Part shown: one piece after another, positions 1 through 64,000 of the stretch | How positions within the stretch are numbered: the first letter of the stretch is position 1 | Layout of the letters: every line of letters begins with the position of its first letter | IMG/VR virus record: IMGVR_UViG_3300047160_036265 | Strand: one strand, 5' to 3' | Length of the DNA: 64,000 bases | DNA from: a virus | The notes under the pieces: generated by a model | Databases searched by the model: none | What the model saw: the letters and a program-made list of their open reading frames with translations, nothing else | What the model was told of the DNA's origin: nothing | Position numbers and translations under genes: made by a program

Positions 1-461
1 GTACAGGGCTTTAGGCGGGGGCGACCCTGGACCAACAAGCCGACGTTCTGAGGGTTGAACACGTCCACATCCTTATGTGGAGCAATAAGATCGAATATAG
101 AGTATTCGTCCAGGCCCACGGGGAGGGGCAACTGTACCAATATGCCGTGGACAGAAGGGCCATCGTTCATCATGGCGACGATGGCCTCCACCCGTTGCTG
201 AGCATCGGTCGCCAGCGGCCCTGGTTCGCCGCTAGGTTTCATATGGTGGACGGTGGGGCAATAAAACTGACTGGTCATGCCGACCCTGGCGCACGCTTCG
301 CGCTTGCGGGTCACATAAACCAAGCTGGCGGGGTCGTTGCCGGCCATGACCACCCCCAGGCAGGGTGTCACGCCGGTCGAGGTTTTGAAGTCCTCGACTT
401 CGGCGGCAATTTCCGCCTGAATATCCTGGGCGATCCTCGTACCGTTGATAATTCTAGCCAT
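1..461 (-). CDS. folD: Bifunctional methylenetetrahydrofolate dehydrogenase/cyclohydrolase FolD, N-terminal ~150 aa. The 3' end is truncated by the window edge.
   Basis: The minus-strand ORF from ATG 461..459 is not in the ORF track because it runs off the window. Its translation MARIINGTRIAQDIQAEIAAEVEDF...PCLGVVMAGNDPASLVYV..KREAC..GILVQLPLP...DVDVFNPQNVGLLVQGRPRLKPC aligns residue-for-residue with E. coli FolD, including the GILVQLPLP and PRL.PCTP motifs. Confidence 0.8.
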   Translation of the reverse strand, partial: MARIINGTRIAQDIQAEIAAEVEDFKTSTGVTPCLGVVMAGNDPASLVYVTRKREACARVGMTSQFYCPTVHHMKPSGEPGPLATDAQQRVEAIVAMMNDGPSVHGILVQLPLPVGLDEYSIFDLIAPHKDVDVFNPQNVGLLVQGRPRLKPC

Positions 462-756
462 TCTGATTGGCCCAAGTAGGCGACACCGGAAGCTGCAACT
501 TAAAAGCGTTCGGATCGACTGGCTTGCTGTCCCACCCCAGAGCCTTGATGAAGCACGTTTTGCAAAACGCGACTTCATGAATTTGCTCCGGGCGAATTCT
601 GCCCTCGGCATCGGGCAGGGGTAAGTTGTCACCCACCAGGCCCGCCCGTTCGTGCAGACTGGCACGGAAGATGTTGCCCTGAACGATCACCCCGAATTCG
701 GGTTTGAGGATCGGCTGCTCGCAGCCCTCGCAGACCAGGAATTCCGTGGTTTTCAC
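454..756 (-). CDS. hypothetical Zn-ribbon protein with two CxxC motifs
   Basis: A 100-aa ORF with CEGC and CKTC motifs ~50 aa apart. It is tightly packed: it starts directly after the stop of the upstream kinase gene and overlaps the folD start by 8 nt. Confidence 0.4.
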   Translation of the reverse strand: MKTTEFLVCEGCEQPILKPEFGVIVQGNIFRASLHERAGLVGDNLPLPDAEGRIRPEQIHEVAFCKTCFIKALGWDSKPVDPNAFKLQLPVSPTWANQNG

Positions 757-1268
757 AGTATCACCTTGCCTTCCTTGATCTCCTCCCAGCTAACGGCCTT
801 CACCCGGTCAAAGCCTTCCTCCAGCGTCGGCGGTGCGTAGCTGTCGTGATGGGCCTCGGCCACTTCCAGCCAGTAGGCCAGGTCGTGGCCACGGGCGTCA
901 CTGTCTGCCCGCCTCTGGGCATGGACAACAGGCCCTTCGTTCTTAAATAGCAAAGCCTCGCAACGCACATCGAAGCTCTTTGCCAGGGCCAGCCAGCGGC
1001 GGCGACCGGCCACGCTGACGTTCAACCCCCGGTCCACCATGACCGTGCGGCGCATCGCCAGGGCGGTGCCGATAATATGGTTCTCCACCGTTTTATAGAG
1101 GAGTTTCAAGCCCTTGTCATATAAGGTGTAATCGTCGGCGTGCAGCAGGTTGACGATGGCATCATCGTTGAGACAGATGACGCCCTGGCGGGCGGCATTC
1201 CTAGCGTATGTAGACTTTCCTGATGCTATCATGCCGACCAGGACTTGAAGTTTTGCTGGATTCATCAC
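753..1268 (-). CDS. P-loop polynucleotide kinase-like protein (T4 Pnk kinase-domain-like, AAA_33 family)
   Basis: A Walker A motif GMIASGKST sits near the N-terminus. A downstream VMVDRGLNVSVAGRRRW block resembles the T4 Pnk kinase VIISDTNLNPERRLAW block. The protein is ~170 aa with no phosphatase domain. Confidence 0.55.
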   Translation of the reverse strand: MMNPAKLQVLVGMIASGKSTYARNAARQGVICLNDDAIVNLLHADDYTLYDKGLKLLYKTVENHIIGTALAMRRTVMVDRGLNVSVAGRRRWLALAKSFDVRCEALLFKNEGPVVHAQRRADSDARGHDLAYWLEVAEAHHDSYAPPTLEEGFDRVKAVSWEEIKEGKVIL

Positions 1269-1321
1269 CCCTCCGTGCCTCTTATTCTAATGGCGAATAT
1301 AAGGCAACGGAAGAGGGATTT

Positions 1322-1633
1322 TCAGGCGGACGCCTGGGCAAATATTTTCGAGGGGATGCCTAGCTGCCGCAGCGCTTTTTGAAATTCATCGAAGCTGTAG
1401 CAGTTTTCGGCCACGAAGGAATAGACGAGAAGGGCCTCGGCTTCGGCCAGACCGGAGTGGAACTTGAACTTCTCCAGACCAATATTCGGCTCGTGTTTTA
1501 TTGTCCAGAACCCGGAGAGTAATCTGTTGTAAATGCAGCTATCGAAGACGCGATTGCAGTGGCCACAGGCCGTGATGCCATCAACCAGTTCCCGATTCAG
1601 TTGATGACCGCAAAAGGGACAGACGTTAATCAT
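1322..1633 (-). CDS. hypothetical Zn-ribbon protein
   Basis: 103 aa with CPFCGH...CGHCN motifs. Confidence 0.45.
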   Translation of the reverse strand: MINVCPFCGHQLNRELVDGITACGHCNRVFDSCIYNRLLSGFWTIKHEPNIGLEKFKFHSGLAEAEALLVYSFVAENCYSFDEFQKALRQLGIPSKIFAQASA

Positions 1634-1667
1634 TGCCTGTATCTATGCACAGGCTCTCAGAAATTTG

Positions 1668-1696
1668 GGGTTGACGCCCGGCACCAACCCTGTAGA
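1668..1696 (+). promoter_or_regulatory. candidate sigma70-like promoter (TTGACG, 16 nt spacer, TAGACT)
   Basis: Hexamers read directly from the sequence upstream of the 1764 gene. Weak evidence. Confidence 0.2.
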
Positions 1697-1708
1697 CTTC
1701 TCTCCGGT

Positions 1709-1730
1709 TGCAACGTGCGATCACGTTGCA
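1709..1730. promoter_or_regulatory. perfect 9-bp inverted repeat TGCAACGTG-cgat-CACGTTGCA, operator-like
   Basis: Palindrome lying between the candidate promoter and the RBS of the 1764 secreted-protein gene. Confidence 0.3.
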
Positions 1731-1763
1731 TTTTTCATTTCACAGTCTCGGAGGACGTGACTA

Positions 1764-2143
1764 TGCGTAAGTCGATTCTGGTTGGTGCCGTGGCCCTGGT
1801 GGCGCTCCTGACCGTGGCCCTCGACCCGGCGATGGCCTGTGGTCGTCGTGGGGGCCGCTGCGGCGGGGGTGGCGGCGGCTGGGGCTGCGGCGGGGGCTAC
1901 TATGGCGGCTACAGCACCTATTACGGTGGCTGCAATGGCGGCTACAACGGGGGCGTCATCTACAGCAACGGGTACAGCCCCAGCGTGGAGGAAGTCCCCC
2001 AACTGAGCCAGCCCGTTCCGGTAGAACCCGGCACCGGCAGCATCACCACCCCGATCCAGGTCCGTGACCAGTACGGGCGCATCTACTATCTGGTCCCGGA
2101 AGGCCAGTACAAGAAGATGCAGACCCCGCCGGAGAAGAAGTAG
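1764..2143 (+). CDS. secreted Gly/Tyr-rich low-complexity protein
   Basis: RBS GGAGGA precedes the ATG. The N-terminal signal peptide MRKSILVGAVALVALLTVALDPAMA is followed by a GGGGGWGCGGGYYGGY tract. Start trimmed from the 1559 ORF. Confidence 0.6.
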
Positions 2144-2150
2144 CGCATGA

Positions 2151-2178
2151 GAAGACCCCGGCGACTGCCGGGGTCTTC
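2151..2178. terminator. 11-bp GC-rich hairpin between convergent genes (bidirectional terminator candidate)
   Basis: gaagaccccgg-cgactg-ccggggtcttc. No strong T-run on either side. Confidence 0.35.
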
Positions 2179-2179
2179 G

Positions 2180-2422
2180 CTATCTCTTCAGGTCCGCCAG
2201 GACTAGATCGAGTACCAGCAGGGCAACGCGAACGGCATTAGCCCGCTCCAACGCATCCCCAAAACACATGCCCTTCTTGGGCCGGATGGTATTGGAGAGC
2301 GAGGCTGCCGTATCTCGCAGACCGGCCTTGCGGAGAGCGGGCAGAAGGGCTTTGGCCCGTTTGACCAAATCCCCTTCTGCCCACATCTCATCCACCGACA
2401 CGCGCTTGGCCCTGGGCATCAC
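2180..2422 (-). CDS. hypothetical protein
   Basis: 80-aa ORF. Overlaps the ParB-like gene by 4 nt. Confidence 0.4.
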   Translation of the reverse strand: MMPRAKRVSVDEMWAEGDLVKRAKALLPALRKAGLRDTAASLSNTIRPKKGMCFGDALERANAVRVALLVLDLVLADLKR

Positions 2423-3657
2423 TTCTCCTCAACGGCTCCCAGCTTCTTCCCCCACTTGCGGAAAATCTTCATCGGCTCCGTCTCGCCGTCGTGAATGCCC
2501 TTGGCGACGGCCAGGCCGAATTTGAGGACTTCCGGGTGGGCGAGGAACTGGTCTTCGGGGTCGTTGCCGCTGTTCTTGATGGCAGCTTCCAGGGCCTCGA
2601 TGTAGTGCTTCTTGATCTTCGGGGCACGGAGAGCCTGGGTGGACTCGCCGCCGGCCTGGCGCAAACCCTGGCGGGCGTGCTTGGCCTTGACGGTGGGCTT
2701 CACGTCGCCCTTCTGCTGGGTCTTCTCCTCCTTGCGCTTCTGCGCCGCCGCCTGCTCACCCTGGGCTTCCTGCACCCCCTCGGTATCCCCGGTGACGCGA
2801 GCCTCCGTTTCCTTGGCCTTGGCCAATTCCACGTCTTCCTTGGCCTTGATGATGCTGCGTTCGAGCTTCTGGACCTTCTTCTTCGCGTCCTCCTGGGCGA
2901 ATTCGGTCGCCTGCTCCAGCCCGGTGTGGCGGACGGAGAGATCGTCAACCTCAGCGAAAGCCAGAGCCGCCGCCTTGTTGATCTCGCCCTTGAAGAAGGC
3001 GTTGAGCGTCGGCGGGTCGTCCGACAGCTTCTCGATGAGGCGGTCCATGTCCCGGAGCCATTCCGGGCGGTTGCCGGTCACGTCGAGAATATCATCGTCC
3101 GACCAGCCCTTGGTACGCAGTTCCCGGACCAAGTTGATGTCGGCTTCCTCCCCGAAGTCCACCCGGCAGGTGCCGGACTTGTAGGCGAGCTTCAGGGCGT
3201 CCTTGTCGGTAGGGGCGTCGTAGACCTGGCACAAGATGTACTCGTACAACTCGCGCCCGGCCACGAACTTGCCGTTGGAGGGGTCTTTGCACTTCTCGTT
3301 CTTCTTCACCAGCCAGTCGATGTTGCGGAGCCGACGCTCCCCATCCACAAGCTGAACGGTGCGGGTTTCGTCCTTGGTGATCCAGCGGCAGATCAAGGGG
3401 TAGTGCAGCCCCTCGTCCCGGATGGACTCGCGCAGACGCACCATGTTGGGCTTGTCAAAGCCCTTGCCCATTTCGTTGTCGTCGTCCGCCGTCAGGTAGC
3501 GGATGTTGCTCCAGTGGTACTCGTTGTCATCGGTGGCAGGCTTGTCAGCGATGTTGATGACGGTCATTTTGACCTTGAAAAGCGTGCCTTCGATCCCTAC
3601 GATACCATCGGCAAGAGGCTCGCTGTCCTGATGAGGCTTCTCTTTCTCTTCCGCCAT
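2419..3657 (-). CDS. ParB/Sulfiredoxin-like nuclease domain protein with Lys/Glu-rich C-terminal region
   Basis: The VQLVDGERRLRN motif is the ParB N-terminal GERRxR box. RBS AAGGAG precedes the ATG. 412 aa. Confidence 0.65.
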   Translation of the reverse strand: MAEEKEKPHQDSEPLADGIVGIEGTLFKVKMTVINIADKPATDDNEYHWSNIRYLTADDDNEMGKGFDKPNMVRLRESIRDEGLHYPLICRWITKDETRTVQLVDGERRLRNIDWLVKKNEKCKDPSNGKFVAGRELYEYILCQVYDAPTDKDALKLAYKSGTCRVDFGEEADINLVRELRTKGWSDDDILDVTGNRPEWLRDMDRLIEKLSDDPPTLNAFFKGEINKAAALAFAEVDDLSVRHTGLEQATEFAQEDAKKKVQKLERSIIKAKEDVELAKAKETEARVTGDTEGVQEAQGEQAAAQKRKEEKTQQKGDVKPTVKAKHARQGLRQAGGESTQALRAPKIKKHYIEALEAAIKNSGNDPEDQFLAHPEVLKFGLAVAKGIHDGETEPMKIFRKWGKKLGAVEEK

Positions 3658-3764
3658 TGAAATACCGCTCCTTTTTTCTGGGTGAGGCAGGCGAGAAATC
3701 AGGTATCGACACCGGCGACTCTACTGCTGGCGCGTAACTTTTGTCAACCTGGCCGTCCAGCGTG

Positions 3765-4415
3765 TCAGAAGTTGTAGTTCTTGTGGGACTTACGGCAACG
3801 AATCTGCCAGTCGATCTCGTACTCGACCTTGCCGAAGTTGTCCAACACAGAGTCCTTGCGCCGCAGTACCAGGCCCTCGATTAAATCCGTGGCCTCGGCT
3901 TCCTTGAAACGCTCCGCAAAATGGTCGGTGAAGGTCTGGGCCAGCCACAGGTTCGGGCTGATCTTGAGCGCGAGGCCCGCCATCTGGTCGGTGGCGGGAT
4001 CGCCCACTCCGGTGGGATGGCCGCAAATTTCAAAAAGAATATCAAGCCGCTTCATCTGGTCCGGCGAGCAGAAGAAATATCGGCCCGCCTCCAAAATGTC
4101 AAAAAACACGAGACAGTTGGGGCCGTCCTTGGTCTTGTTCATCACCCCACCGTCGATCCAGTAGGTCTTGTTGGGGTCCAGGGCGAGGTTGGCCTTGATC
4201 TCCTCGGCCAAGGCGTTGTTCAGCGAGAAGCGGACGTGCTTGCCACCGTGCCGGTTCCAGACGCTCAGTTCCCGGCCCAGGTCCACGCGCAGCAAGGTCC
4301 GGCTGTCGTTGAACTTGCGCTGAGCGATCCACAGGCCGGACTGCTCGTAGTACGCCAGGTCCGAAGGGTTAATCTTGCCCTTCGGGCGGGGTGGGTAGAT
4401 CGGCTTCTTTATCAT
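3765..4415 (-). CDS. hypothetical protein with covalent nucleotidyltransferase (ATP-dependent ligase/capping enzyme)-like motifs
   Basis: IEGLVLRRKDSVL resembles ligase motif IV (EGxVxK..DS), LVFFDILE resembles motif III, and KTKDG is a possible motif I. The spacing is atypical and there is no OB domain. Confidence 0.3.
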   Translation of the reverse strand: MIKKPIYPPRPKGKINPSDLAYYEQSGLWIAQRKFNDSRTLLRVDLGRELSVWNRHGGKHVRFSLNNALAEEIKANLALDPNKTYWIDGGVMNKTKDGPNCLVFFDILEAGRYFFCSPDQMKRLDILFEICGHPTGVGDPATDQMAGLALKISPNLWLAQTFTDHFAERFKEAEATDLIEGLVLRRKDSVLDNFGKVEYEIDWQIRCRKSHKNYNF

Positions 4416-4674
4416 TGCGTCGTTCCTCCTGCAATGATACTACCGCAGATTGAGCCGGTTGTAAAGTGCTGCCGACCACGATCTCGTTGCGAAGTTCAAA
4501 GGGGTAATTCTTACTTCGCAAAACGCCCATTGCCCGCTCGGTGGCTATCTGCTTCTCGAAATATGTGCGAACCTGGCCCCGGAGAACGATGACGTTGGAC
4601 AGCACGACGACGCTGATGGGTAGTCTACCGACATGGGCATCCTTAGACAAGGCATCCTTGATGCTCTCCTCCAT
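4369..4674 (-). CDS. hypothetical BON-domain-like protein
   Basis: The VVLRGQVRTYFEKQIATERA pattern is BON-like. It overlaps the previous gene by 47 nt, so the boundaries are uncertain. Confidence 0.3.
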   Translation of the reverse strand: MEESIKDALSKDAHVGRLPISVVVLSNVIVLRGQVRTYFEKQIATERAMGVLRSKNYPFELRNEIVVGSTLQPAQSAVVSLQEERRNDKEADLPTPPEGQD

Positions 4675-4685
4675 AAGTCGCTCCT

Positions 4686-5333
4686 TCAGCCGACGAACAC
4701 GAACGGAGAGCCGCAGACCTCACAGCGGATTCGCAACGGGTTCGGCCCGTCCGGGCGGCGACCGCTACGGATAGAGTTGTGGGGCGGCGGGCACTTGCAC
4801 ACATATTTCAAAAAACACGCCTTGGCAGGCCGACCTTTGCCGGCAATATAATTCTTGCCCTCCCGAAATATCTGGCGGTCGATATTGATTTCGTTGAACG
4901 TCTTCACGCGCTTCTGGATCGCAGACTTCTCCGGCACTCGAATCTCTGCCTGGTCGGCCCCACCCTTGGGGATGTTCAGGCCGGTGACACTCCAGCCCTG
5001 GGTCTTGTGTTTCTTCACCACCAGGCCAACCGCCAGTGCCGCCGCCAGGAACTTTTTGTTGTGGTACTGGTTGGCTGTGCAGTCTACCACGCCCTGCTGG
5101 TGGTTGGACACATGGACCATCTCATGAAGAAGAATAAGAAGTAGGTCATGGTAGTCAACCCCTTTGAACTCGGAGCCGACCACAAGATTCTCGGAAAGGT
5201 AGCGGATGGAAACCTTTTTGGTGATGTCGATGACGACGGGCGGCATTTTCAAATTTCCGCCGAAAAGCTTCGCGTTAATGGTGGCAAACGCTCGCTCGAT
5301 CTCCCCTACGAGTGGCAGTTTGGCCTTTTGCAT
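4686..5333 (-). CDS. SprT-like zinc metallopeptidase with C-terminal Zn-ribbon
   Basis: HEMVH zinc-binding motif in the context LLILLHEMVHV, plus C-terminal CKC...CEVC. Confidence 0.6.
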   Translation of the reverse strand: MQKAKLPLVGEIERAFATINAKLFGGNLKMPPVVIDITKKVSIRYLSENLVVGSEFKGVDYHDLLLILLHEMVHVSNHQQGVVDCTANQYHNKKFLAAALAVGLVVKKHKTQGWSVTGLNIPKGGADQAEIRVPEKSAIQKRVKTFNEINIDRQIFREGKNYIAGKGRPAKACFLKYVCKCPPPHNSIRSGRRPDGPNPLRIRCEVCGSPFVFVG

Positions 5334-5335
5334 CG

Positions 5336-5587
5336 TCAGTCTTCCGTGTCCTGCTGCTGATAGGGGGGCTGATGGTAAGTTGGCTGCACTGGTGTGAGAA
5401 GCCCGCCCACCCGGTAATTTTGACGTGAGCGCACCTGGGTGGTAATCTCAGCTTCCGAAGCAGCGTCGGTTGGGTAGACCACCTTACCACAGGAGCCACA
5501 GACGAGGTTCATTTTCCCATCGAAGTAGAACCCCTTCTCCAGCGGAATGGACTGCTGGCAGTGCGGACAGAGACGCGCCCTATTCAT
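5336..5587 (-). CDS. hypothetical Zn-ribbon protein
   Basis: The product MNRARLCPHCQQ...CGSCGK is trimmed from a longer ORF, whose upstream part would overlap the terminator. Confidence 0.4.
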   Translation of the reverse strand: MNRARLCPHCQQSIPLEKGFYFDGKMNLVCGSCGKVVYPTDAASEAEITTQVRSRQNYRVGGLLTPVQPTYHQPPYQQQDTED

Positions 5588-5629
5588 AAAGAAAATACTA
5601 TTGCCCCGACCAAATAAAAGCAAGCCGGA

Positions 5630-5661
5630 AAACAAAAAGGCCCGGAGGTTTTTCCGGGCCT
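5630..5661 (-). terminator. rho-independent terminator (minus strand)
   Basis: The ggcccgg/ccgggcc hairpin is followed on the minus strand by TTTTTGTTTT. It lies just downstream of the NYN gene. Confidence 0.5.
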
Positions 5662-5678
5662 CGGCTCTCATCATTTTC

Positions 5679-6314
5679 TCAGGAACCGCCGTTTGGTCGA
5701 GGGGTATATTCCCTGAACAACTGATCGCGTACTGAGTCCAAGTCAATAAACTTGGTGGCCTCCCGTATCAGCTTGCTTGAGCAACCGGCGGACTGGAAGA
5801 AGGCGATCTCCACCGCCACCCCGGTTTCCTGGCGAATGCGACGAACGGTGCGAGCGTAATCCTCGTCGCCGGCAATCAAGACGAAGGTATTGTAGCGGTT
5901 GGTGCGCGAAAGAATCGCCATGTCGTACACGATCTCGCAGTCCAGCCCCTTCTCCACCGGCACCTGGGTCTGGCTGCCGTCCTCTTCGGTGACAGTTCGT
6001 TCCCGCAAGGGCAACTCGATCATGTGGTAGCCCAGGTTTTCCGCCAGGAAGTCGTAGAATTTGTTCCGTTTGACCTGGCGGGAGCGATAATCCTCACTCG
6101 ACTGGCCGTTGAAATCGTTGGGTGTGCTGTAATAGAAACGGACGCAGGCGGTGCGGCCATCGGCCAAATAATCCCGCAGTTTGATATAATCCAGGCGGAA
6201 GTTGCCCAGCTTCAAGCTGCGCAAGGCGTGGAACAGGTTTGAATTGTCGATAAAGAGACAGACCCGCTCTTGGGAGCGGATCAGGCGGTTCATCTTCTCC
6301 AGGTATTGTTTCAT
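5679..6314 (-). CDS. NYN (LabA-like) domain ribonuclease
   Basis: CLFIDNSNLFHA and LIAGDEDYARTVRRIRQETGVAVEIAFF are typical of the NYN/LabA family. Start trimmed to MKQYLEKM. Confidence 0.6.
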   Translation of the reverse strand: MKQYLEKMNRLIRSQERVCLFIDNSNLFHALRSLKLGNFRLDYIKLRDYLADGRTACVRFYYSTPNDFNGQSSEDYRSRQVKRNKFYDFLAENLGYHMIELPLRERTVTEEDGSQTQVPVEKGLDCEIVYDMAILSRTNRYNTFVLIAGDEDYARTVRRIRQETGVAVEIAFFQSAGCSSKLIREATKFIDLDSVRDQLFREYTPRPNGGS

Positions 6315-6508
6315 GTCCTCCCCGTTATTGCCGACCGGGAGGGTGGGCGAGAACGGGATTGTTCGGGCCGGTTCTGCTGCCATCAGAGCCTCAACAGGTT
6401 GGGTTCCTACCTTCTCCCGCCACTGTCATTCTACTAGCGGAACCCGCTTGTTTGCAACTATCCTTGCGAGTAGAATGCCATTGGGCAGCATTTTTCTGGG
6501 GGAGTGCC

Positions 6509-7648
6509 ATGCGCCACACAGAACTCATCCAAAAAATACACGAGACGCCGGCTGTCGGCGTCCTCGTCCTCACCGGGGGCGGCACTGAGGCCATTGGTGA
6601 GCTTCTGCGCCACGGCAACGGTAGTAAGACCCTGTTGGAAGCTGTGGTTCCATATTCTACCGCCGCCCTCGATGACTTCCTGCACGGGAAGCCAGACAAG
6701 TATTGCAGCGAATTCTGTGCCCGCCAATTAGCTATGGCCGCATTCCAGCGGGCCAGGCTGCTGGCCGCATTCCAGCGGGCCAGGCTGCTGGCGGATGGCG
6801 GTAGCCCGACGTTCGGGATCAGCGCGACTTGTTCGCTGGTCAAGGAGGGAGAGAGGGTTGGTCGTCAGCATCGTGCTTTTATTGGCCTTCAAACGCCCAA
6901 TAAGACGATCTCCCAGGCCCTTGAGCTAGTCAGGTCACACAGTCGGGAGGAGGAAGAGGCTATCGTGGCTGAATCCGTCCTCAATATAACCGCCGAAGCC
7001 TGCGGCCTACATGACCGCCTTGCCAGTACCAACGACCCCAGCGTGAGGCGGGAATGCGAATCAACCCCACAAGAGTGTAACCTCATCAACGGACTTGTCA
7101 AGAGCATTTATGTGCCGTTGCACGGTAATCTGGGGGAAAACGAAGACTTTATAATCTTCCCAGGCAGCTTTAACCCCCTCCACGAAGGACACCGGGCTGT
7201 CACCTTGCACGCCAGCGCCCTGACCGGCAAGCCGGTTGTTGCCGAAATCTCGGTGAAGAACGTAGACAAGCCCATGCTGGATTATCAGGAAATCCATGAC
7301 CGCCAAGACGCCCTTGGGCGGGAATCCTGCTTCCCAGGCTTGCTTTTCACCAACGCCCCGACCTTCCGGCAAAAAGCTGACTTATTTCCGAACCGTACCT
7401 TCGTGGTTGGCCTCGACACCCTGGTGCGGATCGCCAACCCCAAGTATAACGGGGGCGAGGACGGGCTGGACAAGGCGTTGCGGCACATGAAGCTCCGTGG
7501 AACCAAGTTCCTCGCCTACCACCGAAACGGCACCATCTGCAACTTCGAGGAACTGCCGCCGCTGCTCCAGAGCATGACAATGGTGCCTAGCGACTTCCGC
7601 ATGGTCGATGTCTCTTCAACAGAAATTCGTAAAGCCGGATCGCAGTAG
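6509..7648 (+). CDS. Fusion protein with a C-terminal HxGH cytidylyltransferase-like (NMNAT/NadD-like) nucleotidyltransferase domain and an N-terminal domain of unknown function
   Basis: FPGSFNPLHEGH is the (T/H)xGH nucleotidyltransferase motif. The N-terminus carries GVLVLTGGGTEAIGELL. RBS GGGGGAG precedes the ATG at 6509. Confidence 0.55.
   Translation: MRHTELIQKIHETPAVGVLVLTGGGTEAIGELLRHGNGSKTLLEAVVPYSTAALDDFLHGKPDKYCSEFCARQLAMAAFQRARLLAAFQRARLLADGGSPTFGISATCSLVKEGERVGRQHRAFIGLQTPNKTISQALELVRSHSREEEEAIVAESVLNITAEACGLHDRLASTNDPSVRRECESTPQECNLINGLVKSIYVPLHGNLGENEDFIIFPGSFNPLHEGHRAVTLHASALTGKPVVAEISVKNVDKPMLDYQEIHDRQDALGRESCFPGLLFTNAPTFRQKADLFPNRTFVVGLDTLVRIANPKYNGGEDGLDKALRHMKLRGTKFLAYHRNGTICNFEELPPLLQSMTMVPSDFRMVDVSSTEIRKAGSQ
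6737..6790 (+). repeat. perfect 27-bp tandem duplication (gccgcattccagcgggccaggctgctg x2), in frame
   Basis: Read directly from the sequence. It duplicates the nine residues AAFQRARLL inside the 6509 CDS. Confidence 0.9.
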
Positions 7649-7660
7649 AATAGATACAAT

Positions 7661-7861
7661 GTGTCCCTGCTGCAAACCCTGGAATACTGTCCAGGCTGTG
7701 CCCTGAACTTCTACTACACAATCATGATGATGGATGAAGACGGCAGGATACGAGCCATAGGCGAACCCACCGATAAGTGCCCGGCGTGCGGGTGCTGCGA
7801 GGACTGTCACTCCAACGGGCAATGCCCACATTTTCAAAATGCGACCACACGAGACGGATGA
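7661..7861 (+). CDS. small Cys-rich protein (GTG start)
   Basis: The CPGC...CPACGCCEDCHSNGQCPHF pattern suggests metal binding. 66 aa. Confidence 0.4.
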   Translation: MSLLQTLEYCPGCALNFYYTIMMMDEDGRIRAIGEPTDKCPACGCCEDCHSNGQCPHFQNATTRDG

Positions 7862-8324
7862 ACTGGACGAATTGCGAAAGCTGTCCCGCACCAAGGACAG
7901 CAACCTCACCGACCGCCAGCGCGAACGCCTGGCATACCTTTCGCTACGGCATCGCAACGACGAGCGCAACCGCTGGGGACCGCTCTGGGACTGGATGCTG
8001 TTCACCCTCTATAAGTACGACATCGAGGGCCTGTGCGGGCCACGGGGCGCTCCCTACGACGAATACGAGGCCGAAGTCGGCATCATCCTGCCTCGCCTGG
8101 CAAAGCTTCATGAGCAGGGCATGGTGAAGCACCAGGACGTAGCCATCATTCTCAAGGAAGTCTTCGACCAGATGTTCTGCGCCTTCCCCAAAGAGAAAGG
8201 CCACGCCATCGAACGCTTCGATGGCGTGGCCGGGGCTATAACCAAGTTCTTTGCTGGGTGGCCATTTCAATACGGCCTGGATGACGTGAAGGACTTCCTC
8301 AACCCTCCCCTCCAATGTCCGTGA
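7839..8324 (+). CDS. hypothetical protein
   Basis: 161-aa ORF. Confidence 0.5.
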   Translation: MRPHETDELDELRKLSRTKDSNLTDRQRERLAYLSLRHRNDERNRWGPLWDWMLFTLYKYDIEGLCGPRGAPYDEYEAEVGIILPRLAKLHEQGMVKHQDVAIILKEVFDQMFCAFPKEKGHAIERFDGVAGAITKFFAGWPFQYGLDDVKDFLNPPLQCP

Positions 8325-8493
8325 GGTAAACATCGAGGAGGAACCTCCCCTCTTCACGGTCGAGATTTTGCAATTCCTCGTGGGAAGGCTGGGGGAGTGT
8401 CATCAGATGGATGCGCCACTGACGAATCTTTTCGGCTTTCCTTGCGCCGTTCGGAAATACCGCCAGGGCGTCTTCCAGCGCATCTTCGGCCAT
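8299..8493 (-). CDS. hypothetical small protein
   Basis: 64-aa ORF convergent with the 7839 gene. Confidence 0.3.
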   Translation of the reverse strand: MAEDALEDALAVFPNGARKAEKIRQWRIHLMTLPQPSHEELQNLDREEGRFLLDVYLTDIGGEG

Positions 8494-8544
8494 GTTGCCC
8501 CTCCTTGACAGAAAACGGTACTTTACCAGATCGAGCGGCGGCTG

Positions 8545-8585
8545 TCAAAAAGAAAGGCGTGGTCGCCATAAGTACCACGCCTTTC
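8545..8585 (-). terminator. rho-independent terminator (minus strand)
   Basis: A 10-11 bp stem (aaaggcgtggt / accacgccttt) is followed on the minus strand by a TTTTT run. Confidence 0.5.
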
Positions 8586-8600
8586 TTACGTTAGATGCGT

Positions 8601-8768
8601 TTAGAACAAGCGCTGGTTGCACACGGTCACTGCCGCAACGTAAGCGCCCGCAGCCTGGTTGCACAGGTTGTTGACGTTAATCTTCGGGCACATCGGGTAG
8701 AAAACCCGCCAGGTCACATAGGTGTAGTTCTCGATCTGTGCCGCCACGTTGAAATACTTGCACTTCAT
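8601..8768 (-). CDS. small Cys-containing peptide (~55 aa)
   Basis: RBS GGAGGA lies 7 nt before the MKCKYFN start. The peptide has 4 Cys and its own terminator downstream. Confidence 0.4.
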   Translation of the reverse strand: MKCKYFNVAAQIENYTYVTWRVFYPMCPKINVNNLCNQAAGAYVAAVTVCNQRLF

Positions 8769-8806
8769 GTGTTGATCCTCCATAATTGGTTATAACCACA
8801 AGCACC

Positions 8807-9592
8807 TTATTTATCCGACCGGCGGTATTTTTTCATGTCCTCAATACATTTTTCCCGGTTGGCGTCCAGCACGTCCTTTATAGCGGGGTTTTGTTGAAGG
8901 AGAGCGTTGATGGTCACGCCGCCCTCGTGGTACACCCAGCTTTTCCCACAGATCGCCTGCTTGTAACCATAATAACGCATCCGGTTGGCTAGTTCCTGGT
9001 CCTCATACATCGCATACGGGTAATGCTTGAGAAAGCCGCCGACGTGCTTGAACAACTCTCTATGAAACATGACGCAAAAGAGGGGCAGGTAGCCATCGGT
9101 CAATATCACATCGCCGGTAGCCTCCCCTCGCTTTCCTATCAAGCGGTCGTCGCCTGGGTTGTTGGATCGGGCCGAAACCATCCTGACATTCTGGCTTTTG
9201 AGTTCTACCAGGGACTCGCCCAGGCGAAGCATCCAGCCACCCTCATCGGGAACGCAATCCGAGTGCAGGAAAACGACCCACGGTTGCTCGGTGGCGTTGA
9301 AACCGGCTTCCAAGGCCCCGGCAAAACCCACCTGCTGCTCCAGACGGATCGCCCGCACCTGGGGAATGTCCTTAGCCTGCTTCACGAAGTCCTTATTGGG
9401 CGAAGCATCGTCCACCAGGGTAATACGGTAGGGATTGCTGCGAGTCACCTGAAGAACACTCTGGATAAGGCGGGCCACCTTGTCTATATGACCGTGAAAG
9501 GGAACCAGAATGTCCACCGGCGAACGGGCAAATGGACTGTAATTGGTTCCCAGGGGTCTGGGGTTGTAATATTTTTCAAGAAGCGGCACCAA
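8807..9592 (-). CDS. family 2 glycosyltransferase
   Basis: ITLVDDASPN and LHSDCVPDEGGW are typical GT2 motifs. Confidence 0.65.
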   Translation of the reverse strand: MVPLLEKYYNPRPLGTNYSPFARSPVDILVPFHGHIDKVARLIQSVLQVTRSNPYRITLVDDASPNKDFVKQAKDIPQVRAIRLEQQVGFAGALEAGFNATEQPWVVFLHSDCVPDEGGWMLRLGESLVELKSQNVRMVSARSNNPGDDRLIGKRGEATGDVILTDGYLPLFCVMFHRELFKHVGGFLKHYPYAMYEDQELANRMRYYGYKQAICGKSWVYHEGGVTINALLQQNPAIKDVLDANREKCIEDMKKYRRSDK

Positions 9593-10193
9593 ATACCTCC
9601 GTCATCTTTGCCGCAAGCTGGTAAGGATCATCCAGGTGGTGGGCGGTGAGAGGAAGCTCCAGCAGGCTGGGGTTATATTTGTCGCCAATGCCAATCAAAT
9701 ATAAGTCGCAGCGGTAGTCCTTGGTCCTGTTCTGCCCCAAAGCTATTTCCATCCCAATCCAGTGCGCCCCACGGTTTCGGTCGGTAATATAGACAAACTT
9801 CTTCCGGTGCGAATGATTCTCGTGGCCGATCAGGGCCAGGGTACAGTTAATGGCCTCCACATCTGAGAAGATCGGGGGCATCTTGTATTCCATTAGTAAC
9901 GCAATCGCTTTGCCTTGGTAGTCTGGAATATCATAGCGGTTCGGGTTGAAAATGTATACCCGGTCTTCCGTCTCCTCCAAGGGCCTGATGGCCTCTACCA
10001 GTTGGGCCTTGATAATATCAATATAACGCCGGCTGTCGGGGTGGTGTTGCGGGGAAATATCCAAGACCAGACCCGCTAACAGAGGACGATACCCCTGATA
10101 CTCGTCTGGTATTTCCAGGTCGCTGGTGTCAATCTCGATGGATTCGTTTAACGCCCCCGCCGGCAAATGCAAAGGTACAAATGTTTCCTGCAT
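9576..10193 (-). CDS. hypothetical protein
   Basis: 205-aa ORF. Confidence 0.5.
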   Translation of the reverse strand: MQETFVPLHLPAGALNESIEIDTSDLEIPDEYQGYRPLLAGLVLDISPQHHPDSRRYIDIIKAQLVEAIRPLEETEDRVYIFNPNRYDIPDYQGKAIALLMEYKMPPIFSDVEAINCTLALIGHENHSHRKKFVYITDRNRGAHWIGMEIALGQNRTKDYRCDLYLIGIGDKYNPSLLELPLTAHHLDDPYQLAAKMTEVFGAAS

Positions 10194-10231
10194 ATCACTC
10201 CTGAGTTCTATATATTAGAGTAGAGGGTGCC

Positions 10232-11098
10232 ATGATAGACTACAAGCAACTTGAGCAATATATTGACAGTCTGGAAAAACTGCTCCTTTTCCTCCGGGAC
10301 TACCGCAACAAGCTGTACGAGGACAGCCAAGCCGGCGACTACCTCCGGGAGTTTCACTACCTGAAAGAGTTAGTTCGTTCCAGCGCTTGGCCAGAGGCCA
10401 TCGACCCCGGCGAGTTATGCACCCCGGATTCGGAGGACGACAAGAACGAACGTGCCGCTACCATTCTTTCAAATATCGTGCGCCTGGAAAAACTGTCCTT
10501 CCTCGACTTCGGCTGCGGCGAGGGTCATGTCGCCCACCAAGCCGCCCAGATCGCCATGAAGGTCGTCGGCTTCGAGTTCACAGCCCAGGAACGGTGGGGC
10601 CGCTGGGCCAGGGACAATGTTTATTTCACCACCAACCTAAACGACCTCAACCAACACGGCCCTTTCGACGTTATTTTGCTTTACGACGTATTGGACCACA
10701 TCGACAACCCCGTGGAAATACTAAAGCTGGTCAAGTCCCTGCGACGGATCAACGGACCCATCTACATTCATTGCCATCCCTGGGCCAGCCGCCACGCCAC
10801 CCACTTATATCATCAGATCAATAAGGCATTCCTCCACGTCATTTTCAGCGAACAAGAACTGCTCAAGCTGGGTTACAAAGGCAAGAAGACCGCCAAACTG
10901 CTCCACAGCATGGGAACCTACCGAAAGTGGTTCGCTGACGCCGGATTGCAGGTGAAAACGGAGTCACCGAACCGCAGGCCGGTGGAGGACATCTTCCTGC
11001 GTGACCCCACGCTCCAGAAGCGCATGAAGGCACATTGGCCCGACAATCTGCCCATCAATGAATTGAAGCTGGAATCCGTGGATTATATTGTTGCCTAA
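10232..11098 (+). CDS. class I SAM-dependent methyltransferase
   Basis: FLDFGCGEGHVAH is motif I, and ILLYDVLDHIDNP follows it. Confidence 0.65.
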   Translation: MIDYKQLEQYIDSLEKLLLFLRDYRNKLYEDSQAGDYLREFHYLKELVRSSAWPEAIDPGELCTPDSEDDKNERAATILSNIVRLEKLSFLDFGCGEGHVAHQAAQIAMKVVGFEFTAQERWGRWARDNVYFTTNLNDLNQHGPFDVILLYDVLDHIDNPVEILKLVKSLRRINGPIYIHCHPWASRHATHLYHQINKAFLHVIFSEQELLKLGYKGKKTAKLLHSMGTYRKWFADAGLQVKTESPNRRPVEDIFLRDPTLQKRMKAHWPDNLPINELKLESVDYIVA

Positions 11099-11808
11099 CG
11101 GAAGTCGCCCAGGCCCAGCTTATATTTGATCTTGGGCAAAGCCCGCCATAAGTCGTAATCGTCATACTCGTCCACCGTTGGCACCCAATCCACCACGTCT
11201 ACGAAATGGTCGTCGGCGTAAGCCGCAATCTTCTTGGCCTCCTCCTTGGGAGGCAGGTCGGGCCAGTGCAGCCCCAGGATGCGCAGTTTGTTGGTTATTT
11301 CAATGCTTCGGGTCGTCAAATTGTCCACCAGCACCCAGGGACAGCAAGAAAGGTTCAGCAGCTTGGCGACCTCCCCAGGCTCGGTTTCGCCGGTGCTGAA
11401 GACGCCCCGAATGTAAGGCTCCCACTCCATGCCCCGGATCACCTTCATCGCGTAGTCCTTTTCACTGTGGGTGAGGATATACAGATGGGCGAACTGACTG
11501 ACGGCCTTGAGGAACTTGGTGGAACCCGGTCGTGGGAAAATAAACTGGTCCTTGTCCTCGGCGTGTATGCAGAACACATCAGGATAAGGAGATTCACCAG
11601 GAACAACCAATGCCGCATATCCCTTGTTCTCCGGCGAGTCCTTGAGCCAACCAACCTCCATGTTGTGAACCAGGGTTTCATCCATATCACTGAAGACAAA
11701 TCGTTCCGTGCTTTCGAGTTGTTCCAGCCACAATCTGAAGGGGTTATTCATCGCTATATTTAGGAAGTCGGCCCGCAATCCTATGTCCTCCGTACTAAAT
11801 AACTTCAT
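11095..11808 (-). CDS. HAD-superfamily phosphatase, FCP1/NIF (CTD-phosphatase)-like
   Basis: FSDMDETLV carries the DxDx(T) catalytic motif. Start trimmed to MKLFSTEDIG at 11808. Confidence 0.55.
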   Translation of the reverse strand: MKLFSTEDIGLRADFLNIAMNNPFRLWLEQLESTERFVFSDMDETLVHNMEVGWLKDSPENKGYAALVVPGESPYPDVFCIHAEDKDQFIFPRPGSTKFLKAVSQFAHLYILTHSEKDYAMKVIRGMEWEPYIRGVFSTGETEPGEVAKLLNLSCCPWVLVDNLTTRSIEITNKLRILGLHWPDLPPKEEAKKIAAYADDHFVDVVDWVPTVDEYDDYDLWRALPKIKYKLGLGDFR

Positions 11809-12574
11809 GGTCGATGGATTTTCAGAGTTCTTCCGGGAACAATGCCTTCTGGAACACGGCGAAGATGTGAAGGTCCAGGTGCGCGATATTCTCAAGCGCA
11901 GCAAGCCCAAGACAAAACGGGGCCTGCTGATTGTCTTTGAGGGCATCGACGGTGCCGGCAAAACCACCCAGGTCAATCTGCTCAAGAAATGGCTGGAAAA
12001 GGAGCAGAACTACGCCGTGACCTTTAGCAAGTGGAACTCAGCCAAACCCATCAAACCACTCACCAGCGCTCTCAAGGACAAGCGGGAACTCAGTCCCATC
12101 CTCTACAGCCTGATGCACGCCGCCGACATGGTTCACCGCTACGAGAACTGCATCCTGCCGGCATTATCCGCCAACAAGATCGTGCTGTGCGACCGCTACA
12201 TCTACACCAGCATCGTGCGCGACAAGGCCCGTGGGGTGGATGTGGAATGGTTGAACAAGATATACAAGGACATGCGCGAACCGGACGTACTGTTCTACTG
12301 CAACGTGCCCATCCATATCGCCTTCGGGCGGCTCATGAAGGAGAAGGGCCTGACCTACTACGGGACCGGCAGTGATCTCAACCTGGCAGACAGCCGGGAA
12401 GAGAATTATATCAAGTACGAACACCTGCTCGACAAGCTCTATCGCAAGGTACTGCCGGAAGTGAAGTCCTTCCACAAGCTGGACATGCGCAAGAGCATCC
12501 CGGAGATTCAGGAAGACATCCAGGCAATCGTGAAAAGAAAGTTTGGCATCGGGAAATATGCTAAGGAGGAATGA
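11783..12574 (+). CDS. tmk: thymidylate kinase (start uncertain: 11783 or 11807)
   Basis: LIVFEGIDGAGKTTQ is the classic dTMP kinase P-loop. The gene is divergent from the phosphatase gene, and both share a central CATG. Confidence 0.8.
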   Translation: MSSVLNNFMVDGFSEFFREQCLLEHGEDVKVQVRDILKRSKPKTKRGLLIVFEGIDGAGKTTQVNLLKKWLEKEQNYAVTFSKWNSAKPIKPLTSALKDKRELSPILYSLMHAADMVHRYENCILPALSANKIVLCDRYIYTSIVRDKARGVDVEWLNKIYKDMREPDVLFYCNVPIHIAFGRLMKEKGLTYYGTGSDLNLADSREENYIKYEHLLDKLYRKVLPEVKSFHKLDMRKSIPEIQEDIQAIVKRKFGIGKYAKEE

Positions 12575-12762
12575 TGCTCACGTTTTGCGAGTTCCTGGCA
12601 GAAAGCCTCGATCCAATGGCACTTCAAAAGGTCATTTCTGAACTAGAAACCATCCTCATCCAGTACAACTACGAGTTCGGCGCAGATACGCAAAGCCGAC
12701 TCAAGAAAGTGATCTACGAACTGAGGCGGCTCGCCAAGGCATCCTTGTCCGAAACAATGTAA
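12571..12762 (+). CDS. hypothetical small protein
   Basis: An ATGA overlap couples it to the tmk stop. 63 aa. Confidence 0.4.
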   Translation: MMLTFCEFLAESLDPMALQKVISELETILIQYNYEFGADTQSRLKKVIYELRRLAKASLSETM

Positions 12763-13235
12763 TCGCCATCCAGCGGCTCCGGCCATTTGATCCCCAGGGA
12801 GGGGTCTTGGAAATGCACGCTGGACTCCAGGGCGGGGTCGTAGACCCCGCCTTGCGCATACACCAGGGTCGTGTGATCGGTAGCCGCAAAGAACCCGTGG
12901 CCACAATCTGGTGGGACAAAGAGTTGCTTGGGGGTTTCAGGGTTTAACCAGACTCCGTACCACTGCTTATAGGTCGGGGAATCCTTGCGCAGATCAACCA
13001 CCACATCCCACAACTCGCCTGAAACGCAGGTGCAAAGTTTGAAAAACGGAACCTTGTGAATACCCCTGACCACGTTGCGCAAGGAGAAGGACCAGTTTAT
13101 TTGCGTCACCGGACAGGCAACGATTTCCCTATGCCGATCCAGGTTAAAGAGTTCCTGAAAGAAGCCCCGGTGGTCGCAGTAGCGGTCGAGTTCAATAACG
13201 TAGGCCCCCAGCACCGGAGTCTTAATGAAGTCCAT
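12714..13235 (-). CDS. rfbC: dTDP-4-dehydrorhamnose 3,5-epimerase (RmlC, cupin)
   Basis: HRGFFQELF, RGIH and CGHGF motifs. Confidence 0.7.
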   Translation of the reverse strand: MDFIKTPVLGAYVIELDRYCDHRGFFQELFNLDRHREIVACPVTQINWSFSLRNVVRGIHKVPFFKLCTCVSGELWDVVVDLRKDSPTYKQWYGVWLNPETPKQLFVPPDCGHGFFAATDHTTLVYAQGGVYDPALESSVHFQDPSLGIKWPEPLDGDYIVSDKDALASRLSS

Positions 13236-13291
13236 TTCACACCCTCCTGCATATATACCGTGTCATTGTATTCTAGGGAAAGGAGTCTACC

Positions 13292-13489
13292 ATGACGTGG
13301 TTCATTATAATAGTTGTCCTATTCGTGGCGATTGTCCTGGCAGCCATCTATTGGATGCCACCAGAGAAGCCCTGTTGTGAGTGCAAGGAGAAGTGCGGCG
13401 AGGACTGCCCCTGCAAGGGCGAATGCACACCTGCCTGCCGTCTGTGCTTTAAGACGCCTCCTCCGATATACCCACCAGGACGCTACTAA
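13292..13489 (+). CDS. membrane-anchored Cys-rich (metallothionein-like) small protein
   Basis: RBS AAGGAG. An N-terminal transmembrane helix is followed by CCECKEKCGEDCPCKGECTPACRLC. Confidence 0.55.
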   Translation: MTWFIIIVVLFVAIVLAAIYWMPPEKPCCECKEKCGEDCPCKGECTPACRLCFKTPPPIYPPGRY

Positions 13490-13497
13490 GCGCAAAC

Positions 13498-13526
13498 AAA
13501 CGCCCGGAAGGTCATTCCGGGCGTTT
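13498..13526. terminator. bidirectional hairpin terminator
   Basis: aaacgcccgga-aggtcat-tccgggcgttt, with a T-rich tract on the minus side. Confidence 0.5.
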
Positions 13527-13529
13527 GGA

Positions 13530-14429
13530 CTACTGGCTGACCCTGCGAACGATCTCACTGATCTCGTCCAGGGCCGTCTTGTACTTGTCGGGCATTTCAA
13601 CACACTTGGCAAGGCTGCCGTAATGCTCCTCAAGGCAGTCCAGAAGTAGCTGCTTGATCGCTGCCTCATCCGGCCCCCAGGGCAGGGTGGACTTCTCGTA
13701 CAGGGCCTCCAGTTCCTTCTCCTTGGCGGCGAAATAGTCCCGAATCTGCTGTTCGGTCCAGTCGCCCCGCCGGATGGACTTCAGTTGTTCACGGTTGCGC
13801 TGAAGATCAAGGTCGCCCTCGGCCATCAGCATCTCGACTTCATTCAAAAGTCGCACAACATGATATGCGAACTTGAGATCAAAACCGTGTTCTTCGATCA
13901 TGGCCTGACGCTTGCTGGACTCACGTTCCTTCTTGCCCATCTTATTGACCTGTTGATAGGCATAACCCTTGAAGGTGTGCCAGCACTTCTTGTGCAGGAA
14001 CATCTTGCGCTTCTCCCGGACCATCTGCCCGACGCGCGTAATATGCAGCACGCAGTTGTCCGGCGTGAACAAGGAGTCGATCATATTCGGGTTGTTGCCC
14101 ATGACCAACTGGAAATAGTCCACGATGTTATAGCAGTTCAGGTCGTAGTCCCGGCCCTTGCCGCCCATCGCATCGTCGTCCTTGACATGATGCTCCTGGT
14201 AGTTGGAGAAGCGGTGCTTCTGCGTGCCAAAGCCGATGATCTCGCCTCGAAGATGGGGGAATATATCCTCTTTAGGTGGCACACAAAAAGCATAAATATC
14301 CATGTCGGACGTATCGCTGGACACACCATAGGCCACGCTGCCCATGAGGGTTTCGTAGTGGACGTTGTTCGGCAGCCAGGCCGGCGGGTGGGCGAGCTTT
14401 TTCTCGGTCAGTTCTCGAATGTAGCTCAT
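13530..14429 (-). CDS. Pol-beta superfamily nucleotidyltransferase
   Basis: GSVAYGVSSDTSDMDIYAFC carries the GS..[DE].D motif. Confidence 0.55.
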   Translation of the reverse strand: MSYIRELTEKKLAHPPAWLPNNVHYETLMGSVAYGVSSDTSDMDIYAFCVPPKEDIFPHLRGEIIGFGTQKHRFSNYQEHHVKDDDAMGGKGRDYDLNCYNIVDYFQLVMGNNPNMIDSLFTPDNCVLHITRVGQMVREKRKMFLHKKCWHTFKGYAYQQVNKMGKKERESSKRQAMIEEHGFDLKFAYHVVRLLNEVEMLMAEGDLDLQRNREQLKSIRRGDWTEQQIRDYFAAKEKELEALYEKSTLPWGPDEAAIKQLLLDCLEEHYGSLAKCVEMPDKYKTALDEISEIVRRVSQ

Positions 14430-14499
14430 GGTATCTCCTCCCTCAATTATAACACGACGCCCCTAAATAGACACAGCAGAAAGGGGAAGGTTCGCGCTG

Positions 14500-15090
14500 A
14501 TGATTACCTTTGTCGAATTCACCAAAGCCGCCGACGAGAGCCAGATCGACACCCTGTACTCCAAGGCCCACATCGCCGTCGAGATCGTCCGCATGTACCA
14601 GCCCGAACTGCTGGCGGACATTTCGACCATCGCCAACCTGGCGAGCGGTGCCTACGGCGTGTACAACTCCGGCGATAACCGCAAGGTACTGCCGCCGGAA
14701 ATGGAAAAGCAACTCGTCTATTACGGGCCGGTCGGGCGGCACAACCTGGATATGATCCCCAAAAAGACCCTGATGCAATATTATCCTTACCTGCATCCCC
14801 AGCAGATTCAGGACAGCGACACCATCCATGTCAACGTGCGAAGAATCATGCAGGAGAGCGATAATGACCTGGACGCGATTCTCGAAATCGCCTCAACCAT
14901 CGTCCACGAATGCACCCATGAAAAGGAGCGAGAGGCCACCGGGCAGACATCAGAGGCGGGGCCGGTACGCGCTGAGGAAGCATTTATGGGTTGGGCCAAG
15001 CAAAACATGAATAATCTGTTGCAAAGGTTCCCCCAACTTCGGGGCGACGTTGTGGGTCGTAAGGGGCAATTGCCAGCCGGAAAAGTTTGA
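14500..15090 (+). CDS. hypothetical protein with HExxH motif (putative metallopeptidase)
   Basis: IVHECTHEKE. Confidence 0.45.
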   Translation: MITFVEFTKAADESQIDTLYSKAHIAVEIVRMYQPELLADISTIANLASGAYGVYNSGDNRKVLPPEMEKQLVYYGPVGRHNLDMIPKKTLMQYYPYLHPQQIQDSDTIHVNVRRIMQESDNDLDAILEIASTIVHECTHEKEREATGQTSEAGPVRAEEAFMGWAKQNMNNLLQRFPQLRGDVVGRKGQLPAGKV

Positions 15091-15111
15091 AAACGGGCTA
15101 TATATTCCACC

Positions 15112-15453
15112 ATGCTGCACCCTGAGCTACAGCTATTGAATGAGGCGATGGACTACGAGGGTCGCCCAGAGGACGAGCGCACTCTGGTGTTTTACGGGCC
15201 GGCGGTAGCCCACAAAGTCAACTTTGATGTGAACGTATTTCACTCGAAGTTCATGCTATCCGACCTGAATCGCTTCCAGTCTGAGTGGGGCTGGCTTGTT
15301 ATTTTGCAAAACGGCACCCTGGAGGACGTGGTGACAACCCTAGAAAGTTACCGCCCGTTCCTGCCGCTGGATCAGATTGATGCCCTGTGGTCCGAGACGC
15401 TGAAAACGGCACCGCCGGGAGATATGCACCACGGATTTGCAAACTGGCACTGA
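15112..15453 (+). CDS. hypothetical protein
   Basis: 113-aa ORF. Confidence 0.45.
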   Translation: MLHPELQLLNEAMDYEGRPEDERTLVFYGPAVAHKVNFDVNVFHSKFMLSDLNRFQSEWGWLVILQNGTLEDVVTTLESYRPFLPLDQIDALWSETLKTAPPGDMHHGFANWH

Positions 15454-15454
15454 T

Positions 15455-15784
15455 ATGAAGTCGTACAACGAGTGGAAAAAAGAGGATAAGAACAAGGCAG
15501 AGGCCCCGCTGCGGAAGGACCGCTTCGGTGGCTTGCTGCCCGAAAACATGGAACGGGCCAAGCACGTTGACCTCATCACCTTGCCACCCGATGTCCAGGG
15601 AACGAACTGTGGCAACTGCCTTTATATGGTCATGAAAGGCAACGAAGGATGGTGCGAACACAAGGACGTACTGATGCACGTCAACAAACGCATGTGCTGT
15701 GCCCTGTGGGACAACGACGGCGTGGAGCGGGGCTGGGGCGAGATGGAAGGGAGCGGCTTCGCCAATAAAGACAAGAAGAAATAA
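15455..15784 (+). CDS. hypothetical Cys-containing protein
   Basis: CGNC...CEH...CC motifs. Start trimmed to MKSYNEW. Confidence 0.45.
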   Translation: MKSYNEWKKEDKNKAEAPLRKDRFGGLLPENMERAKHVDLITLPPDVQGTNCGNCLYMVMKGNEGWCEHKDVLMHVNKRMCCALWDNDGVERGWGEMEGSGFANKDKKK

Positions 15785-15814
15785 CCGTTTTGACTATATA
15801 AGGAGGAGGAACTT

Positions 15815-16018
15815 ATGTATTTCTTGGTCACATCCGATGAAAGCATCTTCTTCTGGCAACTGAAGAAGAACGACGGCACAGCCATCGCCCAGGCCATGCA
15901 GAACTACGACAGCCTGGCGCACGCGATGACGGACATCAACCTCATCAAGAAGTGGGCACCGACCGCCGAAACGATCATCACGATCATTCCGCCTTTTGGG
16001 GGTCCGCCGCCGGCATAA
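15815..16018 (+). CDS. YegP/DUF1508-like small protein
   Basis: A strong RBS AAGGAGGAGG precedes the ATG. The FFWQLKKNDGTAIAQAMQNYDSLAHAM pattern resembles the DUF1508 repeat. Confidence 0.5.
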   Translation: MYFLVTSDESIFFWQLKKNDGTAIAQAMQNYDSLAHAMTDINLIKKWAPTAETIITIIPPFGGPPPA

Positions 16019-16559
16019 TCCCCAGGTCGTACACACTGAGCAGGGGATAATAATTCCACCGTTCCAGTAGCCGCCCGGCCCCTGCCTCACGATCCACCAG
16101 AGCCACAACGCCAGTGATCGTAGCCCCGTACCATTCAGCCGCCTGCGCTGCCCTGTCCACCTGAGTGCCAGTCGTCACAACGTCCTCGACAATAACAGTA
16201 CGAAACGTCGGCCAGGCATCCAAAGGCTGACCGGGCTTGAGGACTCCTTCCACCGACCCGTCTTTTTTGACAACAAAACCGTTGAGTGACTGACCCCGCA
16301 TCCGGGTCATCAGGAGCATTCCGCCCACAATTGGGTCCGCCCCCACGGACGGCCCGCCGATTTGATGAGGAAGGGGTTGCAGGACTTCCCAGAGGCATTC
16401 CACGACCAGATGCAGGCCCTCGGCGGTCCAGAGCTTGCTGCCGTCGATGAAGTAATGGGAACGACCGCCGCCGGACAGGGGAAAATCCCCGTAGGTCAGG
16501 CAGTTAGCCTTCACCGCCTCCGTCAGCAGCAACTTCTTTTCGGCACTGAGAATATTCAT
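15984..16559 (-). CDS. pyrE: orotate phosphoribosyltransferase-like type I PRTase
   Basis: VIVEDVVTTGTQV is the PRPP-binding loop. The N-terminus EAVKANCLTYGDFPLSGGGRSHYFID aligns with PyrE [21 protein letters not shown]. Confidence 0.65.
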   Translation of the reverse strand: MNILSAEKKLLLTEAVKANCLTYGDFPLSGGGRSHYFIDGSKLWTAEGLHLVVECLWEVLQPLPHQIGGPSVGADPIVGGMLLMTRMRGQSLNGFVVKKDGSVEGVLKPGQPLDAWPTFRTVIVEDVVTTGTQVDRAAQAAEWYGATITGVVALVDREAGAGRLLERWNYYPLLSVYDLGIMPAADPQKAE

Positions 16560-16770
16560 GTGTGGGGTACTTGTCCAGGGAAATAACAGAGGTTTTGCCG
16601 TCGAACATTACCGTGCTACTCACCGTCACGCCATCTACTTGATAGTGGCGATCACGGATGGCCTTGAGAATGTAAGGCAGAGTGGCCCCAATGACGATGG
16701 TGCCGTCCTCCTCACGGAGTTCGGCATAGATGGTGTCTGGGGCCAGGCCCCCGTGTTCATTTCCCAGCAT
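16504..16770 (-). CDS. hypothetical small protein (low confidence; overlaps pyrE start by ~56 nt)
   Basis: MLGNEHGG... ORF. Confidence 0.25.
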   Translation of the reverse strand: MLGNEHGGLAPDTIYAELREEDGTIVIGATLPYILKAIRDRHYQVDGVTVSSTVMFDGKTSVISLDKYPTHEYSQCRKEVAADGGGEG

Positions 16771-17008
16771 ACGCACGTTGGTTAGTTTGTACAACTTTTT
16801 TCCCCTTCCTGTTCTTGGGCAATAGGTACTCAAGGTCTTTGAGCGTTTCTTCCAACTTCTTGGCCTCGTCGCCGTAGCAGAAATGCCGGTCGGCACCACC
16901 GCTCTTGGAGAAATGGATGGTGGCGGTATAACCTTGCGCAGTGGTTGTGAATCCGACACGGGCGATGGCGTCGAGGTTGATGTATTCATTACCGACAAAT
17001 AAAAACAT
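16757..17008 (-). CDS. hypothetical small protein
   Basis: RBS AAGGAG precedes the MFLFVGNEY start. Trimmed from the 16757..17362 ORF. Confidence 0.4.
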   Translation of the reverse strand: MFLFVGNEYINLDAIARVGFTTTAQGYTATIHFSKSGGADRHFCYGDEAKKLEETLKDLEYLLPKNRKGKKVVQTNQRAYAGK

Positions 17009-17032
17009 GGCTGGCTCCTTTCTACATATTAT

Positions 17033-17869
17033 ATGGCCATCCTGAACTTCAAGCAGTACCAAGCCGCCGCTAAATTGCGTCAACTCATCCCCGTGGCGGT
17101 GCGCATGATTCAGGGGGCTTTCAGCCTGCAAATGCCCCAACTCCAGGTCGCCCATCGTATTCACGAAATCCGTGGCCCCCACGATCCGGTGCGGGAAGAG
17201 TGGAACATGCTCTTCGCTGACCCCCATCCCTCGAACCAGAGTTTTCAGGAGTGGACCAAGCGATCCCCTGCTGCAATTTTCAACTTCGGCACAGAAGGGG
17301 ATGATATTCTTACTCAGTACGAGAACGGAGGCAGGAACCGGGTCTATTTCTCGATCAATCAAAAAGTAGTCAAGATTGCCGACGACAAAAACGAGGCTAT
17401 TATCGTCGGCCTGGCGATTGAAGGAGAGCGGATTCCAAATATTGCAGTGTTAGACGTGGTTCAACTGGCAACCTTCGCCAGCGCCATGCGCATTGAAGAC
17501 CTCTACGCCATTAAGCAGGAGTTGGTGAATACGAACATCAGCATGGAGTTGAACCGGGCGTCCATAGCGATCCTGACCTTCCTGGGGATCGCTGGCAAGG
17601 GGGCCTTGGCAAGATTGCGTGACCAGCCCCAGCGGGCAGTGGACAAAACCGCCATGTTCACGGCCCCGGAATCTGAGGCCGCAGTCCGCCCTTACATTAA
17701 GCTGATTCTGGACGTGGTATTCTTGCTACTAGACAAGACAGGCTACCTATGGACGGATATTGCACCAGGCAATATCGGCCAGGATGAAGGGGGGAAGCCG
17801 GTGCTTTTCGATCTGGGCATGATCTACGCCCACGGAAAGCCCCGGCTCCCCCAAATCCCCAGCATTTAG
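17033..17869 (+). CDS. protein-kinase-like fold protein (ePK/APH-like catalytic loop)
   Basis: WTDIAPGNIG...VLFDLG resembles the kinase catalytic loop (D.....N) and the DFG-like element. KVVKIADD may hold the VAIK lysine. Confidence 0.4.
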   Translation: MAILNFKQYQAAAKLRQLIPVAVRMIQGAFSLQMPQLQVAHRIHEIRGPHDPVREEWNMLFADPHPSNQSFQEWTKRSPAAIFNFGTEGDDILTQYENGGRNRVYFSINQKVVKIADDKNEAIIVGLAIEGERIPNIAVLDVVQLATFASAMRIEDLYAIKQELVNTNISMELNRASIAILTFLGIAGKGALARLRDQPQRAVDKTAMFTAPESEAAVRPYIKLILDVVFLLLDKTGYLWTDIAPGNIGQDEGGKPVLFDLGMIYAHGKPRLPQIPSI

Positions 17870-18661
17870 TCGTCCTGACCGACTTCTTCGCACGAGTTGA
17901 AGAGGATGTCGAACTTACCCCGCATCACAGCGTCGATATTGCGGGTCTTCACCCCCAGGCGGTGGTCGGCCACGCGACTCAGGATGAAGTTGTAGGTCCG
18001 AATCTTCGCGCCCCGTCCGCCGTTGCCCAGGGCTTCCTTGCGGGCCGAAGCGTAGGCGTTACTAGCAGCCTGGCGGCGCTTCTCACGCCAGCGGGCGTTG
18101 ACGATCTTGATGGCCTCTTCCTTGTTCTGGCCCTGGTCCCGCCCGTTGATAAAGACCCGGATCGTCGGGTCTTTCTTATAGACGCAGCGGATGGCGCTCG
18201 CCACCTTGTTGACATTTTGCCCGCCAGCCTTCTGGTGCCCCGTCTGGGCGGTGATTTCCAGGTCGCCCAGGGGGATCACATCCTTGGGGTCGGCTGGGGG
18301 CAACGGCAGGACCGCCACGGAAATCATGCTGGTCTGGCGGCGTCCCCTGGTTTCGGTGGGAGGAACGCGCTGGACGCAATGACCCCCGGTTTCGTGCTGG
18401 AACGCCTTGAAGACGCCCCGGCCCCGGAACTGGATGATGACGTGGCCGTTTTCAGAAGTGAGAGTTTCGTGCCGGAAGCCCAGAGACAGGCCGTACTTAC
18501 GGTAGGCTTCCGCCAGGTCTTCCACGAAGAGCTTGGAATCCTGGCCACCCTCACCGAACTGAAGTTCAACGATCAGTTCGGTGGAGTTCTCAAAGACAGT
18601 CGAGGGGTTTGTTCGGGACGACCCGCTCCTGATAGGTGTGGCGCTTGAATTTCTTGCTCAT
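17866..18661 (-). CDS. Class-I peptide chain release factor homolog lacking domain 1, expressed through a +1 frameshift (join 18661..18593 and 18591..17866)
   Basis: ORF0 opens with RBS GAAAGGAG and ATG 18661, encodes MSKKFKRHTYQERVVPNKPLDCL and ends ..CTT TGA G. The +1 frame continues ENSTELIVELQFGEGGQDS...HETGGHCVQRVPPTETRGRRQTS...QTGHQKAGGQNVNKV...KIRTYNFILSRVADHR, i.e. RF domains 2-4 with the GGQ motif. Confidence 0.7.
18590..18595 (-). other. prfB-type programmed +1 frameshift site CUU UGA (G)
   Basis: Identical to the conserved RF2 autoregulatory shift site. No AGGGGG-like stimulator precedes it. Confidence 0.55.
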
Positions 18662-18746
18662 GGCAGTTGCTCCTTTCAAAAGGGTTGCGGTAATCCACTC
18701 TTTCATGATACTGGCCCGATTTCCGTTTGTCAAACCTATATAGGGC

Positions 18747-19022
18747 ATGAAATCATTTACTGAGTGGCTGACGGAAACGGACCCCGATCTTGCTGAAGGC
18801 TTTTGGGGGAAGGCCGGGGCCTTGGGGATGGGCATGGGCGGGGCGGTGCTGGGCGGTGCCGGTGGCCTGGCGGCTGGTGCGGCCCTGGGCGGACCTGCCG
18901 GAGCAATACCAGGCGCATTGGGCGGCTGGCTGGCCGGCAAGAAGGCGGGCGTAGCCGGGGCCGAAAGGCTGTTCCCCAAGGACGTGGTGGAACTGATGAA
19001 GAAGAAGATGAAGAAGAAATAA
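18747..19022 (+). CDS. Gly-rich (glycine-zipper) small protein
   Basis: GALGMGMGGAVLGGAGGLAAGAALGG followed by a KKKMKKK tail. Confidence 0.45.
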   Translation: MKSFTEWLTETDPDLAEGFWGKAGALGMGMGGAVLGGAGGLAAGAALGGPAGAIPGALGGWLAGKKAGVAGAERLFPKDVVELMKKKMKKK

Positions 19023-19025
19023 AAA

Positions 19026-19052
19026 CCCAGGCCACCTTGCGGGTGGCCTGGG
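19026..19052. terminator. bidirectional hairpin terminator
   Basis: cccaggccacc-ttgcg-ggtggcctggg, with AAATAAAAA on the plus side giving a T-run for the minus strand. Confidence 0.45.
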
Positions 19053-19068
19053 TCGTTGACTAGATCAC

Positions 19069-19740
19069 CTAGTCGGCGTTCTGGTTGTCGAGTTCGATGT
19101 TCCAGTAGGCAACATCAAGCCACTGCTTCCAACTCTCGTAGTGGATGTCACCACGGAAGAAGTTGTACTTGGGCTTCTTCGGCTCCTGCACCTGGACCGA
19201 CCACTGCTTCTTGCCGCTCTGGAAGAAGACCGTGAACATATGCCCGGACTTCTTCGGCATACGGTCGGCCTTCGCCTTGTTGCAGCCCACGCAGGCCAGC
19301 AGGCAGTTCTCCCACGTCGTCTTGCCCCCTTCGGAGCGAGGAACGATGTGGTCGATGGTCAGTTCCTCGGACGGGAACCGCTTGTGGCAGTATTGGCACG
19401 TCAGCGCATCGCGCTTGTAGATCGTCCGCCGGCTGAAGTGAATCTTCTGGATCGGCAGCTTGTCGTACCGATTCAGCTTGATGACTTCAGGGATGCGGAA
19501 CAACCCACGGCAAGCGTGAATCGCCGCCTCACCGTCCTTTGGCCGCAGCGCCGCCCACTCCTCCCAGGTGTACGGAGTGATGTTGCCTTCCGAGTGGTCA
19601 ACAATGTGGGCCTTCGGCGCACCCGTGGCGTCCGTGGAGAACAGCATCACGATAGCGCGAGGCAGCGTGACGAGTCCCACAGCCGTCCAGTTCTTGTTGA
19701 GTACCAAACACTTACGTTGCGCAAAAGCCCTCATGTTCAT
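19069..19740 (-). CDS. HNH endonuclease
   Basis: CQYCHKRF...LTIDHIVPRSEGGKTTWENCLLACVGCN is the HNH motif. Confidence 0.75.
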   Translation of the reverse strand: MNMRAFAQRKCLVLNKNWTAVGLVTLPRAIVMLFSTDATGAPKAHIVDHSEGNITPYTWEEWAALRPKDGEAAIHACRGLFRIPEVIKLNRYDKLPIQKIHFSRRTIYKRDALTCQYCHKRFPSEELTIDHIVPRSEGGKTTWENCLLACVGCNKAKADRMPKKSGHMFTVFFQSGKKQWSVQVQEPKKPKYNFFRGDIHYESWKQWLDVAYWNIELDNQNAD

Positions 19741-19837
19741 TTCCCCCTATAACACGGGTTTCCTCCTTTTCACGGCTGTCTTTACAGGTAGACATCGACC
19801 TCGGCAGATAGGTTCACGGGAACAACCCGAAACTTAC

Positions 19838-19909
19838 TGGCTGTAGAAGGGATCGAACCTTCGTTTCTTCCTTATGAGAGAAGCGTCTTGGCCACTAGAC
19901 GATACAGCC
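19838..19909 (-). tRNA. tRNA-Met/Ile2 (anticodon CAT)
   Basis: Manual fold: acceptor GGCTGTA/TACAGCC, D-stem GTCT/AGAC, anticodon loop CTCATAA, T-arm GAAGG-TTCGATC-CCTTC. No CCA encoded. Confidence 0.8.
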
Positions 19910-19937
19910 CTGACTTATCTAGGCAACTCCCCGGCGT

Positions 19938-20372
19938 TTATTCGTCGTCCAGGGAGCGATACTGGCTGGGCGGGTCCACCTTCTTCCTCGGCCCCTTCTT
20001 CGGTCGGGGCGGATTCCGCCTCATCTTTTCATACTGCTGCAAGTAGGCGTTGTCAAGTAGAACCTTGAAATCCGTCATCTGCGTCTTCATCATCTCGTCC
20101 ACCTGGCCCCGGACCAGCCGCACGCCCTCGCCCGCTGACTTGAGCAAATCATCGGCTATTTCCCGCAGCTTCGCTTCCACGTTGCCCTTGAGAACGGCAA
20201 AATCAGCATCCATCTGGCTTTGCAACTCGCCAGCCTTCTGCTCCATGAAGGCGTGGAAGCGATCCCGATGCTCGTCCAGGCGGTCCAGTTTACCCTGGAG
20301 CCGTCTCACCCGAAAGCCCAACCATAGGCACAGGGCAAGCAGCCCCGCAATTGCAATCCATGCCATCATCAT
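19938..20372 (-). CDS. membrane-anchored coiled-coil protein
   Basis: N-terminal transmembrane segment MMMAWIAIAGLLALCLWLGF followed by charged helical sequence. Confidence 0.5.
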   Translation of the reverse strand: MMMAWIAIAGLLALCLWLGFRVRRLQGKLDRLDEHRDRFHAFMEQKAGELQSQMDADFAVLKGNVEAKLREIADDLLKSAGEGVRLVRGQVDEMMKTQMTDFKVLLDNAYLQQYEKMRRNPPRPKKGPRKKVDPPSQYRSLDDE

Positions 20373-20390
20373 TATAAGGGGAGTAAGGGT

Positions 20391-21113
20391 TTATATTACG
20401 TCCTCGGAAAGACGCAGGCTGTCACGGTGTATTTGTTCGGCATTCTCGGCGTACCAGGCGGCGTGCCAGGAGTGTTTGCTGGCAACGTCCTCTGGACTGC
20501 GGCGAGCGTCATTCCGCCCCCAGCGCCACCTGATCCAGTCCACGCCCAGAAAGGCCATGTGCAGCAGTTTCAAATCGGGGTCGTCATCAAAAACTACCTC
20601 CCCTTCGGGCTTTGCCTTGTGACACCCAGGGCTATAGTTCATTTCGACAATTTTCTTCGGGTCGAAGATCGCCGGCTTGCTGAAGTTTTTGAAAAACTTC
20701 CCCCTTCGCACCTGCTTGATAATCGGCTGCCCGCTAATCGGGAAGGCTTCTGATACCATGTCATAGCCTACCGGGCGGGGAATGGTGACGCCCCTGCTTT
20801 TGCAGGCCATCAGATATTCCAGCAACGACGGGTGGAATATAAATTCATCTGCATCGCATACAACCACCCAATCCGCTTGCTGGCTGCGCAACTTCCACGC
20901 ATTATTCTTCAGATGCAAGTTGGCCAATTCCCGGCAGTACCCTCCGGTGGGATGAGGCTCGACAACAGCCCCGCTCCCTTCCGCTATTTCCACCGTTCGG
21001 TCATTACTTTCGTTGTCGTACAGGAATATTTTTTCCGCACAACGGTAATGATCCAGAAAGAATGGAAGGAGGCGTTCCTCGTTATGAACAATGCTGTGAA
21101 CGTGGATTATCAT
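20391..21113 (-). CDS. glycosyltransferase family 2-like protein
   Basis: YDNESNDRT and VVCDADEF (DxD). Confidence 0.55.
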   Translation of the reverse strand: MIIHVHSIVHNEERLLPFFLDHYRCAEKIFLYDNESNDRTVEIAEGSGAVVEPHPTGGYCRELANLHLKNNAWKLRSQQADWVVVCDADEFIFHPSLLEYLMACKSRGVTIPRPVGYDMVSEAFPISGQPIIKQVRRGKFFKNFSKPAIFDPKKIVEMNYSPGCHKAKPEGEVVFDDDPDLKLLHMAFLGVDWIRWRWGRNDARRSPEDVASKHSWHAAWYAENAEQIHRDSLRLSEDVI

Positions 21114-21116
21114 ACC

Positions 21117-21566
21117 TCAATAGAGTTTCAGCGGGTGGATTCCCTGTGGGCCGGTGATGCGGTCAATCGCTTCAGCCTGGGTCGGCCCGATGCCCAGGGC
21201 GGTATAAGTTGGAATGCCCTTCATACCCTCGCCAGTGGCCGTCAGGCCGGCGTCTTGGATTAAGAAGACTTCAAGGCCAGCCTGCTTGCACAGCCGCTCG
21301 ACCTCCAGAAGCTCCTCCTCGTCCTTGGCCTGAAGAACCACCTTGGTGGTCATGCCGCTCTCCATCCATACCCGTTGTTCAGGGTTGATGCGGAGGGCGT
21401 CCCAGATGGTGCCCTTAGTCTGTGAGGAACCGCTGGCAGCCCAGAGAACCCGGTGGATCAGGAACGCCGCTGCTGCGTGGCTCCCCTGGGCTATCTCCTT
21501 GCCCCGGCGCATCCCCAAGTCCCTGCGGATCACCAGCACTTGCTTCACTTCGTCGTGCGTCGGCAT
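21117..21566 (-). CDS. pth2: peptidyl-tRNA hydrolase, PTH2 (archaeal/eukaryotic) family
   Basis: KQVLVIRRDLGMRRGKEIAQGSHAAAAF and KVVLQAKDEEELLEV...LIQDAGLTATGEG...ALGIGP align with the Pth2 consensus. Confidence 0.7.
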   Translation of the reverse strand: MPTHDEVKQVLVIRRDLGMRRGKEIAQGSHAAAAFLIHRVLWAASGSSQTKGTIWDALRINPEQRVWMESGMTTKVVLQAKDEEELLEVERLCKQAGLEVFLIQDAGLTATGEGMKGIPTYTALGIGPTQAEAIDRITGPQGIHPLKLY

Positions 21567-21813
21567 AGCTCATCCCCGTGTGGCCCCGTTTGGCGTGAAG
21601 GTCCGCCTTAGTTTCTTCGCGTACCCAGGCAACAAATTCACAAAGAATCTGCCAGCGGGCCTGGGCGTCCTCATGTTTAGTGTACTGCGTCAACAGCCAG
21701 TGCGACAGCTTGACATCCAAATGTTCCTGAAATTCCTCAAGGAATTCGGCCATATGCGCGAATGATCGCATTATATCCTCGGTAACGGTCTGGGGCTTTT
21801 TCTCGTTGCTCAT
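21415..21813 (-). CDS. hypothetical protein (low confidence; extent uncertain, overlaps pth2 start by ~150 nt)
   Basis: ORF MSNEKKPQTV...; the C-terminal part is low-complexity. Confidence 0.25.
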   Translation of the reverse strand: MSNEKKPQTVTEDIMRSFAHMAEFLEEFQEHLDVKLSHWLLTQYTKHEDAQARWQILCEFVAWVREETKADLHAKRGHTGMSYADARRSEASAGDPQGLGDAPGQGDSPGEPRSSGVPDPPGSLGCQRFLTD

Positions 21814-22003
21814 GGTCGGTAAGGTCGTAAAATATAGGTGGTTCCAGAAGCTTGGCTGGCAACGCCATTTCCTCAAAGAGCTTCCGGTTGAAATATTCGA
21901 GTTCCAGCGAGAACTCGTTGCTGGGCGGTGTCGTGGTCATGGGCAGGGGCAGAAAGTATTCTGCAAAGTGGTAGTTTTCAACCCACTCGTCGTAGGATCG
22001 CAT
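21737..22003 (-). CDS. hypothetical small protein
   Basis: RBS GAGGAGG precedes the MRSYDEWVENYHF start. Trimmed from a longer ORF. Confidence 0.4.
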   Translation of the reverse strand: MRSYDEWVENYHFAEYFLPLPMTTTPPSNEFSLELEYFNRKLFEEMALPAKLLEPPIFYDLTDHEQREKAPDRYRGYNAIIRAYGRIP

Positions 22004-22127
22004 ATCTCGGCCTCCTCTCGCCCTTCTTCCAGGCACTTTCGTGCTTCGGTGACATCCCCACACTTGACGCCGTACAACCAGGCCAACTGTTCCTCCTGAT
22101 ATTGCGTCACCCACTCGACGTAGCTCC

Positions 22128-22694
22128 TCAATATTCCTCCTCGACGGTGGCCCGGAACCACGAGAACTTACTGAAGGTAACGTGCATTTCGGTGCCATCG
22201 CTGAAGAGAATATGATGAATGAACCGGCCCTGGTCATCAATATCGAACTCGTCGTAGAGCCACAGAAAGGCCCAATCCTCCCCGTCCTTGGGGAAACCGG
22301 GGCCGTGGTGCCGTTCACAATGCGGCTCGGCTTCGAGCAGATAAGTGATCGACACCACCATCGACTTCTGCGCATCCTCCTCAGACGGCTCCTTGGGGCC
22401 AAAGTCCAGACGGGTGATGATTTTGAATTCCTCTCCGGCCCGAAAGACCCCGGCAGTGCGGCACCAGGGGTCGGGGGTAGCGTCATGCAGGCAGGTCAGG
22501 TCGAGGAACTTCTGCACCCCCGCCGGCAGACTGCTTTCGTTCTTTTGCAGCCACTTTTCGTATTCCTCGCAGCCCGCTTCCCAAGCCGCCGCCACCTTTT
22601 CCTGGTCCTCGGCCTCGTCGTTCATGCGGTTTACGAGATCGGCGCTCATGTAGTGCATACGATGTCTCCTTATATTTATCTCCGCATTGGTCAC
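22128..22694 (-). CDS. hypothetical protein
   Basis: 188-aa ORF. Confidence 0.45.
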   Translation of the reverse strand: MTNAEINIRRHRMHYMSADLVNRMNDEAEDQEKVAAAWEAGCEEYEKWLQKNESSLPAGVQKFLDLTCLHDATPDPWCRTAGVFRAGEEFKIITRLDFGPKEPSEEDAQKSMVVSITYLLEAEPHCERHHGPGFPKDGEDWAFLWLYDEFDIDDQGRFIHHILFSDGTEMHVTFSKFSWFRATVEEEY

Positions 22695-22857
22695 ACTTAT
22701 AAATCAGCGTGACCACATGATCCCAACTCTCCTTGACGAATTCGGCGTGAACAAAGCCGCCGCAGACGCATTTCTTGGGGTAGCTTAACCAGCATTCCCC
22801 GCACCGCCGATCACCGATTTGGTGTTCGGCCTTCCCTACCAGAATTGTAGTAGCCAT
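22483..22857 (-). CDS. hypothetical Zn-ribbon protein (3' extent uncertain)
   Basis: CGEC...CVCG...CDQCG motifs. The long low-complexity tail overlaps the next gene. Confidence 0.35.
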   Translation of the reverse strand: MATTILVGKAEHQIGDRRCGECWLSYPKKCVCGGFVHAEFVKESWDHVVTLIYKCDQCGDKYKETSYALHERRSRKPHERRGRGPGKGGGGLGSGLRGIRKVAAKERKQSAGGGAEVPRPDLPA

Positions 22858-22877
22858 ATTTCTTCCATCCTTTATTC

Positions 22878-23036
22878 CCCTCAAGGGTTGCGTTTTGAAT
22901 TGTTAGCGATGCACCACCAAAGGATACATCCAACGCCAAAGCCGGCCATCATCGTCGGCATCGCCCCCAACACAGTGACCGAACCGAGAAAGTAACCCAG
23001 ACACCCAAAACCCAGCACAAGCAGTAGACCGCTCAT
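22878..23036 (-). CDS. small hydrophobic membrane protein (~52 aa)
   Basis: MSGLLLVLGFGCLGYFLG... An ATGA overlap couples it to the stop of the 23033 gene. It is below the ORF-track length cutoff. Confidence 0.35.
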
Positions 23037-23743
23037 CGGTCAAACTCCTGTTTGTATTTGAAAAACTCCCTGACGCTTTCATCGTATACTTGCTGGGCCT
23101 TCTTCGTGAAGAAATCATCCAGCTTTTGCGTCGTGTCACTCTTGTGGTCCGACTGCATGAGCGCCTGGACCCGGCGGTTGTACTCCGTATAATCGACCCG
23201 GTATTCGTGGTCGTTTATAAAAGTCACCACAGGCCCTTCCTCATCGAGCGGCGGCAGCACGCCCGGCAGACAGTCCGGGTACGCATCTTCCAAGATCGTT
23301 ACGGTCTTGGGCACCATTGCGAAGAGCCGCCCACAGCATTTGGCGAAGCAGTGGCGGTCATCGGTCGCGTTCATGCCTGGTGGTCCAAGCTGCCACTTCA
23401 AAGGCCGGCGGCAGTACATGCAATGGCCTCGTTCCAGGGCATCACTGTATTCAACCTCCGCTCCAGGCCCAAGAATCAGGGGCAGCGGGTCGGGCGGCGT
23501 CGAGTCCGGTTCTTTGGCCTGGTCTTCCTCCACACGCTTCTTGATGGTCTGAAATTGAAAATCCTCTGCTTCATCCCGTTGCGGCAGGCGAAAATCGGTA
23601 TATGGGTCTACATCGCTGCGCATAATCTCATCCAGTTTCTTATTGACCGCAATATCGTTCTTCAGGCGGTCGGCGTAAAATAAGTAATCGTCGGGCAACT
23701 TGGGCTTCTTCTGGCGTTCCTCGTCACTAATATATTTAGCCAT
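23033..23743 (-). CDS. hypothetical protein
   Basis: 236-aa ORF. Confidence 0.5.
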   Translation of the reverse strand: MAKYISDEERQKKPKLPDDYLFYADRLKNDIAVNKKLDEIMRSDVDPYTDFRLPQRDEAEDFQFQTIKKRVEEDQAKEPDSTPPDPLPLILGPGAEVEYSDALERGHCMYCRRPLKWQLGPPGMNATDDRHCFAKCCGRLFAMVPKTVTILEDAYPDCLPGVLPPLDEEGPVVTFINDHEYRVDYTEYNRRVQALMQSDHKSDTTQKLDDFFTKKAQQVYDESVREFFKYKQEFDR

Positions 23744-23751
23744 GATGCCTC

Positions 23752-24720
23752 CTACACTTCAAGCTCCTTATCGCTGAACGCCGACAGGACATGAACCCGT
23801 CCTTGGCCGGGGTGGACGCCACCGATCAGGCGGGCGGTCGGCAGATGCTCCAGCACCGCCGGCACATTTTCCTGGTTGACGCTCAGAACCAAGCCGATCC
23901 CACAGTTGAAGGTCCGGTACATTTCCTCATCGGGGATGCCCTTGGCGTGGATGTCCCGGAAAATCTGCTGGGGCTGAAGCTGGTGTTGCCGCCCGATGTA
24001 AATGTCCGTATTCTTCAAAAACGGCTTGAACTTGGTGAACGCGCCGCCCGTTATGTGCATTATCCCGTTGACCTTCCCGGCAATCGGGAACACGGCGTCC
24101 CAATATATAGCCGTGGGCATGATAAAGTCATCCGGCCATTCGCCCTTGGCCAAAAACGGGTCCAGGCTGTTGATTTGCCGCAGCAGGGTAAAGCCGTTGG
24201 CGTGCAACCCCGTGCTGGGCAGGCCGATGAGGGCATCGCCTTCGAGGAACTGGTTGACGGCGTAGACCATGACGAACCCGGACATGGTGATGCTAACATC
24301 GGGGCAGTCATTCATGTTATTTATGCTTGTCTCCCCACCCGTAAAGACAATGCTCCGGTCCTTGCACTGCTTGACCAACGCCTCGACAATCTGGATGATG
24401 TCCTCCTCATCATCCCAGGGCAGGGTAATGTGGCTCTGGAGCTTGAAGGGCTGCGCCCGGTAGGCCAGGAGATCGTTCAGGTTCATGGCCAGGGCGTCCA
24501 GGGCAGCGGCTTCCCAAGAGCGGGCCTCGTAGTGGTAGTACGCCTTGGTGCCGATACCGTCCGTGTGGTCAACCTGGCCGCTGGTCTGGCCGAACGCCGT
24601 TTTCAAAAACAAAACAGGATGGTCCCCGTAGTCAGCTACTTCCAGATAGGGACTGGTCCAGGTCGTCTTGATGAGTTCCAGCACCCGGCCCGTATACGGT
24701 TTGCTCGTATTATATGTCAT
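23752..24720 (-). CDS. purM: phosphoribosylformylglycinamidine cyclo-ligase (AIR synthetase, PurM)
   Basis: VDHTDGIGTKA, TGGETS, LPSTGLHANGFTL, ITGGAFT and FNCGIGLVL are all conserved PurM blocks. Start trimmed to MTYNTSKPY. Confidence 0.8.
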   Translation of the reverse strand: MTYNTSKPYTGRVLELIKTTWTSPYLEVADYGDHPVLFLKTAFGQTSGQVDHTDGIGTKAYYHYEARSWEAAALDALAMNLNDLLAYRAQPFKLQSHITLPWDDEEDIIQIVEALVKQCKDRSIVFTGGETSINNMNDCPDVSITMSGFVMVYAVNQFLEGDALIGLPSTGLHANGFTLLRQINSLDPFLAKGEWPDDFIMPTAIYWDAVFPIAGKVNGIMHITGGAFTKFKPFLKNTDIYIGRQHQLQPQQIFRDIHAKGIPDEEMYRTFNCGIGLVLSVNQENVPAVLEHLPTARLIGGVHPGQGRVHVLSAFSDKELEV

Positions 24721-24769
24721 CGTGGTTCCTATATAAGTCGTGAGAAACTTTGTGGAATTCCTCGACCTG

Positions 24770-25183
24770 ATGGAAAGGCAGAAGCGCACCGCCGCCAAAT
24801 CGGAGCTTTACCCACTCAGCTACGGCGGCATTGGCAATTACCCGCCCGCCTACCTGATTACCAACTCTGCCGACGCCATCTTATATTTTGATGAGGACGA
24901 GCGCCTGTTCAAGACCAATGACGCCAAGCCTTTTCAAATCACCAAGATCAACGGCACCATCATCCCGCCCAAGGGGCACGGTATGCCGGGCGAGGAAATA
25001 CCGCTCCACCCGCACGGAATGCCCGGCGTGGAAATCCCGCCCAAGGAAACGACCATGCCAGGCCGTATTGTCCCGTTTTCTTCCTGGGTGGAGTTGGTCA
25101 CGAAGCCAAAGTTGTTGGACCCGTCAAAAGAGCCTTCACAAGTGCTTCGTCCGTGGCCGTCAAGACGCGACCAGAAGCCATGA
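24770..25183 (+). CDS. hypothetical protein with degenerate 9-aa repeats (HGMPGEEIP / HGMPGVEIP / TMPGRIVP)
   Basis: ORF convergent/overlapping with the 25098 ORF. Weak. Confidence 0.3.
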   Translation: MERQKRTAAKSELYPLSYGGIGNYPPAYLITNSADAILYFDEDERLFKTNDAKPFQITKINGTIIPPKGHGMPGEEIPLHPHGMPGVEIPPKETTMPGRIVPFSSWVELVTKPKLLDPSKEPSQVLRPWPSRRDQKP

Positions 25184-25439
25184 CCTCGATGGCAAACCGC
25201 CTGCGGGCCACCCTGCGCATCTGGTCCTCCCGACCCTTGCCAGCCTGAGCCTCATGGTTCACCATCTGGCGCAAAACGTCGGTTAGGCAGGGAGCTTCAG
25301 AGTACATGCGGGCCAGCAAGCAATCCATCGTCTCTCGAAGGGCTGAAAAATCCGCACCGCCCATCCAGCAGGCATCGGTGATGGCACTGACCAGAATCCG
25401 GTTCCGCCAGATGTCAGTCGTCCTTGTCCCGAATGGCAT
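25098..25439 (-). CDS. hypothetical protein
   Basis: 113-aa ORF. Confidence 0.3.
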   Translation of the reverse strand: MPFGTRTTDIWRNRILVSAITDACWMGGADFSALRETMDCLLARMYSEAPCLTDVLRQMVNHEAQAGKGREDQMRRVARRRFAIEVMASGRVLTATDEALVKALLTGPTTLAS

Positions 25440-25710
25440 TTTTCATCCTTGCCATATAGTCCCTTTGCTGCCGACGCTTGAGGTACGCCTCCCGCTCCTC
25501 CTCGGTCAGCCGGTCAATGTCTATATAATAAACCTTTTGTTCGTCCGCCGATAGTGGAGTTTCTTTCTGCTGGTCCAAGAGGTAGAGTCGCGCGTAATCA
25601 GCGGCGACAGCGAGGTTGTACCAGACCATGTTCGACATGGACATATGAAAGTTGGTCTGACAGCGCGCCCGCAATGAAATATCTTCGAGTTCTTTGAGGG
25701 TAAATTGCAT
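25414..25710 (-). CDS. hypothetical protein
   Basis: RBS GGAG precedes the MQFTLKELEDI start. Confidence 0.45.
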   Translation of the reverse strand: MQFTLKELEDISLRARCQTNFHMSMSNMVWYNLAVAADYARLYLLDQQKETPLSADEQKVYYIDIDRLTEEEREAYLKRRQQRDYMARMKNAIRDKDD

Positions 25711-25760
25711 AGTTACTCCAAAAGTGTGACACAAGCATTATATACCAGAAAGGAGGAACT

Positions 25761-26090
25761 ATGGCTTTATTCAACATTACGTTGGGCAACCCCGGAGTAG
25801 GCAATTTTCAAGGTGGCTGGAACGGCCACGGTGGCGGCATGTACCAGAACGAGTTCTACAACCAGGGAGGCGTTATGCTCCAGGGTGTCTGGATCAACGT
25901 CGCCAATGGGGGCCAGTGCGAAATAACCCAACAGGGAAACCAAGGCATGTTCATTAACGAACGTGGAAGCCAAGCTTATGGCATGATCTACCCTGGCCGA
26001 GTTGATATTCCCGCCTGGAACACGTCTGGCATGATCGCAGGGAACCGAATTGTCTGGCCGGATGGGAATTATTGGGAAAGGATTCAGTAG
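25761..26090 (+). CDS. Gly/Asn/Gln-rich small protein
   Basis: A strong RBS AAGGAGG precedes MALFNITLGNPGVGNFQGGWNGHGGG. Confidence 0.5.
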   Translation: MALFNITLGNPGVGNFQGGWNGHGGGMYQNEFYNQGGVMLQGVWINVANGGQCEITQQGNQGMFINERGSQAYGMIYPGRVDIPAWNTSGMIAGNRIVWPDGNYWERIQ

Positions 26091-34513: not shown

Positions 34514-35067
34514 AGGGGTTTAGGTAAGGGCGGCGACTGGCCCAGACGCTCCACACACATCTTCTGCATCCGCTCCACGGGGATGAGGTAGGCGAAGACA
34601 CAGGCCAGATATTGCTCCACGAAACTGCCGATCCCTGGGTTGGTGCTTTCCCGATTGCCGGCGATGTTGAGTACCTTGACCTTGTTGTTGACGATCCAGG
34701 TCACGGCCCCCTCGATGGTCGGTGGCTTTTTCACGTCCACGTCGAAATATGGCTTATCGAACCACTTCAGGGCTTTCAGAGTGCAGCGTTCGCCCGCCGT
34801 GTTAAAGTTGGCGGCAAAGCGCATCGTGCCGTCCGAATCCCGGACGTTAGCTTCCGTGCGAGGAGGGTACTTATCGCTCTCCATCTCCTTCAGGCCGAAC
34901 TGTGCAGCCAGGGCAGGGTTCGGGCCTTCCTCGGTCACACAGCCGAAGGGCACCCAACCTCCTGTGGCAATGCCCATCGTCCGTGCGGCCCGGAGGCCCG
35001 CCTGGTCAGCCCCCGTCTGGCCCCCCGACACCACCTTCTCCAGAGTCCACTCCCGGTCTTGCAGCAT
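34486..35067 (-). CDS. SLOG-superfamily (YpsA / MoCo-carrier-like) protein
   Basis: SGGQTGADQAGLRAARTMGIATGGWVPFG resembles the ISGGQTGVDRAALDAA...GGWCP signature. Confidence 0.45.
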   Translation of the reverse strand: MLQDREWTLEKVVSGGQTGADQAGLRAARTMGIATGGWVPFGCVTEEGPNPALAAQFGLKEMESDKYPPRTEANVRDSDGTMRFAANFNTAGERCTLKALKWFDKPYFDVDVKKPPTIEGAVTWIVNNKVKVLNIAGNRESTNPGIGSFVEQYLACVFAYLIPVERMQKMCVERLGQSPPLPKPLCLMRRAMQ

Positions 35068-35422
35068 CTCGTGTCTCCTTCATGCGCTGCTGATATTGAC
35101 GGGTCAGGTTGGCAACACCGGCCATACCGTGAATCGGCCCGTCAACTTTGCCAACTATCTCTGCACCGAGTTGCTGCGCCAACCAATTATGGTCGATCTT
35201 GGCCGGCTCCAGAGAAACGGCATAGTCGCCGTCCCGGACATGCGCCATCCGAAACTGACTCTCCCCTTTGATGAGTTTGTAGGTCAGATGCCCCGGCTTG
35301 CCAGGGCAGTAAGGTCCACTGTCCACGCTCCAGCCTTCCGGCACGGCAGCGAGCAGCGCCTCATAATACGGCTTCTCCTGGGGGCTTTCGCCCCGGCCAA
35401 ACACCTTGATGTCGTCGCTCAT
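35006..35422 (-). CDS. hypothetical protein
   Basis: 138-aa ORF with a low-complexity C-terminus. Confidence 0.4.
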   Translation of the reverse strand: MSDDIKVFGRGESPQEKPYYEALLAAVPEGWSVDSGPYCPGKPGHLTYKLIKGESQFRMAHVRDGDYAVSLEPAKIDHNWLAQQLGAEIVGKVDGPIHGMAGVANLTRQYQQRMKETRDAARPGVDSGEGGVGGPDGG

Positions 35423-35706
35423 CCCTTTTTCTCCCCCATGAGGATTGCAGACATTTCTCGCTCCGCAGCCTTCACCTTGTCCGGGTGCTGAAGGACGCTG
35501 GCGATAAAGGCGTCCTCACCGCCATCAGCCACGACCACGTTCGCCCAGCGTGCCAGCGGCAACCCCTGAATGGTCACGCCGACAGGATGGAAGTGGTCGA
35601 GGAACACTCTCGCGTCCTCCGGCGTCACTCCCTCCTGAAAGACGACGCACACCTTGCCAGGGATCGGGTGCGACTGTCCCCTGGGATCATTCACGCTCCA
35701 CACCAT
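35419..35706 (-). CDS. hypothetical protein
   Basis: ATGA-coupled. Confidence 0.4.
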   Translation of the reverse strand: MVWSVNDPRGQSHPIPGKVCVVFQEGVTPEDARVFLDHFHPVGVTIQGLPLARWANVVVADGGEDAFIASVLQHPDKVKAAEREMSAILMGEKKG

Positions 35707-35707
35707 G

Positions 35708-36082
35708 TTAATTTACCTCCGCATCGAAGTAGAAGATTTCGTCGCCGTCCCGAATCACTTCCAGCCACTTGGTATGGTGGTCATTGATGATCTGGGGGTT
35801 GAGCATGATACGAAGGCCCAACTCCATGATCGACCGCATGAAATCTTCGGGGTCGGTGACGACCTTGATGGCGTAGCCCCCGAAACCAATTTTCTTTTGC
35901 AACTGCGCCATCACTGCCCGCAAATCCGCCTCGGCACTGAACAGCAGCATGAAGAAGTTTTCGCAGCCTTCTATTTGGATGCAGAAGGCTTCGTTATTGA
36001 CGACAGGTAGGAGCGCTTTATTCAGGTCAACATTGACCTTCTTCCCATTCCATCGAGGCTTACCCCAAGGCTGCGCTGACAT
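35708..36082 (-). CDS. hypothetical protein
   Basis: Trimmed to MSAQPWGK. The longer ORF would overlap the upstream gene. Confidence 0.45.
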   Translation of the reverse strand: MSAQPWGKPRWNGKKVNVDLNKALLPVVNNEAFCIQIEGCENFFMLLFSAEADLRAVMAQLQKKIGFGGYAIKVVTDPEDFMRSIMELGLRIMLNPQIINDHHTKWLEVIRDGDEIFYFDAEVN

Positions 36083-36084
36083 TT

Positions 36085-36471
36085 TCAAATTCCCAGGATG
36101 TATTTGGTGGTCAACAACAGGGCGGTCGCATGAAGAAACTGGTCGAAACCGATGGTTCGGAAAAACGCACTCACCTGCTGACGCTTCCAGTAATTGCTGG
36201 TGATGCGGCTGGTGACGGCATCGGTTCCAAAATGCAGGGCGAAGTTGACCGCCAGCCACAGAAAGAAGAGGCCGGCATAAGCAGGCCCGTTCAGGGACAA
36301 AGCGATCAGCACGAAACCGATATACACGGCCACCACCGTCGTATAGGCCAGGACGTGCATGGTCAGGGCCAGCCAGTCCTTGCTCTTGTTATCCGCCATG
36401 TAGCGGCTTTGACAGACGAAATCTCCAATCCAATGGGCGAACAATAAACCGATAAATACGAACGCTTCCAC
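36085..36471 (-). CDS. hypothetical multi-pass membrane protein (GTG start)
   Basis: Four hydrophobic segments. A TAGTG overlap couples it to the upstream stop. Confidence 0.5.
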   Translation of the reverse strand: MEAFVFIGLLFAHWIGDFVCQSRYMADNKSKDWLALTMHVLAYTTVVAVYIGFVLIALSLNGPAYAGLFFLWLAVNFALHFGTDAVTSRITSNYWKRQQVSAFFRTIGFDQFLHATALLLTTKYILGI

Positions 36472-36776
36472 TATCCCTCCGGCGGCAGTTTGTCCTCCAT
36501 TCTATTATACATCTCGTTGCCGCCGATGATTACCTGGGTGAGAATGTCCTTGTACAGCCCTTTCAGGTCGTTGAGCGCGAAAGCGATTTCCGGCTGGGGG
36601 TGATCCTCAAAGTACGTTAGAACGGCCTTGATGCTCATGGCAACACCGAAGGCATTGTCGCCCCGAACGAACAGACCGGGCCAGTCCTCGCCAATCTGGA
36701 TCGGCCCACTTTCCACCCGGCCCAGGCCATCGTCTGGGGCGGGGAGGCGTCTCACGGTTGGTTGGTCGCCGGCCAT
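36471..36776 (-). CDS. hypothetical protein
   Basis: RBS GGAGAAA precedes the MAGDQPTV start. Confidence 0.35.
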   Translation of the reverse strand: MAGDQPTVRRLPAPDDGLGRVESGPIQIGEDWPGLFVRGDNAFGVAMSIKAVLTYFEDHPQPEIAFALNDLKGLYKDILTQVIIGGNEMYNRMEDKLPPEG

Positions 36777-36985
36777 TGGATTTCTCCGTGTCCTGGCTGG
36801 CCTTTCTTCAGGCAGTCCGAAGAAACGCAGGTGCCGCTGGGGTCTACATAAATGACGCCACAGCCTTCGCAAATCGTGATGCCGGCCCGCCCTTGGTTCC
36901 AGTCCTCCGGGGAAGTCACGCCCTTCAGTTGGCCACGATCATCCCCGAACAGTTCGACTGAGCAGGCTTTGCAGAAATCCGCCAC
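36752..36985 (-). CDS. hypothetical Zn-ribbon protein
   Basis: CKAC...CEGCG...C motifs. Confidence 0.4.
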   Translation of the reverse strand: MADFCKACSVELFGDDRGQLKGVTSPEDWNQGRAGITICEGCGVIYVDPSGTCVSSDCLKKGQPGHGEIQWPATNQP

Positions 36986-36994
36986 GCTAGTCTC

Positions 36995-37474
36995 CTAGAA
37001 TGTGTATCGCCGTCCCATCTCGTCCTTAAATCGGGCGTAGCACTCCAGCATGGTCGGGGCATCCACGATGGTATCACCCAGGAAGATGACCTTCTCGTTG
37101 GGAGTGTGCCGGTTGGGGTCCAAAATCGTGACCGCCTCGGCTGGTTCCATTTTAGAGCAAGCCACGACGTATGCCAAGGCCGCACTGCGGCCCATGCCCG
37201 CCGTACAACACACAACGAGGTTGTCCTTGTCGGCGGCAAAATTGACCGCCTCTCGCACCTGGGACGGTTCCACCATCCGGTGATTGTCCCGGTGAAATTC
37301 GATGTCATCGAACATCAATTCGCAAACTCGGTTGGCCTGCCGCTTAATCTCGCTCAGGTACTCCTCGTTGTCGTACTTCCTGCCAGTGTTGACGATCAAA
37401 ATAACGTCGTATGTTTTGGGATTCTCACCGAGAAATTCGGCAGCCGCTCGGTGGCTGCATATTTTGGGTTTCAT
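36995..37474 (-). CDS. protein tyrosine / dual-specificity phosphatase (CX5R)
   Basis: VVCCTAGMGRSAA is the HCxxGxxRS P-loop. Confidence 0.7.
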   Translation of the reverse strand: MKPKICSHRAAAEFLGENPKTYDVILIVNTGRKYDNEEYLSEIKRQANRVCELMFDDIEFHRDNHRMVEPSQVREAVNFAADKDNLVVCCTAGMGRSAALAYVVACSKMEPAEAVTILDPNRHTPNEKVIFLGDTIVDAPTMLECYARFKDEMGRRYTF

Positions 37475-37773
37475 CGTAGCTCCTTGAGTTTAAGAAACAG
37501 TTCCGCCGCCTCTTCGGGCGAGTCGTAATACTCATCCATTTCCTGCTCCCGCTTGACCCGATTCCGCTGGGCGAGCGTGAGGGCATCCGGGATCGGCTCT
37601 CCCTCGAAGAAGAGGAAGCTGACCATATAGCTGCCATCCGTGGGGTAGACCGCCAGGGGTGTACGCATTTCCAGACCCAGCCCCGCCTTCAGGACCGTGA
37701 CAATGGCCTCCTTCAAGGTGTCCCGGTCCACCGGCGGCTCGGCAGCAGGCACTTCTTGCTTGGTCATGGCCAT
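37471..37773 (-). CDS. hypothetical protein
   Basis: ATGA-coupled. Confidence 0.45.
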   Translation of the reverse strand: MAMTKQEVPAAEPPVDRDTLKEAIVTVLKAGLGLEMRTPLAVYPTDGSYMVSFLFFEGEPIPDALTLAQRNRVKREQEMDEYYDSPEEAAELFLKLKELR

Positions 37774-37774
37774 A

Positions 37775-38278
37775 TTACCCTCCTTGCGTTTCGAGGTCCA
37801 CTTTTATCCCATTCTCCTGAAGCACCTTGGCAGCCTTGGCAAGCTCACGGGTCTTCTTCTTTTCGGCACGCTTTCGCTTGGCCTCGGCCTGCTGGCGCTT
37901 CTGGTTGTCGATGACCTTCTTGGCCTTCTGGTACTGCTTGTATTGGGCTTCGTCCAACGCCGACTGGACGCTAACCTCCTGCACCAGTTTACTCCCGTTG
38001 GCCAAGGATGTTAAGTTGTAGGACTGTAATTTGTCCAGATCAACTGGCAGGACAGTGGGGTAGCCCTGGCCGGAAATCAGATAGAAATTCTTGTTCAGTG
38101 CGAGCCTGGCGTCACGGTCCACGACCTTCTTGACGTTCTTCCAGCCGGCACGCTCCAGGTCGGCCTGAATCTCATAGTCGGGGTTCTCCAGCAGTTCGGC
38201 CAGACTCACTTCCTTCACTTCAATTTGGGCATCATCCTCGTGATACCAAATTTGATTTATCAGCAGTATCTTGAACAT
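37775..38278 (-). CDS. hypothetical protein with Lys-rich C-terminus
   Basis: 167-aa ORF. Confidence 0.45.
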   Translation of the reverse strand: MFKILLINQIWYHEDDAQIEVKEVSLAELLENPDYEIQADLERAGWKNVKKVVDRDARLALNKNFYLISGQGYPTVLPVDLDKLQSYNLTSLANGSKLVQEVSVQSALDEAQYKQYQKAKKVIDNQKRQQAEAKRKRAEKKKTRELAKAAKVLQENGIKVDLETQGG

Positions 38279-38323
38279 TGATATATCCTCGCTAAAATAT
38301 TATAAACCCTTACAGGAGGTAGT

Positions 38324-38887
38324 ATGCTTTCGACCCTTTTGACGACTATTGCCCTCTTTGCCCCCGTTGACATGCCGACACCGCCGGATACGGTGTTCTG
38401 CCAGGAACGGCGGCAAGACACTGCGAACACTGCGAACACCATTCGCCAGACTATCCGCCGGATTGTGGAGCAAACGCCCCCGACCAGGCCGAACCGAGAT
38501 GAGAAACCATCCACCCAACCAACCCCAACAACCCCGCCCGCTATGCCACAGGCGGATGAAGCTCACACTGTCCCGCCACCGGCCCTGCCGCCCCAGGCCA
38601 ATATTTTGCCGGTGAATGGACTGCCGCCCGTGCCGGCTTTGAACGGCTACTGGCGACCGACCCGTTACGGCTGGCGCTGGATTACTCTGCCGCCGGGTGT
38701 GCCGCCTCCTCCACCGGAGCTTGGCTACTTCTACGGATTTGACGGAACGGCACCTTACGGCTACAACTATCCCGCCTACGGCCCCAATTTCGGTCGGCCC
38801 TTTGTTCACCCGTTTACCTTCCGGGACTATCAAGAGTTCCGAGAGTTTCAGCGCCTCTACGAGCGCTTCCGCCACGGTCGCCGCTAA
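38324..38887 (+). CDS. secreted Pro-rich protein
   Basis: RBS AGGAGG precedes the signal-like N-terminus MLSTLLTTIALFAPV. The protein has PTPTTPPAMPQ tracts and is followed by a strong terminator. Confidence 0.55.
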   Translation: MLSTLLTTIALFAPVDMPTPPDTVFCQERRQDTANTANTIRQTIRRIVEQTPPTRPNRDEKPSTQPTPTTPPAMPQADEAHTVPPPALPPQANILPVNGLPPVPALNGYWRPTRYGWRWITLPPGVPPPPPELGYFYGFDGTAPYGYNYPAYGPNFGRPFVHPFTFRDYQEFREFQRLYERFRHGRR

Positions 38888-38893
38888 CTAGAA

Positions 38894-38922
38894 AAGGCCA
38901 GGTCAACCCTGGCCTTTTTTTT
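38894..38922 (+). terminator. rho-independent terminator
   Basis: aaggccagg-tcaac-cctggcctt followed by TTTTTTTT. Confidence 0.65.
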
Positions 38923-39166
38923 CATCGTAGATGCCACCCGGCCCGGTACGACGCATTAAGACGGCCATCACGAAAATGAAGACCGTCATCAAGGGCATGT
39001 AGGGAATGGCCCACCAGGGCCATTCCCAGACATAGAGGCCGTGGCGATTTAAGAAAGGCCCGAAGACAAAAAACCCCAGGGCGACATACCACCAGGGATT
39101 CTTCCAGACCTGGGGGAAGGCCCAGCGACACTCCTGCCAGAACGTCATCTTATTCCTTGCGTCCAT
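38903..39166 (-). CDS. hypothetical membrane protein (Trp-rich)
   Basis: 87-aa ORF. Confidence 0.4.
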   Translation of the reverse strand: MDARNKMTFWQECRWAFPQVWKNPWWYVALGFFVFGPFLNRHGLYVWEWPWWAIPYMPLMTVFIFVMAVLMRRTGPGGIYDEKKGQG

Positions 39167-39695
39167 GCTGCTGCTCCTTCATGTTGCCAATCGTCAGGTG
39201 GAAACACTTCAAGAAGCCTTCAGGCGGCATGGTGTACTGACTTGACACCGGCAACCCAAGCTCCAGTCGAATGTCCTCCAGGCGGGAGCAGAAGGCGTTC
39301 AGCCACCAATAAACCGTGCCGTGGTAAATGTGGTTGCTGTAGAGGAACTTGATCTCCTCCCCCTCATATTTGGACCAGGCATCGAGATTGGTCGGAACCT
39401 CGTTGCGGACCACCGAGATGTGCGGAGCGTACATCTGCTTGTTGGGCTTGCCCTTCCACGGTGGAATCAGCGCTCGGTAGTAGTCTACGATAGCCTTGTC
39501 GATTTCCACCACCAGCCGATAGCCGTAGCCGTCCTTGATACTGTAGCGCAACACCCCCACAGACTCAAACAGTTCGCCCTTATACGGAACTGGAATCTTC
39601 GGAATCGGATTGGTCAGCGGGGAGTCCACTTTTCGCTCTCCAGGCTCGGCACACAACTTCGGCAAACTTGTCGGCCAAGGCGTTGGTGAAAGCAT
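39150..39695 (-). CDS. hypothetical protein (start uncertain)
   Basis: 181-aa ORF overlapping the next gene. Confidence 0.4.
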   Translation of the reverse strand: MLSPTPWPTSLPKLCAEPGERKVDSPLTNPIPKIPVPYKGELFESVGVLRYSIKDGYGYRLVVEIDKAIVDYYRALIPPWKGKPNKQMYAPHISVVRNEVPTNLDAWSKYEGEEIKFLYSNHIYHGTVYWWLNAFCSRLEDIRLELGLPVSSQYTMPPEGFLKCFHLTIGNMKEQQHGRKE

Positions 39696-39966
39696 CGCCC
39701 AGGCGGGTCATCACGTCAATGTGGTCGTCGGCAACGTAAACCTCGAACCAGCGTTCCTCATGGAGCATCGGCCCTTCGATATTGAAGGCCCGACGCAACG
39801 GATGGGTGGGCGTCCCTGGCAGCTTTATGGTCCACCAGGGATGGCCCTCCTTCGTCGGGTCGTTGGTTATCTCCCCGACTCCTCCCAGAAAATCCTCAAG
39901 GACGAACAACAGTTGCTCGTCCGTGGGTTTCTCATCCTGCCAGGTGATGAAACGGTCAAGCGCCAT
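39580..39966 (-). CDS. hypothetical protein
   Basis: Trimmed to MALDRFITW. Confidence 0.4.
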   Translation of the reverse strand: MALDRFITWQDEKPTDEQLLFVLEDFLGGVGEITNDPTKEGHPWWTIKLPGTPTHPLRRAFNIEGPMLHEERWFEVYVADDHIDVMTRLGDAFTNALADKFAEVVCRAWRAKSGLPADQSDSEDSSSV

Positions 39967-40282
39967 GTTTGTAATTTCCAAAACAGGTGAGGGCCATGAC
40001 CCGCACGATGGTGAGGCTACCCTTAGCGTACTTCTGGTACGCCTCCTTGTATACCTCGTTGTAGGAGTTGTCACCTACGAACACCGTTGCCCGTTTGACG
40101 CTCTTGGACCACTTGCCGTCAGCGTAGAACAGGTAGCCTTTGGCAAGCTGGCGGACCACGACGAAGTGGCCGTCCCGGTCCTCCATCTCCTTGAGGCAGT
40201 TGAGGCAGAAACGGGCGTCGTAACCCTCATGAACGTGGGTCCATTTGCCCCACTCGGTATGCGGGCACTCCTCCTCCTGCAA
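39956..40282 (-). CDS. hypothetical protein
   Basis: 108-aa ORF. Confidence 0.4.
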   Translation of the reverse strand: MQEEECPHTEWGKWTHVHEGYDARFCLNCLKEMEDRDGHFVVVRQLAKGYLFYADGKWSKSVKRATVFVGDNSYNEVYKEAYQKYAKGSLTIVRVMALTCFGNYKHGA

Positions 40283-40325
40283 CTTGTGGAGCTTCTGCTG
40301 CCACTCGTTGTAGAGTTTGTTCCAG

Positions 40326-40583
40326 TCAGTCAGCTTTTGCTTCCTTATTTTCAGTCTCCTTCGGGTCGAAGCCCATTGTGTCTTCCAGGTTCTTGCCCTG
40401 CTGATGCAGGCTTATCACCGTGCAGTTCTCCACCGCCCAGGTCAGGTCGGTGAGCATCGAGCGCACGGCCCGCCGGTCCACGTCGTTGTCGAGGTACTGG
40501 CTATAATCCTCCATCATGCCACGGGTTTCGCTGAGGATTTTCGCCAGCGCACCGAACCGTCCGGCCAGTTCCATCTTGTTCAT
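40326..40583 (-). CDS. hypothetical protein
   Basis: Trimmed to MNKMELAGRF. Confidence 0.4.
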   Translation of the reverse strand: MNKMELAGRFGALAKILSETRGMMEDYSQYLDNDVDRRAVRSMLTDLTWAVENCTVISLHQQGKNLEDTMGFDPKETENKEAKAD

Positions 40584-40587
40584 GGCA

Positions 40588-41631
40588 TCACCATACCTCA
40601 ATATCACCATCGTTTTCTATGCCAGTCACCTTCGCACCGTTGTAAAGCACGTCGCCCGGCTTCAATTCGCCCGCACGCCGGGAAGCCCCGCCCGGCACAA
40701 CATAGGGGGTTTCTTCACTGCACCGAACTGGCTCAACCTCCCCCTCCACCGACATTAGGAGCGCCGGCGTGGTTCGCGTTGCCACGCCCCTTCGGGCTTG
40801 CAAGGAGCGGGTAACAAACTTGAAAAACCCGATATTCGCGTTGGCGTCCGGCAGTGATAAAACGCAAGTATACGGGACACCACAGTGGGGATCAATACGC
40901 TCATCAAAGGCCCGCTTGTAGAAAAAGGGCGGGTAGCTGTTCCAGTAATGGATATTGCAAACGTCCGTCAGGAAGCTGGGAACCTTCATGCGATGGTCCA
41001 GGTGCGATTCAAAATTCATGACAACCTCAATAGGCAGGTTGATGGCTGCCAGCCCCATTGCCATGCCCACCATTTCCCGGCAATAATACCCCATCTCCCC
41101 GCCGTGCAGCTTGCCGCTCGCCACCGGATAATTCTCGGCCAGGAACTTGCAATAACCGACCATAACCTCGAAGATGGAATCCGGGGCGGTGTTGAACTGA
41201 TAAAAAGCCCCAACCGGATACCAATTTGCAAACGGGAAGCGGTCGTAACCGTGTCCTTGTTCCAAGATGTCCCGGTGCATCCCCTCGACATACTGGCAGG
41301 CAATGGGTGCAGCACTCTGAGGCGGAACCTGCCTCATCACCACGTCGGCGTCCATGAGAGTTACGGGTTGGCGCACTAACCCCTTCTTGACGGCCACCAG
41401 CAGCGAATAGGGCTTGGTCATGGGGTAGCAATACTGGTCCCAGGAGGCACCAATGTGAGGCACCTGAAAAGCTCGCCGCCAGGACGGGGGAGGGTTGGGC
41501 GGGCCAATCAGCGGATCGGACCACGCCACCACCAAGTTGTTCTCGATGCCCAATAAGGTCATGCTCTCCACCAGCAAATCTAATTGCCAGCGCATGAAAG
41601 GGCGGTTTTCAATGTGAACTAGATAATCCAT
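40588..41631 (-). CDS. hypothetical protein (~347 aa)
   Basis: Trimmed to MDYLVHIENRPF. The N-terminal extension of the 423-aa ORF is Ser/Arg-rich junk that overlaps the upstream gene. Confidence 0.5.
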   Translation of the reverse strand: MDYLVHIENRPFMRWQLDLLVESMTLLGIENNLVVAWSDPLIGPPNPPPSWRRAFQVPHIGASWDQYCYPMTKPYSLLVAVKKGLVRQPVTLMDADVVMRQVPPQSAAPIACQYVEGMHRDILEQGHGYDRFPFANWYPVGAFYQFNTAPDSIFEVMVGYCKFLAENYPVASGKLHGGEMGYYCREMVGMAMGLAAINLPIEVVMNFESHLDHRMKVPSFLTDVCNIHYWNSYPPFFYKRAFDERIDPHCGVPYTCVLSLPDANANIGFFKFVTRSLQARRGVATRTTPALLMSVEGEVEPVRCSEETPYVVPGGASRRAGELKPGDVLYNGAKVTGIENDGDIEVW

Positions 41632-42235
41632 GTTTCGGTGCGGCCTTACGGAACTCCGTGGCCAGGCTATTATAGACCGGCTGATACTTGTCCTTGAAAT
41701 ACTCCCAATTGTATTGTTGGGCATCACGGATTTCAAACCAGAAGCGATTGGCGGCGGCGTAGTTGCTGAGCCGCCCCGTGCTGGCGATCTGGGTTCCGAA
41801 AATGAGAATCCGCAGGCTGTGGAACAGGCTCTTCCAGCCGATGTAATAGTCCTTTTCAACTTCCAGCTTCTTTTTGGCCTTCACGAAACTGTGACTGGCC
41901 TTTTGCGACAACTCGCTGCGCAAGGTGCCAAGGTCGAGGGCAAAGGTGAATTCCTTCGCCACCCGGCCATCGGGCAGATAGTACGCCTCCAAGGCGTGTA
42001 TCTTGTGCCGATTAAGCTGGTCTTGGAAGTCCCGGCGGTTGAAGATGTGTATGTTGACGTTATCGCGCTGATATTCCTCGCCGGTGTCAGCCCGGCGGTT
42101 CGCTGGGACAATCGCCAGATAATCCTCGTCGGAATCCTTACCGGCGGTGCCATAGACCCTGGACCCGTAGGGAACAAACAGCACGTCCTGTTCCCTGAGT
42201 CCGTAGGTAGCCCGGAAGTAGGTCAAGGGGTCCAC
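41609..42235 (-). CDS. Pol-beta superfamily nucleotidyltransferase (second copy type)
   Basis: LFVPYGSRVYGTAGKDSDEDYLAIV. Confidence 0.55.
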   Translation of the reverse strand: MDPLTYFRATYGLREQDVLFVPYGSRVYGTAGKDSDEDYLAIVPANRRADTGEEYQRDNVNIHIFNRRDFQDQLNRHKIHALEAYYLPDGRVAKEFTFALDLGTLRSELSQKASHSFVKAKKKLEVEKDYYIGWKSLFHSLRILIFGTQIASTGRLSNYAAANRFWFEIRDAQQYNWEYFKDKYQPVYNSLATEFRKAAPKHGLSSSH

Positions 42236-42256
42236 GATGCACCGTCACTCTCCAGT

Positions 42257-42580
42257 TTATATGACCTTGCCCAATATGGCGATTAGCCAGGGGCGGTCCT
42301 CCATGTTATGGCAGAAGTTGATGATCTTCTCCAGTTCACCGCTGACTTGCAGGGCCTTCAACTCCTGCACCATTTTGACCAACATCTTGATGTCCGCCTG
42401 AAGTTTGTCCTGCGTCATGCCGGCAATCGAACCTGCCACGAAGGCAGTGACAATATGTACGATAGCAGGGTGGTCGTTCTCCAGACGGTCCAGAACGTCG
42501 ATGAGCTTGTCATCAGGCGTTAAAGTATCCCGTATCTTCTCTAACGCTGCGCCCATCGTAGCGAAATCATTGGTTGTCAT
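42257..42580 (-). CDS. hypothetical protein
   Basis: Trimmed to MTTNDFATMG. The upstream part of the ORF is simply the translation of the tRNA-Gly gene. Confidence 0.5.
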   Translation of the reverse strand: MTTNDFATMGAALEKIRDTLTPDDKLIDVLDRLENDHPAIVHIVTAFVAGSIAGMTQDKLQADIKMLVKMVQELKALQVSGELEKIINFCHNMEDRPWLIAILGKVI

Positions 42581-42600
42581 ATGCCTCCTTGCTAAGACAG

Positions 42601-42673
42601 AGCGGGTGATGGGACTCGAACCCACGACATTCACGTTGGCAACGTGACGCTCTACCAACTGAGCTACACCCGC
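42601..42673 (-). tRNA. tRNA-Gly (anticodon GCC)
   Basis: Manual fold: GCGGGTG acceptor, GCTC-AGTTGGTA-GAGC D-arm, anticodon loop TTGCCAA, T-arm GTGGG-TTCGAGT-CCCAT. Confidence 0.85.
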
Positions 42674-42690
42674 ATTACTTATATAGTGCC

Positions 42691-42906
42691 TCAACCCAAA
42701 TTATAACCCACCCGCCGGAGCGTTCGCACCCCCTCCACCAATTCGACCCGGTGTGTGACGCCAGGAGGCGTCGGCCCATCGCCCTCATATACCTGGCCGT
42801 TGGCAACCAGGGCTTCAATAAACTTCAGGGCAGCCTTTATAGCCCTCTCATCGGTGCCTACCGTTTGCACGTCGATGTCACCCAGAGCCGTGTCCTTCAG
42901 GATCAT
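42691..42906 (-). CDS. hypothetical protein
   Basis: 71-aa ORF. Confidence 0.4.
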   Translation of the reverse strand: MILKDTALGDIDVQTVGTDERAIKAALKFIEALVANGQVYEGDGPTPPGVTHRVELVEGVRTLRRVGYNLG

Positions 42907-43453
42907 TGGTTCCCTCCTTTTTAATTTGCTCCATGAGCCATTGGATGGTGCGCTTGGCCCCAGCGAAGCTCATGACCGCCAGGCTGGGGTAATACTTCTC
43001 GATCTCCGTGCGCCAGCGGTTATCGGCCTTGCGAGCCTCGCAGTTAGACATAACGTAGGCGACAACCGCCCGGTGTCCGCCCTCGGCCATCTGCTTCTCC
43101 AGGGCCTCCTTCTTGAATCCAAAACAGGCCAGTTCGGCAATCCAGCCGTTATCGACCGGGTAGACGAACTCATCCAGGTCGAACGTCACCGGGAGGCCGT
43201 TGTCGGTGTTGACAGCGTAAGTGCCAGTGTCCGACTGGAGCTTGATATATTGCGTGGGCAACCCAGGGCGTTCCACGTTATGGAACTTGGCCCCAGGCTT
43301 CAGCGTTTCAAATTTCACCCACCCCTCCGGCGGGTGATAGTTTCCACTTGGCTTCACCATGTTTGCTATCCCCAATATGTATGGGGTGATGAGTTCAACA
43401 ACGTCGCGCATCTCCTGGTAATGAGCCGCTTCCCAGGAGTGGAAAGTCCTCAT
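42878..43453 (-). CDS. hypothetical protein
   Basis: Trimmed to MRTFHSW. Confidence 0.45.
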   Translation of the reverse strand: MRTFHSWEAAHYQEMRDVVELITPYILGIANMVKPSGNYHPPEGWVKFETLKPGAKFHNVERPGLPTQYIKLQSDTGTYAVNTDNGLPVTFDLDEFVYPVDNGWIAELACFGFKKEALEKQMAEGGHRAVVAYVMSNCEARKADNRWRTEIEKYYPSLAVMSFAGAKRTIQWLMEQIKKEGTNDPEGHGSG

Positions 43454-43722
43454 GTCTGCTGCCCTTGCTGCTGCTCGGCCCACCATTCCGCTAGGGTCTT
43501 GCCGGACTTCTCCAGCATCTCCTTGAACTCCCGGCCCCGACGCTTACGGCACTCACACACGCAGTCAGGGCAGTCACAGAAGGCCACGGCCCCGCATTCG
43601 GTGCAATAATCCTGGTTGAGCCAAGCGATAATCTTGAGTCGATCAGCGTCCTCCAGGCGGGAGATCGCCTCCTGCAACTGGCTGACGGTCAACCGGGTCG
43701 CCACCGTGTTGTATTCCTGCAT
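43450..43722 (-). CDS. hypothetical Cys-rich protein
   Basis: CTECGAVAFCDCPDCVCEC motifs. Start trimmed to MQEYNTVA. Confidence 0.4.
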   Translation of the reverse strand: MQEYNTVATRLTVSQLQEAISRLEDADRLKIIAWLNQDYCTECGAVAFCDCPDCVCECRKRRGREFKEMLEKSGKTLAEWWAEQQQGQQT

Positions 43723-43729
43723 CAAGCCC

Positions 43730-44047
43730 TCAGTTATTATTCGGATCGGGCGGCTTGCTGTCGTACACGGTGCCCGAATCCTCGACCTGGCACACCGCCG
43801 GGGCATTGCCCTTCCAGGTGCCGTCCCCACGAATGAGGATCGCCTTGGGGTTGCCCTTGGCCGCTCGCCAGCAGGCATCGCAGGCCACAACCCAACCAGC
43901 CTCCCCCATCGTCCGATCCGGGCGCATGAAGCGGACCTTTCCATCCTGCATCTTGAAAAAATGATGCTTGTCGGCGTGCAGATGCCCGCAGTGAACAATC
44001 CGCTCGCCATGCTTGGGCTGGATTTCGGTGAATTTCTTGTCGGCCAC
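43730..44047 (-). CDS. hypothetical protein (GTG start)
   Basis: RBS AGGAGG lies 5 nt before the GTG. The product is MADKKFTEIQ... Confidence 0.5.
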   Translation of the reverse strand: MADKKFTEIQPKHGERIVHCGHLHADKHHFFKMQDGKVRFMRPDRTMGEAGWVVACDACWRAAKGNPKAILIRGDGTWKGNAPAVCQVEDSGTVYDSKPPDPNNN

Positions 44048-44056
44048 AGGAGCCTC

Positions 44057-44173
44057 CTATCTGATGATGCCTGCACAAAGCATAATCAGCATCATGACAC
44101 CAAAAACTGCCAGCGTCCACAATAAAAGCCGGCCAAAAAATTCAGGGATTCCGGGAGGGCCTGCGCCATTCAT
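44057..44173 (-). CDS. small membrane peptide (~38 aa)
   Basis: MNGAGPPGIPEFFGRLLLWTLAVFGVMMLIML. It starts 3 nt after the tRNA-Thr 3' end and is below the ORF-track cutoff. Confidence 0.3.
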   Translation of the reverse strand: MNGAGPPGIPEFFGRLLLWTLAVFGVMMLIMLCAGIIR

Positions 44174-44175
44174 AG

Positions 44176-44246
44176 AGCCGGTAGAGAGAATCGAACTCTC
44201 GTCTCCTGTTTACAAGACAGGCATAATACCACTATACGATACCGGC
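44176..44246 (-). tRNA. tRNA-Thr (anticodon TGT)
   Basis: Manual fold: GCCGGTA/TACCGGC acceptor, anticodon stem CCTGT/ACAGG with loop CTTGTAA, T-arm GAGAG-TTCGATT-CTCTC. Confidence 0.8.
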
Positions 44247-44507
44247 TTAGTTGTTATTATGTATCCGCAGCATCGGCAAACTTTGCTGCAAAGAGTCCAG
44301 CAGCCCCTCCATTTCTTTTTTCAAAATCTCCTTCTGCTCAGAATCCAGGCAGGTCTTGTACTGCCGCCCCAGGTCACACAAGCGCACACAACCTTCATAA
44401 TGGGCGCGATAGAAGTCGGCATGAACCTGCCCGGCACGCCCCTCGATCTCCTCCAGAGCCAGCTTCATCACCGCCAGCGACTCTTCCATCTTGGTTAAAT
44501 CGACCAT
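44247..44507 (-). CDS. hypothetical protein
   Basis: 86-aa ORF abutting the tRNA 5' end. Confidence 0.45.
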   Translation of the reverse strand: MVDLTKMEESLAVMKLALEEIEGRAGQVHADFYRAHYEGCVRLCDLGRQYKTCLDSEQKEILKKEMEGLLDSLQQSLPMLRIHNNN

Positions 44508-45028
44508 TACTCCTCCACCGCACTCTGCCAGTAGCGGAACGTGTCGTCCGTTACCAGGGCCTCCCGGTCATGAAGGTTCTTCAGGAAATCGAAGAACGCC
44601 GCACATTCGTCCCTCATGCCTAGAAGCCGAAGGGACGTGAGGCAACGGGTAATCCGCAGCCAGTTGTGATTGGGCCGATTCCACACTTCGGGCCGGCGGG
44701 CGGCGAAGTTATCGGCCTTCTTCACCCTCCACAGGCCCTTCCCAAACTCGTCCTCATGGTACTCTAGGCCCAGGAAGTTCAGGAAGCGATGGAATGCCTT
44801 CAGCAGCCGATATTTCATCACCTTGTCAGCGTTGAACGCCGCAATATCCTCATCCGTCAGGATAGGAGCATCGGCGTTGAAGCGGCTGTGTTCCCGGAGG
44901 GGGAATAGCCACTGGATGTAGTCATGTTCGATCTCCATATCCTCGTCATCCATGCCGAGAACGGCGTCCAGCGTCCTGCCTTCCGTGTCTCTGCCCTCGC
45001 CAGAGTAAAAATCAGTCAGTTGCGACAT
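44507..45028 (-). CDS. OGFr-family (opioid growth factor receptor conserved region-like) protein
   Basis: DYIQWLFPLREHSRFN ... HNWLRITR resemble the OGFr_N conserved region. Confidence 0.4.
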   Translation of the reverse strand: MSQLTDFYSGEGRDTEGRTLDAVLGMDDEDMEIEHDYIQWLFPLREHSRFNADAPILTDEDIAAFNADKVMKYRLLKAFHRFLNFLGLEYHEDEFGKGLWRVKKADNFAARRPEVWNRPNHNWLRITRCLTSLRLLGMRDECAAFFDFLKNLHDREALVTDDTFRYWQSAVEE

Positions 45029-45068
45029 GGATACCCCTTCAGGCGACCACGGATTTCGACGTATTTAG

Positions 45069-45563
45069 TCATTGTACTGGCGATTCGGGCTGTTGTAAAG
45101 CTTCCGGCTCCAGATAGGACTTCCATTCCGTTTCCGGTTCCGCCCCGTACCACTCATCGTCAATGCTACGGTACTTGGCCTGGTTCATGCGATCCTCCTT
45201 GTCCTTGAGCAACCCCAGGTTGGCGAAAATGTACAAAAGGGTCAAACGAATCGCGTTGGCGCTCAGGCGCTTCTGATGGAGCCTGCTGCACAACAACGAG
45301 AACTCGATCTCCCCTTGTTCCCAGAGCCAGCGGTGGAAATCCTCCACCTGGGAATCGGTTATATCCGGGAGGGTAACGGGGTGGCCTATGAAGTGAAACA
45401 TGCCGGCCAGCAGGTCGATAACGGCCACGACCTTATGGACCTTATACCAGGACTGCCGGCCCATGTCCTTGAGGCACTGGTCGGCGGTCTTGAGGTAACG
45501 GTGAAGGGGGCTGGAGTCGGTCAGGCCCGACGTTTCCGCCAGTGTGACTATCTGCCTTGGCAA
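45069..45563 (-). CDS. hypothetical protein
   Basis: 164-aa ORF. Confidence 0.45.
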   Translation of the reverse strand: MPRQIVTLAETSGLTDSSPLHRYLKTADQCLKDMGRQSWYKVHKVVAVIDLLAGMFHFIGHPVTLPDITDSQVEDFHRWLWEQGEIEFSLLCSRLHQKRLSANAIRLTLLYIFANLGLLKDKEDRMNQAKYRSIDDEWYGAEPETEWKSYLEPEALQQPESPVQ

Positions 45564-45793
45564 TGCTTTTCCTCAAGACGTTCCAAAGTGGCAATCGCCC
45601 AACCTAGCCCATAGGTCAGGTCGCTCCTTGGAATAAGCTGGCCATTCTCGGCCCGTTCAACCAGCGGCTCATTTTCAACATCCTCTTCCTTGCCCGCACC
45701 ATACCCAGCCAGCCATTCGGCCATTTTGCCGTTGACTTCGGGGCAGTGTTCCTCATGCCTTTCATCCCTGTGGAGGCAATATCGGCAACTCAT
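45548..45793 (-). CDS. hypothetical Cys/His protein
   Basis: Trimmed to MSCRYCLHRDERHEEHC. ATGA-coupled. Confidence 0.4.
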   Translation of the reverse strand: MSCRYCLHRDERHEEHCPEVNGKMAEWLAGYGAGKEEDVENEPLVERAENGQLIPRSDLTYGLGWAIATLERLEEKHCQGR

Positions 45794-46182
45794 TTTTTCT
45801 TCCGTGGCTTGGTGGCCTTCTTCTTTGGTTTCGGTTCTGGTTTTATCTCTTCCACCACGATCTCTTCGGGTGGCTCCGGCCCCACACGGGTAACAGTCGG
45901 CCACGTCTTGTAAGCCGGACGCTGGGGCTTATTCAAAACCGAGTTGACCACCGCCATATATTCTTCCCCAGCGGGCAGGAAAGGCGGCGCGACATACGGC
46001 CCCTTGAGCATATGTGAGACACCCTTCACCTTCATGACTTGATCCACCTGGCGGGCGTCGATCTGGCCGTTGATGGCGTACTCGCTGGGAATCGTCTCGA
46101 TATTTGTCACCCCCAACTGTTGCAGGAGGACGCAGGTTTCACCCATATCCGCCTGCTTCTCCAGGTATACTTTTACATTCAT
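45790..46182 (-). CDS. hypothetical protein with Lys-rich tail
   Basis: 130-aa ORF. Confidence 0.45.
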   Translation of the reverse strand: MNVKVYLEKQADMGETCVLLQQLGVTNIETIPSEYAINGQIDARQVDQVMKVKGVSHMLKGPYVAPPFLPAGEEYMAVVNSVLNKPQRPAYKTWPTVTRVGPEPPEEIVVEEIKPEPKPKKKATKPRKKK

Positions 46183-46190
46183 TATGCTCC

Positions 46191-46385
46191 TTACTGGAAC
46201 CCTTTTTCTTCGGACTCCATGACCTTTATTTCAATCTCCATAATAGAGCGCCCCAGGTCGGTTTCTTTGTCAACCTCGGACAAAGCGAACTCCTTGCTGA
46301 TGGGGCCTTTCAGGGTATGAATCTTGAAACCCGCCGGCCATCGGCGGATATGATCCATGACCTTTTGTTTCAAAGCTAATTCCAT
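46191..46385 (-). CDS. hypothetical small protein
   Basis: 64-aa ORF. Confidence 0.35.
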   Translation of the reverse strand: MELALKQKVMDHIRRWPAGFKIHTLKGPISKEFALSEVDKETDLGRSIMEIEIKVMESEEKGFQ

Positions 46386-46386
46386 C

Positions 46387-47856
46387 CTACTCCTTCAGTC
46401 GAAGTTCCCTGCGAAGCTGCTCTGGGATGCCGGCAGGGGCTTGCATTACCGCCGTCCGCCCGTGGGCATTCATCGGAAAGGCGATCACTTCCTTCAGGGA
46501 CGTTTCATTGCAAAGTAACATGGCCAGGCGGTCCAGACCAAGGGCAATTCCGCCGTGGGGAGGCGTACCCAGATCGAAAGCGTCCAGCATGTGGCCGACA
46601 CTCTCCTCCGTCTCGCCCTGATTGTACCCCATATTGCGGAAGGTAGCTTCGAGGATGTCCCGCCGGTGGGCGCGAATGCTGCCGCTCCCCACTTCGTAAC
46701 CGTTGCAAACCAGATCGTACTGATACGCCTGAATCTGGTCGAGGTTCTTACCCTCAAGGTGCCACTCCAGGTGTTCCGCAATCGGCATCGAGAAGGGGTT
46801 GTGCATGAACGTATATTCGCCCTTGGTATCGAGTTTTTCCTCGGCGGTCGTCGCCTTTTTGTACATGGGAAAACGAACGACCCAGCAAAAGGCCAGGACG
46901 TTGTTCTGTATCTGGTCGGGAGTGCGGATGTCGGGCTTGTCCGTTTTGTATTTCTCCATCGCCTCCTGGTAGGTGAGGATGGGGAAGGTGGACATGGCGT
47001 TGTCGAGAAGGTCGTAGCGGCGCTCGTCCTTGTACTCGTCGTTGCACTTGCGGCTTAGTTTGTAGCAGCAATAACGAATCACATCACTGACATGGTGGAA
47101 TATACGCCATTCCTCCGGGAAGGCGATTTCCATGTCAAGTTGTGTGAATTCAAAACCACGGTCGAGACGCAGGCTCTCGTCCCGGATGCAGCGGGCGATC
47201 TGGTAATAACCCTCGAAACCCGCCGTCATGAGCAACTGTTTGTACTGCTGGGGACTCTGCGGCAGGGCGTAGAACTTGCCCGGCTGAAGACGCGACGGCA
47301 CCACAAAATCCCGTGCCCCCTCCTTGGTGGACTTGGTAAGCATCGGGGTTTCAATATAGGTGAAGTGCGTCGTGGCGCACTGGCCCAGGATCGTGTGAAT
47401 ATACTGGATGATTTTCGAGCGCACCAGCATGTTACGGTGCAAGCGTTTGCGGCGCAGGTCCAAGTAGCGATACTGAAGGCGCTTCTCCTCATTGATCTCA
47501 TAGCCTGGGCCGTCAATGGGGATGGGAAGCTCCTTGCACTTGTTGAGAACCGTGCATGTATCCACGACCACTTCGACGCTACCCGTCAACATCTCCGGGT
47601 TGACCATGTGTTCGGGGCGCTTGACGATCTTCCCCGTAATTTCCACCACGTCTTCGGCATTCAACCCCTTCATCAAACCACGACCTACGCACTGAACAAT
47701 GCCGGTGAAGTCGCGCAGGTCAATAAACACCAGTTTGCCGTGGCTGCGCACCGTGTCCACCCAGCCCTGGAGACGCCACAGGGTCGCATCAGGCCCGCCG
47801 GTGCTGGCAAGGCGCTGGGTGGATTCGGCGGTGGTTAGTTGTCCTGGCCTTCGCAT
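46387..47856 (-). CDS. aspS: aspartyl-tRNA synthetase, bacterial type but lacking the GAD insertion domain (~490 aa)
   Basis: IETPMLTKSTKEGARDFVVPSRLQPGKFYALPQSPQQYKQLLM, QIARCIRDE, EFTQLD, GSGSIRAHR and PPHGGIALGLDRLAMLL blocks. Start trimmed to MRRPGQLTT, which aligns with E. coli MRTEYCGQL. Confidence 0.8.
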   Translation of the reverse strand: MRRPGQLTTAESTQRLASTGGPDATLWRLQGWVDTVRSHGKLVFIDLRDFTGIVQCVGRGLMKGLNAEDVVEITGKIVKRPEHMVNPEMLTGSVEVVVDTCTVLNKCKELPIPIDGPGYEINEEKRLQYRYLDLRRKRLHRNMLVRSKIIQYIHTILGQCATTHFTYIETPMLTKSTKEGARDFVVPSRLQPGKFYALPQSPQQYKQLLMTAGFEGYYQIARCIRDESLRLDRGFEFTQLDMEIAFPEEWRIFHHVSDVIRYCCYKLSRKCNDEYKDERRYDLLDNAMSTFPILTYQEAMEKYKTDKPDIRTPDQIQNNVLAFCWVVRFPMYKKATTAEEKLDTKGEYTFMHNPFSMPIAEHLEWHLEGKNLDQIQAYQYDLVCNGYEVGSGSIRAHRRDILEATFRNMGYNQGETEESVGHMLDAFDLGTPPHGGIALGLDRLAMLLCNETSLKEVIAFPMNAHGRTAVMQAPAGIPEQLRRELRLKE

Positions 47857-48860
47857 AATGGCTCCAAATAAGCGGCGGCAAAGTCTACCTTCTTCTCGAA
47901 GGGCAGTTGCCGCATATATTCCCCATTCAACCAAAGGAGTTTCGCCGGGTCAAAACTGGCCGGGGAATCGTTCACGCCGTCCAATGAAAAACATTCTACC
48001 AGTTTCGCCAGTGGAATGATTTCCGAAGTTCCGTCCAGCGCCCAACCCAGGCGAGCCAAGTAGTTGACCATCGCCTCCGGCAGATAACCCATCGCCTGAT
48101 AATAGCCCAGGACCGCCGGGTTCAGATCAGTGCGTTCGGTAAAACCAATCGTTGTCAACTTCTCACACACGTCCGGGGTCATGAACTGATCCAGGTCGCG
48201 CTTGCTGAGCTTCTTCTTCGATCCCGGCGCACAAATAAAAGACAGGTGGCCAAACTTCGGTTCGGCCCAGCCCAAACTACGAAACAGGGCCAATTGAATG
48301 GGCGTGTTGCTTAGATGTTCCTCGCCCCGGAGGATGTGGGTCACGCCCAGGTCGTGATCGTCCACCACGGAGGCGAAGTTGTAAAGGAAGGTGCCGTCCG
48401 ACCGCCGGATCACCGGGTCTTTGATGAGCTTGTCATCCCAGGTGAGCTTCTTGCGGATCAGGTCGAAACAGCCGATGCCCACGCCATCATCCCAATGGGG
48501 GATGCTGAAGCGGACAGCGCCCTCCTCCTCGTAGGCCCACCCGGAGGCAAGCAGGCTGGCGCAGACCTCCCGGTAACGGTCCAGGCGCTCGGACTGATAG
48601 AACGGGCCGGCGTCATGCGACAGGCCCAGCCAGGCGAGGCCATCAAGAATAGGCTGCACGGCCTCTTCGATGTTGCGCTCGGTGTCGGTGTCGTCAATAC
48701 GCAGGATGAACCGGCCCTGGTAACGGCGGGCGTAGAGCCAGTTGAAAAGTGCGGTTCGGACGCCGCCGATGTGCAAGTACCCCGTGGGACTAGGTGCGAA
48801 CCGAGTGACTGGTTTGAGCATGAAGTTGAGCCTGTATTTGCTTGTGTACCTCCGGCCCAA
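47835..48860 (-). CDS. glutamyl-tRNA synthetase catalytic core lacking the C-terminal anticodon-binding domain (GluQ-RS-like architecture); probable start at 48821
   Basis: VTRFAPSPTGYLHIGGVRTALFNW is the HIGH motif and KLSKR is the KMSKS motif. Colinear with E. coli GluRS residues ~1-345, then stops. Confidence 0.75.
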   Translation of the reverse strand: MGRRYTSKYRLNFMLKPVTRFAPSPTGYLHIGGVRTALFNWLYARRYQGRFILRIDDTDTERNIEEAVQPILDGLAWLGLSHDAGPFYQSERLDRYREVCASLLASGWAYEEEGAVRFSIPHWDDGVGIGCFDLIRKKLTWDDKLIKDPVIRRSDGTFLYNFASVVDDHDLGVTHILRGEEHLSNTPIQLALFRSLGWAEPKFGHLSFICAPGSKKKLSKRDLDQFMTPDVCEKLTTIGFTERTDLNPAVLGYYQAMGYLPEAMVNYLARLGWALDGTSEIIPLAKLVECFSLDGVNDSPASFDPAKLLWLNGEYMRQLPFEKKVDFAAAYLEPLCEGQDN

Positions 48861-48993
48861 CGACCATCTGATGCGGCTGTTTTGTGCCGTCTGGTTTGGT
48901 CAACAGCACTGTGTAGTAAAAGCGCTTCTGGGCCGGGCTGGCATATTCCAGCAGCCATTGCTTATAGTGCTTCAATAGTAGTAGCCCTTCCAT
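48790..48993 (-). CDS. hypothetical small protein (low confidence, overlaps GluRS-core 5' region)
   Basis: 67-aa ORF. Confidence 0.25.
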   Translation of the reverse strand: MEGLLLLKHYKQWLLEYASPAQKRFYYTVLLTKPDGTKQPHQMVVGPEVHKQIQAQLHAQTSHSVRT

Positions 48994-49214
48994 GAGAAGA
49001 AGACCCGCCAGAAAATGTACAACAGCGCCAGCACTCCCGTGAATTCCCCCAGGAAGTGAAGGACGCCGGATAGTTTCTTATATTTACGAGCGTAGGCGAA
49101 CCAGGAAGCCAGGCACAGCACGGTCACGGTAACAATGAACGTGACCAGCATCACGTTATCGAGCCATTCGAGGTAATGCCAGCGCTGCACAATGGGGTTG
49201 TCCATGCCGTTCAT
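48972..49214 (-). CDS. hypothetical membrane protein
   Basis: Two transmembrane segments. Confidence 0.45.
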   Translation of the reverse strand: MNGMDNPIVQRWHYLEWLDNVMLVTFIVTVTVLCLASWFAYARKYKKLSGVLHFLGEFTGVLALLYIFWRVFFSWKGYYY

Positions 49215-49426
49215 TGCATGATCTCCACGATGCCCTGGGCAACCAGGGTCGGCATGTCCTGAGCCTTCAAGCCGTGCAGGGCGATGTAATGCCGCTGGAC
49301 CTTATATTTCACCCCCGCAACCTCCACCGGGATGTATTCCCCCAACTGCTCAACAAGGCGCGACACCCTCCGCTCTATCGCTGGGTCGGAATAATGCAAG
49401 GGCTGACCGCAGGCGCAGTGTTGCAT
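49211..49426 (-). CDS. hypothetical protein
   Basis: ATGA-coupled. Confidence 0.4.
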   Translation of the reverse strand: MQHCACGQPLHYSDPAIERRVSRLVEQLGEYIPVEVAGVKYKVQRHYIALHGLKAQDMPTLVAQGIVEIMQ

Positions 49427-49429
49427 ATG

Positions 49430-49684
49430 TCACCCTGTCATGCCGTCGTGGATGGACACCACGACGGACTTACTCCTGACGGCGAACTTGAAATAGTGAA
49501 ATTCCGATTGGGTGGGGTCAATACCCGACTCATCCTTTAACGCCTTGAGCGCAGCCCGCTCATATTTGCGGACCAAGGCCAGGGCCTTGCGCAATTCTGC
49601 CGCCTCGGTGGCCGTGGCCGGGAAAGTAACCTCCACGATCCCGGAGGCGGCGCTGTAGTGTTCCTGCACGTCGATGGCTTTCAT
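49430..49684 (-). CDS. hypothetical protein
   Basis: Trimmed to MKAIDVQEHY. Confidence 0.4.
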   Translation of the reverse strand: MKAIDVQEHYSAASGIVEVTFPATATEAAELRKALALVRKYERAALKALKDESGIDPTQSEFHYFKFAVRSKSVVVSIHDGMTG

Positions 49685-50007
49685 TCGGCTGGCTCGATTT
49701 CGCAACTCATGGACCCCTGACACCGGGCAATCATCTTGTCTGGCCCAAAGGCGTGAACCTGCTCCTGTTTCAACTCGGCGTGTTCCTTCGTCGTGGTCAG
49801 CAGGATGGTGCGGCCCGTCTCGTGAACCTCCTTGGCGTGCTGCATCCCCTTCTCCGGCGGGAAGCCGAAAATCTTCTGCAACATCCCGATGACGTACTCG
49901 AACGAGTGGTCGTCGTCGTTCAGGAGGATGACGTTATAAGGCGGCTGTTGCTTGACTTTCTTTTCCTCTTCCGTCCGTGGTTTTGGCCTCTCAATTGTTT
50001 CCGGCAT
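49681..50007 (-). CDS. clpS: ATP-dependent Clp protease adaptor ClpS
   Basis: YNVILLNDDDHSFEYVIGMLQKIF...AKEVHETGRTILLTTTKEHAELK matches the ClpS core. Confidence 0.7.
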   Translation of the reverse strand: MPETIERPKPRTEEEKKVKQQPPYNVILLNDDDHSFEYVIGMLQKIFGFPPEKGMQHAKEVHETGRTILLTTTKEHAELKQEQVHAFGPDKMIARCQGSMSCEIEPAE

Positions 50008-50099
50008 TGTTTCCTCTTTCCGTGTTTGTTGTATTTGCGGGCACCTTACCTTACCTCCGTAGGCCCCGACTGTAAACCCCCTCTTGGGCGGTTATGGAA

Positions 50100-50276
50100 G
50101 TCTACCACCTAAAGCCTTCCCCCACAAGGTCTTTCGGCTCCTGCCCCAGAAGCTCGAAAACCCGGTCCAGGTCTTCCAGCCGCACAGGCGGCTCGCCCAT
50201 CTGGGCGAAGAGCAAGTCGATTGCCCAGGTTTCCGGCACGGGCAGGGCCATCGTGACCCAAATGACTGTCTCATAC
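50100..50276 (-). CDS. hypothetical small protein (low confidence)
   Basis: MYETVIWVTMALPVPETW... It overlaps the upstream stop by 8 nt and is below the ORF-track cutoff. Confidence 0.25.
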
Positions 50277-50495
50277 ATCCGTGTGTTCTTTCACCCACTG
50301 GTCATAAGTCTTCATGCCCGTGTGTTTGGGACGGGAGTGTTTGTATTTGAGATAATAGGGCAAGCACGTCGGGCCAGTCAACGGCTGGACCTTGATGAGC
50401 TTGTCCGCTATGAGTTGGGGGTAAATGCGGCGAACGAGGGGGATGGTGATGCGCTTGAATTGCCCATTGCCCAAATAATCATCGTAGTGTCGCAT
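50271..50495 (-). CDS. hypothetical protein
   Basis: 74-aa ORF. Confidence 0.4.
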   Translation of the reverse strand: MRHYDDYLGNGQFKRITIPLVRRIYPQLIADKLIKVQPLTGPTCLPYYLKYKHSRPKHTGMKTYDQWVKEHTDV

Positions 50496-50542
50496 AATTC
50501 ATCCTTGAATAATAAGGGCGGGCCGAAACCCGCCCTTAACTT

Positions 50543-50764
50543 CTATTCGTCTTCATCTTCGCCCTCGCCCACCTGCATGTAAATCGGGTCGCAGGCATTG
50601 CGAGGTTCCTCGATCTTTGTCACCGACCCTCCCTTTGCCACTATCTCATGGACGATGGCACGCCGGGCCTCTAAATCGCTGCCGGCGTTTTTGACGACGA
50701 TGTTGGCCGTAATCGGCCATCCCTGCGCGTCCGTCAGTGAGACGGAAAATAGCCACTCGATCAT
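50543..50764 (-). CDS. hypothetical protein with acidic tail
   Basis: 73-aa ORF. Confidence 0.4.
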   Translation of the reverse strand: MIEWLFSVSLTDAQGWPITANIVVKNAGSDLEARRAIVHEIVAKGGSVTKIEEPRNACDPIYMQVGEGEDEDE

Positions 50765-50841
50765 GGCGGTGCCCTCTCAAAAATGGTGGTTAGCACATGG
50801 TAAACCTCCGGGGGCGATGGTTCCGGTTTCAAAATAAAAGG

Positions 50842-50912
50842 AGCGGGCTACGAGATTTGAACTCGTGCTTTCAACTTGGAAGGATGACGTGCTGCCACTA
50901 CACCAAGCCCGC
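50842..50912 (-). tRNA. tRNA-Gly (anticodon TCC)
   Basis: Manual fold: GCGGGCT/AGCCCGC acceptor, anticodon loop CTTCCAA, T-arm ACGAG-TTCAAAT-CTCGT. There is one U-U mismatch in the anticodon stem and a 3-bp D-stem. Confidence 0.7.
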
Positions 50913-50946
50913 ACGAATATATTGTATGCTTGCCGTTATTGAAATA

Positions 50947-51207
50947 TCAACGGCAAGCATCTTGTGCGGCTTTGAGCCAGCCCTCGTCTTTGAGGCCCTG
51001 GCACTGGCTACAGAATTGATAGGGTCGGAAGAGGTAGTTTTCCGGCAGAACCTCGGTGGGCATCCCGCACGCCTCGCAGTAGTAGTACATTGGCGAGCCG
51101 GCGTGGAGACTCTGGTTCTCAACCTTGGTGATATGCTTGGCGTAATCCTTGCGCCGGGCAAACTGCCGAATCGCCTCCTCCTTGGCGTATTCGAGATCAG
51201 TTTTCAT
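50947..51207 (-). CDS. hypothetical Zn-ribbon protein
   Basis: CEACGM...CSQC motifs. Confidence 0.45.
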   Translation of the reverse strand: MKTDLEYAKEEAIRQFARRKDYAKHITKVENQSLHAGSPMYYYCEACGMPTEVLPENYLFRPYQFCSQCQGLKDEGWLKAAQDACR

Positions 51208-51422
51208 TTTTCGATTCCCCGAAGAAACTGGTATTCGGTCAACGGGGTGAGGTTACAAGCCTTCACACAGGTCACAGTTACGGTGCCGCAGAGTATCACG
51301 AAAAGCCCGATTGCTGCAAAAGCCATTCCCTCCGACTTTTGTTTAACGGCGGCTGCCGTGATACACATAAAGCAGATGCCGAAAAACATGCTGAGGATGG
51401 CCAGCGAGAAGAACACGATCAT
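51204..51422 (-). CDS. hypothetical membrane protein
   Basis: ATGA-coupled; two transmembrane segments. Confidence 0.45.
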   Translation of the reverse strand: MIVFFSLAILSMFFGICFMCITAAAVKQKSEGMAFAAIGLFVILCGTVTVTCVKACNLTPLTEYQFLRGIEK

Positions 51423-51447
51423 GTTATAATCCAGCCTCTACAAATTG

Positions 51448-52008
51448 TCAAGAGTTCACAAGCTGAATTTTCTTTTCCATGATGGTGTCGATTTGCTTTA
51501 TGAACGACTCAACCAGAGCCAGAAGTTCCTTATCAAGCCGCCGTTCGGCATCTTCGCTCATAAGGGCCTTGGGGTCAAGGCGCTTTTTGGCCTTTTGTTG
51601 ACCCTTCTTCGCATCGTGTCTTATATTACGAATCGTCACCCGTGCGTCTTCGGCCAGGCCACGGATTTGGGCCACCAGCTTTTCCTTCTGGCCGCTGTCC
51701 ATGCGGGGCTGCGAGACATACACCACGTCCTCCTTGCCGGGCTGATAGACACTGTATCCCTGGCCTTCTAACGCCCGCCGCACGTCCGGCAACGCCTCCG
51801 GGTCATGGGGGCGAATCTGCACGTTGTTATGCAGTTGCGGCAGCACCATCGCCACCCGCCCCAACGGCTCTACGGTGCCCTTGAAACGCACGCGCACCGC
51901 CTCAATGACGGAGATCGTATTGCCGCCGTGCAAGCCGGCAAGGTTGTCCTTGAAGTGCAGCAAGCTCTTGTCCATCTTCTGTCGGGAATTTTGAATTACC
52001 TCTTTCAT
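51448..52008 (-). CDS. frr: ribosome recycling factor
   Basis: MKEVIQNSRQKMDKSLLHFKDNLAGLHGGNTISVIEAVRVRFKGTVEPLGRVAMV...VTIRNIRHDAKK...SEDAERRLDKELLALVESFIKQIDTIMEKK is colinear with E. coli RRF. Confidence 0.8.
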   Translation of the reverse strand: MKEVIQNSRQKMDKSLLHFKDNLAGLHGGNTISVIEAVRVRFKGTVEPLGRVAMVLPQLHNNVQIRPHDPEALPDVRRALEGQGYSVYQPGKEDVVYVSQPRMDSGQKEKLVAQIRGLAEDARVTIRNIRHDAKKGQQKAKKRLDPKALMSEDAERRLDKELLALVESFIKQIDTIMEKKIQLVNS

Positions 52009-52067
52009 TTTGGCCTCCAGAATGATATTATATTGTACTGCATCAGGGTTCTATAAGGAGATATATT

Positions 52068-52631
52068 ATGAAGCAACTGTTCGCTGCTGTTCTCATGATC
52101 CTGGCCACAGGTGCTTTTGCCTTCGGGCAGCACCATAAAGGCCCGCCTGGGCATCCAGGCCCCAAGCCTGGCCATATAAAACACGACCCGTCCCATCACA
52201 AACCCGAACACCAACACATCCGCCCCCACCAGCATCGAGTTGGACCCCACCACCGTCCACACGGAGTTCACCCGCTGCATCACGGCCACAAGCGAGTGCG
52301 TGAGCGGGATTACCACAAGCATCACGGCCACCACTTCAAGTACGGCTGGTACTATCGTGGCTATCAGCACTACCACTGGAGCCACTACTTCTGGAGCAAC
52401 AAGCTGGGTTGCTATTGCTACTATGACCCATATTGCTCCCAATACTATTACTGGTGCGCCCCGCACTACTGTTACTACCCGGTCACATACTGCCCGGTCG
52501 GCTATGTCTTTGCCTACGTCGCCGTGCCTGTAGCCCCGGCGACCCCGCCACCCCTGCCGCCGGAGTCTGACGAGGATGACGATGGACCGCCAAGCGGTCC
52601 TCCCGGAAAGGGGCCTCCTCCGGGCAAGTAA
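52068..52631 (+). CDS. secreted His-rich / Tyr-Cys-rich low-complexity protein
   Basis: RBS AAGGAG. Signal peptide MKQLFAAVLMILATGAFAFG, then HHKGPPGHPGPKPGHIKHDPSHHKPEHQH..., a YCYYDPYCSQYYYWC block and a Pro-rich tail. Confidence 0.6.
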   Translation: MKQLFAAVLMILATGAFAFGQHHKGPPGHPGPKPGHIKHDPSHHKPEHQHIRPHQHRVGPHHRPHGVHPLHHGHKRVRERDYHKHHGHHFKYGWYYRGYQHYHWSHYFWSNKLGCYCYYDPYCSQYYYWCAPHYCYYPVTYCPVGYVFAYVAVPVAPATPPPLPPESDEDDDGPPSGPPGKGPPPGK

Positions 52632-52641
52632 CTAAACGACA

Positions 52642-52673
52642 AGAGGCGGGTCGAAAGACCCGCCTCTTTGTTT
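52642..52673 (+). terminator. rho-independent terminator
   Basis: agaggcgggtc-gaaa-gacccgcctct followed by TTGTTT. Confidence 0.55.
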
Positions 52674-52920
52674 ACATATTCACTTGCTTGTAGCACTGAT
52701 CCGACCGGAGTTTCTTGGCCTGGTTGATGCACTCCGTCCAGTCCCCGTTCTCAGACTGGCCCTTGACGAAATATACCGACCCCTCCTTGTTTGTGTGGCC
52801 GACACTGCACTCCGTCACGTTGCCGCTTGCATCCACTTTGTAACGGAACATTCCGTGTTCCGCATAGAGTTCTCGGACCCAACGAAACACGATGTCAATG
52901 GGAACTCGTTTCTTTGGCAT
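52672..52920 (-). CDS. hypothetical protein
   Basis: Trimmed to MPKKRVPIDIVFRW. Confidence 0.4.
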   Translation of the reverse strand: MPKKRVPIDIVFRWVRELYAEHGMFRYKVDASGNVTECSVGHTNKEGSVYFVKGQSENGDWTECINQAKKLRSDQCYKQVNM

Positions 52921-53197
52921 GTTCGAGAGCCTTCTCAAATCGGGAGATGATCTTGGCCGCTCGCTTGGGGCAGTAATCGCCCTTGGCCAGTTTATTCCGG
53001 TAATATTTGATCCATTCCTCGATTTCGTGGACTGTGCCCCGGCGGCGGCGGTTGAGGCGATATTCGTTGTGATTGCCCCGGCTACCCTTGCTGCCTGCGC
53101 CAATGCCACCGTGAATGCCAGCACGCTGGCAGAGGACTTCGCCACGCTTCCAGTCCGCTTGCATGTAGCCATGCAGGTTGTTTTGGGGAAGTGCCAT
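52895..53197 (-). CDS. hypothetical protein
   Basis: 100-aa ORF starting 13 nt downstream of tRNA-Ala(GGC). Confidence 0.4.
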   Translation of the reverse strand: MALPQNNLHGYMQADWKRGEVLCQRAGIHGGIGAGSKGSRGNHNEYRLNRRRRGTVHEIEEWIKYYRNKLAKGDYCPKRAAKIISRFEKALEHAKETSSH

Positions 53198-53209
53198 GTG
53201 TACCTCCAG

Positions 53210-53280
53210 TGGAGCCTAGCGGATTTGAACCGCTAATTCTACAATGCCATTGTAGCGTGATCCCATTTCACTAAGGCCCC
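53210..53280 (-). tRNA. tRNA-Ala (anticodon GGC)
   Basis: Manual fold: GGGGCCT/AGGCTCC acceptor with G3:U70, anticodon stem CTACA/TGTAG with loop ATGGCAT, T-arm AGCGG-TTCAAAT-CCGCT. Confidence 0.75.
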
Positions 53281-53289
53281 TGCAACTAT

Positions 53290-54144
53290 CTAGTGACCAT
53301 ACGGGCATTTGCCCGAAGTGTCAACCCGTTTTTCAACTTCCTGGCAGTCTGGTTCCAGGCCCCCTTTGAGAATGCGGTGCCGCTCCCGGAAGTACGTCGT
53401 GCTGTCCTTCGTTCGCTGGCCATCCCTGGTCAACGCCTGCTTGCCGCCATGACCGAACTTCTTGTCATTATATTGCAACCAATAAGAGAAAACCCGCTCG
53501 GCCTCCGGGGTGTTGCGATTCAGATACTCTTCCTCCAGGGTCCACTCCGCTTCCGCCGCCTCCCGCCGCATCGGAATAATATGAGCCAGCGGGGGCCAGC
53601 CGTTCGTCCTCAACGACACCTTCTCGCCAGGCTTATTGAACACGACGTTGAACCAAATGTCATATTGCATCCAGTCGGTTTCAAGAACCCCCTCCATGAC
53701 GTAAAGAAGCTGCTGCGGGTTGGGGGCATTGATCGGGCTGCGAATGTGCAGGCACCAGCCGGGCGGCGTCTCGAATATCAGCCCGGTCCAGATTTGGACA
53801 ACATTTGGTTCGACCGCCCCCCAGGTGAATTTCGTGCGCCCGGTAGGTTGGCACCACTTTTCTGTGTCGATATTGTCTTCCGGCCTCAACAAGCTGTGCA
53901 GAAGGCGGTAGTCCCAATCGTCATATGGCTGGAGGAGTTCATGCTCGAAACGGTCGCCGTGCCAAGTAATGTCAATGTCCACCGGCGGGAACAGCCACCA
54001 GCCCAAGCGGTTCACCGTGGCGTAAGGACCGCACCATTTGACGGCGGCAGGATTGGCCGCACCGTTCAGGGTCTTTTCAGCACGAATAACCCTGGACGCC
54101 TGCGGGTGCAATCGCCAGACTTTCAACTTAAAACCTTCGGTCAT
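53290..54144 (-). CDS. hypothetical protein
   Basis: 284-aa ORF. Confidence 0.5.
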   Translation of the reverse strand: MTEGFKLKVWRLHPQASRVIRAEKTLNGAANPAAVKWCGPYATVNRLGWWLFPPVDIDITWHGDRFEHELLQPYDDWDYRLLHSLLRPEDNIDTEKWCQPTGRTKFTWGAVEPNVVQIWTGLIFETPPGWCLHIRSPINAPNPQQLLYVMEGVLETDWMQYDIWFNVVFNKPGEKVSLRTNGWPPLAHIIPMRREAAEAEWTLEEEYLNRNTPEAERVFSYWLQYNDKKFGHGGKQALTRDGQRTKDSTTYFRERHRILKGGLEPDCQEVEKRVDTSGKCPYGH

Positions 54145-54904
54145 TTCTCTTCAACAAGGACAGCGCCTTGCGCCAGTGCTGGGAATAAGTATGTGCGATA
54201 ATGGAGTCTTTCATCTTCAACAAATCAATGTCGTTGCCAGGTATGAGTACGTCCTTGGAATCGAGGTAGCTCGTGGTAAAGGGGTCTTGGCCAAGCAACA
54301 ACGCAATGGTGAACTCCTCCCGTGGCCCGCACTCTGGATGGAACTTATACAACCACTTGGTCAGGGCAGGATTGATTGTTCCTTCCCGGATGCCCCGGCT
54401 TAGCTCCGGCAAGGCGGCGCACCACTTCTGAAGCCAACCGTTGCGCCACAGGACCACGCCGCTATTAAAGGGCGTAAACGGCAATTCGTTCGTGAAACCG
54501 TAGGAATATACCCACTGGTTGGCAGAAGCGCTCATATCGTTTTTATATTTGTCGAACAGCTTGGCAACGTCGTCAAATATAAAGGTGTCCGAGTCAATAC
54601 ACAGGGCCTCCTGCTCCGGCACGTCGCCCCACTGGCATTTCTGAATGTAAAAATACCCCTCCTCGCCGGAGAAGACGCGCAAGGGCCGGCGGACTACCTC
54701 GACATTGAACCCCCGGCAAAGCTCGAAAAGATTGTCGGAGGAATAGACGGTCGGAAACGCGCCGGCGGCGGTTTCCTTCGCTCCGTCCTCGACGTAGTAG
54801 AGGCGAATGGGGATGGTTTTATTGTGCTGCCGCAGCATGAATATGCTGTTCGCCGTCATCCGCATGTAGAAGGGATGTTCGTTGACCAAATATAAACAAA
54901 CCAT
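54128..54904 (-). CDS. putative nucleotide-diphospho-sugar (DxD) glycosyltransferase-like protein
   Basis: CIDSDTFIFDD (DxD motif). Trimmed to MVCLYLVNEHPFYM, which starts 3 nt after the tRNA-Ala 3' end. Confidence 0.4.
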   Translation of the reverse strand: MVCLYLVNEHPFYMRMTANSIFMLRQHNKTIPIRLYYVEDGAKETAAGAFPTVYSSDNLFELCRGFNVEVVRRPLRVFSGEEGYFYIQKCQWGDVPEQEALCIDSDTFIFDDVAKLFDKYKNDMSASANQWVYSYGFTNELPFTPFNSGVVLWRNGWLQKWCAALPELSRGIREGTINPALTKWLYKFHPECGPREEFTIALLLGQDPFTTSYLDSKDVLIPGNDIDLLKMKDSIIAHTYSQHWRKALSLLKRNDRRF

Positions 54905-54906
54905 AA

Positions 54907-54977
54907 TGGAGCCGCCGAGAGTCGAACCCGGATTTCTACCGTGCAAAGGTAGCGTGTTCCCATTACACCACGGCCCC
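54907..54977 (-). tRNA. tRNA-Ala (anticodon TGC), second copy
   Basis: Manual fold: GGGGCCG/CGGCTCC acceptor with G3:U70, anticodon stem CTACC/GGTAG with loop TTTGCAC. Confidence 0.75.
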
Positions 54978-55143
54978 GCTCTGACTGGTAATACCCGTCA
55001 GCAGACGAGTCTTTTGCGTACAAGGGCGAATTTCACCGGCGGGCGTCGTCCAGGTCAAGCGCCTATATTCATAATAGAGTCGATAGCGGTAGAAGTAAGT
55101 GCTGTACTGGACGTGGTATTCCTCAACCTCGAACGACCCCTCC

Positions 55144-55434
55144 TCATGTATCCCGACTAGGATGCCGTGGGACAGCACCCAGGATACCGCCAGGAAGTCG
55201 TCCAGATTGAGTGGCATCGCGTTGACGAACGTACTCAGGCGACATGCACATCAGATCGTGATAGGTCCAGCGGGTGCCATCCCGGAACATACCACAGTCG
55301 CAGGCGGGGCAAACATCCGTGCCGCCCATTGAGGCTTCGCCAACCGGCAGGCCGCAAAGGCGACAGGGGGCCTGCTCATCATAGGGTACTTGAACCACCG
55401 TGCCGTCAAGGCTTGTGTAAACAACAATCTTCAT
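55144..55434 (-). CDS. hypothetical Zn-ribbon protein
   Basis: CRLCG...CPACDC motifs. Trimmed to MKIVVYTSL, which starts 4 nt after tRNA-Ala(CGC). Confidence 0.4.
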   Translation of the reverse strand: MKIVVYTSLDGTVVQVPYDEQAPCRLCGLPVGEASMGGTDVCPACDCGMFRDGTRWTYHDLMCMSPEYVRQRDATQSGRLPGGILGAVPRHPSRDT

Positions 55435-56143
55435 GAGTGGAGCGTAGGGGAGTTGCACCCCTATTTCCTGGTTGCGACCCAGGCGGATTCCTGTTATCCG
55501 AACGCCCCTCGTAATCGACCTCGCCCAAGTATCTACGCAGCAAGGCCAAGCGTTTTTCAGGCGGAACGATACCCGGCAGGTGAATTACAAAATCCCCAGG
55601 CTGATACTGTCCCGCCTCCCACAGCTTCACCGGCCAGTCGTAGTGTTCGTACCCATAGGCATTGAACAACTTCTGGTTGACCATCCTGGTTCTCTCCAGG
55701 TACTCACCCCTGAAGATAAGAGTGGCCACCATCGCCGTCTGTTCGGGGTTCTTCCAGCCCACATAACGGGTCTGCTGGTAAGCCAGGTCCAGGTAGTCCA
55801 GCATCAACGGCGTGTTGCGCATGAACAGGTTGCCGACGTTGAGGCCGTTCACATCGTAGCTTATCACAAAGTCATGGTGGTCGTCAAGGAATGTCTCCAG
55901 GCAAATCGCCTGGTTCATGATGATCGCGTCGGTGTCGGTGTAGAAAATCCAGTCAAAGGCAGGAAGATGCTGGCGCAACGCCTTGATCTTGTACCAGTGA
56001 GGCTCCCGGTCACGGTCATGCCCGCTGTCGCATACGATGAATTCGTAGCCGTGCCGGTCGCAGTAGCGCTGCTTGTTAGAACGGGTTAGCTCACCCAGAT
56101 GTCGGCCAGCCTCATCCCATACCGACAGGACGGCGATCCTCAT
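55406..56143 (-). CDS. DxD glycosyltransferase-like protein (GT34/GMA12-like) whose 3' end reads through the tRNA-Ala(CGC) gene
   Basis: WIFYTDTDAIIMN. The first stop in frame lies downstream of the tRNA. Confidence 0.5.
   Translation of the reverse strand: MRIAVLSVWDEAGRHLGELTRSNKQRYCDRHGYEFIVCDSGHDRDREPHWYKIKALRQHLPAFDWIFYTDTDAIIMNQAICLETFLDDHHDFVISYDVNGLNVGNLFMRNTPLMLDYLDLAYQQTRYVGWKNPEQTAMVATLIFRGEYLERTRMVNQKLFNAYGYEHYDWPVKLWEAGQYQPGDFVIHLPGIVPPEKRLALLRRYLGEVDYEGRSDNRNPPGSQPGNRGATPLRSTHEDCCLHKP
55438..55508 (-). tRNA. tRNA-Ala (anticodon CGC)
   Basis: Manual fold: GGGGCGT/ACGCTCC acceptor with G3:U70, anticodon stem CCTGG/CCAGG with loop GTCGCAA, T-arm AGGGG-TGCAACT-CCCCT. Confidence 0.75.
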
Positions 56144-56397
56144 ACGGTCTTCCCCGCAGCCACCTGGCGGTCCCTATATTCAGCCATGCACTTTAGGCAG
56201 ACGGCGATCTCAGCCTCAATCTGCTCGCCCCAACCTCCCTTGTCGTCAAACCACTTGACCGACTTCTTGCCTTTTTCGTAAACAATCTTCTTGTTCACGC
56301 CACGGCGATGGGGGAACTGGTACGGCTTCTTAATTACAATCAACTGGCGGGACACGCCTTTAGGCACCACCGCTCCACACTGCTGACAGCGATACAT
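56140..56397 (-). CDS. hypothetical Zn-ribbon protein
   Basis: CQQCG...CLKC motifs. ATGA-coupled. Confidence 0.45.
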   Translation of the reverse strand: MYRCQQCGAVVPKGVSRQLIVIKKPYQFPHRRGVNKKIVYEKGKKSVKWFDDKGGWGEQIEAEIAVCLKCMAEYRDRQVAAGKTV

Positions 56398-56512
56398 CCA
56401 CCTGTCCTTAATTTATCGCTCCGGGCCGGACATCTCCTCGGAGGGGTTAGAGAAATATGACCGTAAGAAGATACTCGCTTGCGTTACTCGCAAGAGCGTT
56501 GTCGCTTACGGG

Positions 56513-56875
56513 TCAACCTTTATTATAGTCTTCGGGCTTTGGAATGTTTTTCAGCGGCTCGCCGGTGCGGGGGTGGACCCGTTCGTAACCGGCATCCGTG
56601 GGCTTCCGCCGCCCCGAATCCCAGGCTGCCGCCTCAGCAGCCAGTTCCTCGTCCGTGGCCTCGCTGGGGCCGTAGTGGCGGCGCATGTCGCTGCAAATGA
56701 TGCCCCGGTGGGCCGGGAGTTCGCCAATCCAAACGTGCCCCTGGTCACGGGCGACCTGGATGCCATCCCCCATGTATTCCTTGGTGATCGCCCAGGCATC
56801 CTCCTGGTCCTGGGCAAAGACGATGAGGTTGTAGGGCTGGAACAATCCCCGGAATGCGACGACCCAGACCCCCAT
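56513..56875 (-). CDS. hypothetical protein
   Basis: 120-aa ORF. Confidence 0.45.
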   Translation of the reverse strand: MGVWVVAFRGLFQPYNLIVFAQDQEDAWAITKEYMGDGIQVARDQGHVWIGELPAHRGIICSDMRRHYGPSEATDEELAAEAAAWDSGRRKPTDAGYERVHPRTGEPLKNIPKPEDYNKG

Positions 56876-56876
56876 A

Positions 56877-57359
56877 TTAGAACCCTCCGAATTTGTGGTG
56901 CAAGTCCTCCAGAACCATCTCCATTGCTTCGAGGACGGTGGGGACTGGCAGCACTGGCTCCCGGCCCAGCAAGTCCACTATTTCCTGCCGGTTCTCACGC
57001 CACTCCTGAGTAAGCTTAGCACGGTTTTCCATGCAAACTTCACGCTCCGTAGTGTGGTCGTAAAAGCGGCACTCATTCGGCTTGACCGGGTGGATGTCGC
57101 AGAGGCCATTTTTGAAGAAGACGCAGGTGCCGTGGGGGTTGAATGGGTATTCTTGTCCCGGCTGCGCTCTTTCGGTTGCAGGAGCCAATATAAACACGGA
57201 TTCATCACCGTTAGCGTAGTAATCCACGCCCACGAAGGAGTTGAAAAACTCCTCCAGGGTGATGCCCTTATATTCTGCGGCCTTGGCGACCTCGCCGGGA
57301 GCGAACCAGCCGGGGCGTTTCCGACACGCCGACTTGCAGACGTTGCACTGGCAGTCCAT
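56877..57359 (-). CDS. YkgJ/UPF0153-like Cys-cluster (putative Fe-S/Zn-binding) protein
   Basis: MDCQCNVCKSACRKRPGW ... CVFFKNGLCDIH pattern. Confidence 0.35.
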   Translation of the reverse strand: MDCQCNVCKSACRKRPGWFAPGEVAKAAEYKGITLEEFFNSFVGVDYYANGDESVFILAPATERAQPGQEYPFNPHGTCVFFKNGLCDIHPVKPNECRFYDHTTEREVCMENRAKLTQEWRENRQEIVDLLGREPVLPVPTVLEAMEMVLEDLHHKFGGF

Positions 57360-57362
57360 TGC

Positions 57363-57656
57363 CTACTCCTGTGGTTTGCGGGCCTCCTCGAACATGCGCA
57401 GCCGCTCGGCGGCGTGGTCCGTGACCGTCCACTCTCCGGTGTCGTGATTGAAACGCTGGCCGGCGATGAGCCGATCCAGGTCGTTGCGAAGGGCGTGCCA
57501 GTCTTCGGGCAAGGCGTCCCGATAGGCTTTGAGGGCGGGAATGGCGTAGGGGTCGTGGGTCACGTCCAACACGAAATATTGGCTGTCCTCACGGCCTTCC
57601 TTGAAGTCGATCCGCCGTACCTCATACTTCTTGTAGAAACCCCGGTTCTCCGGCAT
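57363..57656 (-). CDS. hypothetical protein
   Basis: Trimmed to MPENRGFYKKYEV. Confidence 0.4.
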   Translation of the reverse strand: MPENRGFYKKYEVRRIDFKEGREDSQYFVLDVTHDPYAIPALKAYRDALPEDWHALRNDLDRLIAGQRFNHDTGEWTVTDHAAERLRMFEEARKPQE

Positions 57657-57939
57657 CGTCACCCTCCTTGTATTGGCGACATTCTTCCGTGCGCCAGTCG
57701 TCCTCAAAGAACCATTGGACGTGGCACCGATTGCAGTAGCGACCGACCACATGCTTGTAGTCGTGCTGCATACACCCCAGAGTACCCCAATTCTTAGGGC
57801 TGTGACGGCAGGGCTTGCCCTTATTGGGATAGACCAGTTCCGACAGGACTTCCTTGCGAATCTCGCCGGTCTTGACCTTCTCCTCCAGGCCGGCGATGAT
57901 CTCGCGTGCCTTCTCCTTGCTGATCCGCTTCTTTACCAA
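57622..57939 (-). CDS. hypothetical Cys/His protein
   Basis: 105-aa ORF. Confidence 0.4.
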   Translation of the reverse strand: MVKKRISKEKAREIIAGLEEKVKTGEIRKEVLSELVYPNKGKPCRHSPKNWGTLGCMQHDYKHVVGRYCNRCHVQWFFEDDWRTEECRQYKEGDDAGEPGFLQEV

Positions 57940-58259
57940 AGTATCTGCCCCTCCAACTCCGGGCGCTCTTCCCGTAACTCGAAGGCCAGGATATTGCGGC
58001 CACGGTCACGGGTGGGCCAGACAATCACTTGGTCGCCGTCGTGACTGGGGATCGTATAGATCGGCAGGATTTCATGGGGGTTCTTCGCCTTGCGCTGTTC
58101 AATGGTGGCAAGATCGACCCACTCGATCTGGTCGGGGCGTAGCCGAGTTAAGAATGACTGGACCAGTCCCTCCACGCCGTCCTGGCCGATCCGCTCGACC
58201 AGGAGAGCGCTCGCCAGGTAGCCGATGTCGTCCAACAAACGCATTGGTCCTTGGAGCAT
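57933..58259 (-). CDS. hypothetical protein
   Basis: 108-aa ORF. Confidence 0.4.
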   Translation of the reverse strand: MLQGPMRLLDDIGYLASALLVERIGQDGVEGLVQSFLTRLRPDQIEWVDLATIEQRKAKNPHEILPIYTIPSHDGDQVIVWPTRDRGRNILAFELREERPELEGQILW

Positions 58260-58263
58260 GTTG

Positions 58264-58368
58264 TCACCAGAACAAAGCCACTACGATGGGCGTACCGATG
58301 CCGAAGACCATTATTAGGGCGAAGATCAGCCAATCCCGCCTGGTCCAATCCAAAGGGCCATCGTTCAT
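58264..58368 (-). CDS. small membrane peptide (~34 aa)
   Basis: MNDGPLDWTRRDWLIFALIMVFGIGTPIVVALFW. It sits between two genes and is below the ORF-track cutoff. Confidence 0.3.
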   Translation of the reverse strand: MNDGPLDWTRRDWLIFALIMVFGIGTPIVVALFW

Positions 58369-58380
58369 GTCAGCCTCACA

Positions 58381-58590
58381 TTAACACAGGCAAGGCAACC
58401 GCCGCCGTTTCCGTCGCTGTTGCTTCCGTTGGTTTTCCAAGGCGTCCAGCACGTCCTCGGCCCGCCGGAGCGTGGCCTCGCTCCAAGTGCTGGCGTCAGG
58501 GTCAATACCCGCATCGAGAAGCGCTTGCTCGACCTCGCGCTTCGTGAACGGGCGATATTCAATCCGATCCCACCAATTTGAATTTGACAT
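58381..58590 (-). CDS. hypothetical protein with Arg/Lys-rich tail
   Basis: RBS GGAGG. Confidence 0.45.
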   Translation of the reverse strand: MSNSNWWDRIEYRPFTKREVEQALLDAGIDPDASTWSEATLRRAEDVLDALENQRKQQRRKRRRLPCLC

Positions 58591-58615
58591 CGGAGCCTCC
58601 TGGGCCTCCGTGCCG

Positions 58616-58942
58616 TTATTTGAGAGCTTCCTTGAGCATATTCGCCACCGCAGCTTCCATTTCCGCTGGGGGCAGGTCGTTGGAACGGATAATGTTGACG
58701 ATGGCCTGACGAACGAGTTCGTTCGGCTTCAGGTCGGGGTGGGTGTCCTGAATGCGTTGCACTTCCTTGTCCAGTTCCAGCACGTCCACATACTGGCCGC
58801 TGATTTTGACATTCGGCGGGAGGTTGTCGAACTGCGCCATCTGGGTGGGCTTGAAGTCGTAGAAGTGGATGGTACAGAAGTTCTTGCGCCGAGACATCAA
58901 GACGTTCGGCTGGGGCAACTCCTTGAGGATTTCCTGGTCCAT
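58616..58942 (-). CDS. hypothetical protein
   Basis: 108-aa ORF. Confidence 0.45.
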   Translation of the reverse strand: MDQEILKELPQPNVLMSRRKNFCTIHFYDFKPTQMAQFDNLPPNVKISGQYVDVLELDKEVQRIQDTHPDLKPNELVRQAIVNIIRSNDLPPAEMEAAVANMLKEALK

Positions 58943-58945
58943 GTA

Positions 58946-59050
58946 TCACCTACCGGGGCGAAGAAGAAGGAAGTAAACCGCAAGGATGATGCAGGCGTAA
59001 ATCAGGATGCGGACGATGCTGTATTTGGGGTTGGTGAACAAGTCCTTCAT
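58946..59050 (-). CDS. small membrane peptide (~34 aa)
   Basis: MKDLFTNPKYSIVRILIYACIILAVYFLLLRPGR. Its ATG overlaps the TGA of the upstream frameshifted gene. Confidence 0.3.
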   Translation of the reverse strand: MKDLFTNPKYSIVRILIYACIILAVYFLLLRPGR

Positions 59051-59435
59051 TTCACCAATATCTCCAGATGCTTCAGGTCACAGACATAATCCAGCGGGCG
59101 GCAGTGCGGCACGTCGCGCAGTCCACCGCACACGCTGCGAATCTTGTTACTACCCTCATGACTCTCGAAACGATAGAAGTATTCAACCTGGCCCGTTTCC
59201 TGCACCACGAAGGCCCGGCCCGGCACCCACGGTCCCCTTCCCCCATCTCGTACAGAGTCATGCCGCCGTCATGTTGGGGGCGCTCCTGAAAGGTAATCAG
59301 GTAACGCTTGCCGCCCTGGGCGACATGCAAGCCCTGGACCTTCCCTTGATAGAACCCAAGCACCTGAACCACGCCGGGGGCGTGCGCCAGGGCATGGTAG
59401 GTGCGATCAATCAGCGGTTCGATGGGAGTAGTCAT
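59047..59435 (-). CDS. hypothetical protein interrupted by a -1 frameshift in a C5/G5 homopolymer tract near 59231-59247
   Basis: The N-terminal frame MTTPIEPLIDRTY...LYEMGEG and the C-terminal frame ...AFVVQETGQVEYFYRFESHEGSNKIRSVCGGLRDVPHCRPLDYVCDLKHLEILVK join across ggtccccttcccccatc. Confidence 0.4.
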
Positions 59436-59626
59436 GATGTCGGTTTATTCACATGGCGATAGACCAGACGAACCAGGCCGATGGCTGCCCATACGCCGGC
59501 TACGATCCACATGGTCAGGATCGTTTGTTTGTCGCTGAGGAGGTAATCTATGAGGGTCACTGTCCCGCAAAACAGGGCCAGCAAGATAACCTCGCAAATC
59601 CAATCAATCACCGTACTCGTTCGCAT
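59432..59626 (-). CDS. hypothetical membrane protein
   Basis: ATGA-coupled; two transmembrane segments. Confidence 0.45.
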   Translation of the reverse strand: MRTSTVIDWICEVILLALFCGTVTLIDYLLSDKQTILTMWIVAGVWAAIGLVRLVYRHVNKPTS

Positions 59627-59635
59627 TGGACCCTC

Positions 59636-59827
59636 CTAGTCACCGCACCAGTGGACCTCCAGGCTGGTGCCATTCCACACAAGACTCGCCACATACCGAC
59701 CATCCTGCCACAGTTCAGCCGGCTTGGATTTGGGCGACTGTTGGAAGCCTTTGGTGGCTTCCTCCAATATCACCGCCAGACTGCTATTCTCCAGCTTTGT
59801 GCCGCCGTCAGCCCGAACCTGATACAT
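59636..59827 (-). CDS. hypothetical protein
   Basis: 63-aa ORF. Confidence 0.4.
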   Translation of the reverse strand: MYQVRADGGTKLENSSLAVILEEATKGFQQSPKSKPAELWQDGRYVASLVWNGTSLEVHWCGD

Positions 59828-59868
59828 CTTTCAACTCCTCCATGAGCGACTGGACTCAGTATACCAGC

Positions 59869-60117
59869 TTATCCCGGTGTTTGTCGAGCGATTCTTACGC
59901 CAAGAAGCATCATGCGGGTCAGGGCACAATCCTTCAGATCGTTGAGGGTGATCGGCCTGCCGAGACGCTTCTCGGCGCAGTCGAAACACAGGATGTCGTG
60001 CGTATCGGTGATGCTGTTCCACAAGTCGTCCTTGAGGTAGAAGGGCAACATCTCGCCCTCCTTCAACCCCGCCGCCAAACCGCAGTCCTTGCAGCGCTGG
60101 TCGTTCCAGTTCTTCAC
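59869..60117 (-). CDS. hypothetical Zn-ribbon protein
   Basis: CKDCG...CFDC motifs. Confidence 0.45.
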   Translation of the reverse strand: MKNWNDQRCKDCGLAAGLKEGEMLPFYLKDDLWNSITDTHDILCFDCAEKRLGRPITLNDLKDCALTRMMLLGVRIARQTPG

Positions 60118-60305
60118 GTCCGCTTGCGCCTCTTCTTATGGGGCGGCTTCCGTCGCCCCAGGTGCCAGGTATGACAATATAAACAGAAGTACGGCTGTCC
60201 GGTGTAGCCAGGGACGTTTTTCTGGAGCATGAAGTACAGACCGTCCTCGGCCTCCTCCTCGGAGGCATACTGCGTCTTGCCAGTATGTGGACACTTCTTG
60301 TTCAT
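60114..60305 (-). CDS. hypothetical Zn-ribbon protein with basic tail
   Basis: CPHTG...CLYCH motifs. ATGA-coupled. Confidence 0.45.
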   Translation of the reverse strand: MNKKCPHTGKTQYASEEEAEDGLYFMLQKNVPGYTGQPYFCLYCHTWHLGRRKPPHKKRRKRT

Positions 60306-60354
60306 AATGGGCGTGGTAGGGAACGATCCTACGGTCCTCCGTTAAGCCGCAGGG

Positions 60355-60762
60355 CTAACTATAACGCTGAGTTGCCCCAGCACCCCCGGCATCACGGACT
60401 CCCTGCCGCACACGCCCCTCGCCGTCGTTGTAGTTATGTGCCTCATCAATGACGCAGTGCAAGCCCTCCTTTAATTGCACCCGGACCAGGCGATATTTAT
60501 TCAGCAAATGCCCCACAATGTCCTTCGCCCAATCCGTCCGACCCTCGCAGTCCTCGCAGCGGGTGAAGTAGCTCTTGCCCAACAGCAGGTCCACGACCAC
60601 CACCATCACCGGGTCGTCGCCATGCTTCCACTTGAGCATTTCGATGGTGTCGGGCGGCAGGTGGATCAGCACGCACAGCTTTTCCTGCTGGCAGAAAAAG
60701 CAACTGCGCAGTTCCGGCGTATTGAGCTTAGTACCCGGAGGCATGGCTGTCATAGTAATCAA
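60355..60762 (-). CDS. hypothetical protein
   Basis: 135-aa ORF. Confidence 0.45.
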   Translation of the reverse strand: MITMTAMPPGTKLNTPELRSCFFCQQEKLCVLIHLPPDTIEMLKWKHGDDPVMVVVVDLLLGKSYFTRCEDCEGRTDWAKDIVGHLLNKYRLVRVQLKEGLHCVIDEAHNYNDGEGRVRQGVRDAGGAGATQRYS

Positions 60763-61738
60763 TCCTCACGTCGTAGACCTTTTGCTCGGCTTGAGCGAAG
60801 TCGGGGTCATTTGAGAAGTCCAGGTGGGCAACCGGAAACCCCTCGTAGGTGCGATTCGTCCACTCGGCCACCTGGCCGTGCTGCTGGAAGAAGGTATGCC
60901 ACCCATTCCAGTCATCGTACTGGCACTGCTGGAAGGACAAACAATAACGCCCCTCTGCCCCCTGGATGTTGACGTAGGGAGGCTTGTGCCCGCCCATGAG
61001 CAGCATCAGCTTCTTGGAAGCCAGGATGGCGTAATATTGCGCCAAAGTGGTCCGCAGCGTTTTCTGGTCCTTCACGAAGTTGTAGGGGTCCGTGGCCTCG
61101 TTAAAAGGGGCCAGGCGGGGCAGCAACTCGTCAATCTGTTGCTTGTACTTGGGGTCGATGGCGAAAGGAAGACGTTCCGGCGGCGGGATGGGCTTCATCT
61201 CAGCCACCCGGCGGATGGCCTCCTTGAGCGGCACCTTGCGGCGGTCCCAGACCTCGTGAAAGGCCGGCTCGTCATTCCAGTTGCCCAGGACATTCCACTC
61301 GTCGTGAAATTCCCCCCAGCCCTCTGGCCACTCCCGGTCGGTGGGCAACGACTTCTGCACCGTATGACAGGGCTGACAGTCAGAATGGAACACGACGAAG
61401 ATTTCATCGTCGGTGGCGGTAAGGAACCGCTCCCGGTCGGCAAACAACTGCTTCACGGCTTCATTGGGCGGGCCGTACTGCTCCTCGAAATCTTCCTCAT
61501 CCTGGGCGTTGCGGAACGCCTCGCGCAGCCCTTCGATTTCCTCGCGTACCTGGGCCTCGGTCCCGCCCCGTGGCACCAGGATGCCCTGGAGGGGCCGCTC
61601 GGCCAGGCCAACTTCACAGGATTCATTATCGCGTTCGATGTAGTCGTAGGTGTCGTCCCGATAAGTGAAAAACGCACCCATCTGCTCCTGCTGGATGGCG
61701 TCGAAGACTGGTTGATATTCGGGGTCATTAGGTGTCAT
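60728..61738 (-). CDS. hypothetical protein (~336 aa)
   Basis: Trimmed to MTPNDPEYQPVF. The upstream part of the ORF is junk that overlaps the next gene. Confidence 0.5.
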   Translation of the reverse strand: MTPNDPEYQPVFDAIQQEQMGAFFTYRDDTYDYIERDNESCEVGLAERPLQGILVPRGGTEAQVREEIEGLREAFRNAQDEEDFEEQYGPPNEAVKQLFADRERFLTATDDEIFVVFHSDCQPCHTVQKSLPTDREWPEGWGEFHDEWNVLGNWNDEPAFHEVWDRRKVPLKEAIRRVAEMKPIPPPERLPFAIDPKYKQQIDELLPRLAPFNEATDPYNFVKDQKTLRTTLAQYYAILASKKLMLLMGGHKPPYVNIQGAEGRYCLSFQQCQYDDWNGWHTFFQQHGQVAEWTNRTYEGFPVAHLDFSNDPDFAQAEQKVYDVRIDYYDSHASGY

Positions 61739-61985
61739 CCGGGGCCTCCTTGGAGCCGGTATCGAGGTTGTAATAGTTCGCCGCCTGGATGCGGCGCAGA
61801 CCGAATTTGCGCAGGGCATCGGCAATGTCGAAAAGATTGTGGCCGACTTCATCCGCCGTCGCATCAACAACAGCGGGGAAATCAACGATGGGGCTTTCGC
61901 TCCCCAACATGATTTCCCCGTGAGCGGTCGCCAGGGTGTAGAAGTGGTTGGGCTTTATGCGCCTTTCTGGATTTTCCGCCGACAT
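61728..61985 (-). CDS. hypothetical protein
   Basis: Start taken as MSAENPERR, 4 nt downstream of the tRNA-Arg 3' end. Confidence 0.4.
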   Translation of the reverse strand: MSAENPERRIKPNHFYTLATAHGEIMLGSESPIVDFPAVVDATADEVGHNLFDIADALRKFGLRRIQAANYYNLDTGSKEAPDDT

Positions 61986-61988
61986 AAG

Positions 61989-62060
61989 CACCCCCGCCAG
62001 GAATCGAACCCGGACCTATTCTTTAGGAAAGAATCGTGCTGTCCGTTACACCACGGGGGC
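61989..62060 (-). tRNA. tRNA-Arg (anticodon CCT)
   Basis: Manual fold: GCCCCCG/CGGGGGT acceptor with G1-U72, anticodon stem ATTCT/AGAAT with loop TTCCTAA, T-arm CCGGG-TTCGATT-CCTGG. Confidence 0.75.
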
Positions 62061-62069
62061 CTAGACACA

Positions 62070-62510
62070 TTATATACCTCGCTGCGTGAAGATCATAGCC
62101 CGATTGATGTCAGGCGAAGCACCCGGATCGTCACGCCCGCAGGGAATGTGAAACTTCATCTTGAAGCCCTTCTCGTCCCGGAGCCGCAGGGCCAGATGGT
62201 GCATCTCCGGGCTGGTGATCGGGTACTCGTCGCCATCAACCAGGATGGCGGTGTAACACCATAATCCCTTCTCCAAGCACACCTTGCACTCGGTCGGATA
62301 CATCAGGCCGATCCAGATGTCCGGCTGGCCGTCCTCGCAGTCGCAGCACATATGCTGATCGCCGCAGACGGAGCAGCGGGCGATGTCACAACCCGGATCG
62401 TGCTTCTCGCCTACCTTCACCTTACAGTCGGGGCAGAGGGGTTGTAAAGTGCTTTCAAACTCCTTGAGCCAAGGATGGGCCTGCAACACCTGCTCGAACG
62501 GGTTCATCAC
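62070..62510 (-). CDS. hypothetical Cys-rich protein
   Basis: CPDC...CSVCGDQHMCCDCEDG...CKVC motifs. Confidence 0.45.
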   Translation of the reverse strand: MMNPFEQVLQAHPWLKEFESTLQPLCPDCKVKVGEKHDPGCDIARCSVCGDQHMCCDCEDGQPDIWIGLMYPTECKVCLEKGLWCYTAILVDGDEYPITSPEMHHLALRLRDEKGFKMKFHIPCGRDDPGASPDINRAMIFTQRGI

Positions 62511-62731
62511 TCGCCTCCGAAGAGCATGGGGAAAAGCAAGTAGCGCATCTGGCTGTCAGCAGCCGCAACCTCCGCATCCCGCCCCTGTTCTGCGATTTTC
62601 TCGTCAAGAAACTTGACGGCCTTGTTCTCTGGACCGCCCAGGGCGGCGCACAAATCACGATACTCCCCCAAGGTTGAGGGGCAAGGGGAACCGCTGTCAT
62701 CACTGGTACGCATGTTCGGCTTCCAATTCAA
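62507..62731 (-). CDS. hypothetical protein
   Basis: ATGA-coupled. Confidence 0.4.
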   Translation of the reverse strand: MNWKPNMRTSDDSGSPCPSTLGEYRDLCAALGGPENKAVKFLDEKIAEQGRDAEVAAADSQMRYLLFPMLFGGE

Positions 62732-62779
62732 AGTTTCCTGTGATAAATATAATTCAAGGGCAGCGCAAAGGAGCTATTT

Positions 62780-63325
62780 ATGCCTTTTCAGGATGAAGCC
62801 TCCAAATTTGTGGCATTAACCAAGAAGTACATTTCGGGCGACGACCACAAGGAGCTTATCATCAAACTCGATGAGGAGTTAGGCCAGAAGACTTCAGACC
62901 CAGCTTTGAAACATTTCTTCAACATGGCCCGCCTCATCGTTGACCCGCCGTTCATCCCGGCACCGTGGTACTGGTGGGCGGCGCTCTACGCCCTCGTCTC
63001 CTCGCACCTGGCCCTTGTCCTCGGCGTCATCCTTTCCTTCTTCCTGCTGCCCTTTTACGCCCCTTGGTATGTTGCGTTGCCCCTTATGGCTTTTATCTGG
63101 TTCTTCTCCACCACCAGCGTCGAGTGCAAGCTGACGCAACTTGAAAATTACATCCGCAAGCGGCTGGGCCTCAAGCGTATCGGAGGTTTTGTAGGACACT
63201 ACCTTGTTCGCCCCAGCCGGCGGCTGGTGCGACGGGCGGCTGGTATGAAAGCGCCGCCCTTGCGATTATGGAGCAAGCCTAGTCGGCCCTCCAAGCCATC
63301 TGAAAGCACCCCCGCCAGGAATTGA
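62780..63325 (+). CDS. hypothetical membrane protein
   Basis: RBS AAGGAG. Multiple transmembrane segments. The 3' end overlaps tRNA-Arg(TCT) on the opposite strand by 19 nt. Confidence 0.45.
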   Translation: MPFQDEASKFVALTKKYISGDDHKELIIKLDEELGQKTSDPALKHFFNMARLIVDPPFIPAPWYWWAALYALVSSHLALVLGVILSFFLLPFYAPWYVALPLMAFIWFFSTTSVECKLTQLENYIRKRLGLKRIGGFVGHYLVRPSRRLVRRAAGMKAPPLRLWSKPSRPSKPSESTPARN

Positions 63326-63378
63326 ACCCGGACCTAGAAGTTAGAAGCATCTCGTGCTGTCCGTTACACCACGGGGGC
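63307..63378 (-). tRNA. tRNA-Arg (anticodon TCT)
   Basis: A paralog of the 61989 tRNA with the same acceptor, D-arm and T-arm. The anticodon stem is AGATG/CTTCT (one mismatch) with loop CTTCTAA. Confidence 0.7.
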
Positions 63379-63387
63379 TTTAGGTTT

Positions 63388-63714
63388 TTATTTAGCGATC
63401 AAATCGGGATATTTCTCCTGATCGAAGTCGTTCATGAAGGCGGCAACCGCCTTGGGCGTCGGCACCGTTACCTCGCCCTTGGCGAAGGTGACGTGGATGA
63501 AGTCGTGGTCCACTTCCATCGACTGGTAACGGCCCCGGAAGACCTTGCCCACGAACTTGGCGATGGGGCAGTCGTTGATGCTGCCTATCTCGCCCTTGAT
63601 CTTCCGCTCCCGCAGGGCATCGGCCACTTTGTTCTTGCCGTTGCCCAACCCCTTGAGGGCTGCCTTCAGTTTGTCTTCCTGGGCCTGAACCGGATTGGTC
63701 GCTTTCTCAGCCAT
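63388..63714 (-). CDS. hypothetical protein
   Basis: RBS AAAGGAGGAG precedes the MAEKATNPVQ start. Confidence 0.45.
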   Translation of the reverse strand: MAEKATNPVQAQEDKLKAALKGLGNGKNKVADALRERKIKGEIGSINDCPIAKFVGKVFRGRYQSMEVDHDFIHVTFAKGEVTVPTPKAVAAFMNDFDQEKYPDLIAK

Positions 63715-63763
63715 GTTCTCCTCCTTTGAGAGCAGGATTATTGTACGAAAAAACACAGGTTCC

Positions 63764-64000
63764 GTCAATCAACTCCGGCGAATTCCTCAGTGGGATAGAG
63801 TTCCACCTGGCAGTCATAATCCCGGTATCCGGGTCCGTAGAAGTAGAAGGAAATCTCCTTTTGCTTGCTGCCCTTATCCACCCGCTCCTCCCAGCGGCCC
63901 CGCCGCCACACGATCTCCCCAACCTCCACCGTGAACGTCTGGTAGGTTCGCCCCTCGTATTCTTGGTCCCGGTAGTGCAGGATCGAGGAGATAAATGTAC
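63764..64000 (-). CDS. hypothetical protein, C-terminal part (the 5' end lies beyond the window)
   Basis: An open frame runs from the window edge to the TGA at 63764: ...ILHYRDQEYEGRTYQTFTVEVGEIVWRRGRWEERVDKGSKQKEISFYFYGPGYRDYDCQVELYPTEEFAGVD. Confidence 0.4.

Follow-up and report, generated by a model that had tools for sequence, protein, structure and literature searches.

How is the body of a class-I release factor (RF) translated if the short ORF in front of it ends, in another reading frame, at CUU UGA? This question is raised by a locus on the minus strand of the window, as we call the whole 64,000-nucleotide stretch of DNA analyzed here (IMG/VR record IMGVR_UViG_3300047160_036265), whose source phage is uncultivated. 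Bacterial prfB is the textbook gene that gauges its own product through a frameshift, and an earlier note on the window had proposed the same kind of site for this locus. We hold it to be very probable that one gene is read here in two frames, with programmed +1 frameshifting making the compact RF1-type factor of a huge phage or large element.

The locus and its product

The short ORF0 that had been described, with a ribosome-binding site, a start ATG and an end at CUU UGA, was recovered at the same coordinates on the minus strand (Table 1), and we regard the CUU UGA +1 frameshift arrangement in an RF homolog as confirmed. The +1 frame is open from 18659, is entered at GAG 18591-18589 and continues through 240 sense codons to TAA 17868-17866. 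The uninterrupted +1 run claimed before therefore stands, and its length of 241 codons does not, as that figure counted the shift-skipped TTT (18594-18592). The shift site lies 4 codons ahead of domain 2 β1, and the trans-frame product amounts to 264 aa. Its predicted junction peptide reads ...PLDCL up to the shift and ENSTELIVELQFGEGGQDSK behind it, and PLDCLENSTELIVELQFGEGGQDSK is an example of a predicted peptide spanning the junction. No ATG, GTG or TTG occurs in the body frame of the window ahead of GTG 18525, and a start at this GTG would drop the conserved β1/'GEGGQDSK' segment.

Table 1. Coordinates of the features at and around the RF gene in the window.
Feature	Position	Strand	Remark
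Terminator with 13-bp stem	19054-19024		closes upstream HNH gene
Candidate sigma-70-like promoter TTGACA-17 nt-TATCAT	18705..18733	(-)	consensus match, 11/12
Shine-Dalgarno (SD) GAAAGGAG	18670..18677	(-)	8 nt 5' of ORF0 ATG
ATG of ORF0	18661-18659	(-)	
ORF0 frame-0 leader, 23 codons MSKKFKRHTYQERVVPNKPLDCL + TGA stop	18590..18661	(-)	
+1 shift cassette TGT CTT TGA	18590..18598	(-)	junction conserved in relatives
E-site codon TGT	18598-18596	(-)	
P-site slippery codon CTT	18595-18593	(-)	
A-site stop TGA	18592-18590	(-)	
+1-frame body, RF domains 2, 3, 4; 240 codons + TAA	17866..18591	(-)	
3' hairpin, candidate stimulator	18547..18587	(-)	dG -22.7 kcal/mol
Decoding tripeptide P-P-T, RF1-type (CCT CCC ACC)	18355..18363	(-)	inside HCVQRVPPTETRGRRQTS
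Catalytic GGQ (GGC GGG CAA)	18217..18225	(-)	
RlaP-family gene	13530-14429		4 kb from RF gene

The HMM search that had been suggested returned matches of the 264-aa product to the Pfam families PCRF (PF03462, 3.9e-22) and RF-1 (PF00472, 2.6e-16). In agreement with the proposed absence of domain 1, the PCRF match is confined to profile positions 98-194 of 194, and that to the NCBIfam RF1 model begins at position 101, so that domain 1 (about 100 residues in RF1) is missing. Domains 2-4 and all motifs quoted earlier are present in the body. Among the four NCBIfam families compared, RF1 scores highest with 199 bits, followed by RF2 with 122, PrfH with 27 and ArfB with 18. The RF1 scores lie below the equivalog cutoffs (NF001859, 199 bits vs 400; TIGR00019, 185 vs 423), as do those for the PrfH model TIGR03072 (cutoff 166.65) and the ArfB/ICT1 model NF006718 (cutoff 100). 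PDB matches likewise rank RF1 (1e-39) before RF2 (1e-24), and the best Foldseek matches of the AF2 model (pLDDT 90.4) are ribosome-bound RF1 structures with TM values of 0.78-0.85. Domains 2/4 are present and confidently modelled, unlike in the ArfB/ICT1 architecture, where a GGQ domain with a basic C-terminal tail stands without a codon-recognition domain. The codon-recognition loop reads VQRVPPTETRGRRQTS; the RF1-like PxT motif pointed out before was found as PPT, without any SPF-like motif. About 70% of the clade have PPT, and the residues corresponding to Q181 and T194 of T. thermophilus RF1 do not vary in it. Alignment A1 shows no deviation from G-G-Q; alignment A2 shows none from G-G, with Q conserved to at least 90%. 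These matches support a class-I RF homolog that lacks domain 1 and carries predicted RF1-type decoding residues.

The ORF0-encoded residues are disordered in the AF2 model (residues 1-20; pLDDT about 55). Since five clade members and an entire second domain-1-less clade begin directly at domain 2, the comparison indicates that the leader is regulatory rather than structural. By phmmer the ORF0 tail ERVVPNKPLD aligns to the RF1 domain-1/2 linker; we regard this alignment, found for the closest relatives only, as weak.

A terminator and a candidate promoter lie ahead of the RF gene, which thus appears to be transcribed on its own. The translation-gene context noted earlier was found again in the form of PTH2, two aminoacyl-tRNA synthetases, 12 tRNAs and RRF, and no RtcB RNA ligase was detected in the 20 window ORFs scanned or in the 20-kb neighbourhoods of two relatives. 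None of nine neighbouring ORFs matched PHROGs, so that the viral nature of the contig is deduced from its relatives. A conserved gene neighbourhood around the family genes was looked for and not found, the DNA of the region gave no match to GenBank phages, and an exact look-up of the protein called in the window returned no record. Most relatives, like the window, use the standard code. Under it TGA ends 41, TAA 34 and TAG 18 ORFs of the window, which makes TGA a genuine stop here. Reassignment of a stop codon in the window was rejected, as all three stops end ORFs and alternative codes gain little coverage.

Conservation of the shift junction

The relatives were collected from huge viral contigs and metagenomes and comprise 98 non-redundant sequences with a median pairwise identity of 51%. 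CTT followed by a stop is found at the homologous 0-to-+1 junction in 83 of them, or in 65 of 79 clusters formed at 80% identity, 3-6 codons ahead of 'ELIxE'. Within these 83, CTTT is invariant, the frame offset is always +1, and CTT occupies 83 of the 90 junctions that have a frame-0 stop. As to the comparison with prfB sites proposed before, the flanks of the family match the published prfB cassette (PMC12421855) in three respects: a G-rich SD-like tract (-10 to -7, spacer 3 nt; 43/83 gated relatives), T at -6 (77/83) and C directly 3' of the stop (52/83). The E-site codon is TGT in 50 of the 83. In the nearest relatives (72-88% identity) CTT TGA G is unchanged and the E-site codon varies between TGT, TGC and TCC. 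As the residue preceding 'F' in the +1 reading is variable among relatives, the constraint appears to act on the nucleotides.

The substitution pattern points in the same direction. Compared with its relative L083, the window differs at frame-0 codon positions 1, 2 and 3 of ORF0 by 2, 2 and 7 changes, and at the +1-frame positions of the body by 5, 4 and 17, a third-position bias; a position matrix likewise displays three-base periodicity in the +1 frame downstream of the site. Judged from these alignments, both frames are under coding selection and the phase of substitution changes from 0 to +1 at the site. Leader ORFs with ATG and SD are basic family-wide, with a median of 21 codons in single-site genes and of 25 in total in tandem ones, and L082 and L083, nearest relatives of the window, keep GAAAGGAG at the equivalent position. 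The CTT-stop shift is missing from about 15% of the clade, including eight members with an in-frame TGA instead and the five that begin at domain 2; in the second clade an in-frame UGA is conserved at codon 35, a Trp position. Cellular genomes yielded ordinary RF1 only, with GTDB relatives reaching just 33-39% identity.

A one-base homopolymer error or a fresh inactivating mutation (CTTGAG to CTTTGAG), i.e. a misassembly or pseudogene, would produce exactly this arrangement by one extra T in a short T run, but this reading can practically be dismissed, as the same junction recurs in independent samples and assemblies and in a curated complete genome, the SD, ATG and length of ORF0 and the prfB-like flanks are conserved, and each frame has its third-position bias on its own side of the site. 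By itself, the 9-mer TGTCTTTGA is not improbable in the window, where it occurs twice against 0.49 copies expected and 8 of 100 shuffles reach two, which speaks on the side of error; the above-chance feature is its conservation. Transcriptional slippage is judged unlikely because the T run is just 3 nt long.

ORF0 could alternatively be an independent leader peptide, the body being translated by reinitiation or from a non-canonical start (e.g. CUG or AUC in ...GAACUGAUCGUU...) without any frameshift. Short uORFs overlapping or adjoining the gene behind them are frequent, and the clade members beginning directly at domain 2 fit such a scheme. It is nevertheless highly improbable given the invariance of CTT, although Leu has six codons, the conserved -6 T and SD-like tract at prfB spacing and the constant +1 offset. 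Just 2 of 48 single-site genes offer a body-frame ATG ahead of domain 2, the window has no ATG, GTG or TTG in that frame before GTG 18525, and genes with tandem sites would require the same improbable account twice.

Gate stops, tandem sites and stimulators

The stop of the body-adjacent gate is TGA in 50, TAG in 32 and TAA in one of the 83 relatives, and 35 of the 83 carry two tandem CTT-stop sites and are thereby spread over three frames. The curated complete phage genome LR756511.1 (595 kb) holds the tandem version, TAA then TGA, with its leader at 414,033-413,933. Heterotypic tandem genes combine UAG then UGA (9), UAA then UGA (4), UAA then UAG (4) and UGA then UAG (1), and an SD-like tract is found at 32 of the 35 upstream sites. 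Gates with UAG or UAA are present in 46 of 83 family genes. Among neighbouring genes TAA is the most frequent stop (39-44%), and it terminates 81% of the family RF genes, yet it is nearly excluded from the body-adjacent gate (1/83). In the family, the type of gate stop did not follow the decoding residues, the GC content or the stop usage nearby. Two simpler routes through the tandem genes, bypass of the spacer by a single -1/+2 event and an internal start, were rejected: between the two sites the body frame is closed in 34 of 35 genes, and ATG is missing from 31 of 35 spacers.

The site had been called exactly that of prfB, which holds for the CUU-stop and the leader of about 25 codons and fails for the SD-like tract and the 3' C. 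Positions -12 to -7 of the window site read CTCGAC in place of a purine tract (consensus AGGGGG) 3 nt 5' of CUU, and UGA is followed by G where a C would give a weak stop. As loss of the SD-like stimulator or of the 3' C reduces shifting in E. coli prfB (PMC12421855), shift efficiency in the window could be low.

The 50 nt following the window stop fold with a dG of -22.7 kcal/mol (z = -3.6) around a perfect 9-bp core CCGAACUGA/UCAGUUCGG (18581-18573, 18562-18554) that starts 8 nt past UGA. This hairpin is common to the SD-less nearest relatives L082, L083 and L106 and weakened in L081, where a change disrupts the pairing; compensatory changes were not seen. Strong hairpins are limited to the SD-less subclade of the window, and no downstream RNA structure was detected family-wide, the mean z being -0.71 vs -0.61 in control segments. 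The hairpin may be a lineage-specific substitute for the SD-like stimulator, or it may be a by-product of GC-rich codons and of the peptide TELIVELQFG, which is conserved.

Proposed mechanism and known systems

Sequence and comparison supply the first part of the course of expression that we propose. Transcription probably begins at the promoter of the RF gene itself, and ribosomes initiate at AUG 18661, which has a strong SD, and read 23 codons until CUU sits in the P site and UGA in the A site. The sole route into the conserved RF body is one base forward, with GAG as the next codon, and the product consists of a basic, disordered tail of 23 residues and, behind it, RF domains 2/4 and 3. By analogy with prfB, the peptidyl-tRNA-Leu in the paused ribosome would then re-pair with UUU instead of CUU while termination at UGA competes, possibly assisted by the hairpin in place of the internal SD-like stimulator missing from the subclade. 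Where termination wins, a 23-aa peptide would be released. The amount of full-length factor would hence be inversely proportional to the cellular capacity for UGA termination. As the factor looks RF1-type (UAA/UAG), termination at the window UGA should depend on host RF2, and the classical autoregulatory rationale would not apply, since an RF1-type factor should not read UGA. It is plausible that the output of the window factor is set by host RF2 activity, as one of several wirings in the family; in genes gated by UAG or UAA self-feedback would be possible, and others would place two gates in series.

A factor of broadened or altered specificity that also reads UGA would instead close a true prfB-like self-feedback loop, and this single rule would cover every stop type. 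The family does depart from cellular RF1 beside the decoding site: the universally conserved T. thermophilus H193 is replaced by Gln in the window and 55 of 83 members, I192 by Arg or Lys, and the tip Glu by Asp. We consider this reading unlikely all the same, given that the PxT Thr, Q181 and T194 are kept and are identical in TGA-only and TAG/TAA-containing genes, that an SPF-like motif is missing and that HMM, PDB and fold matches favor RF1 over RF2.

More weight, albeit still a minor share, goes to a real frameshift that serves as a fixed attenuator or two-product device, keeping the yield of a potentially toxic factor low and constant without reporting on RF2. Overproduced RFs can be harmful (PMC12421855), the stop varies freely (TGA 50, TAG 32) without matching changes in the decoding residues, and the window lacks both the SD-like element and the weak-stop C. 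Against it, sensitivity to the cognate RF is built into any shift competing with termination at a stop codon, as demonstrated for prfB (PMC12421855); the gate almost never uses TAA, which both RFs recognize; C is enriched 3' of the stop; and a weak promoter or RBS would make a simpler attenuator. Staying with a gate that responds to termination, we tentatively extend it to the family, a generalization for which belief and doubt are close to balanced with a slight lean to doubt. In it, compact RF1-type factors would be gated by an evolvable sensor of termination capacity built from one or two serial prfB-like sites with UGA, UAG or UAA, wired in each phage to host RF2, to self/RF1 or to both. 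Heterotypic tandems would act as multiplicative AND gates, and members with in-frame UGA and the second clade would be readthrough versions.

The family shares with prfB the short leader ORF (23 codons here; stop at codon 26 in E. coli prfB), a slippery CUU with in-frame stop, the body in +1, a class-I RF as product and, family-wide, the SD-like G-tract exactly 3 nt upstream and the C after the stop. It differs in that the protein is RF1-type, virus-encoded and free of domain 1, with the site just before domain 2. The idea that leader and site were retained from prfB is contradicted by this arrangement: the protein is RF1-derived and the site precedes domain 2 rather than sitting at codon 26 of domain 1, which argues for independent acquisition of the same cassette. 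The prfB gate stops of 8,164 genomes are TGA in 98.6% and TAA in 1.4%, with no TAG (PMC12421855), as opposed to 60% TGA, 39% TAG and 1% TAA in the virus family with its 35/83 tandem genes. In the window, moreover, UGA is predicted to be unread by the encoded factor, and SD-like tract and 3' C are missing.

A virus-encoded termination factor with two recoding events per gene, reminiscent of the tandem members, is known from Mimivirus and Megavirus, in whose class-I RF gene internal stops are passed by recoding, which its authors read as bacterial-like autoregulation (Jeudy et al. 2012, PMC3521657). That factor is of eRF1 type (eukaryotic/archaeal), expressed through one readthrough and one frameshift in a eukaryotic host, whereas the present family is of bacterial RF1 type, with one or two prfB-like +1 shifts and prokaryotic hosts. 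PrfH (RFH), which is linked to RtcB, is a class-I RF paralog that also lacks domain 1 and keeps a domain of codon-recognition type and GGQ (PMC6514570); the window protein differs by its canonical RF1 decoding residues, its weak match to the PrfH model and the absence of RtcB from the neighbouring ORFs scanned, and the word 'frameshift' is absent from that review. RF1 and RF2 of stop-codon-recoded phages (10.1101/2021.08.26.457843) and RFs of huge phages (PMC7162821) lie amid other translation genes, and phage RF1 was proposed to support UAA/UAG termination in phage-controlled translation. 'Frameshift' is absent from both the Borges et al. preprint (10.1101/2021.08.26.457843) and PMC7162821, and the accessible parts of the two reports make no note of a loss of domain 1; the window and most relatives differ from the recoded phages by their standard code. 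The +1 shift of antizyme at a stop codon as sensor and effector, as far as the accessible part of PMC1874602 describes it, and the possible occurrence of several +1 shifts in one gene in Euplotes and mitochondria (PMC5009743) are further likenesses. Both belong to eukaryotes, however, rely on different slippery codons and stimulators, and involve proteins unrelated to the RF family.

According to a 2025 survey, such frameshifting has been demonstrated for prfB and not for prfA. No report of a prfB-like +1 device in RF1-type or phage release-factor genes was found in the literature searched. If our reading is correct, it would to our knowledge mark three firsts: a programmed frameshift in a gene of RF1 type, UAG as the stop of a prfB-like cassette, and a tandem pair of +1 frameshifts in a prokaryotic virus. 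From thousands of bacterial genomes, surveys concluded that RF1 genes are never frameshift-gated and that UAG is never at the site (PMC12421855), and a 2016 recoding review called an RF1 counterpart unknown (PMC5009743). The prfB cassette has arisen independently in a virus-specific RF1-type factor and is kept over about 50% protein divergence, as a candidate means for huge phages to monitor and top up host termination capacity. The family further represents a natural set of variants in SD-like tract, E-site codon, 3' base and hairpin for dissecting CUU-stop shifting, and may provide compact parts for synthetic circuits responsive to RF1 or RF2 levels. For annotation it is relevant that gene callers truncate the family genes, the one in the window being called from GTG 18525 with loss of the stop-codon-reading tip, and that they also invent false starts within the shift sites.

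Anatomy and conservation of the shift site

Reading and translating the minus strand bore out all coordinates of the earlier note: a short frame-0 leader, ORF0, runs into CTT TGA and the body of the release factor (RF) continues in the +1 frame (see table). In this element TGA is a true stop codon. The +1 frame of the window holds no ATG, GTG or TTG upstream of GTG 18525, and a start at this GTG, as in the public gene call P0001 (219 aa, 669,797-bp contig), would cost the protein the 'GEGGQDSK' tip as well as its conserved beta1 strand. With two copies in the window against 0.49 expected, TGTCTTTGA alone is not significant.

Features of the window and loci or gene calls of its relatives
Feature	Position or identifier	Strand	Remarks
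Near-consensus promoter of RF gene	18733-18705	-	strong terminator upstream of promoter
Shine-Dalgarno (SD) GAAAGGAG	18677-18670	-	upstream of ATG 18661
ORF0, product MSKKFKRHTYQERVVPNKPLDCL	ATG 18661 to TGA 18592-18590	-	stop context GAC TGT CTT TGA G
+1-frame RF body, 240 codons	GAG 18591-18589 to TAA 17868-17866	-	translation
Strong hairpin	18547-18587	-	begins 8 nt 3' of UGA; perfect 9-bp core
Translation-maintenance genes around RF gene	13530-14429, 21117-21566, 51469-52008, 46387-48860	-	
93-nt tRNA	26088-26180	-	Rfam 62 bits; ~21-nt insert in anticodon loop
893-aa ORF	30129-32810	-	major vault protein shoulder and repeat domains (PF11978 7e-26, PF17795 7e-11)
Tandem loci, first part	L001, L007, L010, L014-L016, L036, L086-L089, L099-L105, L109-L115		
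Tandem loci, second part	L118, L120, L127-L135, L143, L147, L153, L156, L158, L159; L243 (LR756511.1) 521-600		
In-frame-TGA members	L003, L023, L095, L119, L132, L138, L144, L150		
Calls with false N-termini	P0039, P0053, P0066, P0081, P0095, P0105, P0112		

A protein search returned 7,932 matches including cellular RFs, and every one of the best 120, which were examined, is short (201–293 aa), many of them lying on 200–670 kb contigs. Their called N-termini are ragged and, where the +1 frame is open upstream, read x-F-[E/D/S/N] with variable x; this corresponds to NNC TTT GAN/AGN/AAN and thus to CTT plus a stop read one base earlier. DNA was retrieved for 80 IMG/VR and 80 metagenome loci, and the clade comprises 98 non-redundant members with at least 43 % identity to the window RF body. 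CTT and a frame-0 stop, with the RF body in +1 and 3–6 codons before 'ELIxE', were found in 83 of these 98 members and in 65 of 79 clusters (80 % identity), at a median pairwise identity of the genes of 51 %. In the position matrix of the 83 genes CTTT is invariant, T stands at −6 in 77, the E-site codon is TGT in 50, G occupies −10 in 57 and −9 in 49, and C follows the stop in 52; downstream of the site the +1 frame shows a clear three-base periodicity. The same layout is given for the cassette of the bacterial RF2 gene prfB, namely an SD-like tract, a 3-nt spacer, CTTT, the stop and then C (PMC12421855).

Comparison with the relative L083 showed 2, 2 and 7 substitutions over the frame-0 codon positions upstream of the site and 5, 4 and 17 over the +1-frame positions downstream, while basic leader ORFs with ATG and SD (median 21 codons) recur across the clade. 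Because the junction, its flanks and the leaders are conserved and substitutions are frame-specific, an assembly error, considered in the earlier note, or a pseudogene is excluded for practical purposes. GTDB species representatives yielded only ordinary RF1 at 33–39 % identity, therefore the clade is virus-specific as far as sampled. Public annotations systematically misplace the 5' end of genes in this family. In several calls, false 'MSLAP/MPLAP' N-termini arise from a start at GTG inside GGGGG-TGT-CTT-TAG of an upstream shift site.

The nearest relatives of the window, L082 (88 % identity), L081 (82 %) and L083 (72 %), resemble it in having one site only, in which G follows UGA, and in lacking the SD-like tract; CTT TGA G is kept throughout this subclade, with TGT, TGC or TCC as E-site codon. 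The canonical prfB site proposed previously stands as regards CTT TGA, but the canonical stimulators, the SD-like tract and the 3' C, are missing in the window. Confined to the same subclade is a hairpin (ΔG −22.7 kcal/mol, z −3.6 in the window) that could replace the SD-like stimulator. Against such a role, it overlaps the conserved peptide TELIVELQFG, whose codons may alternatively have produced it as a by-product; no compensatory changes were seen in the hairpin, and downstream structure is not common to the family as a whole.

Identity of the trans-frame product

In Pfam, the 264-aa trans-frame product matches RF-1 as well as PCRF, the latter restricted to the C-terminal half of its profile (98–194 of 194), in agreement with the RF domains and the absence of domain 1 noted earlier. 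Its best profile scores belong to RF1 models (199 bits, far under the 400-bit cutoff), followed by RF2 (122), PrfH (27) and ArfB (18), and alignment to solved chains gave 1e-39 for RF1 versus 1e-24 for RF2. The AlphaFold2 model, computed with 51 relatives in the input, reached a pLDDT of 90.4 and a pTM of 0.80 with high confidence outside the ORF0-encoded residues 1–20 (pLDDT ~55), and superposes in Foldseek on ribosome-bound RF1 with TM 0.78–0.85. The decoding loop VQRVPPTETRGRRQTS contains the RF1-type PxT threonine, as the first reading had it, along with equivalents of Q181 and T194, whereas the neighbouring His193 is replaced by Gln; GGQ is intact. Scores, structure matches and decoding residues together identify the product as an RF1-type factor without domain 1, and membership in the PrfA equivalog, PrfH or ArfB families is rejected on the scores. 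Mora et al. reportedly found in 2003 that domain 1 of cellular RFs is required for interplay with RF3, not for decoding or catalysis.

Stop codons, tandem sites and other junctions

The family proved richer than the single case of the window suggested. In contrast to prfB, where the gate stop is TGA in 98.6 %, TAA in 1.4 % and never TAG (PMC12421855), TAG serves in 32 of the 83 phage gates, next to TGA in 50 and TAA in one. Since TAA terminates 67 of the 83 RF genes (81 %) versus 39–44 % of neighbouring long ORFs, its near exclusion from the gate adjoining the body speaks for selection of a gate at which termination is slow and RF-specific. Within the clade, stop type showed no association with decoding residues, GC content or the stops used by neighbouring ORFs, and in a rough tree architecture and stop type each change many times.

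Tandem sites occur in 35 of the 83 frameshift-type relatives, the window itself being single-site. Their first ORF (4–18 codons, median 9, e.g. MSKKNRRYL) ends in GGRGG-NNN-CTT-stop-C, and a spacer of 9–23 codons (median 15) in the next frame leads to a second CTT-stop, after which the RF body begins. Two successive +1 events are needed, since stops block the body frame between the sites in 34 of 35 genes and no ATG occurs in 31 of 35 spacers. Stops are paired as TAG/TAG (12), TAG/TGA (9), TGA/TGA (5), TAA/TAG (4), TAA/TGA (4) and TGA/TAG (1), half of the genes thus combining different stops; the TAA/TGA version is found in LR756511.1, an unannotated 595-kb phage genome from the LR7565xx accession series of manually curated huge-phage genomes. 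A YTGAAR motif, which reads 'LK' in the leader frame, recurs 15–18 nt upstream of the site-2 CTT in many relatives (e.g. L013, L014, L036, L099, L129, L159). Between the shift sites, its TGA lies in frame with the RF body and closes that frame in 34 of the 35 tandem genes.

Among the other junctions, GTT TGA was found in two members and a direct start at domain 2 in five, and in eight the shift site is replaced by an in-frame TGA, which separates a short leader ORF from the RF body. These eight represent either readthrough or a TGA-sense code; for the flank of L138 (522-kb contig), ORF coverage is 0.79 with the standard code versus 0.98 with TGA as sense. A second, more distant clade from IMG/VR (L032–L080) consists of domain-1-less RF1-type phage genes with the direct start MKRVIEIRAAEGG, and about 37 of 39 unique sequences conserve an in-frame TGA near codon 35, at a Trp position of cellular RF1. 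Their flanks did not clearly point to recoding of TGA across the genome.

Regulatory reading and genomic setting

What the sequences show is a conserved shift cassette between two reading frames and a product of RF1 type. When CUU occupies the P site and the stop the A site, tRNA-Leu would re-pair on UUU in competition with the release factor, and judging from prfB the yield should drop as cognate RF activity increases. For the window gate the cognate factor would be RF2, for which the product is not predicted to substitute, and by this analogy the gene would sense RF2 and report host UGA-termination capacity, as the earlier note proposed. UAG or UAA gates could allow self-feedback, and heterotypic tandem gates would need both RFs limiting. 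Some members and the whole second clade do without a leader, so the peptide it encodes seems dispensable; a regulatory role of the leader fits. The initial observation is confirmed and its interpretation supported with corrections, in that the supposedly 'retained' leader and site have an origin independent of prfB, the window lacks the canonical stimulators, and the sensing of RF2 is only inferred.

Full-text literature searches turned up no account of a frameshift in any RF1-type gene or phage RF gene. Such frameshifting has been shown for prfB, not for the RF1 gene prfA, of which convincing cases were not found (PMC12421855). An RF1 counterpart has been called unknown, with reference to a giant-virus eRF1-type gene (PMC5009743) that uses readthrough plus frameshift (PMC3521657). 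RF1 and RF2 are listed in a huge-phage paper that leaves recoding unmentioned (PMC7162821), and their genes are reported in a recoded-phage preprint without frameshifting (10.1101/2021.08.26.457843).

The translation-gene context described for the window was recovered as well: besides an RlaP-family RNA-repair nucleotidyltransferase, PTH2 and an RRF homolog, it encodes a class II aaRS (Asp/Lys/Asn type), a GluRS/GlnRS-like catalytic domain and 12 tRNAs, every one on the minus strand. ARAGORN assigned no anticodon to the 93-nt tRNA, which by eye may have a UUU anticodon and an intron after position 37. The major vault protein match of the 893-aa ORF is unusual in a prokaryotic virus or element.

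Follow-up and report, generated by a model that had tools for sequence, protein, structure and literature searches.

A 64-kb window of a putative huge phage carries twelve tRNA genes, among them a strongly conserved alanine set

The window, that is, the whole 64-kb stretch of DNA analysed here, carries twelve tRNA genes between positions 19838 and 63378, and it probably represents part of the translation module of a huge phage or phage-like element in which decoders of rare codons are combined with a complete alanine set and the major glycine decoder. ARAGORN and the Rfam family RF00005 concur on the twelve genes (Table 1), which score 51–74 bits (E <= 4e-8) against a gathering score of 29, and a permissive Rfam scan of the entire window returned no RNA gene beyond them. 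An earlier note on this DNA had listed eleven; its first and last coordinates hold, and the gene it overlooked is tRNA-Val(TAC). Both programs bear out its placement of every gene on the minus strand, together with ten of its anticodons, i.e., CAT (Met), Ala TGC (two genes), GGC and CGC, Gly GCC and TCC, Thr TGT, and Arg CCT and TCT; the only anticodon that ARAGORN does not confirm is that of a gene named “Lys-like(TTT)”. Reading of the sequence agrees that no gene encodes CCA, with C74 alone present in ten genes and CC in Gly(TCC). The view that these are genuine tRNA genes of a mobile element, with alanine special among them, is supported.

Table 1. Positions of the tRNA genes and of the small ORF that adjoins the interrupted gene
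Feature	Position	Strand	Basis
tRNA, anticodon CAT	19838..19909	-	ARAGORN; Rfam 65.2 bits
Interrupted tRNA, 94 nt	26087..26180	-	Rfam 62.1 bits with 24-nt insertion
Small ORF, 41 aa, C-terminus ...LWHWWRGDGWID*	26181..26306	-	gene call in L019
tRNA-Val(TAC)	26980..27052	-	ARAGORN; Rfam 70.9 bits
tRNA-Ala(TGC) copy a	27232..27303	-	ARAGORN, Rfam
tRNA-Gly(GCC)	42600..42673	-	ARAGORN; Rfam 73.9 bits
tRNA-Thr(TGT)	44175..44246	-	ARAGORN, Rfam
tRNA-Gly(TCC), U73	50840..50912	-	ARAGORN, Rfam
tRNA-Ala(GGC)	53209..53280	-	ARAGORN, Rfam
tRNA-Ala(TGC) copy b	54907..54977	-	ARAGORN, Rfam
tRNA-Ala(CGC)	55437..55508	-	ARAGORN; Rfam 51.4 bits, lowest of twelve
tRNA-Arg(CCT)	61988..62060	-	ARAGORN, Rfam
tRNA-Arg(TCT)	63306..63378	-	ARAGORN; Rfam 55.1 bits

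Proteins identical to those of the window sit on a 669,797-bp contig, and homologs are found on other contigs of 600–673 kb. Judged from sequence, the element is a huge phage, or a phage-like element, of ~670 kb with a bacterial host. Since the 64-kb window yielded no phage structural gene, the term “phage” rests on gene style, on one ORF that matches the N-terminus of T4 gp23, and on the relatives. The lineage was absent from IMG/VR and INPHARED by all tRNA-sequence-pattern and DNA searches, the only relative to turn up there being an AspRS at 55–58%. Beside the tRNA genes, the window encodes a bacterial-type AspRS and a GluRS catalytic domain (split GluRS), both above the NCBIfam cut-offs, as well as a truncated RF1, RRF, PTH2, ClpS, and two RNA repair or processing proteins, RlaP (13530–14429) and an NYN RNase (5679–6383). 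In huge phages, as many as 67 tRNAs occur along with genes for aminoacyl-tRNA synthetases, ribosome recycling factor and release factor (Al-Shayeb et al. 2020, PMC7162821), and twelve tRNA genes in the window is ordinary for them. Like these phages (PMC7162821), the element lies far above 200 kb, judged from the 669,797-bp contig, has many tRNAs unlike any known host tRNA, and places synthetase, release factor and recycling factor genes beside its tRNAs; unlike them, its tRNA genes are single and scattered over 44 kb rather than clustered, and its alanine set is far more conserved than its other tRNAs.

Alanine does look special among the tRNAs of the element, because the alanine genes, found at the same positions in two diverged lineages, are 94–100% identical there, whereas their flanking DNA is 66–78% identical and the Thr, Gly, Val and Ile tRNAs are only 50–75% identical (50–92% for all non-alanine tRNAs). 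The lineages compared share proteins of only 66–77% identity. Ala(CGC) is identical at 72/72 positions in both lineage B and lineage C, and Ala(TGC) copy a at 72/72 in lineage C (L010), where its flank matches at 98/186 aligned positions. Ala(GGC) retains 70/72 positions in lineage B, both changes forming one compensatory pair (U27:A43 to G:C), and 68/72 in lineage C. Ala(TGC) copy b is conserved at 70/71 positions in lineage B and is missing from lineage C, which has a different cassette between Ala(CGC) and Ala(GGC). Between L021 and L025, only Ala(CGC) (100%) and Ala(GGC) (97%) are shared, with no flank similarity, and in 6/6 comparisons the conserved alanine islands stop exactly at the tRNA borders. 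Among the remaining genes, Val(TAC) matches its orthologous site in a relative at 48/73 positions with compensatory stem changes, and Gly(GCC), Thr(TGT) and Arg(CCT) match lineage C at 56/75, 54/72 and 67/73 positions, respectively, the last with compensatory changes; ARAGORN found no counterpart of Gly(TCC) across the 21.5-kb syntenic locus of lineage C. Gly(GCC) also shares 92% identity with an unannotated segment of Agrobacterium phage Atu_ph07. Collectively, the alanine tRNA genes show the constancy expected of essential genes, while the other tRNAs diverge, are exchanged or disappear. Conservation of the whole alanine tRNA sequence is greater than AlaRS recognition, confined to the acceptor stem, requires, which counts against the explanation as a translation module.

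The four alanine genes are mutually only 58–81% identical and supply every bacterial alanine anticodon (UGC, GGC and CGC). The set carries bacterial identity elements. The G3:U70 pair previously reported for each alanine tRNA is indeed present in all four, together with A73; both Gly tRNAs carry U73, the bacterial Gly identity, and the Arg tRNAs carry A20. In common with the bacterial tRNA-Ala family, the alanine tRNAs also have a GGGGC acceptor start, Ala(GGC) has the A32–U38 loop pair typical of its bacterial namesakes, and the anticodon loop of Ala(TGC) copy b reads UUUGCAC. The A32–U38 pair in tRNA-Ala(GGC) is tied to accurate ribosomal decoding. Departures from the family are the shorter D loops (7 nt), the 4-nt variable loops and, in Ala(CGC), G32 and an atypical T loop, UGCAACU, with G at position 55, which is a further point against a translation module. 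The alanine tRNAs had no lookalike among 50,697 phage records, among IMG/VR records or among 185,579 species genomes, and a 25-nt acceptor/D-arm pattern of the paralogs at 27232 and 55437 had no match in the 185,579 species genomes.

Most of the anticodons fit the codon usage of the element. Its GC3 is 73%, and of the twelve anticodons eight read codons whose relative synonymous codon usage (RSCU) is below 0.5, the rarest of their families (GCA 0.33, GGA 0.37, ACA 0.27, GTA 0.31, ATA 0.32, AGA 0.15 and AGG 0.47), which is the classic phage pattern. The AGR tRNAs had been suggested to expand the arginine pool, which is not indicated: AGA (28) and AGG (88) are the rarest arginine codons among 18,198 codons of the element, so the two tRNAs fit the usual supply of decoders that are scarce in a GC-rich host. 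Arg(CCT) has G73 and a G1–U72 wobble pair, and Arg(TCT) is its paralog, near-identical outside the anticodon arm, with one U–U mismatch in the anticodon stem. Alanine makes up 7.5% of the element's codons and 4/12 of the tRNA genes in the window (p ~0.01, before correction for an amino acid chosen after seeing the data); this apparent bias may be a window artefact, as 64 kb of ~670 kb is covered and the full tRNA set may serve all amino acids. These figures do not show that the alanine genes go beyond what codon-usage compensation would need, as had been proposed. The tRNA with anticodon CAT is of the elongator type, with a G1:C72 pair and an anticodon stem lacking a run of three G:C pairs, and is either Met or Ile2 (lysidine). 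An HNH endonuclease gene (19069–19740) lies just downstream of it, and distant relatives (L008/L009) as well as L015 show the same order of PTH2, tRNA-CAT and HNH.

T4-type tRNA clusters comprise Gln, Leu, Gly-UCC, Pro, Ser, Thr-UGU, Ile and Arg-UCU. As in T4, anticodons of the element mostly have U34 and match A-ending codons poorly decoded by the host; Gly(UCC), Thr(UGU), Arg(UCU) and an AUA-reading Ile are common to both, and the interrupted tRNA shares the acceptor stem and T arm of the T4-type Ile. T4 differs in keeping its genes in one tight cluster, in lacking alanine tRNAs, and in its Ile anticodon, CAU, which needs host TilS, whereas that of the element would be UAU.

The tRNA genes are wedged between or overlap the ends of coding sequences, as previously described for several of them. 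Two have a gap of 0 nt to the preceding stop codon: base 1 of the interrupted tRNA directly abuts the TGA of the small ORF, and Thr(TGT) begins immediately past the stop codon of ORF 44247–44507. Ala(TGC) copy a shares 1 nt with the upstream TAG stop, whose G (at 27303) serves as base 1 of the tRNA; an upstream ORF overlaps copy b, at 54977, by 15 nt; and Ala(CGC) is nested within the 3' end of a GT34 glycosyltransferase-like ORF (55406–56143). At least two tRNA genes appear to have their own sigma-70-like promoters, Gly(TCC) with TTGATA-18-TACAAT (50950–50921) ending 8 nt upstream and Ala(GGC) with TTGACA-17-TATGGT (53324–53296) ending 15 nt upstream; in our reading of the alignment, lineage B has kept, upstream of Ala(GGC), a TTGACA box and its 17-nt spacing. 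The twelve genes stand singly between small ORFs and are co-directional with them. Those without a promoter of their own would presumably be released from long transcripts when host RNase P and RNase Z cut these, and then be finished by a CCA-adding enzyme.

The gene to which ARAGORN assigns no name is normal in its acceptor stem, D arm and T arm, yet its anticodon stem (ACGGU/ACCGU) encloses 28 nt. Removal of a proposed 21-nt insert (~26127–26147), which contains the hairpin UGGGU-CAGACA-ACCCA, leaves a 7-nt loop that reads CUUUUAA (Lys, UUU) or CUUAUAA (Ile, UAU). It is more likely a tRNA-Ile(UAU) than a Lys(UUU), because an uninterrupted Ile(TAT) (Rfam 40 bits) occupies the orthologous site in a close relative and because T4-type tRNA-Ile has a matching acceptor stem and T arm; the former Lys-like assignment is probably wrong. 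The orthologous site is marked by the C-terminus of the small ORF, which is conserved in L010/L014. Such a tRNA would decode AUA only if a cut-and-ligate step removes the insert. The gene may be dead, because no splicing endonuclease, RNA ligase or other insert-removing enzyme was found in the 64-kb window, and we regard it as quite possible, if short of probable, that it is a functionless pseudogene recently disabled by the insertion. Neither a drawable canonical bulge-helix-bulge motif nor a group I intron is present (the insert is only 21 nt, with no Rfam match), the Ile(TAT) of the relative has no insert, and other tRNAs at neighbouring sites turn over fast. Against this stand the four intact arms, which score 62 bits versus 40 for the uninterrupted relative, the perfect loop restored by removal, the RNA-ligase-associated enzyme RlaP, and the fixation of the insert, as the gene is identical in four independent ENA assemblies from different samples.

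Short inserts in the anticodon loop also occur in the protein-spliced introns of archaea and eukaryotes, and eukaryotic tRNA-Ile(UAU) genes likewise carry an intron. Here, however, the bulge-helix-bulge cannot be drawn, an intron at 37/38 would leave G37 after a UUU anticodon, and the other evidence indicates a bacterial host, with no splicing endonuclease. Also comparable are the “enigmatic introns” in Lak megaphage tRNAs (Devoto et al. 2019, PMC6784885), conserved inserts that also weigh against a dead gene: both concern a very large phage with a tRNA gene interrupted in its anticodon region by an insert that is invariant in the population and absent from a related genome. Lak phages are nevertheless an unrelated group (26% GC, gut Prevotella, versus 56% GC for the element), and the insert of the element is distinguished by its length of 21 nt with a small hairpin and by its place 5' of or within the anticodon (33/34 or 34/35) rather than at the canonical 37/38.

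Other explanations of the set as a whole were weighed. It is unlikely, in our estimate, that the phage tRNAs, chiefly those for alanine, serve to stand in for host tRNAs lost to cleavage or depletion in the course of infection, whether the cause is a host anticodon nuclease or shut-off by the phage itself; the need both to translate and to escape nuclease would then have fixed their sequences. Hyper-conservation of the alanine genes relative to other tRNAs, the lack of any match to them in the databases above, and the presence of RlaP and the NYN RNase would fit such a role, as would tRNA repair, which is familiar from jumbo phages (PMC7824862). However, Ala(UGC) copy b and Ala(GGC) have ordinary bacterial anticodon loops that are not obviously evasive. 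To our knowledge, no defence nuclease targets tRNA-Ala as a class, which further counts against it. This explanation overlaps with that of a translation module, and the two are not mutually exclusive.

Less likely still is a structural role, in which the tRNA genes act as punctuation for transcript processing or as recombination anchors and decoding is secondary; the anchors would let gene cassettes be swapped between co-infecting phages. While tRNAs do abut or overlap ORF ends, and Ala(CGC) and Ala(GGC) lie on either side of a cassette that is wholly different between lineages (L021, L025), processing needs only the tRNA shape and neither an unchanged sequence nor a full anticodon set. Moreover, recombination predicts scattered tract ends rather than the drop of identity at tRNA borders seen in every comparison, and the Thr, Gly and Val tRNAs are similarly placed but not conserved. 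We consider it highly improbable that the Ala and Gly tRNAs serve outside the ribosome, as substrates of a tRNA-dependent aminoacyl transferase or as partners of a SerRS-like enzyme. The transferases meant are Fem-type enzymes and aminoacyl-lipid synthases, which would tie the tRNAs to the surrounding glycosyltransferases. Three alanine tRNAs are indeed interleaved with glycosyltransferase-like genes (the GT34-like ORF and 54128–54904, a family in which some homologs carry Pfam Glyco_transf_8), and the T loop of Ala(CGC) is atypical; yet no Fem-type or aminoacyl-lipid-synthase domain was present in ~66 ORFs scanned against Pfam, Ala(GGC) retains a ribosomal decoding feature in A32–U38, the anticodons jointly cover all GCN codons, which is relevant to decoding only, and lineage C lacks the glycosyltransferase cassette but keeps the flanking alanine tRNAs. 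The earlier suggestion of an alanine/glycine-activating SerRS-like partner likewise finds no support, as ORF 33731–34513 corresponds to the catalytic core of a canonical SerRS of the bacterial type (NCBIfam serS, 264 bits) and matches the methanogen-type model only marginally, and 29/29 of its PDB matches are seryl-tRNA synthetases, with none to amino acid:carrier-protein ligases.

As a translation module, the set would supply decoders of codons that are rare in a GC-rich coding style (UGC twice, UCC, UGU, UAC, UCU and CCU), on the principle also seen in the tRNA cluster of T4, with UAU added if the insert of the interrupted tRNA is removed. Alongside these, the complete alanine set (UGC, GGC and CGC) and the major glycine decoder would presumably let GCN and GGN codons, which are abundant, be translated without dependence on the host tRNA pool as infection proceeds.

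ARAGORN detected 12 tRNA genes in the whole window, all on the minus strand between 19838 and 63378, and Rfam RF00005 recovered the same 12 genes at 51.4-73.9 bits (E <= 4e-8; gathering score, 29), with no further RNA family returned by a permissive Rfam scan of the whole window. The eleven loci proposed from the sequence in the earlier note are thus all real, yet the count is 12, the Val(TAC) gene having been overlooked. The anticodons given there hold for ten genes by ARAGORN and by reading of the sequence, so that the description was mostly accurate, with one gene missed and one probably misnamed. As was also claimed, none of the 12 encodes CCA: the discriminator is followed by only C in ten genes and by CC in Gly(TCC). 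Coordinates and stop codons show the genes to be wedged tightly against ORF ends, again as described. ORFs 26181-26306 and 44247-44507 each have their stop codon immediately before base 1 of a tRNA, the G of the TAG stop preceding Ala(TGC) at 27303 also belongs to the tRNA, an ORF upstream of Ala(TGC) at 54977 runs 15 nt into it, and the last ~100 nt of ORF 55406-56143 contain Ala(CGC). A seven-base anticodon loop with U33 is present in 11 of the 12 genes, the exception being the interrupted 94-nt gene at 26087-26180, and a canonical T loop (T54, U55, C56, A58) in 11, the exception being Ala(CGC). The two Arg tRNAs are paralogs, near-identical except in the anticodon arm; both open with a G1-U72 wobble pair, which is kept in the related lineage C and is present in the interrupted tRNA too.

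Features of the window and tRNA positions matching those of the diverged lineages B and C (all listed features lie on the minus strand)
Feature	Window position	Lineage B	Lineage C
Ala(CGC)	55437-55508	72/72	72/72
Ala(TGC), copy a	27232-27303	not recovered	72/72
Ala(TGC), copy b	54907-54977	70/71	gene absent
Ala(GGC)	53209-53280	70/72, one compensatory pair	68/72
Arg(CCT)		not recovered	67/73
Thr(TGT)		not recovered	54/72
Gly(GCC)		not recovered	56/75
Val(TAC)	26980-27052	not recovered	48/73
Interrupted tRNA, probably Ile	26087-26180	not recovered	different backbone
Gly(TCC)		not recovered	no counterpart found
Arg tRNA paralogs	61988-62060; 63306-63378
Sigma-70-like match, Ala(GGC)	53324-53296
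Sigma-70-like match, Gly(TCC)	50950-50921
NYN RNase	5679-6383
RlaP nucleotidyltransferase	13530-14429
Truncated RF1, N-terminal domain missing	17866-18525
HNH endonuclease and tRNA-CAT, together	19069-19909
PTH2, archaeal/eukaryotic-type peptidyl-tRNA hydrolase	21117-21566
GluRS anticodon-binding domain, separate	28970-29689
Vault-like protein	30129-32810
SerRS catalytic core	33731-34513
cpYpsA (SLOG)	34486-35067
Bacterial-type AspRS	46387-47934
GluRS catalytic domain	47835-48860
ClpS adaptor	49681-50007
Gp23-like 74-aa ORF	50271-50495
RRF	51448-52008
GT34-like ORF	55406-56143

The interrupted gene has a normal acceptor stem, D arm and T arm; its anticodon stem, ACGGU/ACCGU, encloses 28 nt, including the hairpin UGGGU-CAGACA-ACCCA, and ARAGORN assigns it no amino acid. 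A 7-nt loop is regained if 21 nt are deleted, and this can be done so as to leave either CUUUUAA (Lys UUU) or CUUAUAA (Ile UAU); removal of the 21 nt would join ...GGUCU to UAUAAACC.... Lys(UUU) is a possible reading from this sequence alone, and the earlier note had named the gene 'Lys-like(TTT)'. We set that name aside in favour of Ile because the orthologous site in L010 and L014, two loci of lineage C, holds an uninterrupted Ile(TAT). In this close relative (L010 and JGI contig Ga0126369_10000006), whose pyruvyl transferase is 77% identical to that of the window, a 73-nt tRNA with the loop CUUAUAA (Rfam, 40.4 bits) stands in the same place, directly after the same small ORF ending in ...WHWWRGDGWID(stop). 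Two further observations favour Ile. Searched against 50,697 phage records, the tRNA body is matched best by 'tRNA-Met-CAT' genes from T4-like and rV5-like phages; and in the T4-like phage examined the matching gene occupies the slot following tRNA-Thr in the T4-type cluster, which is that of the AUA-reading tRNA-Ile. The entire acceptor stem and T arm are common to the T4-type gene and the interrupted tRNA. By this sequence comparison, the latter is probably an Ile(UAU) homolog.

As to the insert itself, an assembly artefact is ruled out by the identity of the 94-nt sequence in four other assemblies from different samples, and a mobile repeat is disfavoured by the presence of the 16-nt hairpin only once in the window. 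At 21 nt, the insert falls far below the length of a group I intron, whose catalytic core alone takes some 200 nt at least, and no Rfam intron matched at E <= 1. The 94 nt were searched exhaustively for a bulge-helix-bulge, in which two 3-nt bulges flank a 4-bp helix so placed that cutting gives back a 7-nt loop; the only arrangement to emerge was a mirror image of this, and none was found that the tRNA fold would accommodate. The only precedent found is that of the 'enigmatic introns' in tRNAs of Lak megaphages (PMC6784885), which the present case resembles as an anticodon-region insert in a phage tRNA, fixed in the population and with an insert-free homolog in a relative. That the interrupted tRNA is a dead gene is quite possible, if somewhat short of an even chance. 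Genuine removal of the insert we consider doubtful; in the lack of a bulge-helix-bulge motif or ribozyme core, it would imply a protein-based cut-and-ligate tRNA pathway in phage-infected bacteria, possibly employing phage RNA-repair enzymes, that is, RlaP together with a ligase encoded elsewhere. RlaP nucleotidyltransferases are associated with RNA ligases. None of the latter turned up in the window; an RNA ligase domain (Pfam RNA_ligase) is encoded by L013, a 669-kb relative at a greater distance.

The four Ala genes, read directly from their sequences, all carry G3:U70, as had been noted, plus A73 and a GGGGC start, and G3:U70 and A73 would mark them as predicted substrates of a bacterial alanyl-tRNA synthetase (AlaRS). 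Pairwise they are only 58-81% identical, which argues that they are old and distinct genes rather than recent copies, and no close match to them was found in phage, IMG/VR or bacterial genome collections. Ala(CGC) has the T loop UGCAACU, with G at position 55, which is almost universally U (pseudouridine), as well as a G at position 32, and both are unchanged in three lineages. The A32-U38 pair of Ala(GGC) and, in copy b of Ala(UGC), the UUUGCAC loop of ordinary bacterial decoders argue for ribosomal use.

Two diverged lineages were recovered for comparison: lineage B (loci L021-L023), whose DNA is 78% identical to window 52.9-56.2 kb and whose protein between the tRNAs is 66% identical, and lineage C (loci L010, L014, L025 and L026; 122.5-kb contig), whose AspRS is 76% identical to that of the window. 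All four Ala genes were found again at the same positions in these lineages. In six alignments, the tRNA borders are exactly where identity drops from ~100% to 41-77%, a pattern that speaks for purifying selection and against recent conversion tracts. The proposal that alanine stands out thus gains independent support from conservation, yet none so far from codon usage. AlaRS reads the acceptor stem only, which makes the constancy of the whole Ala tRNA sequences puzzling.

Comparison of window 53209-55508 with lineage C locus L025 (4661-5692) shows entirely different contents between Ala(CGC) and Ala(GGC). In the window and lineage B this segment comprises an 84-aa ORF, Ala(TGC), a GT8-like gene and DUF6065, and in lineage C DUF1508 and a 217-aa gene; the two versions have no similarity except the two tRNAs, which are all that L021 and L025 have in common. 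The segment is thus a swappable cassette, with Ala(CGC) and Ala(GGC) at its edges. The GT34-like glycosyltransferase ORF reads through the entire Ala(CGC) and ends 31 nt past it, in lineage B as in the window; in lineage C the ORF is absent and Ala(CGC) present. It seems that the ORF was inserted beside Ala(CGC) and borrowed the tRNA sequence for its C-terminus. Neither shared gene order nor Ala tRNAs were found in AspRS relatives from IMG/VR (L002-L005, L028) or in more distant pyruvyl-transferase relatives (L013). IMG/VR yielded no relatives by tRNA sequence or ORF pattern, INPHARED no similar genome, and searches of GTDB genomes no host.

Our own gene calls comprise 18,198 codons with a GC3 of 73%. 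Alanine accounts for 7.5% of codons (GCC 712, GCG 324, GCT 218, GCA 113) and glycine for 7.0% (GGC 652, GGG 298, GGT 203, GGA 118), and AGA (28) and AGG (88) are the rarest Arg codons of the element. By the element's own usage, eight of the 12 tRNAs have the anticodon for the least used codon of their family (UGC twice, UCC, UGU, UAC, UAU, UCU and CCU), the T4-type pattern of supplying decoders which a GC-rich host would make little of; abundant codons are read by the remaining four (Ala GGC, Ala CGC, Gly GCC and CAT). Set against the 7.5% codon share, four Ala genes among 12 give p about 0.01, a value that covers about a tenth of the genome and is uncorrected for the choice of alanine after the data had been seen. 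Sigma-70-like matches lie directly upstream of Ala(GGC) (TTGACA-17-TATGGT) and Gly(TCC) (TTGATA-18-TACAAT), and in an alignment read by eye the TTGACA box with 17-nt spacing is also found upstream of Ala(GGC) in lineage B. For the remaining tRNAs, co-transcription with adjacent genes is probable.

About 99 of the 117 called genes, small and tightly packed, lie on the minus strand; GC is 53-63% and stop-codon use standard. Proteins identical to those of the window are encoded on a 669,797-bp JGI contig, and further contigs of 600-673 kb carry homologs. Among the genes of the window none was recognised as capsid, terminase or tail, and the sole phage-specific hint is an N-terminal gp23 match. 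The match of the 74-aa ORF concerned is confined to the first 45 positions of the model for the T4 major capsid protein Gp23 (E 2e-9) and recurs, equally short, in relatives L025 and L028; the ORF may be a capsid-targeting or propeptide-like sequence. The short tRNA insert, together with the PTH2, vault-protein, OGFr_N and GT34 domains, raised the possibility of an archaeal or eukaryotic virus. We rejected it because AspRS and the GluRS core pass bacterial equivalog cut-offs, and because the window has RF1/RF2-type and RRF genes, U73 in both Gly tRNAs and sigma-70-like promoters. The 893-aa vault-like protein matches the Pfam major-vault-protein shoulder domain (E 7e-26) and vault repeat (E 7e-11), and has an 887-aa counterpart in the same gene order in a related lineage; such proteins are unusual in phage-like elements.

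The genes for RF1, RRF, PTH2 and ClpS are all situated among the tRNAs. GluRS appears split: a catalytic-only gene that passes the bacterial gltX cut-off adjoins AspRS, and the anticodon-binding domain, fused to DUF2934, lies ~19 kb away; both parts are kept in the relative. AspRS is a short form lacking the insertion domain, and its matches beyond its own clade (55-59% identity) come, where the source is named, mostly from Patescibacteria MAGs, several being on 380-673-kb contigs that are possibly other huge phages. Immediately downstream of tRNA-CAT lies an HNH endonuclease gene, which recalls the homing endonucleases of T4 tRNA clusters. The order PTH2, tRNA-CAT, HNH is kept in the related loci L008 (4181-5215) and L009 (4786-5868), where proteins are only about 45% identical and the tRNA-CAT sequence has diverged to about 55%.

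The earlier note had further put forward, as a hypothesis only, a link between the Ala and Gly tRNAs and a SerRS-like enzyme. The ORF in question scores 264 bits against bacterial serS over model positions 147-400 and barely matches the methanogen-type SerRS model (E about 1e-3), and its PDB matches are seryl-tRNA synthetases in 29 of 29 cases and amino acid:carrier-protein ligases in none. The serS score and the 29 matches count against its being such a ligase; it is a canonical SerRS core, and nothing beyond location in the same region connects it with these tRNAs, which leaves the link unsupported. The core has no N-terminal tRNA-binding arm and overlaps the cpYpsA (SLOG) gene, a pair kept in lineage C (L025, 20097-21243).

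A tRNA repertoire within a translation module is a feature already known from huge phages with genomes above 200 kb, in which as many as 67 tRNAs occur alongside aminoacyl-tRNA synthetases, release factors and RRF (PMC7162821), and the tRNAs of the window with AspRS, the GluRS core, RF and RRF would fit that published picture. Such tRNA genes are well documented, and the window adds an example from a lineage barely represented in the viral collections searched. Two details merit further study, namely the high conservation of the alanine tRNAs and the presence of 21 inserted nt in the Ile-type tRNA. On balance we think it unlikely that at least one of two things is true, namely that the insert is removed in a bacterial cell or that host tRNA-Ala is removed during infection. 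In the second case, phage or host would remove the host tRNA-Ala and the phage tRNAs alone would do all GCN decoding, which would account for the unchanged four-gene alanine set. Near-constant alanine tRNAs beside drifting or replaced ones within a single phage group offer a way to ask which phage tRNAs are truly needed, and why. The insert, short and fixed in the anticodon loop of a tRNA from a bacterial virus, has the hallmarks of no known tRNA intron, and, like the inserts of Lak phages, it is a hint that tRNAs may be cut and rejoined in infected bacteria.

Follow-up and report, generated by a model that had tools for sequence, protein, structure and literature searches.

Translation genes of a huge phage, in an accessory region rich in tRNAs, with an apparently frameshift-read release factor

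Why would a viral element carry genes for ending translation, recycling ribosomes and charging tRNAs, and is such an assortment out of the ordinary? The question is raised by a 64,000-nucleotide stretch of viral DNA, hereafter the window, which a sequence-only reading had credited with an unusually broad translation complement. The proteins named by that reading are all present and were correctly identified, each above its Pfam gathering threshold:

17866..18661, minus strand: RF1-type class I release factor (RF) without domain 1 (RF-1 and PCRF Pfam domains, prfA models)
21117..21566, minus strand: PTH2-type (archaeo-eukaryotic) peptidyl-tRNA hydrolase, 149 aa (Pfam PTH2, 88.8 bits, 3.6e-25)
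33731..34513, minus strand: SerRS catalytic core, bacterial type, 252-260 aa (tRNA-synt_2b; serS TIGR00414)
46387..47856, minus strand: aspartyl-tRNA synthetase (AspRS), bacterial type, 489 aa (tRNA-synt_2, 332 bits, and OB anticodon domain)
47835..48860, minus strand: GluRS catalytic core (tRNA-synt_1c, 243 bits; gltX_bact, 338.6)
49681..50007, minus strand: ClpS, N-degron adaptor for ClpAP (Pfam ClpS, 70.5 bits, 1e-19)
51448..52008, minus strand: ribosome recycling factor (RRF), 186 aa, full length, very divergent (Pfam RRF, 89.6 bits, 2.6e-25)

The RF gene, however, lies outside the span 21117-52008 in which the set had been placed, and ClpS, counted there as a translation factor, is a protease adaptor that belongs to proteolysis and not to translation.

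The window belongs to an accessory region, rich in tRNAs, of a huge phage some 670 kb long; its closest sequenced relative is a distant one, the curated 595-kb huge phage LR756511. The LR-series "uncultured phage" accession of the latter, like those of the other huge-phage genomes matched, presumably belongs to the Al-Shayeb accession series. The exact RF and RRF ORFs occur on a 669,797-bp JGI metagenome contig; LR756511 is matched by 30 of the 127 predicted window proteins at 31-67% identity, and a block of about 20 kb is collinear (0.7-21.5 kb of the window, 199.7-219.6 kb of LR756511). Relatives of the RF sit on IMG/VR viral contigs of 50-550 kb, one of them adjoining T4-type tail-tube and baseplate genes, and about 10 PHROG families match window proteins. 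Coding density is 89%, with 106 of the 127 genes on one strand. The long contig, the collinearity, the viral-contig relatives and the PHROG matches thus bear out the earlier view that the element is a phage. A bacterial chromosome fragment or a megaplasmid, for which these genes would be ordinary housekeeping, might be evoked from the 670-kb size, which fits the range of small bacterial genomes, from the large plasmid-like elements with similar translation genes noted by Al-Shayeb et al. (PMC7162821), and from the 64 kb holding no virion gene, only a 74-aa fragment resembling the N-terminus of gp23. But the window is collinear with a curated phage genome and contains no ribosomal-protein or other housekeeping operon, its aminoacyl-tRNA synthetases (aaRS) are truncated and about 60% of its ORFs have no Pfam match; moreover the RF family, found on viral contigs beside tail genes, is missing from 185,579 species genomes except for one 26-kb MAG contig. 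Such an origin is largely refuted by the collinearity, the viral relatives and the want of housekeeping operons, and we regard it as extremely improbable.

As for the tRNAs, the set claimed earlier stands but not its count of 11: ARAGORN and Rfam agree on 12 in the window, the addition being the second below. Both programs support each call.

19838..19909, minus strand: tRNA-Met (CAU)
26087..26180, minus strand: tRNA of 94 nt, its anticodon loop enlarged by a 21-nt hairpin insert (Rfam, 62 bits)
26980..27052, minus strand: tRNA-Val (UAC)
27232..27303, minus strand: tRNA-Ala (UGC)
42600..42673, minus strand: tRNA-Gly (GCC)
44175..44246, minus strand: tRNA-Thr (UGU)
50840..50912, minus strand: tRNA-Gly (UCC)
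53209..53280, minus strand: tRNA-Ala (GGC)
54907..54977, minus strand: tRNA-Ala (UGC)
55437..55508, minus strand: tRNA-Ala (CGC)
61988..62060, minus strand: tRNA-Arg (CCU)
63306..63378, minus strand: tRNA-Arg (UCU)

The mature loop of the 94-nt tRNA would be CUUUUAA (Lys-UUU) or CUUAUAA (Ile-UAU); LR756511, which bears 65 tRNAs and a tmRNA, has a corresponding tRNA of 94 nt, with a hairpin of this kind, at 220337-220430. Just three of the 12 tRNAs read codons common in the phage.

Seven translation proteins and 12 tRNAs among about 127 ORFs are far above what a typical phage carries, and within the published range of huge phages (PMC7162821). Al-Shayeb et al. (2020, Nature 578:425) described genomes above 200 kb with tens of tRNAs, up to 15 aaRS, RF1/RF2 and RRF, and interpreted the translation genes as intercepting and sustaining host translation. 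Accessory tRNAs, aaRS, RF and RRF are thus common to the window and to these genomes; the claim of an unusual breadth is not supported, and the general phenomenon was already known.

Nor do the genes compose a single operon: they are dispersed over 35 kb among ORFans. Partial gene orders are nevertheless conserved in two relatives, PTH2-HNH-RF in L009, where a RlaP gene is also linked, and RRF-ClpS-GluRS core-AspRS in L106. In LR756511 the RF and PTH2 are found, whereas homologs were not detectable for the very divergent RRF, ClpS, the AspRS devoid of GAD domain, the SerRS core and the GluRS core with its separate anticodon-domain gene, so that no fixed toolkit is conserved. With its genes scattered and five of them undetected in LR756511, the set looks less like one module, or the coordinated termination-and-rescue toolkit proposed by the sequence-only reading, than like a lineage-specific accretion in an accessory region rich in tRNAs.

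Compared with their relatives in L106 and L009, six of the genes give dN/dS values of 0.05-0.21 (AspRS 0.05, GluRS core 0.07, RRF and ClpS 0.09, PTH2 0.21 against L009, and RF within this range), and their catalytic motifs are intact: by this measure, purifying selection maintains the translation genes. One could have seen in them functionless, decaying remnants of captured host genes, SerRS and GluRS having no tRNA-binding domains, AspRS no insertion domain, and RF being out of frame and without domain 1. The dN/dS values contradict this idea; besides, relatives share the truncated lengths, of 318-328 aa for the GluRS core and, among the best 120 homologs, of 200-290 aa for the RF, and the frameshift hexamer is conserved amid varying flanks. 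That the truncated genes are debris can hardly be believed.

The part of the window that looks new is the RF without domain 1 read by frameshift. The earlier claim of a frameshifted RF homolog holds: the gene comprises the RF-1 domain and the end of the PCRF domain, with a CTT-TGA junction between leader and body.

18670..18677, minus strand: Shine-Dalgarno (SD) GAAAGGAG, with its end 8 nt ahead of the leader ATG (18661)
18593..18661, minus strand: leader ORF of 23 codons, MSKKFKRHTYQERVVPNKPLDCL, ending CTT TGA G
18590..18595, minus strand: +1 frameshift site (CTT 18595-18593, then TGA 18592-18590, G at 18589)
17866..18591, minus strand: RF body in the +1 frame relative to the leader, running from GAG (18591) to the stop (17866)

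The predicted product has 264 aa, and its alignment with residues 94-340 of Thermus thermophilus RF1 crosses the frame junction. It scores 173 bits with prfA models against 105 with prfB, and 139 bits with RF1 chains of the PDB against 88 with those of RF2; it keeps GGQ and PPT, a variant of PxT. Read from its frames, the phage RF can only be made through a +1 ribosomal slip at CTT-TGA past the leader. This organization is like that of prfB (RF2), where a short leader—about 25 codons in Escherichia coli—also ends with CUU UGA and is followed by a body in the +1 frame. The phage body differs in being of RF1 type (PPT and GGQ, with RF1 HMMs above RF2) and not SPF-type, and in having lost domain 1; in addition the stop of the phage family may be UGA, UAG or UAA, and tandem sites exist. 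According to the literature, prfA has no known programmed frameshift and prfB never uses TAG as its stop (PMC12421855); frameshifting of RF genes is unmentioned in the main text of PMC7162821. PrfH and ArfB, short RF-like rescue factors, are likewise GGQ proteins without domain 1, but the phage RF still has domains 2 and 4, which read the codon, with a PxT-type motif, and it was rejected as either of them by the prfH (27 bits, cutoff 167) and ArfB (19, cutoff 100) models.

The cassette made of CTT plus a stop stands at the same place in six homologs (L006, L007, L009, L010, L011 and L012). More widely, it is found in the correct phase at 37 of 47 non-redundant loci of domain-1-less RFs, nearly all on viral contigs, against about 2% expected by chance; the stop is UGA at 29 loci, UAG at seven and UAA at one, and at eight loci two sites are in tandem, the others being single. 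Its footprint F[D/E] is present in 48 of 53 database homologs (background 2.6%), and the cassette is missing from all 76 full-length bacterial RF1 genes examined. Most homolog leaders checked are preceded by a strong SD, our script finding none at about 11 loci. An SD-like triplet (GAG, GGG or AGG) lies 3 nt 5' of CUU in about half of the family, and no clear one at that place in the window (GAC TGT CTT TGA). TGA ends 49% of the phage's genes as counted in the window, UAA and UAG together 51%. With its PPT, this RF1-type factor is not expected to read UGA; the frameshift site, which uses that stop, therefore cannot work as a simple self-feedback, and judging from its motif the factor would not serve the TGA-ended phage genes.

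The aaRS genes are reduced each in its own way. AspRS scores 536 with the NCBIfam aspartate--tRNA ligase model NF001750 (cutoff 443), and its GAD insertion domain is cleanly deleted: residues 27-312 align with 41-309 of PDB 4o2d, and 313-485 with 428-601. The GluRS core, whose gene overlaps the AspRS start by 22 nt, likely starts at 48821, giving 328 aa, the length called on ENA contig L001; the L106 ortholog has 318. It has HIGH-like (HIGG) and KMSKS-like (KLSKR) motifs but no anticodon-binding domain, aligning with residues 9-308 of the 448 of GluRS 8jpv, and is expected to charge tRNA-Glu poorly. In this it resembles GluQRS (YadB), a truncated GluRS paralog that glutamylates the queuosine of tRNA-Asp, the more so as its gene runs in the direction of that of AspRS, another enzyme that acts on tRNA-Asp. 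Its score with the GluQRS model is however 176.9 (cutoff 276.7), while that with gltX_bact exceeds the GluRS cutoff (289.95), and GluQRS was rejected; a further difference is that a GluRS-type anticodon-binding domain is encoded separately, 18 kb away, by a gene that the sequence-only reading had overlooked:

28970..29689, minus strand: stand-alone GluRS-type anticodon-binding domain (Anticodon_2) fused to DUF2934, 239 aa (Pfam)

This protein matches Anticodon_2 (3.2e-12, profile positions 12-140 of 141) and DUF2934 (6.3e-12), and weakly gltX_bact positions 412-464 and PDB 4gri residues 450-507; it may be the partner of the GluRS core, acting in trans. The SerRS core covers positions 147-400 of the 418 of serS TIGR00414 (264.5, cutoff 301.65), aligns with residues 149-399 of Aquifex aeolicus SerRS with motifs 2 and 3 intact, and matches phrog_16140. 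The N-terminal coiled-coil tRNA-binding arm is absent, and there is no room for it because the upstream gene encodes a cpYpsA protein; an arm-less SerRS is expected to charge tRNA-Ser poorly.

RRF aligns end to end with that of T. thermophilus and keeps the IRNIR motif, but scores only 72.9 with TIGR00496 (cutoff 149). Of the best 150 matches listed, out of 1.84 billion representative proteins, one shows 59% identity and the others at most 38%; because of this divergence its compatibility with host EF-G is uncertain. A heterologous RRF can indeed fail to work, or be toxic, when paired with a foreign EF-G, and RF domain 1, missing here, contacts the L11 stalk and RF3. Divergent RRF, domain-1-less RF and truncated aaRS might then inhibit or hijack host translation, for instance as dominant-negative competitors, the more so as the tight and sometimes doubled frameshift gating suggests an RF product harmful in excess. 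On the other hand GGQ, PxT and all aaRS active-site motifs are intact, which a pure blocker would not need, and the phage's own mRNAs rely on the same ribosomes; we consider this role improbable. ClpS, for its part, retains the NDD and His pocket residues when aligned with E. coli ClpS. Stand-alone ClpS has been described in several jumbo phages (Iyer et al. 2021, Viruses 13:63; PMC7824862); that of the window has no tblastn match at E <= 1e-5 in a collection of 50,697 phage records.

PTH2 had been called most unexpected; on the contrary jumbo phages usually have it as their peptidyl-tRNA hydrolase (PMC7824862), and the window protein has tblastn matches in 33 phage records, the top ones in the huge phages LR756511 and LR745208, others in Myrna, Atu_ph07 and phiM12, where the homologs carry annotation. 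It aligns with human Bit1 and archaeal Pth2, retains the GK..AQ..HA and DAG.T motifs, differs by an insertion of about 22 aa and scores 80.1 with TIGR00283 (cutoff 82). Iyer et al. placed jumbo-phage PTH2 in a context of RNA repair and ribosome rescue. The whole set might thus be meant for counter-defence and the repair of damaged RNA, and not for translation capacity in general: jointly with nearby RNA-repair genes, PTH2, spare tRNAs, aaRS cores and RF would clear or replace the parts hit by anticodon nucleases or ribosome-stalling toxins. The window does contain two RlaP-type nucleotidyltransferases (13530-14429 and 41609-42235), an NYN RNase domain, an AAA_33 kinase, the cpYpsA SLOG protein and one tRNA with an altered anticodon loop, and L009 keeps RlaP linked to PTH2, HNH and RF. 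Yet the window showed no RNA ligase, PNK or anticodon-nuclease inhibitor, and a part in repair is not obvious for RRF or AspRS. We find this purpose rather unlikely as the main one; it overlaps the explanation that we prefer and does not exclude it.

That explanation, which we hold to be probable, is a huge-phage accessory region supplying translation components that run short in the host, RF among them by means of a +1 slip. During a long infection cycle the phage would top up or replace host components running short or under attack. Its tRNAs and aaRS would sustain charged tRNA, mostly for codons that the phage itself seldom uses; RF would act at UAA and UAG stops, RRF would take apart post-termination ribosomes and PTH2 would recycle the peptidyl-tRNA that dropped off. 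By analogy with prfB autoregulation, the output of RF would depend on the efficiency of termination: where host RF2 is slow at the leader UGA, tRNA-Leu would slip from CUU to UUU, raising the yield of phage RF.

The proteins that a sequence-only reading had named as a translation set are each confirmed by Pfam and NCBIfam models; together with a further GluRS-type domain and one unusual tRNA they are located as follows.

17866-18661, minus strand: frameshifted RF1-type release factor homolog, RF (Pfam, NCBIfam)
21117-21566: archaeo-eukaryotic peptidyl-tRNA hydrolase, PTH2 (Pfam)
26087-26180, minus strand: tRNA of 94 nt (ARAGORN, Rfam)
28970-29689, minus strand: stand-alone GluRS-type Anticodon_2 domain fused to DUF2934 (Pfam)
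33731-34513: SerRS catalytic core (serS model)
46387-47856: AspRS of bacterial type (Pfam, NCBIfam)
47835-48860: GluRS catalytic core (gltX_bact)
49681-50007: protease adaptor ClpS (Pfam)
51448-52008: ribosome recycling factor, RRF (Pfam)

The RF gene lies just outside the span 21117-52008 to which the unusually broad set had been assigned, and ClpS, counted there among the translation factors, belongs to proteolysis. The tRNAs are real, but they number 12 rather than 11, all on the minus strand; on this count ARAGORN and Rfam agree, the twelfth being the one at 26087-26180. Nor is PTH2 the most unexpected member, as had been proposed: in jumbo phages the archaeo-eukaryotic PTH2 is typically present in place of Pth1, and several of them encode ClpS (Iyer et al., PMC7824862). 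Since PTH2 is typical of these phages and the general picture of the huge-phage translation gene complement is already published, the gene set as posed belongs to a known pattern, of which the window is one more example. By tblastn, phage records match PTH2 (33 records), SerRS (110, for the most part jumbo phages of Ralstonia and Brevundimonas), GluRS (47) and RF (74), some of these records being evidently mislabelled bacterial contigs.

That the window could be a plasmid or a bacterial chromosome fragment, the latter the refuting condition named by the sequence-only reading, is contradicted by several lines of data. In a tblastn search with all window proteins, 30 of the 127 match the curated 595,163-bp huge phage LR756511, a distant relative, at 31-67% identity; a 20-kb block is collinear (0.7-21.5 kb of the window, 199.7-219.6 kb of LR756511), and genes from the remainder of the window map to the tRNA-rich region of that phage at 220-292 kb. 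A 669,797-bp JGI contig, exceeding the 200 kb by which huge phages are defined, carries RF and RRF ORFs identical to those of the window, and the RRF protein is also present in five ENA assemblies. IMG/VR viral contigs of 50-550 kb hold relatives of RF; in L011, a 407-kb contig, T4-type tail-tube, baseplate and gp25 genes adjoin RF. The window proteins match about ten PHROG families. Megablast of 24 kb of the window against 50,697 phage records returned a single match, a tRNA-Gly, so that there is no close sequenced relative. The only virion-like gene in the 64 kb is a 74-aa ORF (50271-50495, minus strand) resembling only the N-terminus of the T4 major capsid protein gp23 (Pfam Gp23 positions 2-46; phrog_138). 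Relatives keep this ORF (dN/dS 0.13), namely L106, a relative locus (2851-3093), and LR756511 near 524.6 kb (66% identity).

The window has a GC content of about 56% and 127 called ORFs, 106 of them on the minus strand, with a median protein of 109 aa and, for most, no Pfam match. An alternative genetic code was ruled out: under the standard code (code 11) the coding density reaches 89%, each of the three stops is in use (TGA 62, TAA 36, TAG 29, i.e. 49% TGA), and readthrough of the leader TGA in RF yields a translation that is not RF-like.

RRF scores 89.6 with Pfam PF01765 (gathering threshold 29.7) and 72.9 with the NCBIfam equivalog TIGR00496, below its cutoff of 149.1; the predicted protein aligns end to end with RRF of T. 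thermophilus and keeps the IRNIR motif. As an RRF it would be expected to work with EF-G in splitting ribosomes after termination. Its divergence is high: of the best 150 matches listed from 1.84 billion representative proteins, a single one is 59% identical to it and the others reach at most 38%. PTH2 exceeds the Pfam PF01981 threshold (88.8 against 23) and falls slightly below that of TIGR00283 (80.1 against 82); its motifs GK..AQ..HA and DAG.T match those of Pth2 from human and archaea in the alignment, and it has about 22 inserted residues. In archaeal Pth2, catalysis depends on the conserved Lys and Asp motifs. ClpS scores 70.5 with Pfam PF02617 (threshold 23) and misses every NCBIfam equivalog cutoff, while its N-degron pocket residues, NDD and His, align with those of E. 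coli ClpS. RRF gave no match in a single-protein scan of IMG/VR, and by tblastn both RRF and ClpS are rare in the phage collection; as the sensitivity of tblastn is limited with such divergent queries, this rarity is weak evidence that phages seldom carry them.

The aminoacyl-tRNA synthetases are shortened in distinct ways. AspRS is above the cutoff of its equivalog (NF001750, 536 against 443) and has the OB and tRNA-synt_2 Pfam domains of a class II enzyme; its GAD insertion is cleanly deleted. The GluRS core (gltX_bact, 338.6 against 289.95) keeps HIGG and KLSKR, of HIGH and KMSKS type respectively, and ends at a point equivalent to about residue 308 in a GluRS of 448 aa, exactly at the AspRS start, without the C-terminal anticodon-binding domain. 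As the Anticodon_2 domain at 28970-29689 stands alone, GluRS appears to be split into a catalytic core and an anticodon-binding domain encoded by separate genes 18 kb apart. Assignment of the core to GluQRS (YadB) is unsupported by score (TIGR03838, 176.9 against a cutoff of 276.7); given its overlap of 22 nt with the adjoining AspRS, it may still act on tRNA-Asp in the manner of GluQRS. The SerRS core covers positions 147-400 of the 418 of the serS model, with a score of 264.5 under the cutoff of 301.65, and aligns to residues 149-399 of A. aeolicus SerRS with class II motifs 2 and 3 intact. The N-terminal coiled-coil arm of SerRS binds the variable arm of tRNA-Ser; here it is absent, and Pfam Seryl_tRNA_N has no match anywhere in the window. 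The gene upstream of the core encodes a cpYpsA SLOG protein. A SerRS devoid of its arm and a GluRS devoid of its anticodon-binding domain may need partners, or act on other substrates.

Gene decay would account for such shortened forms, but it is contradicted by the data: relative to the related loci L009 and L106, dN/dS is 0.09 for RRF and ClpS, 0.07 for the GluRS core, 0.05 for AspRS, 0.21 for PTH2 and 0.15 for RF. These low values indicate maintained genes and not pseudogenes. Gene order is also kept, as PTH2-HNH-RF-RlaP in L009 and as RRF, the gp23-like ORF, ClpS, a 318-aa GluRS core and AspRS in L106.

The RF gene has a strong Shine-Dalgarno sequence, GAAAGGAG, ahead of an ATG at 18661 and a leader of 23 codons, MSKKFKRHTYQERVVPNKPLDCL, ending in CTT TGA G; the +1 frame after it reads ENSTELIVELQFGEGGQDSKLF and is open to the stop at 17866. 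Corrected for the frame, RF has 264 aa and aligns to residues 94-340 of T. thermophilus RF1, across the frame junction. It carries GGQ and, as the PxT-type tripeptide that characterizes RF1, PPT; the SPF of RF2 is not present. It scores better as RF1 than as RF2 (139 against 88 bits with PDB chains, 173 against 105 bits with NCBIfam models). Assignments to PrfH or ArfB were ruled out on score. N-terminal domain 1 is missing, only the 23 leader codons preceding domain 2, and prfA reaches 160.7 for a cutoff of 423. Judged on its nucleotides, the layout corresponds to the hallmark of prfB, in which a short leader ends in a putative CUU UGA site of programmed +1 frameshifting; the lack of a clear SD-like stimulator at the site of the window is a difficulty. 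An assembly indel at the TTT run was rejected as an explanation, since independent assemblies, and a genome curated by hand, show the same out-of-frame layout.

This cassette, i.e. the leader and its CTT+stop site, is found in the DNA of every close RF homolog fetched.

Frameshift sites in close RF homologs
L006, a 669-kb contig: CTT TGA
L009, a relative locus: CTT TGA
L010, a 327-kb relative: CTT TGA
L011, a 407-kb contig: CTT TAG
LR756511, the curated huge phage: CTT TAA, then CTT TGA
L012, a homolog locus: CTT TAG twice

The best 120 database homologs of RF are all of 200-293 aa, several being on contigs of 200-670 kb, and the F[D/E] footprint left by TTTGA in the +1 frame occurs in 48 of 53 homologs whose ORF extends upstream, for a background of 2.6%. 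A scan of IMG/VR with the single RF protein returned one locus, and an alignment query was used for a wider set: 80 IMG/VR loci, the homolog loci previously fetched and the window gave, once duplicates were removed, 47 domain-1-less loci. CTT+stop stands in the correct phase in 37 of these non-redundant loci, nearly all viral; by chance, about 2% would be expected for each locus. The cassette lies mostly 11-12 codons before the GxGG motif, after a leader of 8-27 codons; 29 of the 37 loci have one site and eight have two, the proximal stop being TGA in 29, TAG in seven and TAA in one. An SD-like GAG, GGG or AGG lies 3 nt upstream of CTT in about half of the loci. No association was found between the frameshift stop and the tripeptide motif, PPT predominating with TGA, TAG and TAA alike.

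Of the more distant phage RFs, some are of full length and the others, though domain-1-less, start at an ATG in frame. A search of 185,579 species genomes gave, as its best 80 matches, 76 RF1 genes of full length from which the cassette is absent and three that end at a contig or locus edge; the one exception, a 26-kb MAG contig at 43% identity, carries CTT TAG. In a survey from 2025, covering 12,753 genomes of bacteria, programmed frameshifting was shown for prfB and not for prfA, and TAG was never the prfB stop (PMC12421855). In the literature searched, no description of a frameshift in a phage RF was found, an absence that we take as a lead and not as proof of novelty.

The tRNA at 26087-26180 owes its 94 nt to an insertion of 21 nt in the anticodon loop. 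The insertion is a hairpin, GGGUY-NNNN-AACCC, conserved in LR756511 (220337-220430), so that this tRNA is common to phages of 56% and 42% GC. It is far too short for a group I intron; its removal would produce, from the sequence, a Lys-UUU or Ile-UAU loop in the window and, in LR756511, a CAU loop. In intron mode ARAGORN also proposed a "tRNA-Ala" at 23776-24829, its intron 965 nt long; we regard this as spurious, because it overlaps a PurM-like ORF and is not found by Rfam. LR756511 itself has 65 tRNAs and a tmRNA (ARAGORN; 179588-179661, 341280-341632); one of its tRNAs has a CUA (amber-suppressor) anticodon, of interest beside the doubly frameshifted RF gene of the same phage.

Around the translation genes, other ORFs were assigned as follows.

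753-1265: AAA_33 kinase
5679-6383: NYN RNase domain
8807-13235: glycosyltransferases, methyltransferase, thymidylate kinase and dTDP-sugar epimerase
13530-14429 and 41609-42235: two RlaP-type nucleotidyltransferases
23752-24798, minus strand: PurM-like AIR synthase
27816-28880, minus strand: polysaccharide pyruvyl transferase
34486-35067: cpYpsA SLOG protein, directly upstream of the SerRS core
44507-45028, minus strand: OGFr_N-domain protein

The NYN RNase, the RlaP-type enzymes, the AAA_33 kinase and the SLOG protein give the neighborhood an RNA-repair or RNA-processing flavour. In the 327-kb relative L010, a ClpP-type protease and a CCA-adding enzyme (2527-3135 and 4512-6047) lie a few kb from the frameshifted RF gene. 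An 893-aa protein (30129-32810, minus strand) has MVP (major vault protein) shoulder and Vault_3 domains, with a PDB match to MVP at 1e-15 and full-length homologs in the huge phages LR756500 and LR756501 (38-39% identity); a bioRxiv preprint of 2023 has described MVPs in phages (10.1101/2023.11.10.566534). Long minus-strand ORFs overlap in different frames at 21737-22694, 40588-42235 and 42878-44076, and these might be other frameshifts or miscalled starts.

The translation set may keep protein synthesis going in the late phase of a long infection, or when tRNAs and ribosomes are attacked; a difficulty for this reading is that no more than three of the tRNAs (Gly-GCC, Ala-GGC and Ala-CGC) read codons common in the phage. 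Rival readings of the same genes are that they serve counter-defence or RNA repair, or that they take over host translation in an inhibitory way. For RF, we consider it somewhat probable that a phage-specific, domain-1-less family of RF1 type is expressed only through a prfB-like +1 programmed frameshift (CUU-UGA, CUU-UAG or CUU-UAA, some members needing two successive shifts). This would be the first in an RF1-type gene, and would make the factor a phage-borne sensor coupling its own synthesis to termination in the infected cell. Slow termination at the leader stop would then raise RF synthesis; at UAG and UAA sites RF1 plus the phage factor itself could be sensed, and at UGA sites it would be host RF2. 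There is a difficulty here: a factor of RF1 type should not read UGA, and 49% of the window genes end in TGA. The commonest type of site would thus sense host RF2 and not the phage factor.

Besides the cassette, the window offers useful specifics: a divergent RRF lineage, GluRS and SerRS reduced to bare catalytic cores under purifying selection, and an AspRS lacking GAD. If a gene of RF1 type has a +1 recoding cassette that is conserved and phage-specific, this would contradict the statement that only prfB uses this mechanism, and the recoding field would gain a set of naturally occurring sites, single and tandem, in which each of the three stop codons is represented. Being short (about 100 nt), the cassette is directly testable in reporters; it suggests that phages monitor the termination capacity of their host.
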